From the IMG/VR virus record IMGVR_UViG_3300037466_001022: a stretch of DNA of 64,000 bases; one strand, given 5' to 3'. Both the position numbers and the translations under genes were made by a program. This DNA comes from an uncultured virus (IMG/VR IMGVR_UViG_3300037466_001022) (taxonomy: Duplodnaviria; Heunggongvirae; Uroviricota; Caudoviricetes). This document shows, piece after piece, positions 1 to 64,000 of this stretch; the stretch's first letter is position 1, and each line of letters opens with the position of its first letter. The notes beneath the pieces are model-generated. The model did not search any database. It saw only the letters and a list, made by a program, of their open reading frames with translations, and was not told the origin of the DNA.

Positions 1-9
1 GAAGAAGCT

Positions 10-216
10 ATGACCGAGAAGGATGTAATGGCGGCTCTTAATAAGTTTCGTGAGGAATGCGAGGCACGAGACAAGGCCACAAATGAAACGATAGCAAAAC
101 TCCAAGAACAGGTAACATTCCTCAGCCGTGATGTTGACACTTTGTCCAAGGAATTGGCTTGGCATAAACTTGCTCAGGATCATTCTACAGGAATCCATAT
201 GCCAATGGCAGGATAA
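10..216 (+). CDS. hypothetical coiled-coil protein
   Basis: 68-aa ORF whose stop overlaps the next start (TAATG). Confidence 0.6.
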   Translation: MTEKDVMAALNKFREECEARDKATNETIAKLQEQVTFLSRDVDTLSKELAWHKLAQDHSTGIHMPMAG

Positions 217-1784
217 TGAGAAACGATAAACTCCTAAACTCTGAATATAACGTGACATTTGAAAAGGTCCTCACCATGAGTGAGGACCAATTTCATGATT
301 GGTGCGTTGGTCTAAGAAAGACCATTGTTGATCTATGGGATAACCATGATCTTCCACCGATTGTCGGATATACAGAAGAAGAAATTGTGGATCAATTCAA
401 ACAGATGGAATCATTCCCTGTTCATGTAAAATTTCCTCGTGTGAACGAAGAAACAGGCAAGGAAGATGTAATCCGTAACATATCTATTATCGGTAATGCG
501 GTGAATTCCTTTTTCCCTGCAATGATGAAGACGCCAATTAGCTATGCTGGAAATGGAGAAGGTCGTTCCATTTATGACTTCTTCGCAAGAGATGATTTGC
601 TTGAGCGTTTCAAGACATATGCTAGAAGACATTTTAAGCGTGATAGCTTCTACCATTATTCCAATCCTATCAAGGCGCGTGATCCGAGATTGCCTGACAC
701 ATTGATGGTGGATAATGGGGTTGACTTCATCAAAGAATTTAGTAGGAATACTGAAAAATATATGGAGACCGATAAGATCGCTTATTGGTTATGCCCTGTT
801 AAAGAAGATTCTGAATACACTGGCTATGATGATAAGCTTAAAGGTCAAGTTTATTTGAAACTTACTCGTAAAGAAATTGAAGACCTTGATCACCAATATA
901 TCATTAATATTGGAGAAGATGTGTGGTCAAATGTTGATTTTGATCGCAGTGAAATTTATACTATTCGGTTCTTTGAACTTGGACAGAAGCTCTTTCCAAT
1001 TGGATTGAAGGCGTTCAAGATTTCCTTCTCACAATACGCCGTAAACTTCCCGCCATTGACTGCCAAATATTTGATTGAAAGATATACAAATCATATTGAA
1101 TATGATGATAAAGGCCTTGCAATCAATGTCTATGATTCATCGATGGGATGGGGCGGAAGATTACTTGGTGCTATGGCTGTAAGGGACGATAGACGCATTC
1201 ATTATATTGGTACCGATCCAAATACAGATAACACCAAGCGTTATAGAGAGGTATATGATTTCTATATCAATAATGTAAATAAAGGTGGATTGTGTGAAGT
1301 TCCACATAACAGTGCTGTATTTTATGATGTTGGTTCGGAAGTCATTCATGAAAATATTTCATTCCAAGGTTACAAGGGGCATATTGATTTCTTTTTGACA
1401 AGTCCACCTTATTGGAACCGTGAACAATATAGTAAAGAAGAAACACAATCCTGGGTTAAATTTCCTTCATATGATGAATGGAAGAAAGGTTTTCTTGAGC
1501 CAACTATTAAAACCATTTGTGAATATTTAGATCATGACAGATATGCATGTTGGAATATAGCGGATATCAAAATCGGTAAAGACCTTATTCCTTTAGAAAA
1601 TGATTCCATCGAATTGTTTAAAAAACATGGAATGGAATATATTGAAACTTTGAAGATGGGTTTGAGTCCAATGCCGGGTGGAAATAGAACACGAGAAGAT
1701 GGTACTGGAACAACAAAAAATAGCGTAAGAGTTGATGGTATGTTAATAAAATTCGAACCGATATTTGTCTTCAGGAAGCCTTAG
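216..1784 (+). CDS. amino-DNA methyltransferase (N6-A/N4-C class)
   Basis: SAM-binding-like motif DSSMGWGGRLLG and catalytic TSPPY motif. Confidence 0.8.
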   Translation: MRNDKLLNSEYNVTFEKVLTMSEDQFHDWCVGLRKTIVDLWDNHDLPPIVGYTEEEIVDQFKQMESFPVHVKFPRVNEETGKEDVIRNISIIGNAVNSFFPAMMKTPISYAGNGEGRSIYDFFARDDLLERFKTYARRHFKRDSFYHYSNPIKARDPRLPDTLMVDNGVDFIKEFSRNTEKYMETDKIAYWLCPVKEDSEYTGYDDKLKGQVYLKLTRKEIEDLDHQYIINIGEDVWSNVDFDRSEIYTIRFFELGQKLFPIGLKAFKISFSQYAVNFPPLTAKYLIERYTNHIEYDDKGLAINVYDSSMGWGGRLLGAMAVRDDRRIHYIGTDPNTDNTKRYREVYDFYINNVNKGGLCEVPHNSAVFYDVGSEVIHENISFQGYKGHIDFFLTSPPYWNREQYSKEETQSWVKFPSYDEWKKGFLEPTIKTICEYLDHDRYACWNIADIKIGKDLIPLENDSIELFKKHGMEYIETLKMGLSPMPGGNRTREDGTGTTKNSVRVDGMLIKFEPIFVFRKP

Positions 1785-2463
1785 ATAAAATCCAACCTAC
1801 ATTTTTTCCAGATGTAGGTTGGATGCCTGTTTTTTCTGTTTTAACAAAGGTGGATAGCGACAAATTGTGTTCAATACAAAAATGTTCTCGTCTACCTTTC
1901 ACCTTATATTTTTTACCGGTAGGATCAATAAAAATCCAATCCAAAGCTCTTGGATTGTTTTCTGGAATACCATCGTTCATAGGTCTATCTAATAACCTTT
2001 GACGGCTATTTTCTCGAAACTCTTTTGTTTTATTTTTCGATTTGTTTCTCAAATTTTCTATTGCTTCTGGATGTTCAAGAAAAAATCTCTTTCGAGATTG
2101 AGACATTTTGTATTTTTGATTGTCGGATTTAGGTCTACCTTTTTGATTTGGTGGTCTATTATCAGAACAGCGATTTGTTAAAATTCCATTTATATCGATA
2201 TGCTTTCTTCCATAAATTTTGATCAATAGAGCTTCATAATCATATGCCTCCATTTCATTATTTGTCCGGAAATCAAATTCTATCAATGGTTCCAAATTTT
2301 TATTTCTTATCGATTGGATTTTACACCATTTCAACATATTTTCTGTAGTCTCTTTGGTTTCTTTGAAATGCTTTTTCCATCGTTGCTTTGTGCCTTTACC
2401 GACATAGAACGGCATCATATCTGATGGATCGATTAAAATGTAGACATAGTAATGCTGTGACAT
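1771..2463 (-). mobile_element. free-standing GIY-YIG homing endonuclease
   Basis: YYVYILIDP..PFYVGKG..R..H..E GIY-YIG core and basic C-terminal DNA-binding region; inserted antisense, overlapping the MTase 3' end. Confidence 0.85.
1790..1835 (+). terminator. putative intrinsic terminator inside the endonuclease CDS (opposite strand)
   Basis: perfect 13-bp stem ATCCAACCTACAT/ATGTAGGTTGGAT, T-run a few nt downstream, 5 nt after the MTase stop. Confidence 0.55.
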
Positions 2464-2482
2464 GATTCCTCGTGTTTATAGA

Positions 2483-2520
2483 TGTGGTGGGACCTCACTC
2501 CGCGACCACAACTACTTAGT
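2483..2520 (-). promoter_or_regulatory. conserved endonuclease leader hairpin, copy 1, with degenerate late promoter
   Basis: UGUGGU-CGC-GGA-gugagg-UCC-C-ACCACA preceded by ACTAAGTA. Confidence 0.7.
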
Positions 2521-2531
2521 TTCTATAAGCC

Positions 2532-2560
2532 TTGACACTCAGTTGTGGTTCAACTAGAGT
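2532..2560 (+). promoter_or_regulatory. sigma70-type early promoter
   Basis: TTGACA-17 nt-TAGAGT upstream of ORF 2584. Confidence 0.55.
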
Positions 2561-2583
2561 GACAAACATCAACAGGGAACACG

Positions 2584-3030
2584 ATGCAAGATCGTACTGC
2601 GATAGCATTAATTGGATGGGAGACTCGTCGTCTTTACAGATTTGAGACTGAGTGTGAAATCCTCAAGCCTCTGCGCCAACGTCAATCGTTGGATAGCCTT
2701 CGTCATGAAGCGAAGAAAATCTGGAAGACGACCTTTTTTCGTCAGACACATGATATCCCTGAATTGAGATTCGGTCCGGGAACGAAACATGGAACTGAAA
2801 TGGTTTCGTTCTATCATTGGTATGACAACTACAGTGAATTTGCTCCAGGTGAAAGAAATTATTTGGTGTTAAGCCACGAGCTTGTCCATGCCAAGGGTTA
2901 TGAATACCATAACCAAGGTTTTGTAGCCGAATATTTCAAGGTTCTTGATCATCATTTCGATATCGATCTCAAGGAACTTTCATATCAAGCGGAAGTCTAT
3001 GATCTTCCATATCAACCCATGATCCATTGA
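2584..3030 (+). CDS. HExxH zinc-metalloprotease-like protein
   Basis: SHELVHAKGYEYH motif. Confidence 0.5.
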   Translation: MQDRTAIALIGWETRRLYRFETECEILKPLRQRQSLDSLRHEAKKIWKTTFFRQTHDIPELRFGPGTKHGTEMVSFYHWYDNYSEFAPGERNYLVLSHELVHAKGYEYHNQGFVAEYFKVLDHHFDIDLKELSYQAEVYDLPYQPMIH

Positions 3031-3038
3031 TCCATAGG

Positions 3039-3067
3039 TTGCTTTAACCTCTATTCACGTATATAAT
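3039..3067 (+). promoter_or_regulatory. sigma70-type promoter
   Basis: TTGCTT-17 nt-TATAAT. Confidence 0.5.
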
Positions 3068-3090
3068 GATTTCTCAATTTAGAGGAATAA

Positions 3091-5439
3091 ATGAGACAAT
3101 ATATTAAAGGTATCCTGGCAAAGCTTCTTGCCGAGGAAAACATGGTTGTCAGGTACGACAACGTTCCAAACGCCTCTTTCGATCAAAAGAGACGTATTCT
3201 TACTCTTCCAAATATCTCTGAACATGTGACTACCGACATGTTTAATTTCATGATTGGTAAGGAAGCGGCTCGTGCGTTGTATAACGACCGAAACGTTTCT
3301 GCGGATACAATCTTCAATAAGGTTGCTCCAGGAAAGAAGCAATGGGGTGGTCAGCTATATTCTATTGCTGATAGCGTTCGTACCGAACGTTTGATCAAGA
3401 GGAAGTATCCTGGTCTAGCTGTTTCTTTCCAACAGTCCTATAAAGATATCTATGACCGCTTTATTAACGGAAAGAATAATTTCTTTACGGCGGAAAATGT
3501 CAGCCTTCCGGATCGTCTGGCTGTGCATTTTCGTCTAGGTCCTATTGCAAACGTCCAATTCTCAAAGACGGAACGAAAGCTCGTCAAGCTTTTTGAGGAT
3601 ATGGAAACAACGGATGATGCGATTAAGGCCGCTTCCGAGCTTCGAAAGTTTATTGATGAGCCGCCTCCCTGTTCTGATGGTGGTGATGGTGAAGATGACC
3701 AGGATCAGGACCAGGATGGTGATAACCAGTCTAAGTCTAAGTCGAAATCTAAGTCCAAGAGCAAGTCAAAAGACAAAAACAAGGATAAAGACGACTCTGA
3801 CGGAGATGGTGATTGCGATTCCGATGATTCGGATGGTGACCAAGATGATTCGGATGGAGATGGAAAAGGTCAGGGTGATAGTGACTCTGACGATGACAAG
3901 GATGGTGATGGGGATTCTGACGGTGATGCCGACGGCGACTCCGATGATGACGGTGAGAAGGAAGGTAAATCTTCTCAAGGTGATAAGCCAGGCAAAGGCG
4001 GACCTTCTCCTCGCGACAATCAGGGTGGTTCTGGCTCAGAGAATGATAACAACCAAAATACCGATCTGAATGACCAAATTCAAGGTGCCCTGTCGAAAAA
4101 CATTGATAAATCTGGGGATAAATTCGACCTTGTATTCATGCCACAGGAATTAAATCCTGATGAATATATTGTTCCTCATAAGACTATTTTTGGTCAATCT
4201 TCTGTTTGGTCTAAAATGAATGATTCTAGCAATTCTGATGCGAGAGCATATAAGGAATGGCTCGATACCAATGGTCCAACCATCACACAGATGGTATTGG
4301 AATTTGAACGGCGCAAGCGAGCTATCCTGTATTCTCGCCAGAAGATTTCAAAGACTGGTATGATTGATACCAATCGTTTGCCACAATCTTTCTATTCGGA
4401 AGATGTATTCAAGCGTGTTACCAATATTCCAGAAGGTAAAAACCATGGTATGTTGATGATTATTGATTGGTCTGGTTCCATGGCAAGTAATATGTCAGGC
4501 ACACTGGATCAATTGATGAATCTTGTGGCTTTCTGTCGCCGCAGAAAGATTCCACATGAGGTATATGCATTCTCGGATGCAACTAGTCTTGGTGTTCCAT
4601 CAAATAAGAACAATAAGAAGATTGAACATGATGATGGAACTTTGGTTCCCAGTAGAATGAAACTTCTTCAATTCTTTACAGACGAAATGACGAATGCTGA
4701 GTACATTACAGCTATGGAAAATATCAATTCTCTTAGACTTGGATATAGTCCAAATGCTAACAGATATCGTCAATTGAACAATCTCAAGGGATTAAATCTT
4801 GGTGGTACCCCTTTGAATAGTGCTATTCTGGTAACTCCGTTTCTTGTCGAAAGGATGCGCCAACGTACAAAGGTCGAAATCTTCAAGACTATTCTTTTGA
4901 CGGATGGGGCATCCAATGCCGACATGAATGTTACTGGTAATAATAACTATAGCCGTTATGGGTATAATAATACCACTTCAGCTATTGGTCTTTCGGACCG
5001 TAAGACCGGATTTACTCGCCAGACCAAAAACAATATGTCATTCACAGGATCACTGATCGAATGGGCATCATTACGTGGTAAGTGTGATTTTGTTGGTATC
5101 TATATTGCGGATTCCTACAATATAAATCCAAAATCTCACTTGGATAGCTTATTGAAAAGCTTGTCGCCCGATGAACAAACTGGCGCAAAGAAGAAGAGTG
5201 AAAACATTGATAAGCAATTCGCATCAATGACAAAGGATGGTTTTTGTGTAACCGAAAATTTCGGTTTTAGCGAATACTACATTTTGGCTCCACAAAAAAG
5301 CCGAGACCAATCAAAAACGTTCACTCCTTTGAATGGTACGAGTACAGAGATTCTTTCTAAATCTCTCAATAAGGAGATTGAGAAGAAGAAGGTAAACCGA
5401 GTCCTTTTGTCGAGGTTTATTGAAAAATTGGCTGTATGA
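3091..5439 (+). CDS. CobT-like VWA-domain protein with long acidic low-complexity linker
   Basis: MIDAS motif IDWSGSM, GGTPLN and LLTDG; D/S/G/K-rich linker; adjacent to a MoxR/CobS ATPase. Confidence 0.8.
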   Translation: MRQYIKGILAKLLAEENMVVRYDNVPNASFDQKRRILTLPNISEHVTTDMFNFMIGKEAARALYNDRNVSADTIFNKVAPGKKQWGGQLYSIADSVRTERLIKRKYPGLAVSFQQSYKDIYDRFINGKNNFFTAENVSLPDRLAVHFRLGPIANVQFSKTERKLVKLFEDMETTDDAIKAASELRKFIDEPPPCSDGGDGEDDQDQDQDGDNQSKSKSKSKSKSKSKDKNKDKDDSDGDGDCDSDDSDGDQDDSDGDGKGQGDSDSDDDKDGDGDSDGDADGDSDDDGEKEGKSSQGDKPGKGGPSPRDNQGGSGSENDNNQNTDLNDQIQGALSKNIDKSGDKFDLVFMPQELNPDEYIVPHKTIFGQSSVWSKMNDSSNSDARAYKEWLDTNGPTITQMVLEFERRKRAILYSRQKISKTGMIDTNRLPQSFYSEDVFKRVTNIPEGKNHGMLMIIDWSGSMASNMSGTLDQLMNLVAFCRRRKIPHEVYAFSDATSLGVPSNKNNKKIEHDDGTLVPSRMKLLQFFTDEMTNAEYITAMENINSLRLGYSPNANRYRQLNNLKGLNLGGTPLNSAILVTPFLVERMRQRTKVEIFKTILLTDGASNADMNVTGNNNYSRYGYNNTTSAIGLSDRKTGFTRQTKNNMSFTGSLIEWASLRGKCDFVGIYIADSYNINPKSHLDSLLKSLSPDEQTGAKKKSENIDKQFASMTKDGFCVTENFGFSEYYILAPQKSRDQSKTFTPLNGTSTEILSKSLNKEIEKKKVNRVLLSRFIEKLAV

Positions 5440-5500
5440 TGCGGTTGATTTAATGAAAAGTTATGTTATTATGGTTTATATACTCTAGGAGAAGTTGATA

Positions 5501-6463
5501 ATGTCTGATGATAATGAAGTGATCAAGGAGCAGAGTGGGGTGCAGTCTTTGATTCCATCAAAGACCCCGGGTTACGTAGCATTTGGTGAATTTGAAACTG
5601 TGTTTTCAATCGTCAAGAGTGCGATTTTTTACCCAACGTTTATTACTGGTCTTTCCGGTAATGGTAAGTCTCTTATGGTTCGGGAGGTTTGTGCCCGGTC
5701 TCAGAGGCAGTATATTCGTCTAAACGTGACCGCTGAAACCGATGAGGATGATCTTCTTGGTGGTTTCCGACTTGAGGTATCTGGCGGTGCGTCAAAGACC
5801 GCATTCAAGTATGGTCCTGTGATTACTGCGATGCGTACAGGCTCCGTACTCCTTTTGGACGAAATCGATTGTGGTACTCCAAAGCTTATGTGCCTTCAGC
5901 CTATTCTTGAAGGTGAACCTGTCTACCTCAAGAAGACAAACCAGATTATTCATCCGGCACCGGGCTTCAATATCATTGCCTGCGCAAACACCAAGGGCCG
6001 TGGTGATGATGCTGGTAAATTCGTTGGAACGAACATGTTGAATGAGGCATTCCTTGAGCGGTTTGCTATCACGATTGAGCAGGATTATCCGGACGAATCT
6101 ACCGAGCGTAAGATTCTCATGAAGGTGATGGAATCAGTTCTTCCGACGGCGCCTGACCGCGATGATGAAGGTTTTGTCAAGTGTCTGGTTCAATGGGCGG
6201 CTTCTCTCCGCACTTCATACAATGAAGGTGTCCTCCAGGACGTTATCACCACACGTCGTCTTGTCTTGATTGTAAAGTCTTATGCAATCTTCAAGAAGGA
6301 CCGTAAGAAGTGCATGGAACTTGGTGTTGCCCGTTTCGATAAAGACACCAAGGAAGCATTTCTCACCCACTATTCGAATGTGGATGCTGCTTTCCGTTCC
6401 GCTAATAAGTCCTCGACCAGCAGCACTTCTTCTGGAAAGTCAAGTCGAATGACTCCGTTCTAA
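5501..6463 (+). CDS. cobS: CobS/MoxR-family AAA+ ATPase
   Basis: Walker A GLSGNGKS, Walker B LLLDEID, ANTKGRG, NEAFLERF; typical of T4-like phages. Confidence 0.85.
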   Translation: MSDDNEVIKEQSGVQSLIPSKTPGYVAFGEFETVFSIVKSAIFYPTFITGLSGNGKSLMVREVCARSQRQYIRLNVTAETDEDDLLGGFRLEVSGGASKTAFKYGPVITAMRTGSVLLLDEIDCGTPKLMCLQPILEGEPVYLKKTNQIIHPAPGFNIIACANTKGRGDDAGKFVGTNMLNEAFLERFAITIEQDYPDESTERKILMKVMESVLPTAPDRDDEGFVKCLVQWAASLRTSYNEGVLQDVITTRRLVLIVKSYAIFKKDRKKCMELGVARFDKDTKEAFLTHYSNVDAAFRSANKSSTSSTSSGKSSRMTPF

Positions 6464-6486
6464 TATCCTAGAGATTAGAATGGCTG

Positions 6487-6525
6487 GTCAAGTGGTTGGA
6501 GAAATCCAACCACTTGACTTTTTTT
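6487..6525 (+). terminator. intrinsic terminator
   Basis: GTCAAGTGGTTGGA-gaaa-TCCAACCACTTGAC followed by a T-run. Confidence 0.85.
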
Positions 6526-6575
6526 ATGGTATGTGTTAATCTGTTAAGACAATAAACAATAATAAGGAAAATATA

Positions 6576-6770
6576 ATGTCTACAAAAGAAAAGATGCTCA
6601 AGGTTCTCCAGTCAACTCGTGGAGTTGCATTCACCACACGTCAGGCTCGCCGTCGTTTCGGTATTAGTGGTGTAGCACAGCGTATCCATGATCTCCGTAA
6701 TGATGGATATGATATTAGAACCTACACAAATGATCGTGGCGTAACTGGCTATCGTCTAGCCCGCCGCTAG
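6576..6770 (+). CDS. small winged-HTH DNA-binding protein
   Basis: TTRQARRRFGI..VAQRIHDLRNDGYDI pattern. Confidence 0.65.
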   Translation: MSTKEKMLKVLQSTRGVAFTTRQARRRFGISGVAQRIHDLRNDGYDIRTYTNDRGVTGYRLARR

Positions 6771-6779
6771 AGAGAACAA

Positions 6780-6807
6780 AAGAGGAGTTGATTCTCCTCT
6801 TCTTTTT
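6780..6807 (+). terminator. intrinsic terminator
   Basis: AAGAGGAG-ttgatt-CTCCTCTT followed by a T-run. Confidence 0.6.
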
Positions 6808-7302
6808 ATGAACGATCTAAGCCTAGATTCCAAGAAAAGTAACTTGGGTCAAAAGGGTCTTGCAATAGTATTCAATTATTTGGTGAAAGTCAAGAAGTTT
6901 ACTTGTACCATTCCGAATGATGTTCTAGACCCCTTTGTTGATTTGATCATTTATCCAAAACACCCTGACTTGTCAGAATTTATTCTATCACAAGTCAAGA
7001 CCAAGGTTCCGTGGATATATGAAGAGTCACAATCTACGACAGATCGTCAATGGGAACGTTATAAACAGTTGAAATCCATGTGGATTGTCTGTGCACCATC
7101 CGTCGAATATGCATCAAAAGACATGTGGGCAGGAAATGTTTATCACTTCAATCCACAGACAGTAACAATCCGTGAAAAGGTCACCAAGAGTGGACGAAAG
7201 ATGGTGTTGATCCCATTGGATCAAATGGAGCCTTTATTCAAGGTTACAAATAAATTTGATTTGGATCAAATGAAAAGATTTGCTACTGAAGAAGATAAAT
7301 AA
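6808..7302 (+). CDS. hypothetical protein, possible PD-(D/E)xK-like fold
   Basis: VDLII...SQVKT resembles a D..QxK nuclease motif. Confidence 0.4.
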   Translation: MNDLSLDSKKSNLGQKGLAIVFNYLVKVKKFTCTIPNDVLDPFVDLIIYPKHPDLSEFILSQVKTKVPWIYEESQSTTDRQWERYKQLKSMWIVCAPSVEYASKDMWAGNVYHFNPQTVTIREKVTKSGRKMVLIPLDQMEPLFKVTNKFDLDQMKRFATEEDK

Positions 7303-7340
7303 TCCCACAATAAAAAATAACAATGAAGGATTATTAGAAC

Positions 7341-8162
7341 GTGGAATTGAATATTAAGGTAGAAGACCTACGTAAAAGGTCGCTCTTTGTTTGCTGCCCG
7401 ATGTATGGTGGTATGAACCATGGTTTATTTGCCAAGTCATGTCTTGATTTGCAGGCAATTTGCGCTCAATATGGTGTTAACGTCAAGTTTTCATTCTTGT
7501 TCAATGAAAGCTTGATCCAAAGAGCCAGAAATTATCTGGCAGATGAATTCCTAAGATCGGATTCAACTCATTTGATGTTTATCGATTCGGATATTCATTT
7601 TAACCCAAATGATGTTATCACACTACTTGCAATGGATAGAGATATTGCCGGTGGCCCTTACCCAAAGAAGCAGATCAATTGGAGAAATATCTATGAAGCT
7701 TCTCATGCCAAAAATGAAGAAGGTAACTTCAAGATCACATTAGAAACCTCCAATCTACTCGAATCAATGGTGGGAGATTACGTCTTTAATCCTGTTGCTG
7801 GAGTAACTCAAAATTTCCAGGTAACAGAACCATTGGAAGTAATGGAAATCGGTACAGGTTTCATGTTGATCAAACGTGAAACTTTTGATCGTTTCAGAGA
7901 AGTTTATCCAGAACTATCATATAAGCCAGATCACCATGGACAAGCGAACTTCGATGGATCACGTGAAATTCACGCTTATTTCCATTGTGACATTGATCCA
8001 GCAACGAAACGTTATTTGTCAGAAGACTATTTCTTCTGTCAGAAGTCTCGTGCCGCCGGTAAGAAGGTTTGGCTTTGCCCGTGGATGCGCCTCACCCATA
8101 TAGGAACTTATCCTTTTAAAGGAGATATGCCAATGATTGCTCAAATTACTGGTTGTTTATAA
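7341..8162 (+). CDS. GT-A-fold glycosyltransferase-like protein
   Basis: ESLIQRARN, LMFIDSDI (DxD), GTGFMLI and LSEDYFFC motifs. Confidence 0.75.
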   Translation: MELNIKVEDLRKRSLFVCCPMYGGMNHGLFAKSCLDLQAICAQYGVNVKFSFLFNESLIQRARNYLADEFLRSDSTHLMFIDSDIHFNPNDVITLLAMDRDIAGGPYPKKQINWRNIYEASHAKNEEGNFKITLETSNLLESMVGDYVFNPVAGVTQNFQVTEPLEVMEIGTGFMLIKRETFDRFREVYPELSYKPDHHGQANFDGSREIHAYFHCDIDPATKRYLSEDYFFCQKSRAAGKKVWLCPWMRLTHIGTYPFKGDMPMIAQITGCL

Positions 8163-8176
8163 TAAGAGGAATAATA

Positions 8177-8788
8177 ATGACAAAAGATTGGGATTATCCG
8201 AAAGCAAGACCACAAGATAACACTGTAGACAAATATGGTTTTGCTAAAGGTGTTGGTAATATCAACAGCAATGACCCTGGATCGGGAGCCAGATATAATT
8301 CTGGTAAACCAGCAATGGAACTGATCCCTGTTTGGATCATTTCTGACACCGAATATCGTAAAACACAAATGACATATGCAACTGATACAAAGTATTCCTT
8401 GTTTGAAGAAACGAGATGCATTCTTCATTATCTTGGTTTATGGCAAAAAGGTGATATCGACGCAATTGATATTCTGACACACTTTGATAAGTCAATTTGG
8501 GAAGATTGTGCTAACGTCTTTGATTATGGTCGTAAGAAGTATGCGGCATGGAATTGGATCAAAGGAATGGCCTGGTCCATTCCAGTTGCATGTATTGTGC
8601 GTCATGCTCTAGCCATTCTTCGTGGAGAAGAATTGGACCCCGAAAGTGGTCTTCCACATAGAGGCCATATCGCCTGCAACCTAGTGATGCTCGCTCAATA
8701 TGAGCAAACATTTCCAGAAGGTGATGATAGACCAATCAAATGGTTAAACCCAAATACGGAAGTTGACAAAACAGAAAAGTCAAGATAA
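8177..8788 (+). CDS. dATP/dGTP diphosphohydrolase-like protein (DUF5664 type)
   Basis: GARYNSGKP..ELIP, YGRKKYAAWNWIKG, DPESGLPHRGHIACN; RBS GAGGA. Confidence 0.75.
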   Translation: MTKDWDYPKARPQDNTVDKYGFAKGVGNINSNDPGSGARYNSGKPAMELIPVWIISDTEYRKTQMTYATDTKYSLFEETRCILHYLGLWQKGDIDAIDILTHFDKSIWEDCANVFDYGRKKYAAWNWIKGMAWSIPVACIVRHALAILRGEELDPESGLPHRGHIACNLVMLAQYEQTFPEGDDRPIKWLNPNTEVDKTEKSR

Positions 8789-8827
8789 TATTTCTCATAC
8801 AACGAATTAAAAACAAGGTGATAGATA

Positions 8828-9508
8828 ATGAATTTAGCGTTAAATGATGGTGTTTTGAAGACACTGAAGTCCTTTTCAGCGATCAATTCTGGAATGGTCT
8901 TCAAGCCAGGTAAGCGATTTGAAGTTGCACATCCTCTCAAAGAGGTGATTGCATTTGCAATCGTGGATGTAGAAGTCCCTTCGAAGTTTGCAATCTTTGA
9001 TGTTCCCAAGTTTCTTGGTGTCGTAAGTTTGCATGACAAGGACAGTTTGAATTTGGATGTGAATTCAGAGGAAAAGCTTGTTGTGATGCAGTCAAAGCGT
9101 GCAAAGACAAAGTATCGTTTGACTGATCCGACAAACGTTACAAGTGTTCCTGATACATTCAATCTCAAGGTGACTGACAGGAATGCTGAATTTGTTCTGT
9201 CATCGGACGAGATTGAGGAAATCAAGACGGTCTCTAATTCTCTTTCTCTTCCTCATGTAGTCTTTACCAATCCAGCAAACAAGCTTATGATTGATGTAAG
9301 AGACACAAAGAACGATTCATCCGACATTCATCAGATTGGTTCTGCTACTGATGCAGTTGGTGAATTCAACAAGGTGATCTTCAAGGCAGAGAATCTCCGT
9401 TTCTTGATGCCAGGTCATGATTACAAGGTTGTGACAAATACGAAGTTTGCTCATTTCGTTTCCACTGATGGAAAGCTGGAATATTTCGTGTCTTTGGAGT
9501 TGAAGTAA
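8828..9508 (+). CDS. gp45: sliding clamp (T4 gp45-like)
   Basis: LKSFSAINSGMVFKPG, FAIFDVPKFL, FKAENL and LEYFVSLE patterns; TTGACA-17-TAATAT promoter upstream. Confidence 0.85.
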   Translation: MNLALNDGVLKTLKSFSAINSGMVFKPGKRFEVAHPLKEVIAFAIVDVEVPSKFAIFDVPKFLGVVSLHDKDSLNLDVNSEEKLVVMQSKRAKTKYRLTDPTNVTSVPDTFNLKVTDRNAEFVLSSDEIEEIKTVSNSLSLPHVVFTNPANKLMIDVRDTKNDSSDIHQIGSATDAVGEFNKVIFKAENLRFLMPGHDYKVVTNTKFAHFVSTDGKLEYFVSLELK

Positions 9509-9904
9509 ATGTTACATCCAATAAGAATAAAACAATCACATCTTCTCCGCATTCTTAAAGAAAATCGTGATAATTATGCAAAACGATTTTCCAGAATAAT
9601 GTCTCAATTTAGGACGCAAGCTGTAGAGGAATTTGAAGAAGTCCGATTCAAACATGGTTATGATGATTTCACTCCATGTTTATCCTATGATAATGATGCC
9701 AAGACTATCGTGGTAAAATATAAAACTGAATTCAAGTCTCTCCCAAAGAATGAATTAGCCACTTTTGATAGAGATATATTGATGTATGATCATCATACAT
9801 CTGAAGATGGTTATGTAACTCTAGAACAGGACGAATTTCATCGTCTTATGTCCAAAAAAGATTATGAATTAGAAGGCTGGGAAAGAAAGTTAGGAATCAA
9901 ATAA
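9509..9904 (+). CDS. hypothetical protein (paralog of 9904..10290)
   Basis: ORF in operon; aligned similarity to the next ORF. Confidence 0.6.
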   Translation: MLHPIRIKQSHLLRILKENRDNYAKRFSRIMSQFRTQAVEEFEEVRFKHGYDDFTPCLSYDNDAKTIVVKYKTEFKSLPKNELATFDRDILMYDHHTSEDGYVTLEQDEFHRLMSKKDYELEGWERKLGIK

Positions 9905-10290
9905 TGGAAGCTAACGCAATGATCGCCAATACAGGCGTTGTTAAGGTCAATCGTCTAAAATTGTTGGAAGTCCTCCAAAACAACAAGAAGACCCATGTTG
10001 ATGAATTCAACAAGGCAATTGTACAGTTCCGTAAGGATGTTATTGAAGAAATGACGACACTTCTGGATCATGTCACGAAGGGAGAAACCCTCCGTACTGG
10101 TCTGCAACACAACACGATGCAACCAGTTTCCCATGAAAAGGAATATGACAAGGCTATTACCAAATATTCCATGTCGGTTGATGATGAAATTTACTTGAAT
10201 GATCCTCAATTCGATCAACTAGTAATGGATAACTGGCAATGGAAAAATTCAACTTCTAATTTTTATTATGCAACAAGGAGCAGTATGTAA
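9904..10290 (+). CDS. hypothetical phage protein
   Basis: coupled ORF (TAATG). Confidence 0.6.
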   Translation: MEANAMIANTGVVKVNRLKLLEVLQNNKKTHVDEFNKAIVQFRKDVIEEMTTLLDHVTKGETLRTGLQHNTMQPVSHEKEYDKAITKYSMSVDDEIYLNDPQFDQLVMDNWQWKNSTSNFYYATRSSM

Positions 10291-10292
10291 TC

Positions 10293-10568
10293 ATGGGATA
10301 TCCGAGTAATTCAGAAGAATCTACCTTCCCGATTGTCAAGGAAGATATTGAGGAAGTAAAGCGGGCGATTAGAGAGATCAGCGACTCGATGACTCGGGTT
10401 GCTGCTGAACGAGACTTGATCAAGGAAACAAAGAAACGTCTTAAAGAAAAGTTTGGCCTAAAGCCAAAGTTGCTCACACGTCTCGCAAAAACGGTGTTCA
10501 ACGATGATTTCGATGTAACGGAAATGGAGCACGACGAATTCGTTGAAGCCTATAATAAAGTGAAGTAA
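10293..10568 (+). CDS. dsbA: T4 DsbA-like dsDNA-binding protein
   Basis: AIREISDSMTR..ERDLIKE..KEKFGL..F.EAY pattern resembles T4 DsbA. Confidence 0.65.
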   Translation: MGYPSNSEESTFPIVKEDIEEVKRAIREISDSMTRVAAERDLIKETKKRLKEKFGLKPKLLTRLAKTVFNDDFDVTEMEHDEFVEAYNKVK

Positions 10569-10585
10569 ACTAGAGTTTGCACCTA

Positions 10586-10667
10586 GCAACTTATTGTCAG
10601 TTGCGCCTTAACGGTGTAAGGCGGGTGGAGAATTCCTAGGATATTCTCACGACCCGCATTTTTTATG
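10586..10667 (-). promoter_or_regulatory. structured intergenic region containing orphan copy 5 of the endonuclease leader hairpin
   Basis: minus strand CATAAAAA-at-GCGGGU-CGU-GAGAAU-loop-AUUCUC-C-ACCCGC, plus two further hairpins. Confidence 0.55.
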
Positions 10668-10680
10668 ATGGAGTATTATA

Positions 10681-11628
10681 ATGGAAGACGAAATTAAGGA
10701 AGTAAGTTGGGGACAAGTGTATCGTCCTCGCCGTGTGCAAGATTGTATTCTACCTGATAGGCTCAAGAAGCCATTCCAGGCTTATGTAGATAGCAAGACA
10801 GTTCCAAGCTTGACACTAACCGGTACTTCCGGTGTAGGAAAGACCACAGTCGCCAAGGCTATGCTGGAAGAAATTGGTTGCGAATATCTTGTGATCAATG
10901 GCTCCGAAGAACGTGGTATTGATATTCTCAGATATAAGATGACCAATTATGCATCTACTCTTTCAATGAATGGTATGCGTAAAGCCATTCTCATTGACGA
11001 GGCTGATTATTTGACTCCACATTGTCAGGCGGCTATGAGAAACGTCATGGAAGAATTCAGCAAGAATTGTTCTTTCATCCTGACATGCAATTTCAAATCA
11101 AAGATTATTGACGCAATCCACTCACGCGCACCTGTCATAGAATTTCGATTGATTGACAAGGAGCGTCCTGAGATGGCTATGCTATTCCTTGATCGTATCA
11201 AGGGCATTCTCACCAAAGAAAACGTCACTTTTGATGAAAAAGTGTTGGTAGAAGTCATCAAGAAATACTTCCCTGACTATCGGAAGACATTGAACATCCT
11301 ACAACATTTTGCCGCTCAGTCTAACAACAACATCAATTCAGGTGTATTGGCGGATGGTGTTGAGAAAAATTTAAGTGAAATCCTTGGATACATGAAGGAA
11401 CGCAACTGGCGTAAGTTGCGCCAATGGGTTGCAAAGTATGCGGACGACTCGTCGCATGTATACAGATCATTGTTTGACGTAGTACATGAGAAATTCACAC
11501 TTGATACGTTCTCGGACGCGGTTCTTATCATTGGCGAACACGCATATCGGTCATCTTTTGTACCGGATCAAGAAATCGAATTAACAATGTGCTTGGTTGA
11601 ATTAATGACTCGTTGCACTCTTAAATGA
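10681..11628 (+). CDS. gp44: clamp loader large subunit (gp44)
   Basis: YRP..DCILP, GTSGVGKTT, DEADY and SR motifs. Confidence 0.92.
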   Translation: MEDEIKEVSWGQVYRPRRVQDCILPDRLKKPFQAYVDSKTVPSLTLTGTSGVGKTTVAKAMLEEIGCEYLVINGSEERGIDILRYKMTNYASTLSMNGMRKAILIDEADYLTPHCQAAMRNVMEEFSKNCSFILTCNFKSKIIDAIHSRAPVIEFRLIDKERPEMAMLFLDRIKGILTKENVTFDEKVLVEVIKKYFPDYRKTLNILQHFAAQSNNNINSGVLADGVEKNLSEILGYMKERNWRKLRQWVAKYADDSSHVYRSLFDVVHEKFTLDTFSDAVLIIGEHAYRSSFVPDQEIELTMCLVELMTRCTLK

Positions 11629-11649
11629 ACTTTTTTAAGTGAGGAAACA

Positions 11650-11982
11650 ATGGATAATTTAGATTTGGTAACATACCTTCATCGTCAGAAGGAATTTTCT
11701 GAAAATACATATGGTCCTGGTCAACGTACAACAGGTGTTCTTGATCATATTCGTAAGGAATTAAAGGAAATCGAGAAAGACCCAAATGATCTATATGAAT
11801 GGATTGATGTTGTAATCCTTGCATTTGATGGTGCATGGCGAGCAGGTTATACTCCAGAACAGATTGCGGAAGCTCTTGAGAAGAAGCAATCCAAAAATGA
11901 ATCACGTACTTGGCCTGATTGGCGTACAGCCGACCCCAACAAAGCAATTGAGCACGATAGGTCCCATGACACTTCCGATTAA
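11650..11982 (+). CDS. DUF550-type dATP/dGTP pyrophosphohydrolase (MazG-like)
   Basis: TYGPG..GVLDHIRKELKEI...EWIDVVILAFDGAWRAG...KNESRTWPDWR. Confidence 0.8.
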   Translation: MDNLDLVTYLHRQKEFSENTYGPGQRTTGVLDHIRKELKEIEKDPNDLYEWIDVVILAFDGAWRAGYTPEQIAEALEKKQSKNESRTWPDWRTADPNKAIEHDRSHDTSD

Positions 11983-12463
11983 TTTGGATAACGAGAAGCC
12001 AGAAGCTTTAGATGAAGAAAAGATTCTGAAAGACCAGAGTAAATCAGATAAGGCAGCAATCGATCTTTTTAGAGAGATTCTGCCTAGTTTGATGCTGACA
12101 GGTAAGGATATTCTACAAGATAATCCTAAGTATATTGATATGTATAAACAAAACATCTTCATAGTGAATCGTGCTTTAAGTCACCATATTGACTGTCTTG
12201 GAGTCGCGGTTGTCTTGAATCGTGTTCCAGATATATCACCAAAAAGTCACTATCAAGTTTGTCTAAATACCCTCAGGAAAAGAAAGCGTGATTACGTCAA
12301 ATGGAAAGGCGAGGACGATAAGAAATTGGCAGATAAAGAGAAAAAAATTGCCGTAATTTCGAAATTTCATGGATATAGTCCAAGAATTGCGCGTGAGATC
12401 GTTGATTTGTATAGTAACGAACAAATTGACAAAATGGAAAAACATATGGAGGAAGGCGGTTAA
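11966..12463 (+). CDS. gp62: clamp loader small subunit (gp62)
   Basis: FIVNRALSHHID, RKRKR, GYS...A motifs and C-terminal GG; lies between gp44 and regA. Confidence 0.75.
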   Translation: MTLPINLDNEKPEALDEEKILKDQSKSDKAAIDLFREILPSLMLTGKDILQDNPKYIDMYKQNIFIVNRALSHHIDCLGVAVVLNRVPDISPKSHYQVCLNTLRKRKRDYVKWKGEDDKKLADKEKKIAVISKFHGYSPRIAREIVDLYSNEQIDKMEKHMEEGG

Positions 12464-12494
12464 TCTTTCCTCCCAAAAAATGGAGTAAAGTGTT

Positions 12495-12932
12495 GTGGTC
12501 GAAATTAAAGAAGATATTTTCCGTGGATTTGGTGTAGAAATTAAGCTCAAACAGCCTGATGATTTCTTGAAAGTCCGTGAAACATTAACTAGAATTGGTG
12601 TTCCTTCGAAGAAGGATAAGGTCCTGTATCAGTCATGCCATATCCTTCATAAGCAAGGTAGATATGCAATTTTGCACTTCAAGGAACTGTTTGGTCTTGA
12701 CGGTAAACCAAATAATATGACAGAAGAAGATGTATCACGCCGTAATACTATTGCTAATCTTCTGTGGGAGTGGGATTTGATCGAATTGGTTGATCCTGAC
12801 AAGACAAAAGACCCAGTATCACCAATAAGCCAAATTAAAATTCTTCCTTTCAAGGAAAAGGATCAGTGGAAATTGACGCCTAAATATTCGATTGGCTCTA
12901 AGACAAAAAAGGTCGTGGATAAGCAGTCTTGA
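12495..12932 (+). CDS. regA: translational repressor RegA
   Basis: DDFLKVRETLTRIG..LYQSCHILHKQGRYAILHFKELF.LDG. Confidence 0.95.
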   Translation: MVEIKEDIFRGFGVEIKLKQPDDFLKVRETLTRIGVPSKKDKVLYQSCHILHKQGRYAILHFKELFGLDGKPNNMTEEDVSRRNTIANLLWEWDLIELVDPDKTKDPVSPISQIKILPFKEKDQWKLTPKYSIGSKTKKVVDKQS

Positions 12933-13000
12933 CATTCAGGCTAAGACTGCTAAGCTGAGGATGTTAATTTCTCCCTTTTTGAACACGAGGTATCCGCAAA

Positions 13001-13330
13001 ATGCGTGATCTTACTTCTATATTTGGACTTGATAAGATTGATGAGGTAAAGAAGGTATATAATACCGTAGTCATCACCATGATTAACGAGAAGGAACCTC
13101 GTCTTCTACCTTTTCCAAATGAAAATGTAGCCACACAATATTGCAAGGTATTTGTCAAGGATTGGTTGAAGATGCCAGAAACAACCTACAAAATTCTGGA
13201 CGAATATAATATTGTCCTCTATGCATCGAATACTCCGGCTATTCTCGTTACCCGTGAATATAATATGCTTGCATCTAATCTGGAAAATGCTGCCAATAAA
13301 TTGGAGTCCAATAGTAAAAATTGGTTTTAA
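13001..13330 (+). CDS. hypothetical protein
   Basis: ORF with GAGG RBS downstream of a TTGACA-16-TAAGCT promoter-like site. Confidence 0.55.
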   Translation: MRDLTSIFGLDKIDEVKKVYNTVVITMINEKEPRLLPFPNENVATQYCKVFVKDWLKMPETTYKILDEYNIVLYASNTPAILVTREYNMLASNLENAANKLESNSKNWF

Positions 13331-13333
13331 ATT

Positions 13334-13933
13334 ATGCGTTTTGGAATGTACGGTAAGGATGTTGCCCAAGAACGGATGGAATTTGTGACATATCGTTTGC
13401 GCATACAGCGTGAAGATTTCATGTCCACATATTCTAGCGGTCCATTCAACAATATATTGAAGTCAAATGGTCCGTGGAGTGTCAATTTCATCGACTGTCC
13501 AACAAACGAATATTTTCTCTACCTTTATAACAAGGTGGGAAAAGACTATCAATGGTACATGCTCAATCTTGTCGATCCAAATTCTCTAAGAAAATATCTG
13601 GATCATACATTCATGACAACTCTTCATATGAACGGAGAACCAGTAGGATTTGGTTCTTTTGAGGTGGGTAAAAATGATAAAGATGTTAACATCACATATT
13701 TCGGGTTGGCAGCTTGTGCTATTGGTCGTGGCGTTGGTCGTCATTTCCTAAAACATGTCGTTTATACGACATTTGACACCTGTAGCACCAAAGATAGCGC
13801 ATGGCTCTATACGACTGATAGAGATCATCCCAACGCTCTTCCTTCATATAAATCAGTTGGTTTCCAAATAGAACATGTAGGAATTGAGCATCATTGGGCT
13901 CCTTTGTCTGTATTCAGACCGGATGAGGTTTGA
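13334..13933 (+). CDS. GNAT acetyltransferase
   Basis: ITYFGL...IGRGVGRHFL, WLYT..DHPNALPSYKSVGF. Confidence 0.8.
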   Translation: MRFGMYGKDVAQERMEFVTYRLRIQREDFMSTYSSGPFNNILKSNGPWSVNFIDCPTNEYFLYLYNKVGKDYQWYMLNLVDPNSLRKYLDHTFMTTLHMNGEPVGFGSFEVGKNDKDVNITYFGLAACAIGRGVGRHFLKHVVYTTFDTCSTKDSAWLYTTDRDHPNALPSYKSVGFQIEHVGIEHHWAPLSVFRPDEV

Positions 13934-13986
13934 CAAGCCACAATAATCTGTTAGACTTATGATGGTTCAAACAATAAGGAATAATA

Positions 13987-14613
13987 ATGGAACCGGTGAA
14001 CAATACAGCGGATCGTGGTCCGTATATGATGACTCGTCTGGGTTATCATTTCTACCCTCTTGATCCGAAAAAGGAAGATTTCCGGGTTTTCGAGATTTCC
14101 GAATCTCTGTCAAAGACATGTCGCTATAATGGACATTCTCCTTATTTCTATTCTGTGGCAGAACATTGTGTGCATTTGGCAAACTATTTTCTAAGGAAGT
14201 ATGAAATTGAAAATGCCAGATGGGCTTGGGCTCATGATGGTGCCGAAGCTTATATTGGCGATATGATTCGCCCAATCAAATGGTTGTTTCCTGATTTTAG
14301 GAACATTGAAGCAAAGATTGAAGATGTATATTTTCATGAATTTCTTGGACTAAAAGGTGATTGTCCAAAGACAGTCATGGAAGCTGATACATTGATCTGT
14401 AATGATGAACGTTATTCATTATGGCTTAATGAAAAGGTTGATGGAGAGTATGTTGTCCAAAAATGGGGTTTGGATAAACTTCCAAAACTAGGAGATAAAC
14501 TTCCAAAACTAGGAATAGATATAGGAATGTGGCAACCAGCACATGCTGGATTAGAGTTTCGTAAAATGTATAATAAGCTTTTCCCAGAGTTGGTAGATAA
14601 TGGAAGAAAATAA
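13987..14613 (+). CDS. HD-domain nucleotide phosphohydrolase (YfbR/YfdR/DatZ-like)
   Basis: CRYNGH..FYSVAEHC..HDGAEAYIGDM..P.K..AD...ER. Confidence 0.8.
   Translation: MEPVNNTADRGPYMMTRLGYHFYPLDPKKEDFRVFEISESLSKTCRYNGHSPYFYSVAEHCVHLANYFLRKYEIENARWAWAHDGAEAYIGDMIRPIKWLFPDFRNIEAKIEDVYFHEFLGLKGDCPKTVMEADTLICNDERYSLWLNEKVDGEYVVQKWGLDKLPKLGDKLPKLGIDIGMWQPAHAGLEFRKMYNKLFPELVDNGRK
14473..14514 (+). repeat. perfect 21-bp tandem duplication (DKLPKLG x2)
   Basis: GATAAACTTCCAAAACTAGGA occurs twice in tandem. Confidence 0.9.
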
Positions 14614-14857
14614 AGAAGAGAAGACGAACCGAGATATCTTTGCTGAAACCTATGAAGTCATTGTAAAACAGGCATATCCTTATTTGGATTCAGGTATTTT
14701 GAATGATTGCAGACATGGATGCTTGATTGCAATCAATTCTAAATTTGGTCTATCCTCTGAAACTCTGCGAACGGCAGAAATTCTTGGAATTAATCCAACA
14801 AAACAAGACATTATCAATTACGTATATAATCGTGAAACGACAGAAGAACAAAAATGA
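14600..14857 (+). CDS. hypothetical protein
   Basis: ORF overlapping its neighbours in an operon. Confidence 0.55.
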   Translation: MEENKEEKTNRDIFAETYEVIVKQAYPYLDSGILNDCRHGCLIAINSKFGLSSETLRTAEILGINPTKQDIINYVYNRETTEEQK

Positions 14858-15261
14858 TACCTAAGCTTTATCTATTGGTTCGGACAGACATGGATTCCAT
14901 GAATACTGGGAAGGCAATTGCTCAAGGCTCCCATGCGGCCGCTCAATTCATCAACTATGGTAATACCTATGCTGAAACATGCCATTCCAAACAATGGCAA
15001 AAGTCCTTCAAAGATTGGAATGATGGAGGATTTGGTACCACCATTGTCCTAGGTGTAGATAATTTGTCTGATATGGAAGCATGGATAACTGGTGCAAACA
15101 TTTATGGATATTATGGTGAAGCGATTACGGATGAAACCTATCCATTACGCGACGGCGAAGCCGTGCACTATTTTCCTGTAAAGACATGCGGTTACATTTT
15201 TGACCACGATGGTAAGCTGAAAGAAAACTATCCAGGATTTGAATGTCTTAAATTGAGGTAA
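14854..15261 (+). CDS. peptidyl-tRNA hydrolase, Pth2 family
   Basis: KLYLLVRTDM.SMNTGKAIAQGSHAA signature. Confidence 0.75.
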   Translation: MIPKLYLLVRTDMDSMNTGKAIAQGSHAAAQFINYGNTYAETCHSKQWQKSFKDWNDGGFGTTIVLGVDNLSDMEAWITGANIYGYYGEAITDETYPLRDGEAVHYFPVKTCGYIFDHDGKLKENYPGFECLKLR

Positions 15262-15265
15262 AGTT

Positions 15266-15451
15266 ATGTACGTTTTGTTATATCTTTTGGTCTTTGTTTC
15301 TATCAGTTTCTCGGTGACTTATCTTTCATATCGTGAAGAGATCGATAGTTGGAGTGATTTTTGGTCTGTTCTGAGGAGAGAATATAAAGGCGCAACAAAG
15401 TTGATCATTTTGCCTCTGTTAGCCTGTATTGTTCTAGGTATGTTTTTATGA
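15266..15451 (+). CDS. small membrane protein
   Basis: two hydrophobic segments. Confidence 0.55.
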   Translation: MYVLLYLLVFVSISFSVTYLSYREEIDSWSDFWSVLRREYKGATKLIILPLLACIVLGMFL

Positions 15452-16659
15452 ACTTCAATTTCCCCTATATCGAAACGATTGACGATGTTCTTCCTTACAT
15501 CAAAGGTAGGGAAGAATTTTTTGTGGCGGATAAGGGTGATTACCAAATCATTAATTACACCCACCAGGCAAGCACCACATTTCCTCCTGTTTCTGGTCCA
15601 AATGATCTTACCAACATAATGTTGCGTGAATGCCGCGGTATTACCTTTGATAAGGATAGACGAATTATATCTCGTCCTTTCCACAAATTTTTCAATCTTG
15701 GTGAAAAACCAGAATGTGATATGCCGTCAGTGGCACGTGAGTTGTCTTATCCCCATTTCTTTCTTGAGAAACTGGATGGGTCAATGGTGCGCCCCTTCCA
15801 TCTTGGTGATCCTGATTTGTATCAGATGGCAACCAAGATGGGTTTTACCGACACCTCTGCCCAAGTTGATAGATTCCTAAAAGAAACAGTTGATCTATCA
15901 TCCAATGACAGAACAATCCATGATCTTATCATGGATTGTCATGATGCTGGATATACACCAATTTTTGAATGGTGTTCACGAAAAAATAAGATTGTTCTTG
16001 ACTATCCACAAGATCGTTTGGTTTTGATTGCTCTCCGAGAAATGCGTTCAGGTAAATATTACCCATATGACGAAATGTTAGACATTGCCCACCATAATAA
16101 TGTTGATGTTGTTAGATTTTATAAGGGTAATATTAAAACTATCGAAGAAATGGTTGACGATATCCGCCAAACGGATGATGAAGAAGGTTATGTATTGTCA
16201 TGGGAAAATGGGCATAAGGTCAAGATCAAATCTGATTGGTATGTCCTATTGCATAAGTCCAAAGATTCTATCCGTCAGGAAAAAGATGTGTTGGAATTGA
16301 TCCTGACCGACAAATCTGACGATCTTTTGCCTTTATTGGATGATGCCGATAAAGCCAAGATTATTGATTATCGTAATAGTGTATGGGAGGCCTTGAATAT
16401 AGCTTCTCATTCCTATGGATCGTTTGTGACACAAGCCAAGGCTGAAAATGTGACAATGAAGGAGTTTGCTCTTAGTTGGGTTCCTCAATTAGCGGTCCCT
16501 TCGATTGCATTTAATATCTTTCGTGGTAAGATGAATGCTCATGATGCAGTTGTTGACTATTGTTTGAAGCAATGTTCCAGCAACAAGAAGGTGGAAGCCC
16601 TTCATAAATTCCTAGATATATATAAGAAATTCCGTTATGAAGAAAAAATTGGAGAATAA
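15448..16659 (+). CDS. rnlA: RNA ligase 1 (T4 RnlA-like)
   Basis: ECRGITF, RPFHKFFN, EKLDGS adenylation motif, EEGYV, KIKSDWY. Confidence 0.9.
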   Translation: MNFNFPYIETIDDVLPYIKGREEFFVADKGDYQIINYTHQASTTFPPVSGPNDLTNIMLRECRGITFDKDRRIISRPFHKFFNLGEKPECDMPSVARELSYPHFFLEKLDGSMVRPFHLGDPDLYQMATKMGFTDTSAQVDRFLKETVDLSSNDRTIHDLIMDCHDAGYTPIFEWCSRKNKIVLDYPQDRLVLIALREMRSGKYYPYDEMLDIAHHNNVDVVRFYKGNIKTIEEMVDDIRQTDDEEGYVLSWENGHKVKIKSDWYVLLHKSKDSIRQEKDVLELILTDKSDDLLPLLDDADKAKIIDYRNSVWEALNIASHSYGSFVTQAKAENVTMKEFALSWVPQLAVPSIAFNIFRGKMNAHDAVVDYCLKQCSSNKKVEALHKFLDIYKKFRYEEKIGE

Positions 16660-16660
16660 A

Positions 16661-17203
16661 ATGAATGATAAGGTATTGCTCAGTAAGCCAAATGTTTTGA
16701 GTATGTTGGTTGGTCTCCCTGGATCAGGGAAGTCAACCTATGTTGATAATATGGTCAAGGCATATAAGGCTTTTACTGCGGAAGAGATTCCTGTTTATGT
16801 CATATCTCTTGATCGCATGATTGAGAAGACCATGACTCCTGGTGAAAGTTATGCTGAAGCCTTTCTGCGTGTCCAACATTCTGGTGAATTGAAGGAAATG
16901 GACAAACAACTATATGTGGATGCTGCCAGATATGCTGCAATGGCTGGGCCGATTGTTGTGATTTGGGATCAAACCAACCTTACCATTAAGACCCGCAAGC
17001 GTAAGCTTGATATCTTCCCCACCAATACTTGGACACGTTATGCTGTACCATTTCGTCCATCTATGGAAGAGTGGCAGCGGCGTCTAAATAAACGTAAGGA
17101 TGAAACTGGAAAGACTATTCCGGATTATGTCCTGGAAGAAATGTCAAAATCATATGAGGATCCAACCGAAGCCGAAGGCTTCGATATGATTCTCCCTATT
17201 TAA
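16661..17203 (+). CDS. P-loop polynucleotide-kinase-like protein
   Basis: VGLPGSGKST, DQTNL..R, IP..VL..M; follows the RNA ligase. Confidence 0.75.
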   Translation: MNDKVLLSKPNVLSMLVGLPGSGKSTYVDNMVKAYKAFTAEEIPVYVISLDRMIEKTMTPGESYAEAFLRVQHSGELKEMDKQLYVDAARYAAMAGPIVVIWDQTNLTIKTRKRKLDIFPTNTWTRYAVPFRPSMEEWQRRLNKRKDETGKTIPDYVLEEMSKSYEDPTEAEGFDMILPI

Positions 17204-17216
17204 TAAGGAAAAGAAA

Positions 17217-17483
17217 TTGCCAAACTACTCGTTCCGTGACCTTGTAACAAACGAGGAAATCACTCTGACAATGAAGATTTCAGAGCTTGATCCTTTTTTG
17301 AAGAAGAATAAGAAGAAGTATGTACAAATTCTAACAAAGATGACCACGGCCGATCCATGGTTGTTAGATGGTGTGAAGAAACCACCATCCGATTTTTCCA
17401 AGTATGTACTTGGTAAAGTAAAACATGGGGTGCCTGGTGCTGAAATCGAAAGGGGACGTTTCCACGTACCCAAGGAAGTATAG
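17217..17483 (+). CDS. small conserved phage protein (FmdB-like N-terminus)
   Basis: TTG start with AAGGA RBS; MPNYSFRD..T.E pattern. Confidence 0.55.
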   Translation: MPNYSFRDLVTNEEITLTMKISELDPFLKKNKKKYVQILTKMTTADPWLLDGVKKPPSDFSKYVLGKVKHGVPGAEIERGRFHVPKEV

Positions 17484-17505
17484 ATTTAAGGGATTTATTT
17501 TTGTT

Positions 17506-18306
17506 ATGAATCGACCATATTTCCGCCATATTACCCCTGATTCGGTATATAAAGGATCGCCTGTAGAATATACCAACATCAAGCGGGTACGTTTCAATGG
17601 AATGCGTTACTATAAGCCAAGTAGTTATTTCAACATGATTTCCCCGTCTGTAACGACTATTTTGGATTCGATCCCTAATCCCTCTCTTGATGCATGGAAG
17701 AAGAAAGTCGGTGAGCAAGAAGCTACCCGTATTAGTAACATGGCGAAAAGTCAGGGTGGCTCACTTCATGCGTCAGTGGAAGCTTATCTCAAGAATGAAA
17801 AGAATTTTCCCGAGGATACTCCTCCACATGTAATTGATCTTTTTAGGAAAATTCAACCACAATTGAATCGTCTTTCCAGTATTCAAATGCTTGAACAGAA
17901 ATTGTTCTCACCAACATGTGCTGGAACTCCTGATTGTGTGGCAATATTGGACCAAAAAAGAACTGCAATTGTCGATTTCAAAACGGCAAAACGATACCCA
18001 ATGCAAAGTACAATTGAAAAATATTTCACTCAAATTGCCGCATATCATGATCTTTGGCTTCATAGATATCCGGAATGGTTCTCTAAAACACCAGCAATAT
18101 ATGTTCCTCAGACTTATATAGTTATAGTTGCAGTAGAAGATCAACCAGAACCACATGTAGCCCATATGGATTTTGAAATTAATTCTTCTGTATTGAAGAA
18201 CAACAAATCTTTGAACGAATGGATGAAGATCAAAATGAGATGGTGGGACAACAACGGTCATTTGTTATCCAATGTTACTGAAGAAGATTTAGAGGATGAG
18301 GATTAA
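17506..18306 (+). CDS. PD-(D/E)xK exonuclease
   Basis: PSVTTIL, G..LH...E, AGTPD, IVDFKT, Q..AY. Confidence 0.8.
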   Translation: MNRPYFRHITPDSVYKGSPVEYTNIKRVRFNGMRYYKPSSYFNMISPSVTTILDSIPNPSLDAWKKKVGEQEATRISNMAKSQGGSLHASVEAYLKNEKNFPEDTPPHVIDLFRKIQPQLNRLSSIQMLEQKLFSPTCAGTPDCVAILDQKRTAIVDFKTAKRYPMQSTIEKYFTQIAAYHDLWLHRYPEWFSKTPAIYVPQTYIVIVAVEDQPEPHVAHMDFEINSSVLKNNKSLNEWMKIKMRWWDNNGHLLSNVTEEDLEDED

Positions 18307-19082
18307 TGTGTATTTTCGATTTGTGGTCTGATTTTCATATAGAAGGAAATCGGAGATTTGATTGGAATAACTGGCAACCTACTTCTAATATATTAGTTTT
18401 GGCTGGTGACACATCTAATCAACCAGCGGTTACTTTGCAGGTAGTTAAGGAAGCCGCCGATGTGTATGAACATGTCTTGTTTGTTTCTGGAAATCATGAT
18501 TATTATGGTAACCACTCCATATACGAAACTAATAAAATCTTTCGCGAAAAATTGCCTGATAGAGTTAATTTTTTGGAAGCAGGTATTGACAAATGGGTAT
18601 CTATTGAGGATACTCTATTTGTTGGTGATATGGGTTGGTATTCCTGGGATTATCCTGGAGTCGGACTTCAGGGTAAACAAGCTGACAATTGGTATCATAA
18701 TTTGAACGATGCGCGATATATTGAATTCAAGGGTTATCTTCCTCCAGATTTAGCTCAAGATAGTGCTGAATATCTATATGACGAATTATCTTCTAATTTC
18801 CGGAAAACCTTCATGAATACGGTTGTTGTTACCCACACTGTTCCTCATCTAAAAGGGCTTGTTGGTCCTGATCATATGTGGGCTCCATTGAATGGAAGTT
18901 ACTATAACTCCTATATGGGAAAAATCTGGAATGATGATAACATAAAGCCAGATGTTTGGTGTTTTGGACATACACATCAACAAAATGACTTTCTCGATAA
19001 CGGTGTTCGCTTTATTTCAAATCCAAGAGGATATCATGGAGAAAGGGATATAGCAAAATTACCAAAATTAATTGAATTGTGA
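18306..19082 (+). CDS. calcineurin-like metallophosphoesterase
   Basis: SDFH, AGD, GNHD, THTVP, FGHTH, NPRGY. Confidence 0.88.
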   Translation: MCIFDLWSDFHIEGNRRFDWNNWQPTSNILVLAGDTSNQPAVTLQVVKEAADVYEHVLFVSGNHDYYGNHSIYETNKIFREKLPDRVNFLEAGIDKWVSIEDTLFVGDMGWYSWDYPGVGLQGKQADNWYHNLNDARYIEFKGYLPPDLAQDSAEYLYDELSSNFRKTFMNTVVVTHTVPHLKGLVGPDHMWAPLNGSYYNSYMGKIWNDDNIKPDVWCFGHTHQQNDFLDNGVRFISNPRGYHGERDIAKLPKLIEL

Positions 19083-19703
19083 GCATTTCCATTTTTTATG
19101 ATGTAATCGTTTTCCATATGCCACACTTTGCATTTTGTTATATAGAAGATTATTTTTCTGGCAAAATTCCTTAAGATTTTTTACTTCATGGCAATTTCCA
19201 TCTGGATCAATGATTATCCAGGATTTTGCATTGATTGATGCTAATTTTTCTTTTGTTTCATTCGTATGATTTTTACCTATTTTTGATGCACTAATTCTGG
19301 CAAGAGTTTCCTTTTTGTGTTTCCATCTTATCCCAAATGCAGGATTAAGTGGGCCGATTCTAAGTGATAATTTTTTCTTATGATCTTCTGAAACAATGTG
19401 ACCTAATGTTCCGTCGCCACCTAATGTCATATTATAACCATTCTCAAATGTATCGTAATATTGGATGAAATATCCTTCCATTGTATTAAGAAGATATTTG
19501 CCATCCAATGATTGACATATGACTTCCCATTCAAACGCTTTCCACCCATATTTCCTGATAGCTCTATGGAATTTATAGTTAGAATTACATTTTAAGGATT
19601 CTCGTTTATGACCATAGGTCCTGTTAGGCCAATTACTATCAAAACCAATATAGGACTTACCGTTGACCTTATTGGTGGCTTTATAAATAGAATAGATTTT
19701 CAT
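19068..19703 (-). mobile_element. GIY-YIG (Seg-like) homing endonuclease with NUMOD3-like repeats
   Basis: SIYKATN..NGKSYIG, GYNMTLGGDG, H..ET..KIS repeats; likely start is MKIYSIY at 19703. Confidence 0.88.
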
Positions 19704-19730
19704 TGCTGTTATCTCTACAGGGGTAATAGG

Positions 19731-19771
19731 ATTGGTGGGACGGCAATCCGCGACCAATATCCTTATTTATA
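19731..19771 (-). promoter_or_regulatory. T4-type late promoter plus conserved endonuclease leader hairpin, copy 2
   Basis: TATAAATA (19764-19771) then AUUGGU-CGC-GGA-uugccg-UCC-C-ACCAAU. Confidence 0.75.
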
Positions 19772-19780
19772 CCGTTTGGG

Positions 19781-19810
19781 TTGACTTTTGAATGTTCTAT
19801 GGTATAAATA
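19781..19810 (+). promoter_or_regulatory. tmRNA promoter (TTGACT -35 and TATAAATA late box)
   Basis: TTGACT-16 nt-TATAAATA directly upstream of the tmRNA acceptor piece. Confidence 0.6.
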
Positions 19811-19816
19811 ATTCTA

Positions 19817-20268
19817 TGGTCGTTGAAGTTGAGCGAAAAATAGAGGACACCCGGGGGCGGTACCCGGCACCTCCACCACTAAACATTTGAGCCGAACGCA
19901 CACCCGTAGCGAAATTAGTTTCGATAAACTATCGGATGATTTTTTTAGAAACGGTTGGTCGCACGAAAGCTTTGATTACTTTGACTGAAGCTGATCATTG
20001 GGATTTATCGCCAATGTCCGACGGGGTCAAAGAATAGGCGGATTCCGGAATCACGTATGATCCCTAGTCAAATGTTTAGTTGTGGGGGTGAAATAGGATC
20101 GATCCATATATAATAGTGATACTGAGACTGTCGGGCAGATACTCCCGTAACAAGGTCAAAACACAAACGTTGCATCTAATGACAACGATGCATTGGATTT
20201 CGCACTAGCTGCGTAGCCAATGCTGGGTTTTGTTGGTTGTCCTCGAAACAGAATCAACCAACACTTTT
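19817..20268 (+). ncRNA. ssrA: circularly permuted two-piece tmRNA, alphaproteobacterial type
   Basis: acceptor piece: T-arm CCGGG-GGCGGUA-CCCGG then CACCUCC-A-CCA ending at 19878. Coding piece starts GGGGGUGAAAUAGGAUCGA at 20084, giving a 7-bp acceptor stem with G3.U70. Tag frame 20172-20216 reads ASNDNDALDFALAA*. 3' hairpin at 20231-20263. Outer ends are approximate. Confidence 0.92.
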
Positions 20269-20293
20269 AAAATCAACATATTTCGGTAATACA

Positions 20294-20857
20294 ATGATTA
20301 AACCAGTAAAAAGACGCAATAAGTTGGCAGTAAAGAAGCCCATCAAAAAGACTGTCAAAAAGAAGCTGTATATAACTGGTTTATCCAATAAAGATCGTTG
20401 GCAAGCTGAAACAATTATTCAAGATAGAAAATGGGAAAGATTGTCTGGCGGCGCATTTTCTTCAGTTTATACCAAGGATGATTTTCCTGATGTTGTTCTC
20501 AAACTGACACGTAAAGATCGTGGTTATGAACATTATGTGAAATTGGTTGAATCTAATAAGAGCGTTAAATACTTCCCCAGGATTCACAGGATCATCAAGA
20601 TTAAGGGTGGTAAAGGATACATCATTGAAAAACTTAGTAATAGCAAGCGCACCACAAATGTAGTGGATGCTTGCAGATCATATTTCTGGGATAAAGAAAA
20701 CCCACCTAAACTCCTATTGAAGTATCCTGGTCTTGTCGGAGCAATCGACAAGATGAGAAGGGTTGCTAATAAATCGAACTTGAATTTAGACATGCATAAT
20801 GGTAATCTTAGATGGCGAGGAGATGTTCCCGTAATCATAGACCCATTTGTAGGATGA
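20294..20857 (+). CDS. T7 gp0.7-like Ser/Thr protein kinase
   Basis: GGAFSSVY..VVLK..D.GY..FPRI..YIIEKL..DMHNGN..PVIIDP parallels the T7 0.7 kinase motifs (DMHSGN..PYITDP). Confidence 0.7.
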   Translation: MIKPVKRRNKLAVKKPIKKTVKKKLYITGLSNKDRWQAETIIQDRKWERLSGGAFSSVYTKDDFPDVVLKLTRKDRGYEHYVKLVESNKSVKYFPRIHRIIKIKGGKGYIIEKLSNSKRTTNVVDACRSYFWDKENPPKLLLKYPGLVGAIDKMRRVANKSNLNLDMHNGNLRWRGDVPVIIDPFVG

Positions 20858-21324
20858 TGAAATTTTTCAATCTGATCGTTGCCGTCTTATTATCCTTGTG
20901 TCAGGTGGCTCATGCTAGAGATTTCGGCAGGCAGCATGATTGTCTGTCTCGGATGATCTATCATGAAGCACGTGGTGAAGGATATAAAGGCGGCATGGCG
21001 GTTGCATTTGTCGTAATCAACCGAACAAAGTCGGGGTTGTTTCCTGACAACATCTGCGATGTAGTTGCGGAAAAGGGTGAATTCCCTGATTATCTTCATT
21101 GGCCAATCCATGAGAAAAAGGCATGGAATGATAGCCAAGGTATTGCATTAAATGCAATGGTAGAGTATAATAACGTCATTGATCCTACCCATGGTGCTCT
21201 ATATTTCCATTCTACCCGAGTTAAGGTATTTTGGAAGTCAACAAAGGTAATTACAATTGGTCACCATGAATTTTATCGGGTCAAGGGTACACCAATTTAC
21301 AACATGAAGCATAAAGAAAAATAA
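20854..21324 (+). CDS. SleB/Hydrolase_2 cell-wall hydrolase with signal peptide
   Basis: CLSRMIYHEARGE..AVAFVVINR..FP..IC.VV, DPTHGALYFH, IGHHEFY. Confidence 0.88.
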   Translation: MMKFFNLIVAVLLSLCQVAHARDFGRQHDCLSRMIYHEARGEGYKGGMAVAFVVINRTKSGLFPDNICDVVAEKGEFPDYLHWPIHEKKAWNDSQGIALNAMVEYNNVIDPTHGALYFHSTRVKVFWKSTKVITIGHHEFYRVKGTPIYNMKHKEK

Positions 21325-21326
21325 AA

Positions 21327-21638
21327 ATGGCTACATATACAAGAAGAACAAGAAAAAAGACCATTATCGATTCTCCAGTTGTTGCTAGTGAAAAAAAGTT
21401 TGCCTTTCGTATAAAGGGTTCCGCAAAGTGGATCAAGGTACCAGAAGCAATTCTTTTAGGTACAACTCCGGAAGCTATCTATTCTGTGAAGATCAACAAG
21501 ACAGAGAACAAGGAAGAAAGATTGGTTGCTGAAAATGCAAGCCAGGCTTTCTTCATTCTTGCTGTTTTCCGTTTCCTACAATCTAGCGCTTTGATGGACA
21601 ACAATGAAATCATTGAAACCATAGAAGTGGCGGCTTGA
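21327..21638 (+). CDS. hypothetical protein (paralog of 21640..21879)
   Basis: shares FRI...AE..SQAFF with the next ORF. Confidence 0.6.
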   Translation: MATYTRRTRKKTIIDSPVVASEKKFAFRIKGSAKWIKVPEAILLGTTPEAIYSVKINKTENKEERLVAENASQAFFILAVFRFLQSSALMDNNEIIETIEVAA

Positions 21639-21639
21639 T

Positions 21640-21879
21640 ATGTGGCGATTTCGTATTTCAGACATGAAGACAGACCCGCCCAGTGTCAAGGAAGCATGGT
21701 TGGCACCACCAACTATTAAGAAAGATGGGGCCTCGTGGGGATTCCATATCAGGATCACTGATGATCCAAAGGAAGCCTTGATTGCAGAAACAGAGAGTCA
21801 AGCTTTCTTCATGTTTGTTTCGGTCAAGGATTCTCTTGAGAATTTAGGTGTCGGTATTGCGGTAGAACCGGCGTCATGA
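21640..21879 (+). CDS. hypothetical protein
   Basis: ORF in operon. Confidence 0.6.
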   Translation: MWRFRISDMKTDPPSVKEAWLAPPTIKKDGASWGFHIRITDDPKEALIAETESQAFFMFVSVKDSLENLGVGIAVEPAS

Positions 21880-22112
21880 CCAGAATCGATAAGAAAAAGG
21901 AATCCAAGGAATTTTCTAGAGTTGTAGAATCGTTTGCCGCGAATAATAACATGACATTGATCGAAGCAATCTTGGAGCATTGTTCAAGAATTAAGATGGA
22001 AACCGAGGTTGCTGTCAAACTGATCACTCCACAACTAAAAAAGAAGATTCAACTTCAAGCAATGGCTTCCAATCAATTGAAAGCCAAGAAAAGCCGTGGC
22101 CTACCAATTTAG
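21876..22112 (+). CDS. gp33: late transcription coactivator (gp33)
   Basis: FSRVVE..IEAILEHC..E.E..KLI..LK.KI..A...N.LK....LPI; precedes gp59 and gp32. Confidence 0.8.
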   Translation: MTRIDKKKESKEFSRVVESFAANNNMTLIEAILEHCSRIKMETEVAVKLITPQLKKKIQLQAMASNQLKAKKSRGLPI

Positions 22113-22120
22113 GAGTTAAT

Positions 22121-22222
22121 ATGCTGCATTTAATGGGAATAGCATTCATCTTTGTATGCCTGGGTGTGGGAACACTTGGTTTTGTTGGCGCCATCGATAT
22201 TGCTAGAAAATGGTTTAGATAA
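22121..22222 (+). CDS. 33-aa single-TM peptide (below ORF-track cutoff)
   Basis: AGGAG RBS; MLHLMGIAFIFVCLGVGTLGFVGAIDIARKWFR. Confidence 0.6.
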   Translation: MLHLMGIAFIFVCLGVGTLGFVGAIDIARKWFR

Positions 22223-22227
22223 TATCT

Positions 22228-22869
22228 ATGGAATTAGATGGTTATGAAGCTTGTAAGTTGTTTATGGCACTTAAATTCCATTTTACAACTGACAAGTATG
22301 ATTTCCACAAATATAACGGTAACGTAAGACTGGACCAAGACACCTTTCGCGTCCGTAAGGATCGCTGGGTGTGCAATCGTCTAGCGAAAACCTATAATAC
22401 ACGCGAAGGCTTTATCAATTTCGCATCCACTGTCTTTGCTCATAGTGATATGCCAAAGAAATTGATAACCAACGATTTGCTTCATCCAAAGGCAGTAAAC
22501 GCCTTTGATAAGTCTAATCTCTTTGTAAACAACTTTGACATAGTATTTGACAATGAAATGGAAAATACCTTTGGACATTTGGTAGATATTGGTATGGGAA
22601 TCGTTCCTATAAATGGGGAAGAACCACCAATTTTTACATACCATAAACAAGAGCCAGACAAATTCTCTCTTGAATCTCTAACTGTGTTCAATAGAATTGT
22701 AAATTTCATTGGTATGAATGATCATCTCGTCACAGACGATTTGATCTATCCAATTACAAGAAATAAAGTCCTGAAATATGAATTGTTCCTGGTTTCTCGG
22801 ATCGATAATTACTATGACCGAGCGAAAGGAATAATCAAGAAGAAAGTGACTCGATTTCTTGACAAATGA
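22228..22869 (+). CDS. gp59: helicase loader (gp59)
   Basis: ALKFHFT..YDFHKYNG..F..RKD; synteny with gp33 and gp32. Confidence 0.85.
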   Translation: MELDGYEACKLFMALKFHFTTDKYDFHKYNGNVRLDQDTFRVRKDRWVCNRLAKTYNTREGFINFASTVFAHSDMPKKLITNDLLHPKAVNAFDKSNLFVNNFDIVFDNEMENTFGHLVDIGMGIVPINGEEPPIFTYHKQEPDKFSLESLTVFNRIVNFIGMNDHLVTDDLIYPITRNKVLKYELFLVSRIDNYYDRAKGIIKKKVTRFLDK

Positions 22870-22957
22870 TACCAAGTATGGTATAAGTAAGAGTGTGGTA
22901 ATGCTAAACAAACCAAACCATACCAAACATACAACGAATAATAAGGAATAATAAAAA

Positions 22958-23851
22958 ATGTCTAGCCTATCAAGTCTAAAAGCAACAATGTCCAATATCG
23001 ATTCCGTAGCTGATGAAATCGAAAAGTCGGACAAGAAGAAATTCACAAAGCCAGAAAAAGATCAGCGTTATTGGTCTCCAACGAGAGACGATGCAGGTAA
23101 CGGTTACGCGGTAATTCGTTTCCTCCCAACTCCTCAAGTAGATGGTTCAACAGGTAAGCTTTGGGTCCAGATTTGGGACCACGGTTTTCATGGTCCTCGC
23201 GGTAAGAAAGGTCCTTGGTATATTGAAAAGTCATTGACGACGATCAATCGTGCTGATCCTGTCAGTGAATATAACTCCAAGCTATGGAATTCTGGTGTAG
23301 AAGCAAACAAGGATATTGCTCGTGCCCAGAAGCGTCGTTTGAAGTATCATTCAAACATTCTGGTCATCAAGGACCCAGCAAATCCAGAAAACGAAGGTAA
23401 GGTATTTCTCTTCGCTTATGGTAAGAAGATTTTCGAGAAGCTTAAGGAAGCTATGAAGCCTTCTTTCCCGACCGATCCGAAATTCAATCCATTTGATTTC
23501 TGGGGTGGAGCAGACTTCAATCTGAAGGTTCGTATGGGAAGCAATGGCTATCCTACATATGAAAGCTCCTCATTCTCAAATCCATCAGAATTATTTGGTG
23601 GTGACGAGAAGCGTCTTTCAGAAATCTGGAAGCAAGAATATAGCTTGAATGATCTTCTTGATCCTAAGCATTTCAAGTCCTATGAAGACCTCAAGTCTTC
23701 TTTGGAGCGTGTTCTTGAGTTGACTCAAACTAGTGATCATCACTCAACCGACGCTAATGTCCAACCGACAACTAAGGCTCCAGATGTTCTTAGTGTGACT
23801 TCCACCAAGGATGCTTCACTGAAGACCTTTGAGGAATTGTTGAGAGACTAA
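22958..23851 (+). CDS. gp32: single-stranded DNA-binding protein (gp32)
   Basis: GNGYAVIRFLP, WYIEKSLTT, EGKVFLFAYGKKIF, PFDFW.GA.F. Confidence 0.95.
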   Translation: MSSLSSLKATMSNIDSVADEIEKSDKKKFTKPEKDQRYWSPTRDDAGNGYAVIRFLPTPQVDGSTGKLWVQIWDHGFHGPRGKKGPWYIEKSLTTINRADPVSEYNSKLWNSGVEANKDIARAQKRRLKYHSNILVIKDPANPENEGKVFLFAYGKKIFEKLKEAMKPSFPTDPKFNPFDFWGGADFNLKVRMGSNGYPTYESSSFSNPSELFGGDEKRLSEIWKQEYSLNDLLDPKHFKSYEDLKSSLERVLELTQTSDHHSTDANVQPTTKAPDVLSVTSTKDASLKTFEELLRD

Positions 23852-23852
23852 A

Positions 23853-24158
23853 ATGGGTAACCATTCAGTTGGTCGTGCTCTAGCGGCAGCAGCAGAGGGT
23901 TTCTGGGAGGGGCGTGAAAACGCCACCCAGGAACAAGCTCTTCGGTTCCTTGATAAGGTTGCTGAACCTTGGATCAGTGCGGATGCAGAATTCGATGATG
24001 AATTGAATGACGGTGAAAGCACCGCTCTAGGTCGCCTTGTTGCATTAGCAATGGGTTCAACCAAAGAAGAATTGAATGCCGAAGAAGGTGACGATTATAC
24101 ATCACCTTGGTTTGATGGACCTTATCAGAGATTTCAAAATCGATATAAATTTTGCTAA
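23853..24158 (+). CDS. hypothetical acidic protein
   Basis: ORF between gp32 and a terminator. Confidence 0.6.
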   Translation: MGNHSVGRALAAAAEGFWEGRENATQEQALRFLDKVAEPWISADAEFDDELNDGESTALGRLVALAMGSTKEELNAEEGDDYTSPWFDGPYQRFQNRYKFC

Positions 24159-24159
24159 G

Positions 24160-24187
24160 GAAAAGCGGGAAGAAATTCCCGCTTTTC
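24160..24187. terminator. bidirectional terminator between convergent blocks
   Basis: GAAAAGCGGGAA-gaaa-TTCCCGCTTTTC. Confidence 0.85.
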
Positions 24188-24193
24188 TATTGT

Positions 24194-26881
24194 CTACCCA
24201 TTGGGTCGTAACATATCCCTTTGTTGAAAGGCACTAGATTGATCCAGCTTTGATAGATTTGGATCACGGATATGTATCTGATTGATAGATGGAGTTATTG
24301 TGCTACTATGATCGATCTTCGCGCCCAACTGGGTCAAACCGCCCATAATAGAGCTTGTCAACGATGACATGGCTTGTCCGAAACTACCCATCAACGTATT
24401 GTTGTTAGTTGTCATTTGCTGAGTAAGCGGATCGAAATTTGGTTGTTGTGGAAACGTAGGTGGTGTTAGAACTCCAGGAATATTCATCCTTGTATTCATA
24501 CCAATCATATCAGGAAGATTGATTCTTCCTTGAACACCAGCAGGTGAATTGAAGATACGATTGACAATATTAGTCAAACCACCCTTTCCGCCAGGTGAAG
24601 CATCTGCCAATAATTGCATTGGGTTAATACCACCAATAGTAGACATCCCTGGTAGAGAAAATGGATGTAGTTTACCTTGACGGAGATTACCAGATTGATT
24701 CAACAAATACTGGAACAAATTCATTGTCGGTGAAACCGGTGTATTATTATAACCACCAGGAAATGGTCTATTGCCAGCACTAACAACAGGGGAACCATAA
24801 TTATTGGTTACTGGTCCGCCGTAGGTTGTTGGTACAGCGGATGCATATCCAGTAGAGATAGAAGGTGGGGCAACAGCGCCGCCCGCAGCGGTAACCCCAC
24901 CTCCTTGTTGCCCGCCACTGGCGGGATTAGGAGTAGGAGTCAAATTCTGTGCAACTTCTGTATTTTGGTTTGGGGTTGGTGCATTTTCATTACCTCCCAT
25001 AAACTGTTGTGCGTATTGGATTCGTCTACTTCTGTGTTCACCAGACGATCTTTCATAGAATTGGTCAACAACCGAAGCAGCCTGTCCGGCGTCAGTTGTG
25101 TTCTTTAATATATTGCCAGCACGTTGTTCTTGTCCTTCTGTCAATTCATAATGGACAAAATTCAACTGTTCTTCGAATGTAGAATTTCGAATGTCTTTAC
25201 CATAAATTTGCTTGAAAACGGCCTGCCTATCAGGATGCCATTGTGCAATACCATAAGCTTGACCATTATCCCCAATAGCATTGGTACGAAAATTAGATTC
25301 TACCATAAGGTTGCCAGCAATACCGGCAGCTTGCGGGCGTGTCCAGCCTTTAGAGACTAGAATCTGAATTGCTTGACTCTGTGATCCTTTTTCTCGGACC
25401 GATTGTTGATATTGTTCTGCACCTGGTGCGGCTCCACGATCTCCGACGCCTGGTGCTGGCTTTTGATTCGGATTAACACTTGGATTAATGACGTTGTTGG
25501 AACCAACTGCCGATTGTGCTGGTACAGGTCGTGATGTAGGCGCAGGTGTTATTTTACCAGGGCCTGGTGAGGATGCCGCCTCTGTTGGGATTGTAGCTGG
25601 TGTATTTGGGTGCAACATGTCGGGAGAAACATTTGGTTGACCTTGTTGTCTTTCTCCCATGGCATTTGAACTTGGAGTATCAAGTTTACCCATACGAGCC
25701 ATAGGTGTGAAACCAAATAATTTCAATACCGGATTGATCAGATTGTCGATCAACATATTCCCATAGTTCTGAAGAATAGTCTTTATGAGAGACATTGCAC
25801 CAGAAATCATGCCAATAATTCCCATAGTAAGATAGACGATTCTCATGACAATCGATGGCTCGTCGTCCTTACCTTGCTTTCTTTTCGGTACTCTTGGTTT
25901 CTTTGGTTTCCTGAATGTGACTTTACCGTTCACAGTCCTCATTTGAGGATAGGGGCCGACGTTTCCAGTGAAAGCTGCTGGCAGGTTTCCTGGATTGAAA
26001 GCTCGTCCTCGATATTGACTTCCTCCATTTCCACCAGATGTTCTAGCAAAATTTGGTTTCTGTCTGAATTGAAAACGTGAAAATGGATCGGACCTTCTAG
26101 CCTTGCGTGCGTATCCACCTTCATCACGGTTATCGTTTGCTGGGTCCAATTTTTGATTGACGTTCTTGAAAGGCCTCTTGGCATTAGCCAAGTGCTTATC
26201 GCGTAATGCCCTCAATTCATCCTGAGTTGGTTCGGCATGATTTTCATTAGCAGGGCGAGGCTTCGTTGTCCCCTGATAGTGATGAGAAGGATTACCATGG
26301 AGATGTTTGCCGCGTTCAGCAAGCAATTCTTCTTGAGTTGGTTCAGGTACATTGTCATTCAATGCTTCCTGTTGCATCTTGCGAATCTTGGCTTCTTTTT
26401 TCCTATCCCTTAACTCACGATTTTGGATATTTTTTAATACAGCCTCGGATATCTTTTTCTTGATACGTTGATCTTGCTTTTCACGTTGTTCAATAGCTGC
26501 CTGAATCTTCTTTTGATCTGTTGTACCAAGATCATCAATCGGGTCATTGTAGAATTCATCAATTCTTGGTCGTCTTTCATGTGGCTTCCTATTGTGATCA
26601 CGTGGACCACGTGATCCCTCTCTTCTAGGGGAAACCAGTTCTTCTACATCATCAGTCTTGTTTGGTGGAAATAGCTTGTCAGCTTCCTTGCGATAAGGGT
26701 CCTTTGGAGTAAAACGCCCATACTGATCTCTTCCACCAACATTAGGTGGTAGATTGTCAATTGGGTTTTTTGTTGCCTTTCTTGCCGCTTTATATAATGT
26801 AGATTGAGACTTGTCGCGTGGTACAAATCTGCCAGTTTTCTTGTCGCGCGGTAAATTAGGACCAGGTTTCTTTGGAGCCAT
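24194..26881 (-). CDS. tape-measure/baseplate-hub-like protein with phage tail lysozyme domain
   Basis: follows gp26/gp51; hydrophobic segment; AAGIAGNLMVES..GDNGQAYGIAQWH..R lysozyme-like motif. Confidence 0.7.
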   Translation of the reverse strand: MAPKKPGPNLPRDKKTGRFVPRDKSQSTLYKAARKATKNPIDNLPPNVGGRDQYGRFTPKDPYRKEADKLFPPNKTDDVEELVSPRREGSRGPRDHNRKPHERRPRIDEFYNDPIDDLGTTDQKKIQAAIEQREKQDQRIKKKISEAVLKNIQNRELRDRKKEAKIRKMQQEALNDNVPEPTQEELLAERGKHLHGNPSHHYQGTTKPRPANENHAEPTQDELRALRDKHLANAKRPFKNVNQKLDPANDNRDEGGYARKARRSDPFSRFQFRQKPNFARTSGGNGGSQYRGRAFNPGNLPAAFTGNVGPYPQMRTVNGKVTFRKPKKPRVPKRKQGKDDEPSIVMRIVYLTMGIIGMISGAMSLIKTILQNYGNMLIDNLINPVLKLFGFTPMARMGKLDTPSSNAMGERQQGQPNVSPDMLHPNTPATIPTEAASSPGPGKITPAPTSRPVPAQSAVGSNNVINPSVNPNQKPAPGVGDRGAAPGAEQYQQSVREKGSQSQAIQILVSKGWTRPQAAGIAGNLMVESNFRTNAIGDNGQAYGIAQWHPDRQAVFKQIYGKDIRNSTFEEQLNFVHYELTEGQEQRAGNILKNTTDAGQAASVVDQFYERSSGEHRSRRIQYAQQFMGGNENAPTPNQNTEVAQNLTPTPNPASGGQQGGGVTAAGGAVAPPSISTGYASAVPTTYGGPVTNNYGSPVVSAGNRPFPGGYNNTPVSPTMNLFQYLLNQSGNLRQGKLHPFSLPGMSTIGGINPMQLLADASPGGKGGLTNIVNRIFNSPAGVQGRINLPDMIGMNTRMNIPGVLTPPTFPQQPNFDPLTQQMTTNNNTLMGSFGQAMSSLTSSIMGGLTQLGAKIDHSSTITPSINQIHIRDPNLSKLDQSSAFQQRDMLRPNG

Positions 26882-26882
26882 T

Positions 26883-27119
26883 TTACTTTCTTATAGCAGG
26901 GTGAATTGATGGAACTACCCTACGTTTCTGTGCTTCTTGTTGCTTGATCTTGTTGCGTTCTTCCTTCAAATGGGATGCCAACATATTAACATAGATATCA
27001 TATTCATAACGAACCATATTCTCTAGTTCCGTCAACGAGTATTTATGGTGTTGCACTAAAGCAAAGTTGGTCTGGTAATAGTTGTTGAGATTATCATGAT
27101 ATAAGCTTAGACGAAAAAA
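26883..27119 (-). CDS. gp51: gp51-like baseplate hub assembly protein frame, probably reached by -1 frameshift from gp26
   Basis: translates as ...LSLYHDNLNNYYQTNFALVQHHKYSLTELENMVRYEYDIYVNML...IRK*; absent from the ORF track. Confidence 0.75.
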   Translation of the reverse strand, partial: FFRLSLYHDNLNNYYQTNFALVQHHKYSLTELENMVRYEYDIYVNMLASHLKEERNKIKQQEAQKRRVVPSIHPAIRK

Positions 27120-27886
27120 CTTTCCAGTCCCTCCAGGACGATTCCCTGTTCAAAAGCACATTTCTTGCATTTGAAGTGGGATTTGATCACAATTCTTGGG
27201 GTTTTCTCCAAATATTCATCACGAATCTTGATGAAATTTTCCTCGGTCAAATCTTCAAGCCAATCAATAGCTTCTTGTTTGCTGAAATCTTTCTGTGTCA
27301 AAACACCTTCCTGAGTAATTACCTTTTCCATCAAACCAGAAAGATACTCGATTGAAAGGTCAAACAATTGGTCTCCGGTCAGGTTTTCAACCGAACTTCT
27401 ATTGGCAAATTCTTCCAGATATTCAAAAGAAGGATATTTGAAGGTGACGATGATACCATCACTAAGCTTGATGTTGCGGTTATGACCTTCTGGAACATCA
27501 AGTTCCATTTTTGTAAAATCTACAGGAACAGTAACTTTTGCGCCACATGGTTTTACAACACCATCTTGGTCATATTCATTGTTACAGGTATATTCGATTT
27601 CCTGAACTTCACCAATCGATCTTGCCCTGAGCGTCAAGAATAGAAACTGAGTGTCGAAATGGGGGAGATTGGCAACAAATTCCTCATTAAAATCAGGATT
27701 TAAAGAACAATCGACAATGACACGTTTGATTGCTTTTGAGTATTCAAGCTTGTCATTGCTGTAATTTGCCATCAACAAAAGCTTTTCCTCTTTCATCACG
27801 AAAGGTCTGAAGCGATAGATCCTTTTTGGATCTGATGGAAGTTGGACGTCATAATGTGGAAGGCTAATCTTCGGAAGTAGAGACAT
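27107..27886 (-). CDS. gp26: baseplate hub assembly chaperone (gp26)
   Basis: LPKI..P.Y...LPS, FRPFVMKEEKLLLMA, LRARSIGE, C-terminal LEGLESFF. Confidence 0.88.
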   Translation of the reverse strand: MSLLPKISLPHYDVQLPSDPKRIYRFRPFVMKEEKLLLMANYSNDKLEYSKAIKRVIVDCSLNPDFNEEFVANLPHFDTQFLFLTLRARSIGEVQEIEYTCNNEYDQDGVVKPCGAKVTVPVDFTKMELDVPEGHNRNIKLSDGIIVTFKYPSFEYLEEFANRSSVENLTGDQLFDLSIEYLSGLMEKVITQEGVLTQKDFSKQEAIDWLEDLTEENFIKIRDEYLEKTPRIVIKSHFKCKKCAFEQGIVLEGLESFFV

Positions 27887-27903
27887 TATCTAATTAAACT
27901 CCT

Positions 27904-28731
27904 TTATTGGATTCCTGTATTACTTGTTGGTACTGCTGAAAAATTGACGACGGGTCGTTCCGTCAAATCTGAGAAATGACGTTGTGGTATAGTAGTATGG
28001 GATACCATTTCTTCACCTTTAAGATTGGTCCAGGCGGCTGCACCGACGATTGGTTCCCAATACGAATAGGTGAAGTTTACCTGGAACTTCATCGCTTCAT
28101 CTGATTGCCAATTCAAATTGATCTGATCTACAGAGATGGGATACAAATCCCTGAAAACGATTGCATATCGGATTTCTGTGGTATCAACTTCGGTGAAATC
28201 AATAGACCCATTGTTATTGGTTTGATTTTGTGGAATTGTATCCGTCATTGTATTATAAGGGCTCATGACAAACAACGTGGCGTCTATAACGATATCGTTC
28301 ATATAGGCATTATCGAATGTTGCTCCTGGATTACTGGAGGAGAAAGCATTCTTGATGGCAAAAATCCAGTCATCGAATAGTTCTTTTTCTGTCATGCGAT
28401 CACGAACGATGAAAGTTGCCGTTAGAGAACCATATTCAAGTGTTCCTGGCATTTTTGTCACCATTTTTGGTGAATAACCTGGTCTTGGATCAACATTTAT
28501 GGTTAGACCAGGGAAATCAATGTTTTCACAAAGATAGCGTAGAGAACGTAGGTAGGAATTACCCTTAAGGGAATATTTTGCCTGGGATGGACGATTATAA
28601 GGTCCCCCTCCACCTAATACAGTTGGATATGACCCAAGTATGAAAACGAACCGATTGGTAGAGATTGGTCCACCATGCTGGTTCAATGTTGAATAGAAGT
28701 TTAGGAGATGCGAATAACTCTTGATGGGCAA
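27904..28731 (-). CDS. tail-tube-like baseplate protein (gp54-like)
   Basis: CENIDFPG, TF.....K.LFDDW, LYPISVDQINLNW..F.VNFTY tube-fold motifs. Confidence 0.65.
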   Translation of the reverse strand: MPIKSYSHLLNFYSTLNQHGGPISTNRFVFILGSYPTVLGGGGPYNRPSQAKYSLKGNSYLRSLRYLCENIDFPGLTINVDPRPGYSPKMVTKMPGTLEYGSLTATFIVRDRMTEKELFDDWIFAIKNAFSSSNPGATFDNAYMNDIVIDATLFVMSPYNTMTDTIPQNQTNNNGSIDFTEVDTTEIRYAIVFRDLYPISVDQINLNWQSDEAMKFQVNFTYSYWEPIVGAAAWTNLKGEEMVSHTTIPQRHFSDLTERPVVNFSAVPTSNTGIQ

Positions 28732-28736
28732 ATTAA

Positions 28737-29351
28737 TTAACTCCAGACGTGTTTCTTTGCAGATATGGAAATATTTTTATTATTAACGAATCTCTGACTC
28801 GGAATCAAACAGGCTATCTCCCATTCAGAAGGGGGGATATATAAAAAGGATGTTTGAACATGGTTTGTTAGATACCTTTTGAAACAAGGTCTGAAATCCG
28901 CAAACTTCGCTGATCCAACCAAAACATCATAGGAAATGCGTAATTTTGTCGTATCGTCCCATTTATTGTTGTTGGCAATACTCTCAAGATTACCCAAAAG
29001 TCCAATTCTATTGGTTGGACTCAAATAATGGAGATTCAGGCCGAAGAATCCATCTTGGAGAGGTTTTACCATGATAATTAGAGGAAACCTGTCAAAATAT
29101 GGTAGAGTGTCTTTATATTTAGCATCATAAGAGAAATGGTACATTTTACCAACTTGTGGAAGACCAACCAATCTGGATAATTTTGCATCCCAATTATCCT
29201 TCATAATTTGATTCGTGCCAATTTTGAGTTTCTTTGTTTTATCAAATAACCAAGTTGTTGCTTCTTGGGATCTGTTAGGGAGTCCCAATTTATCCATATT
29301 GATTCTTATGCGATCTAACAAATTATTTTGGTATTTGGGTGTCTTAGCCAT
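28737..29351 (-). CDS. gp2: DNA end protector (gp2)
   Basis: YDAKYKDTLPYFDRFPL, GLNLHYL, PCFKRYL. Confidence 0.9.
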   Translation of the reverse strand: MAKTPKYQNNLLDRIRINMDKLGLPNRSQEATTWLFDKTKKLKIGTNQIMKDNWDAKLSRLVGLPQVGKMYHFSYDAKYKDTLPYFDRFPLIIMVKPLQDGFFGLNLHYLSPTNRIGLLGNLESIANNNKWDDTTKLRISYDVLVGSAKFADFRPCFKRYLTNHVQTSFLYIPPSEWEIACLIPSQRFVNNKNISISAKKHVWS

Positions 29352-29362
29352 TGATTAGTTAT

Positions 29363-29869
29363 TTATCCTGAAATGACTTGTTTAGCATCGATTATTGCCT
29401 GTTCTAACAAATGATTTTTTACTTCAAATTTATTGGTATTTGTGTCCTTACAGAGGAGTAAAAATTCCCACCCCTTCTCTTCACAGAATTTCTTAGCCGC
29501 TAACCATTTGGAACCATTGGTATAATAACGTTGGATAGCTTCGGTATAGGTTTTCTTGCTCTGTCTTTTCCCTTTGATTGGTTTAACGGAAAATTGTGCA
29601 GGTTTGATTTCTATGAGAGTTGGAACAATCTTACCATTTCTTACAATTCTTGCAAATATGTCAGGAAAGTACCTATGGGGGGTCCTATCAAGCACATTAA
29701 TATAGGGAATTACCAATTCTTCAGAATTCCACCCAATTACTGTACTAGAAGAGTCTAACCATTTAAACACCTCACGCTCCCATCCACTCCGAAAAATTAT
29801 ATTGTTTACATCCCCTATATATTTGTGGGGATTGGTGGGGCGGAATCGACCCTTATCTGTTTCTCTCAT
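29363..29869 (-). CDS. gp4: head completion nuclease (gp4)
   Basis: GRFRPTNPHKYIGD, RSGWE, SEE..IPY, HRYFPD, IEIKP, KW.AA. Confidence 0.92.
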   Translation of the reverse strand: MRETDKGRFRPTNPHKYIGDVNNIIFRSGWEREVFKWLDSSSTVIGWNSEELVIPYINVLDRTPHRYFPDIFARIVRNGKIVPTLIEIKPAQFSVKPIKGKRQSKKTYTEAIQRYYTNGSKWLAAKKFCEEKGWEFLLLCKDTNTNKFEVKNHLLEQAIIDAKQVISG

Positions 29870-30534
29870 ATATTTTTCCTAGCTTTATACCCCTTATGCG
29901 TACCTTTTGAAAGTATCCTTGGATTTAATCCTAGATTCTTACAAAAACGAGGCAAACCTTTGACAAATTGTTCAATACCATTAGGATAAGTAATTATCCA
30001 TTCTTTTGATTTGCTATTAGACATTTTATCTTTGGCTTCTTGTGTATGTATTTTACCAATATGGGATTTGCGAATTTTTTCAATGTGTTCAAGGGATTTT
30101 TTCTTACCTTTAGTTTTCAAACTTTTGAGGATGTTCATTTCTTTTGGTTGTTTTTTACCATACCAATAATTTTTGATTCCTTTTTGTGCGTCTGACATTT
30201 TCTTTCTAGTTTCATCACTAATTATCCTACCTAATGCACCTTCGCCACCTTTTGTCATGTTATAGCCGTTTATTCCAAAAGTGTCATAATATTCAATGAA
30301 ATATGGCTCCATTACATTTTTTAGATAATCACCATCCTTTGATTGACATATGACCTCCCAATCGAAAGACCCCCATCCATATTTACGAATTGCTTTATAG
30401 AAAATAAATTGTTGGTTTACTACCAAAGCATCTCTTTTATGACATTTTAAGCGTTTTGGCCATTTACTGTCAAAACCAATATAAGATTTGCCATTAATTC
30501 TATTGGTGGCCTTATAAATAGAGTATATTTTCAT
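29866..30534 (-). mobile_element. GIY-YIG (Seg-like) homing endonuclease with NUMOD3-like repeats
   Basis: near-identical N-terminus to 19068..19703; GYNMTKGGEG; ETRKKMS repeats. Confidence 0.88.
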
Positions 30535-30562
30535 TGCTGTTATTCCTTCCTGGATAATAGAG

Positions 30563-30606
30563 TTGGTGGGAGTTCCAGTCCGCGACCAATATCACACTTA
30601 TTTAGG
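30563..30606 (-). promoter_or_regulatory. late promoter plus conserved endonuclease leader hairpin, copy 3
   Basis: CCTAAATA then UUGGU-CGC-GGA-cuggaac-UCC-C-ACCAA. Confidence 0.75.
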
Positions 30607-30621
30607 GAAATACCACAACAA

Positions 30622-31713
30622 ATGAGTCAATCCTTCGATTTCCGCGGTCCTCTTGCAGCATTGGAACCTGAACAGTCGTCTACGGCGATAAAATGTTATT
30701 ATTATCCAGCAGATTTAACGACTGTTACCGGACATTATGTAAGATTCGATTGCCAAATTTTTGAAGATTCTCGGTTTCAACAAGGTATCAAAGGTAATTT
30801 TGGTTCAGCCAAAGACGCGGGAAGTTTGTTGACAAACAATGCTGAAGCGGCGGCCTTGAAGATTCTTTCTGGTGCATCGGGAACATCAACAGGTGCAGCA
30901 GCTTCAACACTTGGGCAATTCATTAAACCAATTTCTACGGGTGGTTCAACCACTACCGCAGCATTGAATTATTTGAACGCTCTTCCAGAAGGCGGCGATC
31001 TATACAAATATTTTCCTGGTCTTAGAGGTCTTGGGAACAAGCGAACTCTCAACCATATCTATATGTACACCCCTGACACTCTTGTTTATGGATATAATAA
31101 CCAATGGGAAACAGTCTCTCTTAGAGAGAAATTCGGCGTCCTAGCCGATGGTGTGTCTGCCTTCCAGGATATCAAAAAGGGTGATTTTGGTAGTGCTGCT
31201 GCACTTCTTACACCCTATCTATCTAAGGGTCTTGGTTTGGGTGATGCGACATCCCAAAGAAATACCCTTATGGCGATGATGGGCTTCCCCATTAATCCAG
31301 TAAACGAAGTATTGTTCAAAGAAACCCAACAACGACAATTCACTATGCGATTTAAATTATATCCACAAACTGCCAAAGAAACAGAAGAAATCTTCAACAT
31401 CGTTGAACAATTTGCTTTCCATGCTGCTCCTGAATATGCCCAAGGTGAATTTGGTGGTTTCTTGATCATGCCATCTGTGTTCGATATCAAATTCATGTTC
31501 GTTGTCAGAAATCCTGATGGATCACCCATGGAAATTGAAAACCCTTGGATTAGAAGAATATCCACCTGTGCATTGACAGATTTCAATGTCGATTATTCTA
31601 ATGATGGTGCATGGCAGGCTATGGAAGATGGATCACCAAGATCGGTGGATCTTACTCTATCCTTTAAGGAATTGGAAATTATCGACAAATCACGAGTCAA
31701 GCGAGGATTCTAA
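30622..31713 (+). CDS. gp48: baseplate tail-tube cap (gp48)
   Basis: NP..EVLF...RQFTMRFKLYP..E, P..F.I.F, C.LT...VDY, L.L.F.E. Confidence 0.8.
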   Translation: MSQSFDFRGPLAALEPEQSSTAIKCYYYPADLTTVTGHYVRFDCQIFEDSRFQQGIKGNFGSAKDAGSLLTNNAEAAALKILSGASGTSTGAAASTLGQFIKPISTGGSTTTAALNYLNALPEGGDLYKYFPGLRGLGNKRTLNHIYMYTPDTLVYGYNNQWETVSLREKFGVLADGVSAFQDIKKGDFGSAAALLTPYLSKGLGLGDATSQRNTLMAMMGFPINPVNEVLFKETQQRQFTMRFKLYPQTAKETEEIFNIVEQFAFHAAPEYAQGEFGGFLIMPSVFDIKFMFVVRNPDGSPMEIENPWIRRISTCALTDFNVDYSNDGAWQAMEDGSPRSVDLTLSFKELEIIDKSRVKRGF

Positions 31714-32324
31714 TGCTTGGATATTTCCAGAACTTCCCAAGGGTTGTCTATGACTTGAACGGGAATCCCGCAACGATTGACTATAATCTGGTAACCAACA
31801 TAATGACAAGAGTGTCTTTTATTAAAGACCTCCAATTACGGACTGATATCTATTATGACTATATCATCAAGGACACTGATACTCCAGAAAATATTGCCGA
31901 TAGATACTATGGTGATCCAAATTATTTCTGGGTTATCCTTCTGTTCAATAATATAATGGATCCACAATTTGATTGGCCTCTGAATTCAAGAAGTCTTGAT
32001 GCAAAAATTCGCGATACATATGGTGATGCATTGAATGATATTCATCATTATGAAATGAACGTGGAAACCTATGATGTATTCAGTCAAACCACGACAAATT
32101 TTACATATATAATCGACCAAGAAACATTTAACAATACACCAGTATTCGCCAATGAACATATCGATGATGGAATGATCTCTGTATCGGTTACAACCACAAC
32201 ATCAAGCGTCAGTAACTATGATTATGAGGTCGACCAGAATGAACAAAAAAGATCAATTCATATCGTTAAGTCAAATTATCTTGGGCAAATACAAGGACAG
32301 TTAGAAAAGGCTCTATCTAGCTAA
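31713..32324 (+). CDS. gp53: baseplate wedge subunit (gp53)
   Basis: YFQNFP, DTPENIA..YYGD..WVILL.N.I.DP..DWP, IHHYE, NE.KR.I. Confidence 0.88.
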   Translation: MLGYFQNFPRVVYDLNGNPATIDYNLVTNIMTRVSFIKDLQLRTDIYYDYIIKDTDTPENIADRYYGDPNYFWVILLFNNIMDPQFDWPLNSRSLDAKIRDTYGDALNDIHHYEMNVETYDVFSQTTTNFTYIIDQETFNNTPVFANEHIDDGMISVSVTTTTSSVSNYDYEVDQNEQKRSIHIVKSNYLGQIQGQLEKALSS

Positions 32325-33658
32325 TGGATGTGACATTAACCGCGCCACTCAACAATTTAGACTTCGCTGGACAATATGATTTGCGCGAGATGCAGTTGAT
32401 TTTGTCTGGTGATCTACAAGCTATTGATATTCGAAATCTATATACCGAATTCAATATCTATGAAGATATGATCGGAACAGCGGTTTCTGGCAATATCACT
32501 ATCATGGATAACTTAAATATGTTGTCTCGTGTGGGCTTTTCTGGAAATGAAAGAATACGTCTGACGGTGGAATCTGCCACTTTAGGAAATCCTCTATCGA
32601 TGGAGTTTCTCGTCTATGGTATTTCACCTGTTTTCACTGATCCCGCGCAAAATTCTAAACGCGGTGTCATGTATGTCATTAATTTCTGTTCACCAGAAAA
32701 ACTGCGCGACCTTCAACTCATTGTTGCTAAAGCTTATAAATCAACACCTATCTCTACTATTGTGGGTGATATTCTTGGTAGTAGCTTTCTGAACACCAAC
32801 AAAAAGCGATTTATCGAAGAAACTTCTGGTCATCAAGACCTGATCATACCAAGCTTTAAACCGTTTGCTGCGATTGATTGGTTGAGTACAAGAGCCGTTT
32901 CTGGTTCGAATAATCCAGATTATGTGTTTTTTGAAAACCATGAAGGTTATTATTTTTCATCTTTGGAATCTCTCTTCAATGCGGCTCCTTCGACATTGGA
33001 AACCTTCATCATGGACCCTAGAGGATTCAATGATCCCGATACTGGTATGCCTGATATTGGAAGACGTTTAAGGACGATCAAGGATTTCTCTTTGGTTAGT
33101 TCTCCAGACTCACTGCAGCAGACGAAAGATGGCACTTTTGCATCTGTTCTCTGCACTTATGATCCTATCAGAATGATATTCAAGGAAATCAATTATTCCA
33201 TTCTTGATGGTTTCAATAAAATGAAAGGTCCAGGTGGTTATGGTACACCACCATATTTACCAAACTTTGATGGCGCAAATAAACCAACATCGGCGCGTTA
33301 TTTTTATCCGACGAATTATAACAGAACCCAAACTGCATATGGAAAGAACGATCCAACCGACAATAACACTCTAGTTGAAAATTTCATGGGTAAACGCCAA
33401 TCTATATTATCTGGTATGCAGACATACAAGGTGCGTGTCATGATCAATGGTAATCTTGGTGTTATGGCTGGAAGCGTCATCAATCTTGCTGTTCCTGATT
33501 TCGATAGAAAGACCTCAGTTGATTTGGGAACACAGAATGACGTTTATTCGGGTCGTTATTTGGTAACAGCCCTTCGTCATCGTTTTGATATGACAACTCA
33601 TGATACGTTTATTGAAGCGGTCAAGGGGTCTCCAGAAAAAGGTCTCGGAAGAGTATGA
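32324..33658 (+). CDS. baseplate hub protein (gp27-like)
   Basis: IYED....SG.I.I.D, G.E, FFEN..GY.F, SGRYLVTALRH; lies before gp5. Confidence 0.7.
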   Translation: MDVTLTAPLNNLDFAGQYDLREMQLILSGDLQAIDIRNLYTEFNIYEDMIGTAVSGNITIMDNLNMLSRVGFSGNERIRLTVESATLGNPLSMEFLVYGISPVFTDPAQNSKRGVMYVINFCSPEKLRDLQLIVAKAYKSTPISTIVGDILGSSFLNTNKKRFIEETSGHQDLIIPSFKPFAAIDWLSTRAVSGSNNPDYVFFENHEGYYFSSLESLFNAAPSTLETFIMDPRGFNDPDTGMPDIGRRLRTIKDFSLVSSPDSLQQTKDGTFASVLCTYDPIRMIFKEINYSILDGFNKMKGPGGYGTPPYLPNFDGANKPTSARYFYPTNYNRTQTAYGKNDPTDNNTLVENFMGKRQSILSGMQTYKVRVMINGNLGVMAGSVINLAVPDFDRKTSVDLGTQNDVYSGRYLVTALRHRFDMTTHDTFIEAVKGSPEKGLGRV

Positions 33659-35175
33659 GCTTATTTGCTGGCTACAACGCCATCACACATACACAATTTA
33701 CTGGTGTTGTCGAAGATCGTAATGATCCTCTGAAAGCAAAGCGTGTTCGTGTGCGGTGTTTCTTTGTCCATCCACCGGATAAAACGCTTGTGCCAACTGA
33801 AGCATTGGAATGGGCCCGTGTTGGAACAAATATCAAATTGAAAGAAGGTGATCATGTCAGAGGCTATTTCGAAGATGGTCAAGACATGCAACAACCTGTT
33901 GTCACAGAGAAGATTATTGGTATTCCTGAGACTAAAAATGACCCAAACACAGGTTTCAATGACCCTCGCACTCCAACACAGCTACAGAATGCCCCAAGAC
34001 CACCAGCACAATTAAAGAACCCTGAAGATGGTTCTGGTGTGCAGATTGTTGAACAAGCCGCGGCTGTTTCTGGTTATCGTTTGAATGAGCCTTTGACTTC
34101 TCGTTTGATTCGCGGTGAAAACCTAGACCAATACAAGTCAATGCTCAGTGTTGATGCTATCTCCAATTATCCGATTGTTGATAATTCGATGATTACCGGT
34201 CTTGCCAATTCTATGTTGATCAAAGCTCAACAACAGATAACGGCTGGCATTTCTGCATTGATCCGAAAGATACCAGGTCTTGCGCCCTATACTGCAACGA
34301 TCATTCGTACATTCTTCACTCAACCGTATTTAAAGAAATTTACTTTACCGGCAACGTATACCCTACCTCCAAGTAAGGCAGCTCCAGTTTATCCTTACAA
34401 CCATGCTGTCGTGACAGAATCCGGTCATATCCATGAAGTTGACGACACTCCTGGAGCCGAACGTATTCATACCCGCCATCGTTCTGGAACCTATGAGGAA
34501 TACTATCCAGATGGGGATTACGTCCAACATGTCAGAAAAGATAATCATGTTGTCGTTGATGGGCAAGACAATAATATCATTCGTGGTGGAAAACAAACAG
34601 TTGTAGAAGGCTCCGAAACTGTAACAATTCGAGGAGCTAAATATGTTCAAATCGAAGGTCAAAGCCAAGTAGTTATCATTGGTGATGCCAATATTTCTGT
34701 TCAAGGGAACGCTTCCCAATATGTCAAGGGTGATTTTACGCAGGTAATTGGTGGTGATTATCGTCAGACTGTACAAGGAAGATATACTCAGGTATTAGAG
34801 AAAGATGTTAGTCGCACATATTCTGGTGATGTATTCGAACGTTATCAAAAGGATTTGAAACAGAATATATTTGGTGAATGGACATTTAGATTTGACAATC
34901 AGGCTTTCCGGTTTGAATTCTTACAACCAAATATAACTCCTATCACTAATAAACCAATTAATTTGTCCACTGTTGTTCTTTCTGAAATTACGGCATCAAC
35001 CGGTGACGATTCAGCTTTGGATGGGCCAGCATTCTCAATTCAACCAACCATGAAATCTAAAGCAATTGACACTTTGTCTAGTATTGATCCGTCCAACATC
35101 TCAAATATTGATATAGCAAATGTTGGATTTAGTATCGCAAATACAGCCGACAGTTCAGGTTTCTTCGTTGTTTAA
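33655..35175 (+). CDS. gp5: baseplate spike gp5 (OB-fold plus beta-helix, no lysozyme domain evident)
   Basis: GVVEDRNDPLK..RVRVRC, YPYNH..TESGH..EVDDTPGAERI, V.G beta-helix repeats. Confidence 0.88.
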   Translation: MSLFAGYNAITHTQFTGVVEDRNDPLKAKRVRVRCFFVHPPDKTLVPTEALEWARVGTNIKLKEGDHVRGYFEDGQDMQQPVVTEKIIGIPETKNDPNTGFNDPRTPTQLQNAPRPPAQLKNPEDGSGVQIVEQAAAVSGYRLNEPLTSRLIRGENLDQYKSMLSVDAISNYPIVDNSMITGLANSMLIKAQQQITAGISALIRKIPGLAPYTATIIRTFFTQPYLKKFTLPATYTLPPSKAAPVYPYNHAVVTESGHIHEVDDTPGAERIHTRHRSGTYEEYYPDGDYVQHVRKDNHVVVDGQDNNIIRGGKQTVVEGSETVTIRGAKYVQIEGQSQVVIIGDANISVQGNASQYVKGDFTQVIGGDYRQTVQGRYTQVLEKDVSRTYSGDVFERYQKDLKQNIFGEWTFRFDNQAFRFEFLQPNITPITNKPINLSTVVLSEITASTGDDSALDGPAFSIQPTMKSKAIDTLSSIDPSNISNIDIANVGFSIANTADSSGFFVV

Positions 35176-35192
35176 CCAATAAATAGAGAACA

Positions 35193-35621
35193 ATGATTAC
35201 AGCAAAAAAGAGTATAACCGGGGTTTATTCAAGTAAACCTGTATATTTTTCTGATTTGGATTTAGATTTTAATCTAAATCCAACAACAGGTGATCTTGTG
35301 CCATTGAAAAACGATTTATCTATTCGTCGTTCTGTACGTAATTTGGTTATGTTGAATTTTGGGGAAAAGCAATTCCAGCCTAAAATCGGGTCGAATGTCA
35401 GAAAAATCTTGTTCGAACCTTTGACCCCGGATGTTGCTGGTCGTCTTCAATCATATATCCAACAGACGCTTACAAATTTTGAACCAAGAATTCAGTTGCA
35501 GAGTGTCGAGGTTATTCCGATCTATTCAGAAGATGGATATAATGTAACTGTCAGTTTCTTCTTATTGAACACAGTGAGCCAATTACAAACAATTTCCTTA
35601 TTCCTTACGAGAATCCGTTAG
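35193..35621 (+). CDS. gp25: baseplate wedge subunit (gp25)
   Basis: SDLDL.F..NP.TGD, SVRNLV, GE..F.P.IGS, LFEP, NFEPRI. Confidence 0.92.
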   Translation: MITAKKSITGVYSSKPVYFSDLDLDFNLNPTTGDLVPLKNDLSIRRSVRNLVMLNFGEKQFQPKIGSNVRKILFEPLTPDVAGRLQSYIQQTLTNFEPRIQLQSVEVIPIYSEDGYNVTVSFFLLNTVSQLQTISLFLTRIR

Positions 35622-37700
35622 ATGAGCAATACATCACCAAGAATTGTTATTACTGATCTTGATCCAGATTCAATCAAGCAAAATTTCATTAACTATTTGA
35701 AATCCCAGGATGAATTCAAAGACTATAACTTTGAGGGTTCTGGTTTGAATATTCTTCTTGGTATATTGGCTCATAACACCCACTACAACGCATATTATGT
35801 AAATATGGCGGCTAATGAACGCTTTATGGATACCGCCCTATTGAATGATAGCGTCATGTCAAAAGCAAAGGAACTTGGATATACTCCAGATTCTCGATCC
35901 GGCGCTGTTGCCAACGTTGATATTACTGTTACGACACCTAACACATTCACATCATTGTCCATGACTATTCCACGTTATGCGACATTTATGTCAAGTCCTG
36001 TAGATGGCACAAACTATATCTTCGCGACAAATGAATCGGTAACCGCAACTCGTGCCAATGCAAATGTTGCTTTCACGTTCTCTGGCGTTCCCCTGACACA
36101 GGGTAGACCATTTACTTATTCATTTGGTCAAACAGATTTGGACTCGAACCCTAATGGTCGCTACATAATCCCAGATGTTGGGGTTGACACTTCAACGATT
36201 ACTGTTTTAGTTCAACAATCAGCCTCAAACACCCAGACAGACGTATATAACAGAGCCGATGATATTACGCTGATAGATTCGGATTCAAAGATTTTCTTTG
36301 TTGAACCAGGTACCGGCGGTAAATTTGTTCTTCAATTTGGTGATGGTATCAGTGGGACAAAGATTCAAAACGGCAACATTGTTTATGCAAACTATATCTT
36401 GACCGATGGTAGTCTTGCCAATGGGGCGGAAACATTCACTTATTATAAAAATGGTAATTTTCCTGTTGGATCACTTGTTAGTGTTACAACAAATTCGGTC
36501 GCTGCTGGAGGAGCTAACGAGCCAGACATCGAGACTATTCGTTTCAATGCTTTGCGTGCTTTCCCCCGTCAAGGCCGTGCCGTAACAGGTATTGACTATG
36601 AAACTCTCTTGAAGCAAGAATATCCATTTGCTGATTCGATTGTCGTTTGGGGTGGAGAAGACAATGATCCTCCACAATACGGCACCGTCTTCATCTCATT
36701 GAAACCAAAAACGGGTTTCGTATTGACAACTGCGGAAAAGAACAGAATATCCAAAGATATTCTGAAATCACGCAACGTTGTCAGTGTCATCCCTACTATT
36801 ATCGACCCCAATTATCTCTATATTCGCTGCAATTTGAAAGTGAATTATGATACCAAGAAATTGACATTATCCGAAGACGAATTGAAGTTGATCGTTCGCA
36901 ATGCTGTATTCAGCTATAATTCAACTAATCTTGGTAATTTCAATTCTGCCTTCCGTCTATCTTCCTTGTTTTCAACCATTGTGAACAGTCATTCATCTAT
37001 TCTTGGTTGTGATATGAAAGTTACGGTCGAGAAGCGTACTACTATTAATCTTGGAGTTAATCAAACTTATACAATTCCTTTTGGATTAGAATTGGCACGT
37101 GGTGGTCTCAATGATCGTGTACATTCTCCAACATCATTCGAAATCTTTGATAATACAGGTGTTGTTCGTGTAGCATATTTGGAAGAAGTTCCATTGTCAT
37201 CAAGCGGCATCTCCGATATTGAAGTGCGTTCACCAGGTTCAAACTATACCTCTCAAGCTAGTGTGACTATTAGTGGTGATGCACCTTCGGGCTCCGAAGC
37301 CACTGCCCATCCAATCATTGTAAATGGTCAGGTTCGTAGCATCGTGATCGATAAGCAAGGTGGCGGCTACTCATTTGCCGAGGCAACAGTTGTGGATACG
37401 AAAGGATTCGGCGCTGTCGCCTATCCGATCTTGTCATCTCTTGTTGGGCAATTGCGTATCGTCTATTTCCAGAATAGTGAAAAGATTGTTTTGAATGATA
37501 ATGCTGGTGTGATCCGTTATGATACTGGTGAAATCACCTTGACAAACTTCAATCCTGTTTCAACAATCGGTGAAACCGTTGGGGAAATCGTGATGATTGC
37601 TCAGAGTGAAAACGATACAATCATGCCAACACGAAACAACATCATTGTAATTGATGCTAACGACGAAAATAGTGTTGTAATTGACTTGGTTGCAGAATGA
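35622..37700 (+). CDS. gp6: baseplate wedge subunit (gp6)
   Basis: DYNFEGSGL..LL..LA.NTHY, FGDG, QGRAVT..DY, WGGEDNDPPQYG. Confidence 0.93.
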   Translation: MSNTSPRIVITDLDPDSIKQNFINYLKSQDEFKDYNFEGSGLNILLGILAHNTHYNAYYVNMAANERFMDTALLNDSVMSKAKELGYTPDSRSGAVANVDITVTTPNTFTSLSMTIPRYATFMSSPVDGTNYIFATNESVTATRANANVAFTFSGVPLTQGRPFTYSFGQTDLDSNPNGRYIIPDVGVDTSTITVLVQQSASNTQTDVYNRADDITLIDSDSKIFFVEPGTGGKFVLQFGDGISGTKIQNGNIVYANYILTDGSLANGAETFTYYKNGNFPVGSLVSVTTNSVAAGGANEPDIETIRFNALRAFPRQGRAVTGIDYETLLKQEYPFADSIVVWGGEDNDPPQYGTVFISLKPKTGFVLTTAEKNRISKDILKSRNVVSVIPTIIDPNYLYIRCNLKVNYDTKKLTLSEDELKLIVRNAVFSYNSTNLGNFNSAFRLSSLFSTIVNSHSSILGCDMKVTVEKRTTINLGVNQTYTIPFGLELARGGLNDRVHSPTSFEIFDNTGVVRVAYLEEVPLSSSGISDIEVRSPGSNYTSQASVTISGDAPSGSEATAHPIIVNGQVRSIVIDKQGGGYSFAEATVVDTKGFGAVAYPILSSLVGQLRIVYFQNSEKIVLNDNAGVIRYDTGEITLTNFNPVSTIGETVGEIVMIAQSENDTIMPTRNNIIVIDANDENSVVIDLVAE

Positions 37701-40700
37701 ACAAAATATCCTCAATCCTAGTTGACCAACTACCAGAATTCGTAAAGGCGGATCATCCGAACTTTATTGCATTCATGGAAGCATATTATGAATTCTGTGA
37801 ACAGGTCGGTGGTGTAACATACACTTCAAGAAACAACTGGGATGATATCGATAACACACTTCCACAATTTCTAGAATTTTTCTATAATGACTATTTGCCG
37901 TTGTTTCCAGACAGTGTTCTGGGAAACAAGATTTTGCTTGCAAAGAATGCAAAATCTTTCTATAATGCCAAGGGAACCGAAAAGTCATTCAAGCTGCTTT
38001 TCCGTGTCTTGTTCAATGAAGACGTAGAATTCTATTATCCAAAACAAGATATCTTGAGGGTATCTGCGGGCAAATGGTCTGTTCTAGTCTCATTGCGCAT
38101 TGCTCCAGAAGACCCAGACAATTTCGATTTATTCTCAAATCTTGAAATTACTGGATTAACCTCTGGCGCAACCGCTCTTGTTGATTCGACCAAAGTATAT
38201 TCATCTTTGGGAACAACAATCTATGAATTGTTCATCTCCTCACCAGTTGGTACATTCCTATCATCAGAAGAAATTTCTGCTACATTCACCAACCCAGATG
38301 GGTCAACAATTCAATTACGTGGTCATACTTTAGGTATCCTATCAAACATTGAAATTGTAAACCCTGGTGCTAATAACAGAGTTGGTGACACCATCCCGAT
38401 CACAGGCGGTGGCGGTGTTGGCGCCAGCGCATTCGTTTCTGAAGTGACTGATGGTCAGGTAACCGACTTGACAATCGTAAATCCTGGTGCAGGGTTTTTG
38501 GTCAATGATCAACTTATTTTCAACTCTGCAAATGGTTCCGGTGCAAACGCATTTGTCCAAAGAATTGATACTTTCAACAAAAACCACCCCGATTTCCTTT
38601 ATTTGAATTCTGACATTATTGGTGCATTCGATAACATCTCAATGAATGCAACCACATTTGCAACAAACGTGTCGGGCAAGGTTAGCGTTTCCGCAAACAG
38701 TATAAATGTTATTGGATCAAATACACATTTTCTAAATGAAGTTGGTCCTAGTGTTGCTTTGAAGATTGGTAATGATACAAGATTGATTGCATCTGTTGCC
38801 AACAACACATTTCTTACCGTCAATTCTGCATATAGCAGTGCCCAGACAAACGTTAATGGCGTTGTTGCTACTGCAATGGCCGGTTCAAATGCCAATAGCA
38901 CATTGTATGCAGCTTTGGTGTACAATATTGCTTATGGACCATGTGGGCCAATCAACAAAATCAAAATTGTGGATCGTGGAACCGGATACGATCAGGCGCC
39001 AACAGTCAACGTTGCGGCTTATATCCCAGTCAAGAACCTTGGAATCATTGGTGCTATCGATATCAACAACCCTGGAACAGGATACGCTGTTGGTGAAGAA
39101 CTAACTTTCACGACATTGGATGGCTTCGGCAGACATGCTGCCGGCTATATCTCTTCTGTTGCTGCCAACGGGGCAATTACAGGCATTCTTCTCGCTTATC
39201 CGAAAATTACTGGTTTCGGTAATGTGTTTTCAACAAGTAACACCGTTCTACGAGGTATTGGAACATCTTTTACAACTGATCTGGTTGTTGGGGACAGTAT
39301 CGTCATCAATAACGAAGAAAGACTTGTATCCACAATTGCAAACAATACATGGCTGACAACAAATTCCGCATTCAGCACAGCAAATGCCAATGTGAGAATT
39401 GGTAAGAAATATGATTTCATTGGTGGAACGCAGTATAATTCAACAGACGTAATGCCAACAATTACTGTTGGAACTATTTCTGGGGCTAATGCAAATCTTA
39501 CTGTCGGTTCTCTTATGGCTACTGGTGAAGACATTAGAGCAAATACCTTGGCTGGAGCTATTGTTGCCGTAACTATTACAAATCCAGGTGTTGGATATAC
39601 ATCGAACGTCACAATCGATATGAGCAAGAATGGGGATGGAACCGCCATCCTTGTTGGTGATGTTCTTGCTGGAGCTTATAGATATCCTGGTCGCTATCTT
39701 GATAGCTCAAGTTTATTGGACTCATCTTCTAAAATCCAAGACCGTGACTATTACCAAAATTTCTCTTATGTACTGAAATCAAAGGTTCCATTCGAAAAGT
39801 ATGCAACCGCATTGAAGAACCTTGCTCATCCAATTGGTATGAAGGTGTTCGCTGAAACACAAGTTGAATCGACAAATGAGAATGCTGACGCGGCAAACTT
39901 TGAAATTGATACTATTGGTCAACCAGATTTTCAGATTGATTTTAGAACTGGTGCAATCCCTGATGGGGCTACTTTCACAAGATCATCAACAGGAACCTAC
40001 TTCAATACTCTTGGTGTACTCGTAACTGCAAACAATAATGTTCCTCGTTTTGATCATGACCCGATAACCCATCGGCCTCTTGGTTATCTTTCTGAGATGC
40101 AGAGCACGAACGTATTAACAAATAGTATTTTATCAGGCGCAATCCCAGGTACGCCAGGAACAATGCCAACGAACACGAGCGCGGCATCAGATACTGGCTT
40201 ATCAACTCAGGTAATCGGAAGTGGGTCAATCAATGGCATACCATATGTTGATGTTCGATTTTTTGGTATTATGACGACTAATGGATCGGTAGGTTATGTT
40301 GATCTAAATGGTGTTTTTACATCATCTGGTGATGTTTGGACCACGAGCGCTTACGTTGCGATGGTTGGTGGTTCATTGAATAATATTCAGGGATTTAATA
40401 TTATTCAGTTTACATTCCCGGGCCCCACAGCACAAATTAGCGCGAGTTTTCAGGACATTTTGAATGGGTCATTGCAACGTATATCCTTTTCTTCAACACA
40501 ACCTTCCGGTGCAACGAGTACAAATTCGCGCATTGCCTTGATTTCAAATCTTGGTGCGGGTCATGCAATTGATATAACGTTGCGCATAGGCTTACCACAA
40601 ATGGAATTGTCAACAGGCATGACCTCACCTATCCTTACTTCTGGTACCACAGTTACACGCGCCGCGGACATCCTCACATTACCGTTAGCGTCGATGCCTG

Positions 40701-41149
40701 GATGGGATGCGAATAGAGGTGGTGTTCTTGTCGGTGTGGTCCGTACATCAGATGTACAACCAGCCGGAGTTGGTAACTTTCAAGCCATTGTAACTATCTA
40801 TGACGGAACATCTGACAATGCGGTCATACTTTCGAATCGTGATCGCAATACTGGTGGGTCGGTTGCTGCAATGAAATCTGGCGGCGGTTTTCTCGGTGTT
40901 AATGGTCCAATCCCTATCGATTTTGCTAGGACCAAAATTGCAATGGGTTGGGCAGAAAATAAGGTGTCAATTGCTGTGAACGGTGCGGCCCCAATAGTAG
41001 AGATTGGAAATCTTGCGTTACCAATCAATCCAACTATCTTAGGATTTGGACAATATCTCGGTAATCTCGGTGCGGGAGCTACAATAGAAAGTATATCATA
41101 TTATGTTGGTGAACACTCTAATACATTTATCCAAACAGTATCAACATAA
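37697..41149 (+). CDS. gp7: baseplate wedge initiator (gp7-like) with C-terminal accessory module
   Basis: QLPEFV.....FI.F..AYYE, FY.AKGT..S..LLFR.LF, IQD.DYYQ.FSYV.KS..HP.G. Confidence 0.75.
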   Translation: MNKISSILVDQLPEFVKADHPNFIAFMEAYYEFCEQVGGVTYTSRNNWDDIDNTLPQFLEFFYNDYLPLFPDSVLGNKILLAKNAKSFYNAKGTEKSFKLLFRVLFNEDVEFYYPKQDILRVSAGKWSVLVSLRIAPEDPDNFDLFSNLEITGLTSGATALVDSTKVYSSLGTTIYELFISSPVGTFLSSEEISATFTNPDGSTIQLRGHTLGILSNIEIVNPGANNRVGDTIPITGGGGVGASAFVSEVTDGQVTDLTIVNPGAGFLVNDQLIFNSANGSGANAFVQRIDTFNKNHPDFLYLNSDIIGAFDNISMNATTFATNVSGKVSVSANSINVIGSNTHFLNEVGPSVALKIGNDTRLIASVANNTFLTVNSAYSSAQTNVNGVVATAMAGSNANSTLYAALVYNIAYGPCGPINKIKIVDRGTGYDQAPTVNVAAYIPVKNLGIIGAIDINNPGTGYAVGEELTFTTLDGFGRHAAGYISSVAANGAITGILLAYPKITGFGNVFSTSNTVLRGIGTSFTTDLVVGDSIVINNEERLVSTIANNTWLTTNSAFSTANANVRIGKKYDFIGGTQYNSTDVMPTITVGTISGANANLTVGSLMATGEDIRANTLAGAIVAVTITNPGVGYTSNVTIDMSKNGDGTAILVGDVLAGAYRYPGRYLDSSSLLDSSSKIQDRDYYQNFSYVLKSKVPFEKYATALKNLAHPIGMKVFAETQVESTNENADAANFEIDTIGQPDFQIDFRTGAIPDGATFTRSSTGTYFNTLGVLVTANNNVPRFDHDPITHRPLGYLSEMQSTNVLTNSILSGAIPGTPGTMPTNTSAASDTGLSTQVIGSGSINGIPYVDVRFFGIMTTNGSVGYVDLNGVFTSSGDVWTTSAYVAMVGGSLNNIQGFNIIQFTFPGPTAQISASFQDILNGSLQRISFSSTQPSGATSTNSRIALISNLGAGHAIDITLRIGLPQMELSTGMTSPILTSGTTVTRAADILTLPLASMPGWDANRGGVLVGVVRTSDVQPAGVGNFQAIVTIYDGTSDNAVILSNRDRNTGGSVAAMKSGGGFLGVNGPIPIDFARTKIAMGWAENKVSIAVNGAAPIVEIGNLALPINPTILGFGQYLGNLGAGATIESISYYVGEHSNTFIQTVST

Positions 41150-41179
41150 ATAGATCAACCATCAAATTCATAGGATAGA

Positions 41180-43336
41180 ATGGCTAATACTTCCAGTGTA
41201 ACAGCAAAAGCAGGATTGAGTTTCTGCAACAAAATCATCGATTCCATTGTCGGTCCTGACTTGGAAATTAGTGACGCTTTGACTGCCGAACAAGAATTGG
41301 AGTTAACCTCTCTAAATAAATCTCAAATTTATCTTACCTTCGGTAGACAACGTTCCTGGAATTTGTACGAAACCGACAAACACTATGTCACAAGTTCACT
41401 TGCCGCTGTTGTCGCAAACAGCAATACTGTCGTTTTGACTTCTAATTCCAATAGTGAAATCAACGTAGGCGACACGCTGTATTTCAAGAACCAGGGTCTT
41501 CCAGCCGCATTCATCGGTGGTGCAAATGTTCTTTCCATCTCCGCTAATGGTACCGTAATTACGATGAATGCCAATGCAAGTTTGACGATTGCGAATGCTA
41601 TCGTCATTCGCAGCACAACAGGCTATTCGGATACCAATTCTCCACCAGCACCTACTGCTCCAGGAGCCGCAGGTCTTTATATCTGGGACAATGTTATTGG
41701 TGGTAAGTTATTGACAGGTAATGATCTTTGTGTTGTTGCTAAACAATGGCAATGGACTTCTGGTACAGTCTATAGCAAATATGATCCATTGAATGCAGAC
41801 TTGTTCACTAAGCCCTTTTACATTTTGACAAGTGATAATTCGGTATATAAATGTTTGGATAACATGAATGACTCACCGTCAACGGTAGAACCAAATTTCG
41901 TTCCAACAAATGATTGGACAACTCCTGTCCAAACTTCGGATGGTTATGTATGGAAATACATGTTTACATTATCCGGGTCGGATATCAATAAATTCCTTGC
42001 TCTTGGCTATATTCCAGTTCGCTTTCTTACAACATCATCTTCAGAACCAATTGATCAATGGAGTGTTCAACAAGCTGCTGTTGACGGTGCAATTGATAAC
42101 ATCATAGTGGTGAATTCTGGCTCCGGTTATGTATTGCCGGCAGATGGTATCCTACAAATCGACATATTGGGCGGTGGGGGCACCGGAGCTACTGTTACTC
42201 CTGGTCAGATTGATAGTGATGGACACATTGTTACGATTCTTGTAACAAACGGTGGTGAGGGATATGGAGCCAATGTAACTCGCTCATTCACTTCTACCGC
42301 AAACAGTAATGTCTTGACACATAGTGGAACAACTATCAGCAACACATACATCAATTCAAGTATTGTTGGATCAACCATTCCTGCAAATACCTATGTTACC
42401 AACATCGATAACGTTTCCAATCCGAAAAAAGTCTATTTGTCAGCTAATGCTACCTCTAACGGCGCTGTAGGTGGTGGTGTAATTGTTGGTATTCCTCGCG
42501 TCGTAGCAACTGGTGGAGGTGGCAGTGGACTATTGGCAAGTGCTATCGTTGTATCTAATGCGGTATCATCTATCTCTGTCACAAATGCAGGTCTTGGGTA
42601 CGTCCCACCAATCTTGATTTCCGCTCACGGGACAGGTACTGGAGCAACATTTAGTATTGATTCCGATCAGGTTGGTCTAAATGGTGAGATTTTGGGAGTA
42701 AACGTTGATACTCCTGGTCAAGGATATTCTAATGTCAGAATGAGTATTTCAGGTGGTTTTGGTTCCGGAGCAGAATTGAAAGTCATGCCAGGCCCACATG
42801 GAGGTCATGGTTCAAATCCACAAGAAGAATTGGGTGCCCGATCATTGATGATTTCTGTATCATTGAATGGCACCGAAAGTGGTAATTTGTTGATGACATT
42901 GGGTAATGAATTTCGTCAGGTTGCATTGATCGAAAATCCTTTAGATGCCAATACAGGCAACGTAATGTCAACCTCGGTATTCTTCCAGCCAGCCCAGATT
43001 TTTGTAACCCCTGGTCTAACTGATTTCGTCAATGATGAAGTGGTATATCAAGGTAGTGATCCTGCCAATGCTACATTCAGTGGTGTAGTTGAAGCATTCG
43101 ACAGTGCTAATAACCTGTTGTTTTTGAACAATACAATGTATGGTAACAATTCAACGGCACCAAGTGGTGATTTACCTCTTCAAGGTGTAATCTCTGGCAC
43201 AAATCGTGATTTTGTCTCGCAAATTGCCCAGACAGCAACTAAATATACGGGTAAGGTTCTGTTTATCCAGAATATTAACCCAATTGTAAGGGCTAATAAC
43301 CAGAACGAATCAATTAAAATCGTTATAAACGAATAA
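41180..43336 (+). CDS. gp8: baseplate wedge subunit (gp8)
   Basis: WTSGTVY, VYKCLDN, S..EP, DGYVWKYMF, GGHGSNP..ELGA, FRQV. Confidence 0.85.
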   Translation: MANTSSVTAKAGLSFCNKIIDSIVGPDLEISDALTAEQELELTSLNKSQIYLTFGRQRSWNLYETDKHYVTSSLAAVVANSNTVVLTSNSNSEINVGDTLYFKNQGLPAAFIGGANVLSISANGTVITMNANASLTIANAIVIRSTTGYSDTNSPPAPTAPGAAGLYIWDNVIGGKLLTGNDLCVVAKQWQWTSGTVYSKYDPLNADLFTKPFYILTSDNSVYKCLDNMNDSPSTVEPNFVPTNDWTTPVQTSDGYVWKYMFTLSGSDINKFLALGYIPVRFLTTSSSEPIDQWSVQQAAVDGAIDNIIVVNSGSGYVLPADGILQIDILGGGGTGATVTPGQIDSDGHIVTILVTNGGEGYGANVTRSFTSTANSNVLTHSGTTISNTYINSSIVGSTIPANTYVTNIDNVSNPKKVYLSANATSNGAVGGGVIVGIPRVVATGGGGSGLLASAIVVSNAVSSISVTNAGLGYVPPILISAHGTGTGATFSIDSDQVGLNGEILGVNVDTPGQGYSNVRMSISGGFGSGAELKVMPGPHGGHGSNPQEELGARSLMISVSLNGTESGNLLMTLGNEFRQVALIENPLDANTGNVMSTSVFFQPAQIFVTPGLTDFVNDEVVYQGSDPANATFSGVVEAFDSANNLLFLNNTMYGNNSTAPSGDLPLQGVISGTNRDFVSQIAQTATKYTGKVLFIQNINPIVRANNQNESIKIVINE

Positions 43337-43351
43337 CGGAAAAAGAAAGTA

Positions 43352-46300
43352 ATGACCGATAGAATCGTACCAGCAGCCGCAACTTCGAAGCCCTTCTATG
43401 ACGATTTTGACGAGGATAAGCTATTTCTTCGTATGCTATTTCGTCCTGGATATGCGGTGCAGGGTCGTGAACTAACCCAACTTCAGACAATCTTACAGAA
43501 ACAGATTGATAGATTTGGTAGTTCAATCTTCAAGAATAATTCCCTTGTTACAGGGGGTGAAACCTCTGTTGACAAAAAGGTTCTCTATCTCCAAGTAGAA
43601 GATACTTTCTCTGGTGTTACAGTTGATCCAACTATTTTCCTTAATCAAAGAGTGCAAGATACTCTTGCAACGTCTATTTCTGGAACAGTTGTAGCCGTTC
43701 AAACCAAATCAACAAACGGTTCAGAACCAGCAGCCCTTATCGTACAGTTGAATGGTTCAACCCAATTCGGGCCAGGTAGAGCACTCCAAATTCCAAACAG
43801 TAGCAATTTCATTCAAATCAAGTCTGTTGCTACAGGTTCTGCATCATCTGTAATTGGTGGTTCATCTATTGCTCGTGTGAATTCAGGCATTTTCTTTGTC
43901 AATGGTATCTTTGTAAAGAATTTGGCTCAAACCATCATCCTTGATCCTTATTCAACAGTACCAACATATCGTGTTGGATTTGAAATATCTCAAAACATCG
44001 TAACTGAAACAAGCGATACATCGCTTCTCGATCCTGCGTTGGAATCTTCCAACAACCAGGCTCCTGGTGCTGCTCGCTATCAAATTGTTCTGACACTCTC
44101 AAAGCGTGATATTGATTCTACCGACAGTTCCACATTCATTGAATTGTTGCGTGTCGTTGGTGGTCAGGTCCAGTCAAAGATCAAATACCCAGATCTTTCT
44201 GGTCTTGGTGACACTCTTGCTCGTCGCACATATGACACAAATGGTGACTATACAGTCAAGGCATTCCGACTTGTATTGCGTGAAGATACTGGTGTTGGCC
44301 TTGTTGGAAGAGCAACAGCCACCCTAAATTCAACTGTCGTATCTGGCACAAATAGTATCTTTACACTTCAGGTTCAGTCTGGTGATACACTAGCAATTGA
44401 TGGTAAAAAATACACTGTTGCCAATGTTTCAAGTAACACTGTTCTGAATTTGACAACTCCCGCAGTCCAGAATTCAAACAACTACATCGCAAGCATCATC
44501 CGAGATTCGCGTTATACTGCACAATTGGATCGTGGTAAGGCATATGTGAAGGGTTATGAATTCTCCACAATGTCACCGACAAGAATCATCACAGATAAGG
44601 CCCGTGATACTGCGAACGTCAATAACTATGAAATTGCCCTAAACTACGGTAATTATTTCATTGCTAATAGCCCAAATGGTTTCATTGATACTACAACTAC
44701 ACCAATTGTAGATTTGCATAATGTATATTCCAGTGGAATCAACACTGGCTCATATACATCAACTAAAGTCGGTACTGCTCGTGTTCTATCCATTGATAGC
44801 ACCGGAACCTCTGGTTTCTATCGTACCCATCTATATGATATTAGGTTTTCTTCCAATGCAAGTTTCTCTAACGTAAAATCAATTTCATTGGATTCAAGCA
44901 AATCAGCAACGGCAAACGTCTCGGGATTCTCTCAGGATTCAGCTAACCTATCATTCTTGACAGATACATCATTCAGAACATTTATCTTTCGCTTTCCACA
45001 GTTGGCAATTGCTCCTGATAGCATCACTTCTCCAGCTTATCCAACAAAATACTCATTCACTTCACAAAACTTCAATAATTCTGGTGGCACATCAACAAGC
45101 GGTACTCTAACACTACCAAGCGGCAAGAACTATATTGGTACTGGTACACTTGACTCATTCACAACCGGGGTGGACTTCATTGTTGAAGTCAAGGATCGTC
45201 AATCTTCTAATCTGACAACTGGTCAGATTTTGACCTATGCAGATAATGGTTTGCGTGTTACAATTGCATCACCAACAACGGCAACTATCTCTGCTGCAGC
45301 AAATAGCGCCTTTGTCGGAAATATTATTGCGGTCGTTAACCAGGAAACATCAACTGCAAAGACAAAGGTGCTTGTATCTGCAAATTCATCGGTTCTATCA
45401 AACACCGGTGGTTTCACAGTCGGCACAACAAGAGTTTTCCCGAATACAGGTCAGATTTCACTTGGATCATCAACAATCACAAATTCAAACGTGTGGTTCC
45501 CACTATATCTTGCCGACGTTGATGAAGACACTGTTAAAATTGTCCAGAATGTTACAAGTGCTGCCGATCTAACAGACACAAGCAAAGACATCACGTCCCA
45601 TTTCCAGATTGATAATGGTCAGCGTGACTATATCTATGACTATGCTCAAATCAAACTAAAAACTGGACAGAGCGCCCCATCTGGCAATGTTGTCGTATTG
45701 ACAAACTATTACACCCATTCTGGCACAGGTTACTTCACAGTCGATTCATATCCTAATGCAAACACAAGCAATGGATATTCAGCAATCTCCGACTATACAT
45801 CCGCAACAGATGGTTCTACCTATAACCTAAGAAATTGTATTGATTTCCGTCCTCGTCGTATCGATGCAAATACAGCATCCGCCGCTGGTGATTTGACAAC
45901 TACTCCTGGATATACAATCCAGAATGCAGGACTGTTCTCTTCCGAGTCAACCTTCCTTGTTGACTCTTACCAGTATTACTTGTCACGTATCGACAAGATC
46001 ATCTTGACACGTGATTTGGTCTTCAAGATCGTAAAGGGCATCCCTGCTATCAAACCTCTTCCACCTCCGGATGATCCTGATGGCATGACATTGTATAGCT
46101 TGGTCCTTCCAGCTTATACATTCAAGGCTACTGATATCGTTGTGAACTATGTTGAAAACAAGCGTTATACTATGCGTGATATTGGTAATCTAGAAAAGAG
46201 AATCCAAAATCTCGAATACTATAATGCTCTTAATCTATTGGAGCAAAATGCGAATGCTTTGACGATCACCGACGATCAGGGCAACAATCGCTCCAAATAT

Positions 46301-48100
46301 GGTGTTCTAGTCGATTCCTTCCAAGGATGGCAGATTGCCGATGCTGGTTCAGCCGATATTGCTGTGTCCATGGACACCCAAAACGGCTATATGTATCCAG
46401 CTATCAATCAGAATAATATCAAACTATTGTCAGTAGATGCATCCTCATCTACCGCTAATGCAAATGGTATTATCATGTTGCCTTACACCGAAGAAATTAT
46501 GATATCTCAAGATAAGGCAACTGATTTTGAACCAGTCGCTGCATATGCATTCTCAGATTGGCTGGGTACAGTTTCTCTATATCCAGCATCTGATTATTGG
46601 TATGATACCCAACAGGCTCCAGATGTTGTTGTAAATCTAAATGGTCAGAATGATAACTGGGAACAGTTTGGTCAATTGTTAGAAAAAATTGGTTCGGCTC
46701 TCCCAACAGCACAGAATCCGTTCAATACCGTCTATGGTTCATGGGAAACTGTATGGACAGGATCAACTCAATTGTCGCAATCAACATTTGATCAAACAAC
46801 TACGGGTGCAAATGGAACAACAGTAGACACCATCCAAAGAACCGTAACAGACAATCAAACTGGACAAACTCAAATTGGTGTAACAACATCAATTGCACCC
46901 CAGACTATTACATCTTCACTTGGTAACAAGGTGGTTGATACAAGCATCATTCCATATATTCGACCACAGAATCTATATTTTACTGCCATCAACTTGCGTC
47001 CAGGTCGTCCTATGACCATGACTTTTGATGGTGTTGATGTTACAAATTATTGTCAACGTTTGAATGTGATTTTCTTGGCTAATAATACACCAAGCTTTAT
47101 TTCTGGAATGCCTAATGGTGAAACTATCACCGGTCCAGGTGGTTATTCTGCAAAGGTTGTAATGTCAACAACCGATGCACTATACGTTACAAACGAAACT
47201 GGCACACCCCCATCAAATACTTCTATTGTAGTTGGTTCAACTTCTGCGGCTTCCGCAACAGTTGATCATTATTCACATCGTACTGGAAATGCCGTATCGG
47301 CAACAGCCAATACAATCACATTACAATCTGTTGCCTCAGCAAACGCTAACGGATATATCTCGAATCCATTTATCTATATCACTTCTGGTACTGGTAATGG
47401 TCAGCGCCGTATCATTGCATCATATAACGCAACAAGTCAGATTGTAACAGTAGATCACAATTGGGATACAACTCCCGACACTACATCAATCTATTCACTT
47501 GGCTCCCATATCACAACACCAACTGGTCAGCTTGCTGGTATCTTCAGTCTACCAAGTTCACCAATTTCATTCCATACCGGTGAAAGGGTGTTCCGTATGT
47601 CTGACTCTATTGGTAGCGCCGCCGATATTGCAACATGTACAACATCCGCCGATGCTCAATTTGAAGCACAAGGTTTGTTGAATACCGTGCAGAATGACCT
47701 TGTCTCTATTCAAGTTCCAGAAGTAGTTAGAACATCATCAACCGAAACCCGTGTTATTGATGACGTTACAACAACGGATAGTACCATCTCTTCTGTCACA
47801 TATCCACCCGATCCACCAGCAACACCAGTTGCTCCTCCTCCAAGTGGTATCGACAACGATAACTACCATCCACAATGGACTACATCTCTACAGTTCGAGT
47901 CTAATGCTGGTTGGTCTACAATCCCATCAATCGATATCACTGGTAATGGAAACTATATCTATTACTATGGTGGTCAATATCTACAAGACTTGCCAGGATC
48001 AGGTCTGGTGCCAATCACTGACCCAGCCCTATTGGCATTCGTAACTTCATTGGGTCTACCAAATTCTGTTCCACAATCATGGCAAATTTCAGGCGGTTAA
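43352..48100 (+). CDS. large VrlC/DUF4815-like virion protein, N-terminal part
   Basis: PFYDDF...LFRPG.AVQ.RELTQLQTILQ, APGA.R, LARRTYD..GDY.V, KRYTMRDIG.LEKRI.NLEYY. Confidence 0.8.
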   Translation: MTDRIVPAAATSKPFYDDFDEDKLFLRMLFRPGYAVQGRELTQLQTILQKQIDRFGSSIFKNNSLVTGGETSVDKKVLYLQVEDTFSGVTVDPTIFLNQRVQDTLATSISGTVVAVQTKSTNGSEPAALIVQLNGSTQFGPGRALQIPNSSNFIQIKSVATGSASSVIGGSSIARVNSGIFFVNGIFVKNLAQTIILDPYSTVPTYRVGFEISQNIVTETSDTSLLDPALESSNNQAPGAARYQIVLTLSKRDIDSTDSSTFIELLRVVGGQVQSKIKYPDLSGLGDTLARRTYDTNGDYTVKAFRLVLREDTGVGLVGRATATLNSTVVSGTNSIFTLQVQSGDTLAIDGKKYTVANVSSNTVLNLTTPAVQNSNNYIASIIRDSRYTAQLDRGKAYVKGYEFSTMSPTRIITDKARDTANVNNYEIALNYGNYFIANSPNGFIDTTTTPIVDLHNVYSSGINTGSYTSTKVGTARVLSIDSTGTSGFYRTHLYDIRFSSNASFSNVKSISLDSSKSATANVSGFSQDSANLSFLTDTSFRTFIFRFPQLAIAPDSITSPAYPTKYSFTSQNFNNSGGTSTSGTLTLPSGKNYIGTGTLDSFTTGVDFIVEVKDRQSSNLTTGQILTYADNGLRVTIASPTTATISAAANSAFVGNIIAVVNQETSTAKTKVLVSANSSVLSNTGGFTVGTTRVFPNTGQISLGSSTITNSNVWFPLYLADVDEDTVKIVQNVTSAADLTDTSKDITSHFQIDNGQRDYIYDYAQIKLKTGQSAPSGNVVVLTNYYTHSGTGYFTVDSYPNANTSNGYSAISDYTSATDGSTYNLRNCIDFRPRRIDANTASAAGDLTTTPGYTIQNAGLFSSESTFLVDSYQYYLSRIDKIILTRDLVFKIVKGIPAIKPLPPPDDPDGMTLYSLVLPAYTFKATDIVVNYVENKRYTMRDIGNLEKRIQNLEYYNALNLLEQNANALTITDDQGNNRSKYGVLVDSFQGWQIADAGSADIAVSMDTQNGYMYPAINQNNIKLLSVDASSSTANANGIIMLPYTEEIMISQDKATDFEPVAAYAFSDWLGTVSLYPASDYWYDTQQAPDVVVNLNGQNDNWEQFGQLLEKIGSALPTAQNPFNTVYGSWETVWTGSTQLSQSTFDQTTTGANGTTVDTIQRTVTDNQTGQTQIGVTTSIAPQTITSSLGNKVVDTSIIPYIRPQNLYFTAINLRPGRPMTMTFDGVDVTNYCQRLNVIFLANNTPSFISGMPNGETITGPGGYSAKVVMSTTDALYVTNETGTPPSNTSIVVGSTSAASATVDHYSHRTGNAVSATANTITLQSVASANANGYISNPFIYITSGTGNGQRRIIASYNATSQIVTVDHNWDTTPDTTSIYSLGSHITTPTGQLAGIFSLPSSPISFHTGERVFRMSDSIGSAADIATCTTSADAQFEAQGLLNTVQNDLVSIQVPEVVRTSSTETRVIDDVTTTDSTISSVTYPPDPPATPVAPPPSGIDNDNYHPQWTTSLQFESNAGWSTIPSIDITGNGNYIYYYGGQYLQDLPGSGLVPITDPALLAFVTSLGLPNSVPQSWQISGG

Positions 48101-48103
48101 TAA

Positions 48104-49372
48104 ATGACACCACTAGCACAATCTTTTTATGTTCAACCATCTAACTATCCAAACGGTGTCTTTTTGACTTCTGTTGACTTGTGCTTCAAAAACAAGTCAT
48201 CAAACAATCTCCCTGTCACAATCCAAATCAGACCAATGAATAGCGGTTTCCCTTCAGGGTCCGTTGTTCTACCTTTTTCCGAAGTATCATTGGTTCCATC
48301 TCAGGTTTTGACAACCGACTTTCCAGACTTTAATACACAATATACACGTTTCACATTCAAGACGCCTGTTTATTTGACTCCAGATGAATTTGCCTTAATG
48401 GTTTTTTCCAATGATATTGATTACGATGTATATGTAGCAAATCTTGGTGAAACCATCATTGGTGGCACGAACATCGTTTCAAGTCAGCCTTATACTGGTG
48501 TGTTCTTCAAATCCTCAGATGGTGTGACTTTCACAGCATATCAAAGCGAAGATTTGATGTTCCGTCTCAATAAGGCGGTCTTTCCAACAAGTATCACAAA
48601 ATCTGCAATCTTTGTCAGCAATAGCGTATCTGCCAATGTGAACATGGATGCTTCATATACCCAGGCTCAATTCGTCACATATGGTCTTTCATCCATTGAC
48701 TGGGCAAACAAGGCAACTCCGAATTCAACGATAACTTTGGATTCTGATTTTGCCTCAATGCACGTCAACGAAACATATCATTTCAGTGATGGTAATGGCC
48801 GCCGTGTGCTTCTTCAGACTCCATCTGGTGACAATGGAAAATATTTCCTAAGAGGGAATTTGACAACTCTTGACAGGAACGTTTCACCAGTAATTGATCC
48901 TAGTCGTCTATCTCTGAATGCAATCGAAACGTTGATCAACAACGATTCTGGTAATGAAACAGGATCATTTGGTGGTAATGCTCTAACACGATATATTTCC
49001 CGTCGTGTTACACTTGCTGATGGATTTGATGCCAATTCTCTCCAGGTATATTTGACCGCCTATAAACCAATTGGAACCAACATTTTTGTCTATGCTAAGG
49101 TTCTTTCAAGGGACGATCCTGACAATTTCGATGTAAAGAACTGGACTCTGTTGTCACAACTTTCAGCAGCTAATCTATTTTCTGCGGACCAGAATGACTT
49201 CCGTGAATTCCAATATGCAATGTCTGCAACTGACGATACGATTTCTTATGTGTCCAATGGTGTCACTTTCACATCATTTGCTACGTTTGCAATCAAGATT
49301 GTGCTTGTCTCCGATGACACAACAATCAATCCAATTCTGGCAGACATGCGCGCTATCGCATTGCCAGGATAA
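48104..49372 (+). CDS. C-terminal part of VrlC/DUF4815-like protein, encoded as a separate gene
   Basis: starts at TPLAQSF; F.S...T.T..Q.EDL.F, SPVID, YISR.VTL, FAIKIV, D.RAIA. Confidence 0.75.
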   Translation: MTPLAQSFYVQPSNYPNGVFLTSVDLCFKNKSSNNLPVTIQIRPMNSGFPSGSVVLPFSEVSLVPSQVLTTDFPDFNTQYTRFTFKTPVYLTPDEFALMVFSNDIDYDVYVANLGETIIGGTNIVSSQPYTGVFFKSSDGVTFTAYQSEDLMFRLNKAVFPTSITKSAIFVSNSVSANVNMDASYTQAQFVTYGLSSIDWANKATPNSTITLDSDFASMHVNETYHFSDGNGRRVLLQTPSGDNGKYFLRGNLTTLDRNVSPVIDPSRLSLNAIETLINNDSGNETGSFGGNALTRYISRRVTLADGFDANSLQVYLTAYKPIGTNIFVYAKVLSRDDPDNFDVKNWTLLSQLSAANLFSADQNDFREFQYAMSATDDTISYVSNGVTFTSFATFAIKIVLVSDDTTINPILADMRAIALPG

Positions 49373-49379
49373 ATAAAGA

Positions 49380-49613
49380 ATGCGACGTTATTATCAAATT
49401 GATGGTCATCCAGAACTTTTGAGAGACCCACACTCGAAAGGTTTGATCTTGACCGATAGATCGGCGTTACAGCGCGAGAAAGCCAAGAAAAATTCACGTG
49501 CTGAACGCGAACAGTTGAAGCAGGATGTGGAGACTTTGAAGACGAAGTTTGAAAGTATGGAAAACACGCTCAAGTTGATCCTTGCAGCAGTTACAAAAGA
49601 AACGGATAAATGA
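49380..49613 (+). CDS. small conserved virion-region coiled-coil protein
   Basis: GHPELLRD..S..I motif with a C-terminal coiled coil. Confidence 0.65.
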   Translation: MRRYYQIDGHPELLRDPHSKGLILTDRSALQREKAKKNSRAEREQLKQDVETLKTKFESMENTLKLILAAVTKETDK

Positions 49614-50662
49614 CAGCACTAGTTACCGTCACACAAGCCAATACGTTCGTAGACTGGAGAACCCTGACAAACTCATTGGCTCTCCTTATGAACAATCTGA
49701 CTGAAACAGGCAACACTTTCCGTGCAAACGGAAGCTTAGTGTTATCTGGTCCTGGTACCGCTTTGACTGTCAACAATGCCGCCACTTTTGGTACTGTTAA
49801 TACAGCCACAGTCCAAGCTAACACCATAATTACAACATTTGTTACAGCAAATGGCATCTCTGTGATGGGAAATGCTAACAATGCCTATAACCAGGCTAAT
49901 ACAGCAAATACTATTGCGGTCCAATCTGGGGATATTGCTAATTCTGCCTTTGCTGCCGCCAATGTTGCTAATACAATTGCCGTCCAATCAGGTACAGTCG
50001 GAAATTCAGCATTTTCTGCAGCCAATGTTGCTAATGCAATCGCTGTTCAGTCTGGTACAATAGGTAATTCTGCCTTTTCTGCTGCCAATACCGGTAACAC
50101 TAGAGCCTTTGGTGCATTCGCTCAGGCCAATTCAGCTTGGACAACTGCCAATACTGCAAATACTATTGCTGTACAATCAGGAACAATAGGCAATTCCGCT
50201 TTCGCTAAAGCTAATGCGGCTTATACCCAAGCCAACACTCCTCCAGGTTCAGATCAACAATTGATCTTCAATAATGGTGGATCATATGGTGCAAATGGTC
50301 GTATGACTATCAATCTTACATCCAATACAGTAACTTTTTCTACAAATGTTGGTGTTGGAGACTTGACAATCGCTGGAACTATGACTACAATCTCTGATGC
50401 CAGAATTAAAACAAATATTGAAGGTATTGATAGTGGACTAACGATTGTTCGTCAGTTGCAACCAGTCCAATATAATTTGTTCGATGGTCCTGCAAAGAGT
50501 TATGGATTTATAGCTCAAGATATCGAGAAGATTCTTCCAGATATTATCAAGGATAACGGTGATCTCAAGACACTTGGTTATATCAATCTTATCGCATTCT
50601 TGGCTAAAGCAGTGAAAGAACTTGATGAAAAGGTAACAAGGTTGGAAAATGAGAGAATTTAG
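49610..50662 (+). CDS. fiber protein with C-terminal intramolecular chaperone (peptidase S74-like)
   Basis: NTF..WR..TN N-terminus, 21-aa repeats, SDARIKTNI..GFIAQDIE..P..L..AVKEL. Confidence 0.8.
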   Translation: MTALVTVTQANTFVDWRTLTNSLALLMNNLTETGNTFRANGSLVLSGPGTALTVNNAATFGTVNTATVQANTIITTFVTANGISVMGNANNAYNQANTANTIAVQSGDIANSAFAAANVANTIAVQSGTVGNSAFSAANVANAIAVQSGTIGNSAFSAANTGNTRAFGAFAQANSAWTTANTANTIAVQSGTIGNSAFAKANAAYTQANTPPGSDQQLIFNNGGSYGANGRMTINLTSNTVTFSTNVGVGDLTIAGTMTTISDARIKTNIEGIDSGLTIVRQLQPVQYNLFDGPAKSYGFIAQDIEKILPDIIKDNGDLKTLGYINLIAFLAKAVKELDEKVTRLENERI

Positions 50663-51230
50663 ACAGGTAGGCTATAACGAAAGAGAAGAAATCCTTTCAG
50701 TTATTTTTAGTCGTTCTGTAATGCTAAAAGGCTCTACCAATACAATTCCGGATTATTCCGTATGGATCAAAGACCCTGCCACCTACGATGATAGTAAGGT
50801 TGTCATGGTTGGCTGGTACGAAGATACACAGCTTGTCGGAGTCTACATCAATAAGATTTTTGTAGAATTGGCTCCAATGGGCATGAAAGTCTACACCCGT
50901 ATCATGTTCACTAAACCTTCAACACAACCTGTTGAAAAATATGATAATGGATTTCCTATTAGCACTACTGAATTCCAGAATGCCAATTTTAAGGAAATGG
51001 AAAGTCGTGGATATTACACAGCCTATGATGTTCATGCTGATGTGCCGCAATGGCGTCCATATGCTGAGAACGAACATTGTCGGATGCATGATTATGATAA
51101 TACTGTTATTGGAATTATTCCACCAGGAAAAATCACAGATAACGTTCTATTCCACAAATATCTAGTTGGGCGAATCTATGATGTTCCTATCAAAATTTGG
51201 CATAGAAATCTACCAGAAAACAAGAGATAA
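50649..51230 (+). CDS. hypothetical protein
   Basis: 193-aa ORF overlapping the fiber gene end. Confidence 0.6.
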   Translation: MREFRQVGYNEREEILSVIFSRSVMLKGSTNTIPDYSVWIKDPATYDDSKVVMVGWYEDTQLVGVYINKIFVELAPMGMKVYTRIMFTKPSTQPVEKYDNGFPISTTEFQNANFKEMESRGYYTAYDVHADVPQWRPYAENEHCRMHDYDNTVIGIIPPGKITDNVLFHKYLVGRIYDVPIKIWHRNLPENKR

Positions 51231-51233
51231 TGA

Positions 51234-51533
51234 ATGTCGATAATAGTTTCAAATACTGGAATTACATTTCCTGATGGTACGACTCAAAACACTAATGCGA
51301 TTATTTCTGGTACAGAAGTAACCTCAAACGGGGTTCAAATCTTTTCTGATAGAACAGGTAGCAATCTTCGTTTCAAGAGATTGGCTGCTAATGGGTCCAT
51401 TACAGTAGTTGCCAATTCAACTCATATTGTTCTTGTCGGTTCTCTAACAGCCCCTCTTGGGCCGCCTGGACCAATAGGACCACCTGGTGGCACTCCACCA
51501 GTGGTACCTCCGGTCGCTCCATCAACTAAATAA
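51234..51533 (+). CDS. small virion protein with collagen-like Pro-rich tail (paralog 1)
   Basis: ITFPDGTTQNT..LRFKRL..NSTHI..GPPGPIGPPG. Confidence 0.7.
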   Translation: MSIIVSNTGITFPDGTTQNTNAIISGTEVTSNGVQIFSDRTGSNLRFKRLAANGSITVVANSTHIVLVGSLTAPLGPPGPIGPPGGTPPVVPPVAPSTK

Positions 51534-51540
51534 TCTCTAT

Positions 51541-51804
51541 ATGTCAGTAAGTTTCGACGGCAACAAAATTACATTTTCAGATTCAACAACCCAAAATACG
51601 AATGGAGTGGTGAACGTTGTCACTCTTGGAGTGACAACGGAAGGTGAGCCTTTTGCTATGGATGTTGTCAATGGTGTTGTACGTTTTAGACGCCTCCATG
51701 CAAATGGATCATTGTGGCTTGAAAGTAATTCGACTCACATTTTGATTCATGCCAATTCAGTATTCAACCCCGGTCCACCAGGACCTCCAGGACCTCCAGG
51801 ATGA
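51541..51804 (+). CDS. small virion protein with collagen-like tail (paralog 2)
   Basis: ITFSDSTTQNT..VRFRRL..NSTHI..PGPPGPPGPPG. Confidence 0.7.
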   Translation: MSVSFDGNKITFSDSTTQNTNGVVNVVTLGVTTEGEPFAMDVVNGVVRFRRLHANGSLWLESNSTHILIHANSVFNPGPPGPPGPPG

Positions 51805-52088
51805 GCATTGTAGTATCAAACACAAATATCACATTCCCTGATGCAAATACACAAAATACTGCTGGAATAACTTCTGCAACAGATTTGGCTAACACTGGTC
51901 AATCAATTGTTGTTGATCGTTCTGGTGACACACTACGGTTCAAGCGTATTGCTCATGGTACATTCCTTACCGATTTTGCCAATTCTAATGTTGTCATCTT
52001 ACAAGGCCATAATCTTTTTAGTCCTCCGGGTCCACCAGGACCTCCGGGTCCAATTATTGCTCCACCACCTGTTAATCCAACAAAATAA
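51801..52088 (+). CDS. small virion protein with collagen-like tail (paralog 3)
   Basis: ITFPDANTQNT..LRFKRI..PPGPPGPPGP. Confidence 0.7.
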   Translation: MSIVVSNTNITFPDANTQNTAGITSATDLANTGQSIVVDRSGDTLRFKRIAHGTFLTDFANSNVVILQGHNLFSPPGPPGPPGPIIAPPPVNPTK

Positions 52089-52098
52089 AAAGGTAGTT

Positions 52099-52785
52099 AT
52101 GATACAGTATAAACGACGTGAAGGTGTAAATTATTTTACCGATTTCATGATGAACAACAAGCCAGGGGCTATTCGTGAAAGATTATGGTATTATGATGAA
52201 CATTTTATTTCTCCAGAATTGTGTGACAAATTTGTTGATCGTGTCCAACAATTAAATAAGAAAGAAATAAAAGGTGGTGGAATTCATGTCGAGGAGGGGG
52301 ACACGACATATCGTAATTCTGACGTATTCTTTCTGAGTAATGAGGATGTTTCATTGCCAGATGTAAAAGAATTTCATGATACCATGATTTCCAAAACATT
52401 AGAAATAAATAACCGAATATTCAATTTTGATATCTCCCATTTGATGCATTCCCAATTCACTCAATACAAGGGTGAAGACAAACAGCATTTCAATTGGCAT
52501 CCTGATGGTGGGTTAGGGTTTGAAACAGATTTGGAATTAATGGATGATTTGATCTTCCGAAAGTTGACAACTGTTGTCTGTCTTTCGGATCATACCGATT
52601 ATGAACACGGCGATTTTATCCTATTTGATGGTGGTGTCTTACCAGAACAGGCTATATGTTTGTTCAAGATGACAAAGGGGGAAGCAATTATTTTCCCGGC
52701 ATTCATGATGCATAAAGTAAATCCAGTAACTTCTGGAAAGAGAATTTCTTTAGTAAATTGGTTTTGTGGGCCTAGGTGGCGATAA
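52099..52785 (+). CDS. 2OG-Fe(II) oxygenase (prolyl-hydroxylase/PKHD-like)
   Basis: R.SDV, QFT.Y..HFNWHPD (HxD), RKLT.VV.L, FP.F..H.V.PVT.G.R.SLV.W. Confidence 0.88.
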   Translation: MIQYKRREGVNYFTDFMMNNKPGAIRERLWYYDEHFISPELCDKFVDRVQQLNKKEIKGGGIHVEEGDTTYRNSDVFFLSNEDVSLPDVKEFHDTMISKTLEINNRIFNFDISHLMHSQFTQYKGEDKQHFNWHPDGGLGFETDLELMDDLIFRKLTTVVCLSDHTDYEHGDFILFDGGVLPEQAICLFKMTKGEAIIFPAFMMHKVNPVTSGKRISLVNWFCGPRWR

Positions 52786-52795
52786 ATAAGGAGGA

Positions 52796-53059
52796 ATGAT
52801 GAAAATAGATTATACTTTGATCGGTGTAGAGGAATTTCTTGAGCATCTCCACCTGAAAGTGGAATACCGCACTGAGAATGCTAAACTTATAAAATTGGTA
52901 TATATTCCAGCCGGTACAACTGATTTCAATAAATTGGCTGAGATGCATATCCCAAAAGCCGAAATGAAAATATATTCGAATTTTGCGAAAACCAAAAATA
53001 AAGATGGTTCTTTTGAACTTGAGGATAATAACCAAGGAGAACTCCTCCTAGAAGGATAA
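52796..53059 (+). CDS. hypothetical protein
   Basis: GAGGA RBS and GATAAATA late-promoter-like box upstream. Confidence 0.6.
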   Translation: MMKIDYTLIGVEEFLEHLHLKVEYRTENAKLIKLVYIPAGTTDFNKLAEMHIPKAEMKIYSNFAKTKNKDGSFELEDNNQGELLLEG

Positions 53060-53062
53060 GAA

Positions 53063-53389
53063 TTGGCCGCATATACTGAATTTGTTATTGATGCGAATTC
53101 TGATTTTAGTGTCACCATATCATTAACAGATAATAACGGTGATATCGTAAATCTGACTGGTTATTCGCTTGCTGGCACCATAAGAAAATCGTTTGATTCG
53201 GAATTGTCATTTTCATTCAATGTCACAACTGCGAATGCGAACACTGGCAACGTGAATGTTGCTTTACCTGGATATGTTTCAGCAAACATGGATCCAGGAA
53301 AATATTCGTTTGATTTGAATATCTATAATTCCAATTCTTGTATTAGAATATTGGAAGGTGTTGTAACTATTACTCCAAGTGTATTTTAA
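53063..53389 (+). CDS. small beta-sandwich virion protein (BppU-N-like)
   Basis: NLTGY...IRK, G.Y.FD....RILEG.VTITP. Confidence 0.6.
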   Translation: MAAYTEFVIDANSDFSVTISLTDNNGDIVNLTGYSLAGTIRKSFDSELSFSFNVTTANANTGNVNVALPGYVSANMDPGKYSFDLNIYNSNSCIRILEGVVTITPSVF

Positions 53390-56328
53390 TGGCTGATAAT
53401 ATTAAAGTTACTATAACTGGTAATCCTCCTCTTGTTGTATCTGGTGTGACACAGGGTGTTGCCGCAAATGTCTTGCCAGCATTCAATCAAGCTAATTCAG
53501 CATTTTCACAAGCCAATTCCGCTAATTCCCAGGCCTCGGCTGCTTTTAATCAGGCTAATGGAGCTTGGTCGGCCGCCAACACTGGTATCGCAATTGCCAC
53601 TCAGTCTGGAAATCAAGCTAATTCAGCATTTGTAGAAGCTAATGTTGCAAACACAATCTCTGTTCAATCAGGTAATATTGCGAATGTAGCGTTTTCTACA
53701 GCCAATGCCGCATATTCTTCATCTAATACATCTAATACTATAGCAATACAATCTGGGAACCAGGCTAATTCCGCATTTGTTGGTGCAAATATTGCCAATT
53801 TAATTGCCATACAGTCTGGTACTGTGGCAAATTCAGCATTTGCAGCCGCTAATACAGCAAATATTATTGCCATCCAATCTGGTAATCAGGCCAATTCCGC
53901 CTATATACAAGCTAATACATCAAACAGCACTAATGGTTTTGGTTATATTGCTGCCAATGCCGCTTTTGCTCAAGCCAATAGTTCATGGACGACGGCAAAT
54001 ACTTCCAATATTATTGCCATTCAATCTGGTAATCAGGTTAATTCTTCCTTTTCTGCCGCCAATACAGCAAATGCAAGAGCAATTGGAGCATTCGCTCAAG
54101 CTAATGGTGCTTGGAATAGTGCCAATACAGCGAACAACATTGCCTTGCAATCTGGTAATCAATCCAATTCTGCATTCTCTGCAGCCAATACCGCAAACTC
54201 TATTGCCATTCAATCTGGTAATCAGGCTAACTCCGCCTTCGTGGCAGCCAATACAGCCAATACCATTGCAATTCAATCTGGATCACAAGCTAATTCTGCC
54301 TTCACTGGTGCCAATACAGCAAATAGTATTGCTATGGGAGCATTTTCTCAAGCCAATAGTGCATGGACAACAGCTAATACCGCTAATACCATTGGAATAC
54401 AATCTGGTAATCAGGCAAATTCGGCATTCAGCCAAGCTAATACTGCGAATGCAACGACCGGTTTGGGTTATATTTGGGCAAATTCTGCATTCAATCAAGC
54501 CAACGGTGCATTCGCTAGAGCCAATGCTGCTTATGCACAAGCTAATACTTCTCCTGGATCCAATACTAATATTATATTTAATGATAGCGGTGTATATGCA
54601 GGATCCAATAATACATCATGGAATAAAGCAAACAGTTCGCTTCTAATTTCTGGTAACACATACACTACAGAAATTGTAGTCGGGGATAATGTTGCATGGT
54701 CAAAAATCCCTTCATGGAAGTATGATTTCCGTTCTGAAGTTCTTCCTTTTGGATCAACTTTTACAAGAAATTCAATAGCCACATATTATGCTGCAAATGG
54801 TCAGATGATGACTGTTAGTGCAAATGTAGCGCGGTTTGATCATAATCCAATTGATGGTTTACCATTTGGTTATCTAGCCGAAGTGCAGAGTACGAATGCT
54901 GTAACATATTCTGCCGACCGCACCCATTGGACAGTGAGTATTACAACCCTTTCAACTGATGGGACGCTTGCTCCAGATGGTTCATTAGCCACACTTGTTA
55001 CTGCCAATTCTGGTGCCGGAAAACACTATGTTGCCAGCGGTCAGGCATCTGGTGCTGGTTCTACACTTCTTGGATTAAGTATTTTCGTCAAGCAAGGAAG
55101 CACTCGCTATGTCTGTCTTGCTGAAACACAGGATAGTATCAATCACGCTGGCACCTTCGATTTTCAAACTGGTGTATTTGTCAATGCTGGTCAGGGGATA
55201 TCAAATCCCACTGCCAGACAACTTGCTAATGGATGGTGGCGCTTATCGTTTCAGATGACGGCTACCAGCACAAGTACAACAACTCAGCTTTCAGTTTCAC
55301 CTACAACCAGTAGCACAGGTACAGCGGCAGATAATACTTACACTGCAATTGGTAATGAAACTGTTTATGTCTTTGGTTTCCAGAATGAAGCAAATGGTGT
55401 AGGAACTACAACCTATATACCAACTGCTGGTAGTGCCGTCACACGCTTGTCAGATGTACTCACATTACCTCTAACATCTCTACCTGGATGGAGTTCTTCT
55501 ATTGGTGGTATGTTAGTTTGTACTTATCGTTTACATTCCCGCGCAAGAACTGGTGTTGTTTCTTCGATTGTGGATAGCGGTGCTGGCGCTAATGCCGTTT
55601 TGTTATATGAATACTTTGGTGGAGCGGCATTCTCAAGATTTAATACATTTGCCTCAGGAAACATTGCCCAATTGGGTGGTCCTGCCTCTCCTGCACAATT
55701 CGTGCGTAGAAAGATATCAGTAGCATGGATGGTTGGGCGCCAACAGATTGCTCATGATGGTATACTCGATGCCACAAATGGCGGTCAATCTACTGCATTA
55801 CCGTCCTCTCTTGTCAACCTTAGAATCGGAACAGATGATGGAACTAATAGTCTCTGTGGTACCATCGAAAGTATTGCTTATTATATGGGCAATAAGACAG
55901 ACAACGAAGTACAATTCACAAGTGCCAATGGCACTGTCTTAGGATCAACTGTTACCTACCTCCATGATCAACTAGAAATTATTGGTTCAACTGCTCAATC
56001 AGCATTCTCTCTTGCCAATTCTATGTCAGTTGCTGCCAATACAGCCAGAATCAACATTCAAACTGCAAATTATACGGTTTCGAATACAGATTCGGGCTCT
56101 ATCATTGTCATGAATAGCTCCAGCAATCTAAATGTTACTGTACCATTTCTTTCTACTGGTATGTTTGTTCGCATCATCCGTGGTGGGTCCGGTACTGTCA
56201 ATATCCAAAATACAAATATTGTGATGAATTCAACTAATACCGGAAATACCTTGATTACCAAGCAATATGCGAGTGTTACCTTACTTGTTTGGAATGCAAA
56301 TACGGTTATTTTGGATGGTAGTGTATAA
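53389..56328 (+). CDS. long fiber protein: 21-aa repeat stalk plus distal accessory module
   Basis: tandem ANSAFxxANTANxIAIQSGNQ repeats followed by a module shared with the gp7 C-terminus. Confidence 0.75.
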   Translation: MADNIKVTITGNPPLVVSGVTQGVAANVLPAFNQANSAFSQANSANSQASAAFNQANGAWSAANTGIAIATQSGNQANSAFVEANVANTISVQSGNIANVAFSTANAAYSSSNTSNTIAIQSGNQANSAFVGANIANLIAIQSGTVANSAFAAANTANIIAIQSGNQANSAYIQANTSNSTNGFGYIAANAAFAQANSSWTTANTSNIIAIQSGNQVNSSFSAANTANARAIGAFAQANGAWNSANTANNIALQSGNQSNSAFSAANTANSIAIQSGNQANSAFVAANTANTIAIQSGSQANSAFTGANTANSIAMGAFSQANSAWTTANTANTIGIQSGNQANSAFSQANTANATTGLGYIWANSAFNQANGAFARANAAYAQANTSPGSNTNIIFNDSGVYAGSNNTSWNKANSSLLISGNTYTTEIVVGDNVAWSKIPSWKYDFRSEVLPFGSTFTRNSIATYYAANGQMMTVSANVARFDHNPIDGLPFGYLAEVQSTNAVTYSADRTHWTVSITTLSTDGTLAPDGSLATLVTANSGAGKHYVASGQASGAGSTLLGLSIFVKQGSTRYVCLAETQDSINHAGTFDFQTGVFVNAGQGISNPTARQLANGWWRLSFQMTATSTSTTTQLSVSPTTSSTGTAADNTYTAIGNETVYVFGFQNEANGVGTTTYIPTAGSAVTRLSDVLTLPLTSLPGWSSSIGGMLVCTYRLHSRARTGVVSSIVDSGAGANAVLLYEYFGGAAFSRFNTFASGNIAQLGGPASPAQFVRRKISVAWMVGRQQIAHDGILDATNGGQSTALPSSLVNLRIGTDDGTNSLCGTIESIAYYMGNKTDNEVQFTSANGTVLGSTVTYLHDQLEIIGSTAQSAFSLANSMSVAANTARINIQTANYTVSNTDSGSIIVMNSSSNLNVTVPFLSTGMFVRIIRGGSGTVNIQNTNIVMNSTNTGNTLITKQYASVTLLVWNANTVILDGSV
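53480..54550 (+). repeat. degenerate 63-bp (21-aa) coding tandem repeats
   Basis: repeated CAATCTGGTAATCAGGC.AATTC.GC units. Confidence 0.85.
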
Positions 56329-56347
56329 ATAATATTTCGGAGATTTC

Positions 56348-57313
56348 ATGAAGCATATCACAACCAAAGCCGATTTCATCAAATATTGCAAGAGACAACT
56401 GGGTTTTCCAGTAGTCCAAATCAATGTGTCTGATGAACAAATTTCAGACCGTATTGATGAAGCTCTTGGTTTGATGCAGGAATATCATCCTGACGCCACT
56501 CAGAAGACCTATGTTAAATACCAGATTACCCAACAGGATATGGATAATCGTTACCTCGACATGAATAGAGCCTCTGGTACAGCAGACATCGAATCTGGTT
56601 CTGTCAATGTTATTGGTCATGGTACCTCTTTCCCAGAAGATACCCAGCTTGAAGACACTTTGATCAAAATCAATGGAGAAACAAAAGAAGTTATTTCTGT
56701 ATCAAATACTACATTCTTGACTGTCAATTCGGCTTTCTCATCCACTGCTACGAATCAATTGATAACCTTCCCGAACACTTACAGATTCTATAACGTTATC
56801 AAGATTTTCCCTATTGGTGACTCTATTGCATCTGGGTCCTATATGTGGGATTTGAACTACCAAATTCGCTTGAATGAATTGTATGATTTCACAACTACAT
56901 CATACATTCCATATGAAGTCACAATGCAACATTTGCGTACTATCCAGATGTTATTCGTTGGCGACTCCGAGATACGTTTCAACCGTCGCAACAATCGCCT
57001 TTATCTTGATATCAATTGGCAAGGAAGCATTAAACTCAGTGTCGGAACCTGGATGGTGATCGAAGCTTATCGCATCTTGACACCTGACATGATGCCAGAA
57101 TTGTGGGATGATTGGTGGTTGAAGAGATATGCTGTTGCCTTGATTAAGAAACAATGGGGATATAACACCAAGAAATATAAGAACATTGCTCTTATTGGAG
57201 GTGTAACCATGTCCGGTCAGGAATTATATGATGAAGCGGTAAAAGAAGTAGAAGAATTGGAAGATCAATTGCGTGACAATTTGCAACCGCCGCCTCAATT
57301 TTTCGTAGGATAG
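56348..57313 (+). CDS. gp13: neck protein gp13
   Basis: YC.RQLG.PV..INV..EQI.DRID.A, WLKRY..ALIK.QWG, GGVT..G; TATAAATA at 56324. Confidence 0.92.
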   Translation: MKHITTKADFIKYCKRQLGFPVVQINVSDEQISDRIDEALGLMQEYHPDATQKTYVKYQITQQDMDNRYLDMNRASGTADIESGSVNVIGHGTSFPEDTQLEDTLIKINGETKEVISVSNTTFLTVNSAFSSTATNQLITFPNTYRFYNVIKIFPIGDSIASGSYMWDLNYQIRLNELYDFTTTSYIPYEVTMQHLRTIQMLFVGDSEIRFNRRNNRLYLDINWQGSIKLSVGTWMVIEAYRILTPDMMPELWDDWWLKRYAVALIKKQWGYNTKKYKNIALIGGVTMSGQELYDEAVKEVEELEDQLRDNLQPPPQFFVG

Positions 57314-57314
57314 T

Positions 57315-58181
57315 ATGCCGACTAATAACTTTTTTCAAGATTACTCCATTGGAAGCCAGGAATCCAGCCTGGTAGAAGACCTTATTATCGAATCTATACA
57401 AATACATGGTGTAAACGTGTATTACATACCTCGTGAGTCGGCCACAGGTAATATTGACAAATTATATGGAGAAGATACTTTATCTAAATTTACACAAGCC
57501 TATCATATGGAAGCTTATGTTGAGTCAACAGAAGGCTTCGATGGACAAGGAGAATTCTTATCTAAATTTGGTCTTGACATGAACAACCAGGCTGAATTGA
57601 TAGTGTCAATTCGTCGGTTCGGGGAAGCAACAAGCCAACAATTCGTTAGACCACGTGAAGGTGATCTTGTCTATCTTGGCTTTAAACCAAATCTATTCGA
57701 AATCAAATATGTCACTGACAAGACAGAATTCTTTCAATTAGGTAAGCTATATTTCTACAAGCTTAGACTTGAAGCCTTCCGTTATGGAAATGAAAGCATT
57801 GATACTGGAATCACTGATGTTGACGATATTGGCCGTGAAGTAGGCTTTAGAATCGCTTTTGTTCTCGGATCGGGTTCTGGTAATTACCAGATAGCGGAAC
57901 AAGTCTATCAGGGCACAAGTTTTGCAACTGCGACGGCGGTTGCCGACGTAGCATCATGGGATCATCCAACTAAAGACCTTCAAGTCATTAACATTGTTGG
58001 TGAATTTGTCGCAAATACAAATATTGTTGGGGTTGTTTCTGGAGCATCATACCAGTTGACTTCATATGATGATATGCAAGATGAAAATGGTGGATTGATT
58101 GTTAATCAGGAAGTCAATGATGAAGCTAACACAATCATTGATTTCTCAGAGGAAAATCCCTTCAGCGAGAATCTTCCATGA
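57315..58181 (+). CDS. gp14: neck protein gp14
   Basis: ESIQ..G..VYYIPR, SKFG, RPREGDL, FFQLGK, DFSE.NPF. Confidence 0.92.
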   Translation: MPTNNFFQDYSIGSQESSLVEDLIIESIQIHGVNVYYIPRESATGNIDKLYGEDTLSKFTQAYHMEAYVESTEGFDGQGEFLSKFGLDMNNQAELIVSIRRFGEATSQQFVRPREGDLVYLGFKPNLFEIKYVTDKTEFFQLGKLYFYKLRLEAFRYGNESIDTGITDVDDIGREVGFRIAFVLGSGSGNYQIAEQVYQGTSFATATAVADVASWDHPTKDLQVINIVGEFVANTNIVGVVSGASYQLTSYDDMQDENGGLIVNQEVNDEANTIIDFSEENPFSENLP

Positions 58182-59176
58182 TTTCGAATCTCGATTTTGA
58201 CAACCACTCTATCAGAAAAGCTACTGCTGCATTTGGTGCATTGTTCAATAATATAATCCTGGTTAAACGAGATTCTAATGGGAATGAGTTAAAAAGGGTA
58301 AAAATCCCGTTGGCCTACGGCTCCAAAGAAAAATATCTTGCCATCCTAACAGAAGACCCAGAAAAGAAGCGCGCAACACAATTGCCTGTTCCCAGAATGG
58401 CATACAGTCTTGTTGGTTTGAGCTATGATGCCGGCCGCAAACAGCAAACAATGCTGAAAAACAAGAGTGCAATTGCTGGTAATCCCTTGAAACTGAACAC
58501 ACAATTCGTTCCGGTGCCATATGATTTGATGTTTGACTTGAACATCATCACAAGAGAAATTTCCGATGGGCTCGAAATTATTGGTAAAATCCTACCATTT
58601 TTCACTCCAGACTACACAGTCAGCATCAAATATTCGGATACAATCGGGCAACAGGCAACAAAAGACACACCAATTATCCTAAGTAATACTACCTTTGAAG
58701 ATAACACAGTTGGTCCATCGGGTGAAGTTCGTCTGATCATTTGGACTCTAAGCTTTATCATGAAGGCATATGTATTCGGCCCAGAAACTTCACAGAGCCA
58801 GATCAAGAAAGTACAAATCAGTTTCTTTAATGATGGTTTGACTCCAACTGATATTACAATTTCTGGTATTCCTGTAACCGCAATAAGCCATCGTGGATCG
58901 AACACCCTCTATACTTCGGCAAATGTGGCTGGTCTTGTCAACGCTAACGATTCAATCATTGTTGATGGAACCACCATCAGAGTAACAGGTGTTTCATCCA
59001 ACGTATTGACAAGCAATTTGATCTTTACAACGGATGCTCAACAATTGTCGCTACAATATAATAATCCAAGTACAGTGATGGTAGCCAGGTATACAGCCGA
59101 AGTTACACCAAATACAGCCTTGATTACCGACAACTATGTAATTACTGATTTATTTGAGGATTTTTCCAATGAGTAA
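58178..59176 (+). CDS. gp15: tail sheath stabilizer gp15
   Basis: FG.LFNNI, PLAYG.KEK, PRM, PVPY, ILPFF.P. Confidence 0.9.
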   Translation: MISNLDFDNHSIRKATAAFGALFNNIILVKRDSNGNELKRVKIPLAYGSKEKYLAILTEDPEKKRATQLPVPRMAYSLVGLSYDAGRKQQTMLKNKSAIAGNPLKLNTQFVPVPYDLMFDLNIITREISDGLEIIGKILPFFTPDYTVSIKYSDTIGQQATKDTPIILSNTTFEDNTVGPSGEVRLIIWTLSFIMKAYVFGPETSQSQIKKVQISFFNDGLTPTDITISGIPVTAISHRGSNTLYTSANVAGLVNANDSIIVDGTTIRVTGVSSNVLTSNLIFTTDAQQLSLQYNNPSTVMVARYTAEVTPNTALITDNYVITDLFEDFSNE

Positions 59177-59663
59177 TATCAAAAAAAGCCTAGATGATAT
59201 CTTCGAAGTCCCACAGCCTGTAATAACGGAGGTTTTTGATGATGAAATATCAATATCGCCACCGACAATCATTGGAACACCGCAGGAAGCTAGACCGATA
59301 TCTAGTTCATACTACACGGAAGAAAGACCAGAAGAAATTGAAAACCAGGATGAAGATTTTAGAAAGGCTCGCAAGAATATTCGCAATATCGTGGATAAAG
59401 GCGACACTCTTCTAAAAGGCATCATGGACGTTGCTTCTGAAACCGATAAACCAAGTGCTTATGAGGCTGCCGCTCTCATAATGAAAACTCTCATGGAGGC
59501 AAACAAGGATTTGATCGACATCCATGAGAAAAACAAGAAATTCAAAGCATTACCAGAAAGCAATTTACCAGTTAATAATGGCGATATCAATGTCAACAAT
59601 GCTGTGTTTGTTGGCAATGCTACGGATTTGCTGAAGAAAATCAGAGAAGTTAAAGAGGATTAA
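59169..59663 (+). CDS. gp16: terminase small subunit gp16
   Basis: D...AR.N, P.AYE, NNAVFVG..DL. Confidence 0.85.
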   Translation: MSNIKKSLDDIFEVPQPVITEVFDDEISISPPTIIGTPQEARPISSSYYTEERPEEIENQDEDFRKARKNIRNIVDKGDTLLKGIMDVASETDKPSAYEAAALIMKTLMEANKDLIDIHEKNKKFKALPESNLPVNNGDINVNNAVFVGNATDLLKKIREVKED

Positions 59664-61318
59664 TGTCTAAAAAGAATTCTGGTGTACGTGGAAATAAACA
59701 ACTTGTAAATCCAAATGAAATTCATGGCTATACTCTAACCGAAGTCGAAGAATTTGCTAAATGTGCATCTGATCCGGTCTATTTTGTCAAAACTTATATG
59801 AAGATCAGAACTGCCGATGGTCAAGTTATCCCATTTACTCTATGGCCATGGCAGGAGGATTTGCTCAGACTTTATCATGAAAATCGTTTCGTAATCAGTC
59901 GAATCGCTAGACAGTCTGGTAAGACTTCGGTTTCTATTGCATATTTCTTGTGGTTGGCTCTATTCCATGAACAGAAGTTGATTGCCATTCTTGCCAACAA
60001 GGCTTCTACCTCCCGAAGTATTCTAGCACGTATTCGTCTTGCCTATGAACATTTGCCGAAATTTCTACAACAGGGTGTCATCACATGGAACAAGGGTGAC
60101 ATTGAACTTGGTAATGGATCTAAAATCTTCGCTTATTCAACCTCTGCCGAATCAGTCCGAGGCGAAACCTTCTCTGCTATCTTGCTTGACGAGTTGGCAT
60201 TCGTTGAACCAAATGTGGCTGAAGAATTCTATACCTCGACTTATCCAGCCATCACAGGTGGTAAAGACACGAAGATTTTCATTGTTTCTACTCCTAATGG
60301 AATTGGTAATCTATACCATACTATGTGGGTCAAAGCGGAGACCGGTAAATCAAATTTCAAACCATTCACTGTCAACTGGTGGGATGTTCCAGGTCGTGAT
60401 GAAAAATGGAAACAAGAAACCATTGCCAATACAAGTGAACGTCAATTTGAACAGGAATTCAACATCGAATTCCTTGGTTCTGCCGATACATTGATCTCGG
60501 GCCAAAAACTCCGCTTGCTACAAGGTATTGATCCGGTTGTCACAAACCAAGATGGACTTGCCATATACGAAGAACCAATTGAAAAACATCAATATGCTAT
60601 CACAGTAGACGTAGCAAGAGGTGAAGGCCAGGATTATTCTGCATTTACCGTATTCGATATTACAACGATTCCTTACAAGATTGTTGCTCGTTTCAGGAAC
60701 AACAAGATTGATCCAATCGTATTTCCCAATCATGTATTTACAGTTGGCAATCGCTATAATGAAGCATTCGTATTGGTTGAATTAAATGATATTGGAGCCC
60801 AAATTGCCGATATTCTTCATTATGATCTAGAATATGAAAATATGTATTATTCCTCACCTAAAGATCATCTCGGAGCACTAACAGTTGGCTCGACAAACGG
60901 CCGATACAATTATGGTCTAAAAATGTCGGTCAGTTCAAAGAAAATTGGTTGTGCAAACTTGAAGGCGCTTGTTGAAGACGACAAATTGACAATCCCAGAC
61001 TGGGAAACCATCAAGGAATTGGCTACATTCGTGCGTCATAACAACACCTACAAAGCTCAAGAAGGTATGCATGACGACTTGGCAATGACATTGGTCATGT
61101 TTGGCTGGCTTGTCGCCCAGAAAGAATTTAGAAATACCTCTGAAACAGATATTTTCAAGCATCTTAGTGGTACCGAAGAAGAGGTGCCTAACCCAATCGT
61201 ATTCGTGGATGAAAACGTTTATCCTATTTTGTCAGCAAAATCAGGTAAATTTGCAGAGAAAACCTCCACTGAGGTCTGGGTAACCGTGGATACAGAAGAT
61301 AATAGCTGGTTCCGATAA
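59663..61318 (+). CDS. gp17: terminase large subunit gp17
   Basis: RQSGKT, LLDELAF, STPNG, QEF..EF, DVARG..DYSAF, HDD. Confidence 0.96.
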   Translation: MSKKNSGVRGNKQLVNPNEIHGYTLTEVEEFAKCASDPVYFVKTYMKIRTADGQVIPFTLWPWQEDLLRLYHENRFVISRIARQSGKTSVSIAYFLWLALFHEQKLIAILANKASTSRSILARIRLAYEHLPKFLQQGVITWNKGDIELGNGSKIFAYSTSAESVRGETFSAILLDELAFVEPNVAEEFYTSTYPAITGGKDTKIFIVSTPNGIGNLYHTMWVKAETGKSNFKPFTVNWWDVPGRDEKWKQETIANTSERQFEQEFNIEFLGSADTLISGQKLRLLQGIDPVVTNQDGLAIYEEPIEKHQYAITVDVARGEGQDYSAFTVFDITTIPYKIVARFRNNKIDPIVFPNHVFTVGNRYNEAFVLVELNDIGAQIADILHYDLEYENMYYSSPKDHLGALTVGSTNGRYNYGLKMSVSSKKIGCANLKALVEDDKLTIPDWETIKELATFVRHNNTYKAQEGMHDDLAMTLVMFGWLVAQKEFRNTSETDIFKHLSGTEEEVPNPIVFVDENVYPILSAKSGKFAEKTSTEVWVTVDTEDNSWFR

Positions 61319-61337
61319 TAGGTAACAATTGAATGGG

Positions 61338-61375
61338 TATAAATAGTATGGGTCGCGAGCGCCAACTCCACCCAT
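61338..61375 (+). promoter_or_regulatory. late promoter plus conserved endonuclease leader hairpin, copy 4
   Basis: TATAAATA-gt-AUGGGU-CGC-GAG-cgccaa-CUC-C-ACCCAU. Confidence 0.75.
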
Positions 61376-61399
61376 TTCTATAACAATAAGAGGTTACCC

Positions 61400-62014
61400 A
61401 TGTTACAGCGTTCAGATATATTTATTGAGTCTAAATATGTTAAATGGTATTTTGAGTTAATGGAAAAAGCAAGATACCAACCACCTATAAAAGGTCAGAC
61501 AGAAAAACATCATATTATTCCAGAAGGATGTGGTGGTGAAGATAAAATGGAAAATAGGGTAAATTTGACATATCGACAACATTACATTTCTCATATGCTT
61601 TTGGCAAAAGCCGATTATGTCGAATCATCTTCTAAGAGAAAAATGGTTCAAGGATTTCTTGCATTGGGCCGATTTCGTAAGTTAGATTGGTGGATTAATA
61701 GAGATAGGAATGGGTGTAAGACAAATTTACATGCTCAATTGAAAAAAAATCTCAGTTGCCACATTCGAGGTGAAAAAAGTGTGGTTTTTGGTCAAAAATT
61801 CTCTGAAGAGAGAAAACGACTCCAAAAAAATGGATTAATTGGGAAATCATCGTCTGGTGAGAACCATTATCTTTATAAAAAGAAAATGTCCGAAGAACAA
61901 AAGAGGAAGATAAGCCAGACACTCAAAAAGTATAGTTTCACAGAAGAACATAAAAGGAATATCAGTCTATCAAAAATTGGTCGTCCTCGAAAAGTGAAAC
62001 TCTTAAAGTCCTAA
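61400..62014 (+). mobile_element. HNH (Mob-like) homing endonuclease with NUMOD3-like repeats
   Basis: EKHHIIP..CGG.D...N.V.LT.RQH..H.LL; SEE.KRKIS repeats. Confidence 0.88.
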
Positions 62015-62058
62015 ATATACAATAGAATTCAAAATTTTTACTCCAAAGGAGTTTTTAT

Positions 62059-63951
62059 ATGCCTTTCCAAATCTCACCAGGTATTGTAACAACTGAAACC
62101 TCTCTGGCTGGTATCGTCCCTTCGGTAGCAACCACAGGTGGTGCTTTCGTTGGTGACTTCCTATGGGGTCCTGTACTAGAACCAAAGTTGATTTCCAATG
62201 AAGTAACATTGGTTAATACTTTTGGCAAGCCTGGCGCAAACAACTACGAATCATTCTTCTCCGCAGCAAATTTCTTGGGCTACGGTAACAACCTACGTGT
62301 CGTCCGTGTCATTGATAGTGCTGCACGTAACGCAACTGCAACTGGAAATACTGGCGTTGTTATACGTAATCAAGCGGATTATGAAGCAAACGCAAAGTCA
62401 AGCCAGATTTCTACACAGGCCGGTCTAACTACCGCTCGTTATCCAGGTGTTCTAGGTAACAACCTTAAGGTATCTCTATGCCCTGGTGCGAATGCTTATT
62501 CAAACACACTAACAGCAACAGCAAACGTAACTGCTGGAAATACCGCTATTATCTTCTCAGCAAACGTTGCAACAGTCCTAACTACTGGTGACTATATCGC
62601 TATCGGTAATAACTCAAAACTCCAGGTTTCCGCTGTAAATAACACAAACGTAACTGTCGCTCTTTCTCCAACATTTTCAGCAACAGCAAACACCGTTGTT
62701 CGCTCTTGGGAGTATTCTGCTCAGTTCAATGGTGCTCCAGGCACTTCCGACTATGTAAGCACACGTGGCGGCTCCGCCGACGAATTGCACATGGTTGTTG
62801 TTGATGCTACTGGCGCAATCACAGGTACCGCTGGCACAATCCTTGAAAAGTATTCAAACCTTTCAAAGGCTTCCAATGCTCTAAACAACGATGGTACAGC
62901 AAACTTCTATGTAGAAGCTTTGGAACGTCAGTCCCAGTATGTATTCTGGACTTCACACCCAACTGGTGCCACAAATTGGGGTAATGACGCAACAACAACT
63001 TTCACTACAGTCGCTCGTCCAGTTACACTGACAATGGCTGGTGGTGTTGATTCCGGCACTCCAACAACAGGTCAAATCGAATCAGGTTACGACCTATTCC
63101 TAAATGCTGACCTATACGATATCGGATTGGTCGTCACTGGTCCATGGGGAGCAACAGTCGGGGCCTATGTCATCAACAACTTGGCTGAAGTCCGTAAGGA
63201 TTGCGTAGCATTCGTATCTCCAGCTAAGACAGACGTTGTTCAACAGGTTGGAAACGAAGTCGATAATGTCATAGCATGGCGTAACAGCCTTCCTCTATCC
63301 TCATCTTATGGTGTAGCTGATAGCGGTTGGAAGTATCAATACGACAAGTACAATGACCTATATCGTTGGATCCCTCTAAACCCCGACATTGCTGGTCTAT
63401 GTGCAAGAACAGACATGACCAACGATCCATGGTGGTCTCCAGCCGGTATCACACGTGGTCAAATCAAGAATGTCGTCAAACTTGCTTGGAATCCTAACCA
63501 GGCAGAACGCGACCTTCTATATCCAAATGGCGTCAATCCAGTTGTCACTTTCCCTAATGAAGGTACAATCCTGTTTGGTGACAAGACCATGTTGGCAAAA
63601 CCAGACGCATTCGACAGAATCAACGTCCGTCGTCTTTTCATCGTTCTAGAAAAGTCTATCTCCAAGGCTTCTCGTACAGAGCTATTCGAGTTCAACGATG
63701 ACTTCACAAGAGCAGGCTTCAAGTCAATGATTGAGCCTTTCCTACGTGACGTTAAGGGCCGTCGTGGTATCACCGACTTCTTGGTAATCTGCGATACTAC
63801 AAACAACACACCACAGGTTATCAACTCAAACAACTTCGTTGGTACCATCATTGTACGTCCAGCACGTTCAATCAACTTCATCACACTTTCCTTTGTTGCG
63901 GCTCCGGAGGGAATCGCCTTCGAGGAAATTGTGGGCACTGGAGCCTTCTAA
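62059..63951 (+). CDS. gp18: tail sheath protein gp18
   Basis: SPG, F.WGP, FG.P, KYQYDKYND, W.SPAG, INVRRLF, LFEFND.FTR, RSINFI.L.F.A. Confidence 0.96.
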   Translation: MPFQISPGIVTTETSLAGIVPSVATTGGAFVGDFLWGPVLEPKLISNEVTLVNTFGKPGANNYESFFSAANFLGYGNNLRVVRVIDSAARNATATGNTGVVIRNQADYEANAKSSQISTQAGLTTARYPGVLGNNLKVSLCPGANAYSNTLTATANVTAGNTAIIFSANVATVLTTGDYIAIGNNSKLQVSAVNNTNVTVALSPTFSATANTVVRSWEYSAQFNGAPGTSDYVSTRGGSADELHMVVVDATGAITGTAGTILEKYSNLSKASNALNNDGTANFYVEALERQSQYVFWTSHPTGATNWGNDATTTFTTVARPVTLTMAGGVDSGTPTTGQIESGYDLFLNADLYDIGLVVTGPWGATVGAYVINNLAEVRKDCVAFVSPAKTDVVQQVGNEVDNVIAWRNSLPLSSSYGVADSGWKYQYDKYNDLYRWIPLNPDIAGLCARTDMTNDPWWSPAGITRGQIKNVVKLAWNPNQAERDLLYPNGVNPVVTFPNEGTILFGDKTMLAKPDAFDRINVRRLFIVLEKSISKASRTELFEFNDDFTRAGFKSMIEPFLRDVKGRRGITDFLVICDTTNNTPQVINSNNFVGTIIVRPARSINFITLSFVAAPEGIAFEEIVGTGAF

Positions 63952-64000
63952 TACTATATCATGATTATTTCAGAGAAGGTGGAAGTAACAATATCAAACC

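Follow-up and report, generated by a model that had tools for sequence, protein, structure and literature searches.

Why do the four homing endonuclease genes (HEGs) of a soil T4-like phage share one 5′ control region when their products belong to unrelated nuclease families, and which strand does the conserved fold of that region serve? We addressed both questions in a 64,000-nt stretch of DNA from an uncultured virus (IMG/VR IMGVR_UViG_3300037466_001022), referred to as the window.

A covarying two-hairpin element common to unrelated nuclease genes

When 65 window ORFs of at least 90 aa were scanned with PHROGs, only four matched HEG families, so the element is present on 4/4 window HEGs (Table 1). 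The first-pass annotation had placed a hairpin with a GGU-CGC/C-ACC core upstream of each; positions, strands, stems, loops and core were all verified, and Pfam and PHROGs matches confirmed that the downstream genes comprise three GIY-YIG (two subtypes) and one HNH. The pattern GGTCGC-N(8-20)-CACC occurs at exactly four sites in the window, compared with 0.26 expected by chance, and none of 100 window shuffles reached four. With filters off, a covariance model scored these four sites at 44-60 bits and gave no further window match above 16 bits. Since the site 2 and site 3 genes are paralogous, the window offers three independent instances, not the four originally counted. The site 4 copy has a near-identical counterpart in IMG/VR record G003, and its HEG is inserted between the terminase large subunit gene and the tail sheath gene.

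Table 1 Features of the four window sites. Forward boxes (those 5′ of P1) were read from the sequence.
Feature	Position	Strand	Details
Site 1 late-promoter-like box (putative), variant TAAGTA	2513..2518	-	2 nt 5′ of P1
Site 1 element	2452..2511	-	cmsearch 48.3 bits, E 2e-9
Site 1 parts	P1 2483-2510; UCUAU 2478-2482; AUG 2461-2463; ACAGC 2454-2458		ACAGC in codons 2-4
Site 1 gene, GIY-YIG homing endonuclease, LEM-3-type catalytic domain	1771..2463	-	PF22945 E 3.6e-8; phrog_314 E 2.8e-12
Site 2 late-promoter box TATAAATA	19764..19771	-	5 nt 5′ of P1
Site 2 element	19703..19759	-	cmsearch 55.0 bits
Site 2 parts	P1 19731-19758; AUG 19701-19703		CCUAU, P2 and ACAGC between P1 and AUG
Site 2 inverted box TATAAATA	19682..19689	+	HEG codons 5-8; directed back over element
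Site 2 gene, GIY-YIG/NUMOD3 HEG	19068..19703	-	phrog_314 E 1e-32; weak Pfam GIY-YIG and NUMOD3 matches
Site 3 late-promoter core TAAATA (CTAAATAA)	30599..30604	-	8 nt 5′ of P1
Site 3 element	30534..30591	-	cmsearch 60.4 bits
Site 3 parts	P1 30563-30590; AUG 30532-30534		UCUAU, P2 (UUAUCC/GGAAUAA around SD) and ACAGC between P1 and AUG
Site 3 inverted box TATAAATA	30513..30520	+	within first codons of HEG
Site 3 gene, GIY-YIG/NUMOD3 HEG	29866..30534	-	NUMOD3 E 9.4e-13; phrog_314 E 2e-26
Site 4 late-promoter box TATAAATA	61338..61345	+	2 nt 5′ of P1
Site 4 element	61347..61411	+	cmsearch 44.4 bits
Site 4 parts	P1 61348-61375; AUG 61400-61402; ACAGC 61405-61409		UUCUAU; P2 AAC/GUU; ACAGC in codons 2-4
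Site 4 inverted late-promoter core, AATAAATA on minus strand	61419..61424	-	9 nt past CAGC
Site 4 gene, HNH-type HEG with NUMOD3	61400..62014	+	NUMOD3 E 1.3e-7; phrog_655 E 4.4e-27

The conserved unit is not the single hairpin first described but spans about 57 nt and contains two: P1 with its CGC/C internal loop, a YCUA linker, the SD-bearing hairpin P2, CAGC and the start codon, which follows CAGC by 1-3 nt in 36/50 copies. Of the CTAT(A/T)A sequence noted earlier, a conserved YCUA(U/A) linker stands, but the remaining bases are the start of the covarying P2, itself followed by CAGC. P1, the strong hairpin, lies away from the RBS. P2 is weak (4-5 bp) and covaries; it takes in GGAG in part, by way of its loop or 3′ strand, so that the SD sits in one or the other. 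At site 1 both SD and AUG fall within P2, at site 4 both lie in its loop, and copies exist in which the ORF start has shifted into P2 and CAGC has become coding while the element is kept. The 3x1 internal loop, which the first-pass annotation likened to a C-loop, can equally well be drawn with a bulged C on either side of a G-C pair, as in the ViennaRNA structure.

A first covariation test used 37 distinct copies aligned by MAFFT without constraint and gave 92% paired cells versus 70.5% after shuffling, and a covariation score of 0.546 versus 0.170, with 0/500 shuffles reaching 0.546. Among 53 distinct model-aligned copies, 93.8% of cells were paired, compared with 69.0% in shuffled and 33-50% in slid-register controls, and 14 of 16 pairs had changed on both sides, in line with the compensatory changes proposed earlier. 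At conserved positions the unpaired nucleotides are invariant while the stems covary. The surround of the internal loop, once called invariant, also varies: among model-found copies GGU/ACC is replaced by GUU/AAC, AGU/ACU or AAC/GUU, and one relative has CAC/U in place of the loop itself. A change of CUAU to CUAA is accompanied by one of ACAGC to UCAGC, and some copies have a wholly replaced outer stem while keeping CGC/C, CUA and CAGC. The stability of the whole leader fold is ordinary (z-scores -1.9 to +0.8 in six copies). These data support the element as a real covarying structure common to unrelated nuclease families.

They also bear on the notion that the element is passive heritage, spread by common descent and recombination, and serves only to carry a promoter and RBS. 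The paralogy of sites 2 and 3 would fit such an origin, as would the many HEGs of relatives that manage with a bare late promoter directly 5′ of the ATG. It is nonetheless most improbable, given that 14/16 pairs are maintained through two-sided changes with loops free to vary, that the conserved unpaired bases persist when the outer stem is swapped, and that the element is retained once the start enters P2.

Distribution among relatives and linkage to nuclease genes

Related copies were recovered from IMG/VR records and metagenome contigs (uncultured phages), and a set of 15 named phages gave one carrier, Variovorax phage V45v66. The genes headed by the element encode GIY-YIG subtypes, HNH and, as a third family, DUF4379/DUF2726-type nucleases, consistent with the earlier view that the leader is not tied to one nuclease lineage. 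In five IMG/VR records, 17/17 model matches lie directly 5′ of an ORF, of which 14 fall into nuclease-annotated families, two match phrog_15526 only (GIY-like) and one matches none; in the metagenome set, 35/52 downstream ORFs have nuclease-annotated PHROGs.

The claim that the element marks every HEG holds for the window but is not general, because many HEGs of relatives are without it: 16 of 20 relatives' HEG starts left unmatched by an initial search have no copy. Nor is it an endonuclease-only marker. It also precedes a few non-HEG ORFs in the metagenome set (L437, L443/L450/L452, L432, L517), and ORF-less copies occur; 6/6 of those in viral contigs run antisense to the gene or tRNA gene on either side. 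By eye, sense copies of the metagenome set also stand behind TATAAT-like -10 boxes before ORFs (L439, L468, L474), and the SD falls within P2 throughout. A search for already described motifs gave none: with Rfam 15 on the whole window and both strands, only tmRNA models passed the gathering score, nothing at E up to 10 overlapped any of the four sites, and the literature searched contained no description of the element.

Paired promoter boxes and the opposite strand

A late-promoter box had been reported at all four sites; it is present at sites 2-4, but site 1 has only the variant TAAGTA, which relatives L175 and L193 also use as upstream box. Taken as sequence motifs, a forward box lies within 12 nt of P1 in 72/96 copies, most often at a gap of 5 nt (37/96), and past CAGC, at a distance of 4-9 nt, 55/96 have an inverted core, TAAATA or TAAGTA, the gap peaking at 5-7 nt (48/96). 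Both boxes occur together in 60/96 copies, a presence confounded by lineage since these T4-like phages are AT-rich. Within the window the inverted box is found at three of the four sites, site 1 being the exception, and at site 3 no other late-type box stands on the + strand 5′ of the baseplate gene that begins at 30622.

TATTTA occurs within the first 36 nt of 28/43 motif-linked ORFs, the site 2 inverted box among them, versus 0/57 other window ORFs and a background of 9/1777 windows; seven more motif-linked ORFs contain TACTTA, the inverse of the forward TAAGTA variant. At sites 2 and 3 the inverted box partly overlaps GIY-motif codons (S-I-Y-K). Across the ORFs TATTTA falls in all three reading frames, giving I-Y, I-F or Y-L, and the signal is therefore at the nucleotide level.

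The mismatches in the stems are asymmetric as well. Non-Watson-Crick cells comprised 32 A·C/C·A versus 8 G·U/U·G, and a second set restricted to pattern-free positions gave 33 A·C-type versus 9 G·U-type despite a filter that scored G·U as paired and was thus biased towards G·U, both counts being drawn from phylogenetically related copies. One P2 pair has 49 Watson-Crick, 19 A·C-type, 0 G·U and 0 other cells; much of the A·C excess stems from this pair, and excluding it and the weak fourth inner pair leaves 14 versus 9. This mismatch evidence, coming from related copies, is suggestive of a fold conserved on the antisense strand. Together with the inverted box it points to the opposite strand, which the first-pass annotation had left aside, as at least co-functional.

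We favor, with a probability of roughly 45%, a portable cassette for expression control in which the conserved fold would mainly serve a putative cis-antisense RNA. The cassette would form the 5′ end (~90-100 bp) of free-standing HEGs, in the order T4-type late-promoter box, 57-nt two-hairpin element at a gap of 2-8 nt (mode 5 nt), start codon and, usually, inverted hexamer. On the gene strand the element would be the mRNA leader, with the SD and sometimes the AUG in P2. From the inverted box on the other strand, transcription of a short RNA would begin right at the far edge of the element; this RNA would read GCUG-P2′-UAG-P1′ and then run into the U-rich sequence complementary to the forward box. 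A terminator scan flagged none of the sites, with no canonical terminator after P1′ and only this U-rich stretch. The putative RNA would be fully complementary to leader, SD and start codon and could keep nuclease translation low, convergent transcription adding interference. For a HEG divergent from its neighbor, as at site 3, the outward transcript may double as the neighbor's leader. We infer firing of either box as well as the existence of an antisense RNA and repression of the nuclease by it. Weighing against this reading are the missing inverted box at site 1, the overlap with GIY-motif codons at sites 2 and 3, the lineage confounding of the boxes, the U-rich stretch in place of a terminator, the ordinary fold stability and the smaller A·C excess outside one P2 pair; in the contigs of four metatranscriptome runs, no leader was covered and a transcript was seen from neither strand.

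Alternatively, the element may work in the HEG mRNA alone as a 5′-terminal structured leader, either with a protein or small ligand that reads the CGC/C loop and CUA/CAGC junction and sets the hiding of the SD by P2, or with P1 shielding the mRNA from decay. By the +6 start rule of late transcripts, the modal 5-nt gap would place the first transcribed base at the foot of P1. The steady position of SD and start codon relative to P2 and CAGC is consistent with such a leader, as are covarying stems around invariant unpaired nucleotides, and the recurrence of the layout after TATAAT-like boxes and ahead of a few non-HEG ORFs, with the SD in P2, argues for a sense-strand function. That the sense strand acts alone nevertheless appears rather unlikely: A·C exceeds G·U 4:1 in two sets, opposite to the prediction for a sense RNA fold, TATTTA in three reading frames is left unexplained, the six ORF-less viral-contig copies are all antisense to their neighbors, nothing points to a partner protein or ligand, and P2 has only 4-5 bp.

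The earlier idea of a portable expression module was supported, the element behaving as a movable 5′ unit that takes in the promoter box and first codons. Unrelated nuclease domains sharing the cassette down to the first codons imply recombination within it, and could also suggest a DNA-level element, namely a DNA hairpin or cruciform, or a recombination or landing site for swapping or inserting nuclease ORFs. Such a site would agree with G·U in only ~1% of paired cells and with inverted hexamers bracketing the element, but it is improbable: there is no linked recombinase; across the window plus five related records, 21/21 copies come with a HEG, leaving no landing site vacant in these sequences; the hexamer on either side equals the late-promoter core, for which promoters are the simpler reading; and the steady SD/AUG placement fits a transcript.

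Relation to known control systems

Late promoters combined with RNA hairpins are described for I-TevI, I-TevII, I-TevIII, segB and mobE of T-even phages and Aeh1, and an 'unusual' hairpin 5′ of the RBS for seg43(25) of Aeromonas phage 25 (PMC2988022). As in the T-even and Aeh1 HEGs, a late promoter lies directly 5′ of the gene here together with a leader hairpin, and the presumed purpose in both is late, low expression; as in seg43(25), the main hairpin (here P1) precedes the RBS without hiding it. The covariance model found no copy in Aeromonas phage 25. In contrast to these systems, the cassette has its promoter box outside the hairpin and an inverted promoter box besides; its two-hairpin motif is conserved in sequence, down to invariant unpaired bases, in different nuclease families and phage lineages.

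A T4-style long-range mask would have the promoter box pair with TATTTA after the AUG in read-through transcripts, closing a three-way junction over the start region, while late transcripts begin inside it and stay open, a logic established for I-TevI, segB and Aeh1 mobE (PMC2988022). The two boxes are complementary by construction, and in relative L175 the upstream TATAAGTAAT matches the downstream ATTACTTATA. When tested in 50 copies, however, the cognate duplex (mean -7.8 kcal/mol) was no different from non-cognate (-7.5) and shuffled (-7.1) ones, and TACTTA variants stand uncompensated behind ordinary TAAATA boxes, making the mask highly improbable. A promoter inside an inhibitory structure, T-even style, was rejected on these grounds and on the position of the box.

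Dassa et al. (2009; PMC2677866) reported MEME motifs and hairpins 5′ of free-standing endonucleases among ocean-metagenome 'fractured genes'. Their hairpins likewise occupy 5′ UTRs of HEGs from uncultured phages, GIY-YIG genes among them, often with TATAAATA, and one locus retains the hairpin after HEG loss, comparable to the ORF-less copies here, but their motifs 1 and 2 have other sequences and pair mutually to hide the RBS. Identity with these motifs was rejected, as the Figure S4 instances are unlike the element and GGTCGC occurs 0 times in that supplement.

Antisense transcripts can arise from an invading endonuclease, and T4 seg/mob coding regions contain promoters for neighboring genes (PMC2988022). 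In the T4-like cyanophage S-PM2, the antisense RNA CfrI overlaps a HEG and is thought to regulate it (PMC2984593). CfrI is ~225 nt long and links the HEG to psbA, whereas the putative RNA here would be ~60-90 nt and cover the leader and start region only; the covariance model found no copy in S-PM2.

HEARO and IscB omega-RNAs are likewise conserved structured RNAs beside nuclease ORFs in mobile DNA. The present element is far smaller than HEARO, has no guide-like variable segment and accompanies protein-guided HEGs, and identity was rejected on the Rfam search of both strands.

Cis-antisense control is known for toxic or timed genes, as in phage P22 sar/ant, lambda OOP/cII and type I toxin-antitoxin pairs. 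The convergent promoters of such systems, a few tens of bases apart, have putative counterparts in the cassette, and so does the short structured antisense RNA, which spans RBS and start codon of a gene that does harm when overexpressed; the opposite-strand box, as a motif, is placed to transcribe across both. Stems that need to fold on both strands would favor Watson-Crick-only covariation. In contrast to P22 sar/ant and its like, a putative late-promoter-driven pair would here ride on a mobile nuclease cassette.

The original observation is thus confirmed and wider than stated, and its interpretation partly supported. A sequence-conserved two-hairpin leader across nuclease families has no counterpart in Rfam 15 or in the literature searched, and the cassette that contains it probably restrains the nuclease genes, possibly by means of an antisense RNA.

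Covariation defines a two-hairpin leader

The four hairpins that the first-pass annotation had described were read in the window sequence exactly as written there, and their core, GGTCGC-N(8-20)-CACC, matched four times in a pattern scan of the window against 0.26 expected, a count that none of 100 shuffles reached. Across IMG/VR, a loose pattern scan returned at least 120 loci, and a refined scan 118 in total, of which about 65 had the fold and the remainder were GC-rich chance matches. Alignment of 37 distinct copies defined the anatomy. The element begins with U and a hairpin, P1, whose 6-bp outer stem (R-N-N-G-G-U / A-C-C-N'-N'-Y) encloses CGC facing a single C, an inner stem of 3–6 bp and a free loop. 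Y-C-U-A then leads to a second hairpin, P2, of 5 bp, including a U:A pair that joins the final U of CUAU to the A opening ACAGC. GGAG lies in the loop or the 3' strand of P2, and the start codon follows C-A-G-C by 1–3 nt. At sites 1 and 4 of the window and in their relatives the AUG falls within the P2 loop and CAGC is coding (M-S-Q, M-L-Q), with the element intact. What had been taken for a single-hairpin unit is thus a pair of hairpins joined by conserved linkers.

In the MAFFT alignment, 92.0% of cells were paired versus 70.5% after shuffling and 28–47% when pairing partners were slid, and the covariation score of 0.546 (0.170 shuffled) was reached in 0 of 500 shuffles. A covariance model built on this 37-copy alignment recovered the four sites alone in the window at 44–60 bits, the next match scoring 15.9. 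Among 53 distinct model-aligned copies, 93.8% of cells were paired versus 69.0% shuffled and 14 of 16 pairs varied on both sides, bearing out the compensatory stem changes proposed initially; this alignment is fitted to the model and so biased toward it, and the MAFFT result is concordant. Of the GGU-CGC/C-ACC motif once thought invariant, CGC/C is fixed in the model-found copies, as are CUA and CAGC, while the flanking GGU/ACC gives way to GUU/AAC, AGU/ACU and AAC/GUU, and CUAU...ACAGC is also replaced by CUAA...UCAGC. Thermodynamic stability was rejected as evidence for structure, as six leaders gave unremarkable z-scores (-1.9 to +0.8); the folds not being unusually stable, the structure is argued from covariation only.

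Nuclease genes behind the element and its carriers

The gene content of the window (clamp, clamp loader, RegA, gp32, baseplate proteins, terminase and sheath) identifies a T4-like phage. Its closest named relatives are cyanomyoviruses, with a TerL identity of only 47%, and the nearest record is a 6-kb fragment without the motif. A gene for a RegA-type translational repressor, a candidate leader-binding protein as first suggested, lies at 12495-12929 (+) (phrog_242, E 2.7e-56). The window also carries a permuted (two-piece, alpha-type) tmRNA gene at 19762-20262 (+) (RF01849, 94.2 bits; RF04321, 86.6 bits), which starts 3 nt past the site 2 element and has its own TATAAATA box on the + strand at 19803-19810, 6 nt 5' of the RF04321 start. 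Window DNA is present in soil and rhizosphere metagenome runs, and this origin, together with the phage-borne permuted tmRNA, suggests an alphaproteobacterial host. Contigs from four metatranscriptome runs compared with window 58000-64000 span segments of the sheath gene, and those of one run also cover 61722-61941 of the adjoining homing endonuclease gene (HEG); the leader lies outside them.

Exactly four of the 65 window ORFs of at least 90 aa encode homing endonucleases, and each lies 3' of one hairpin.

Homing endonuclease genes of the window and the P1 hairpins preceding them (PHROGs scan)
Gene	Coordinates	Strand	Site	P1 of the element
LEM-3-type GIY-YIG HEG	1771-2463	-	1	2483-2510 (-)
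GIY-YIG/NUMOD3 HEG, paralogue of 29866-30534	19068-19703	-	2	19731-19758 (-)
GIY-YIG/NUMOD3 HEG, paralogue of 19068-19703	29866-30534	-	3	30563-30590 (-)
HNH-type HEG with NUMOD3, between terminase and sheath genes	61400-62014	+	4	61348-61375 (+)

Linkage extended to related genomes. Five IMG/VR records yielded 17 model matches, eight of them in a 360-kb record, and all 17 had an ORF directly 3' of the element. Nuclease-annotated families were found in 14 of these ORFs, two had only the GIY-like phrog_15526 and one had no family. The families comprise GIY-YIG, SegE-type and LEM-3-type GIY-YIG, HNH, HNH_3, NUMOD3 and a DUF4379/DUF2726/phrog_559 family, so that sharing across unrelated nucleases, as first claimed, is borne out by GIY-YIG, HNH and DUF4379/DUF2726/phrog_559 proteins. 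A stricter pattern scan of metagenome contigs found at least 121 loci; the matches listed held 94 unique copies, 68 of which passed the structure filter. Among the matches listed, 52 ORFs of at least 50 aa lay 3' of the element, 35 with nuclease-annotated PHROGs, 4 with only families of unknown function and 13 with none. Metagenome copies preceding ORFs without a nuclease family include L443/L450/L452, which carry an extra hairpin, L432, L437 and L517. In the three related contigs L443, L450 and L452, a conserved UAGUCAA stretch, common also to the locus L266, comes after the element, then a third hairpin and an ORF of about 238 aa without a PHROG family; these loci may represent a longer RNA variant or a non-nuclease client gene. 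At another locus (L078, 1497-1729, +) the element precedes a 66-aa ORF of NUMOD3-like repeats only, with no catalytic domain, which appears to be a decayed HEG that retained its leader.

The converse does not hold. GIY-YIG and HNH matches far outnumber element copies in the five related records, and among 20 HEG starts without a first-pass match the covariance model found diverged copies at 4 (30.6–35.6 bits) and none at 16. The statement that the leader marks every HEG therefore applies to the window (4/4) and fails in its relatives, where 16 of the 20 starts checked lack a copy: the element predicts a nuclease gene in most cases, and a nuclease gene does not imply the element. In several of the 16 leaderless starts a late-promoter box is set directly against the ATG. 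Similarly, the 360-kb record (G004) holds many same-family HEGs (e.g. L398, L402, L405, L408) whose late-promoter box abuts the start codon with no leader, and these constitute a second, minimal cassette type within the same genome.

Nor is the leader tied to T4-type late promoters: at the metagenome loci L439, L468 and L474/L481 (GC 0.55–0.62), it lies in sense orientation about 25 nt 3' of TATAAT-like -10 hexamers, identified by eye at L439, L468 and L474, and precedes HNH-like ORFs with ATG or GTG starts. The model search covered 15 named phage genomes, of which that of Variovorax phage V45v66, a phage of Variovorax sp. SCN45, is the sole clear carrier (86004-86060; 41.5 bits, E 1.9e-7), its copy lying directly 5' of a GIY-like ORF. 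The other 14 had no significant match (phiN3, Vibrio 2.275.O, Aeromonas phiA8-29, Syn33, ACG-2014g, Aeromonas 25, S-PM2, HTVC008M, phiM9, P10VF, S-SRM01, S-N03 and RN05-S; B23 was only marginal, E 0.04), in a search whose first-look filter can skip diverged copies, as it did four in G004. BLAST of two leaders against named phages gave short chance-level matches only; a Gamaleyavirus match was rejected because it lies within a CDS and scores 2.7 bits with the model. In a pattern scan of bacterial genomes, none of the 120 matches listed had the fold.

Signals on the opposite strand

An A.C mismatch on one strand is a G.U pair on the other. The model alignment contains 32 A.C and 8 G.U, and the metagenome set 33 and 9 (matches listed, pattern-free positions only), after a structure filter that accepted G.U, and not A.C, as a pair. 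Much of the excess comes from the P2 pair adjacent to CUAU, with 49 Watson-Crick, 19 A.C-type, 0 G.U and 0 other combinations; without it and the weak fourth inner pair the excess falls to 14 versus 9, so the signal is real but narrow.

A second signal lies in the first codons. Of 43 motif-linked ORFs, 28 have TATTTA, the inverse of the late-promoter core, within their first 36 nt; among controls it occurs in none of the 57 other ORFs of the window and in 9 of 1777 background windows. Across different nuclease families the hexamer falls in three reading frames (I-Y, I-F, Y-L), so that the conservation of these codons is one of nucleotide sequence. Another seven ORFs carry TACTTA, which inverts TAAGTA, the variant also used as forward box at site 1 and at the locus L175. 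The forward box ends 2–8 nt 5' of P1 (mode 5 nt, in 37 of 96 copies), and the inverted box begins 5–7 nt past CAGC in 48 of 96; 60 of the 96 copies have both boxes and 20 have neither. If late transcripts begin some six bases beyond the box here, as in T4, this symmetric spacing would place transcript starts at the two edges of the element.

The orientation of ORF-less copies also bears on strand. In viral contigs, each of the six such copies is antisense to the genes on either side; five lie between co-directional genes, four of these starting 10–16 nt past the upstream stop codon, and a U6 run follows one of the six on the opposite strand. One such copy in IMG/VR (L159, 1164-1239, -) is placed between, and antisense to, tRNA-Met (1079-1157, +) and tRNA-Ile (1250-1325, +), and tRNA processing would free its reverse complement as a small RNA. 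The same contig encodes a permuted tmRNA (1945-2396). Counter-evidence to an antisense role comes from sense-oriented metagenome copies before non-HEG ORFs, which leave the orientation test mixed; site 1 has no inverted box, and those of sites 2 and 3 fall on the GIY-motif codons for S-I-Y-K. Taken together, the element is probably not sense-only. The first interpretation, of a shared, covarying and portable element, stands in those three respects; its universality and single hairpin do not, and its sense-only reading probably does not either.

A P1-only look-alike in the window at 10611-10658 (-), GGGUCGUGAGA...UCUCCACCC, has CGU instead of CGC (15.9 bits, E 0.069). Its + strand forms a GC-rich hairpin with a T-run behind it, located in the gap that separates a gp33-like regulator gene (10293-10565) from the clamp-loader gene (10681); it is therefore likely a terminator resembling the reverse complement of P1.

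A candidate control module for homing endonucleases

We propose that the cassette is an expression-control module with two faces. On the sense face it would act as the HEG leader, with the Shine-Dalgarno sequence held in a weak hairpin. Transcription from the inverted box would yield the antisense face, a short RNA that has the better-conserved fold and is complementary throughout to leader, Shine-Dalgarno sequence and AUG; this RNA would throttle nuclease translation, and interference between the convergent promoters would add to the effect. No late-type box other than the inverted one of site 3 (30513-30520, +) lies 5' of the divergent baseplate gene at 30622, so the outward transcript could double as the leader of that gene. 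Such an arrangement would match the embedded, retention-favouring promoters described for the T4 seg and mob genes in the consulted part of PMC2988022. A precedent for antisense RNA over a HEG in a T4-like phage is CfrI of S-PM2, which the portion of the 2010 review consulted (PMC2984593) gives as the only antisense RNA reported in these phages to that date.

Another explanation, in which a helix between promoter box and first codons masks the start in read-through transcripts, was considered and rejected: cognate pairs (-7.8 kcal/mol) hardly differed from non-cognate (-7.5) and shuffled ones (-7.1), and compensatory changes were missing. A bolder reading, which we consider unlikely, makes the element a new class of small structured phage RNA that polices homing endonucleases. 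The invariant GCUG, UAG and G/GCG would then serve as a platform that is recognised by a protein or used in RNA–RNA docking and, the leaders being very similar, a single copy could reach in trans all nuclease mRNAs with this leader when phages co-infect a cell; this could extend to ORF-less copies between tRNA genes or behind ordinary genes. In a weaker form, the sense leader would be a new class of switch that senses a ligand or a protein. If the bolder reading is true, the element would restrain selfish nucleases genome-wide, or serve phages as a weapon against their competitors.

It is already known that a late promoter with RNA structure, possibly with antisense RNA, restrains phage HEGs. 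The specific element is not a described one. Rfam 15, the database check proposed with the four hairpins, had no match at the sites in gathering-score or E<=10 scans, the hairpin motifs seen in the available part of Dassa et al. 2009 have different sequences and were rejected as the same element, and the phiM9 paper mentions neither hairpin nor leader. Full-text literature searches returned no description of it; bulk catalogues of predicted phage RNAs, such as PMC10690425 as far as it was accessible, could hold it unnamed.

Large phages carry homing endonucleases as their main selfish genes, and restraint of HEGs toward the carrier is, to our knowledge, documented only in a few T-even cases, each with an idiosyncratic hairpin. 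Here, one sequence-defined, covarying module is common to at least three unrelated nuclease superfamilies and is carried by T4-like, jumbo and some higher-GC phages from soil, lakes and other habitats. Unrelated nucleases share both the leader and the first codons of the cassette: the control region is itself a mobile, exchangeable part, behind which nuclease domains are swapped. The element thereby offers an annotation marker for the 5' ends of HEG cassettes and, for antisense-RNA control in T4-like phages, a compact candidate that can be tested, and Variovorax phage V45v66, a named carrier with a named host, makes experiments possible.
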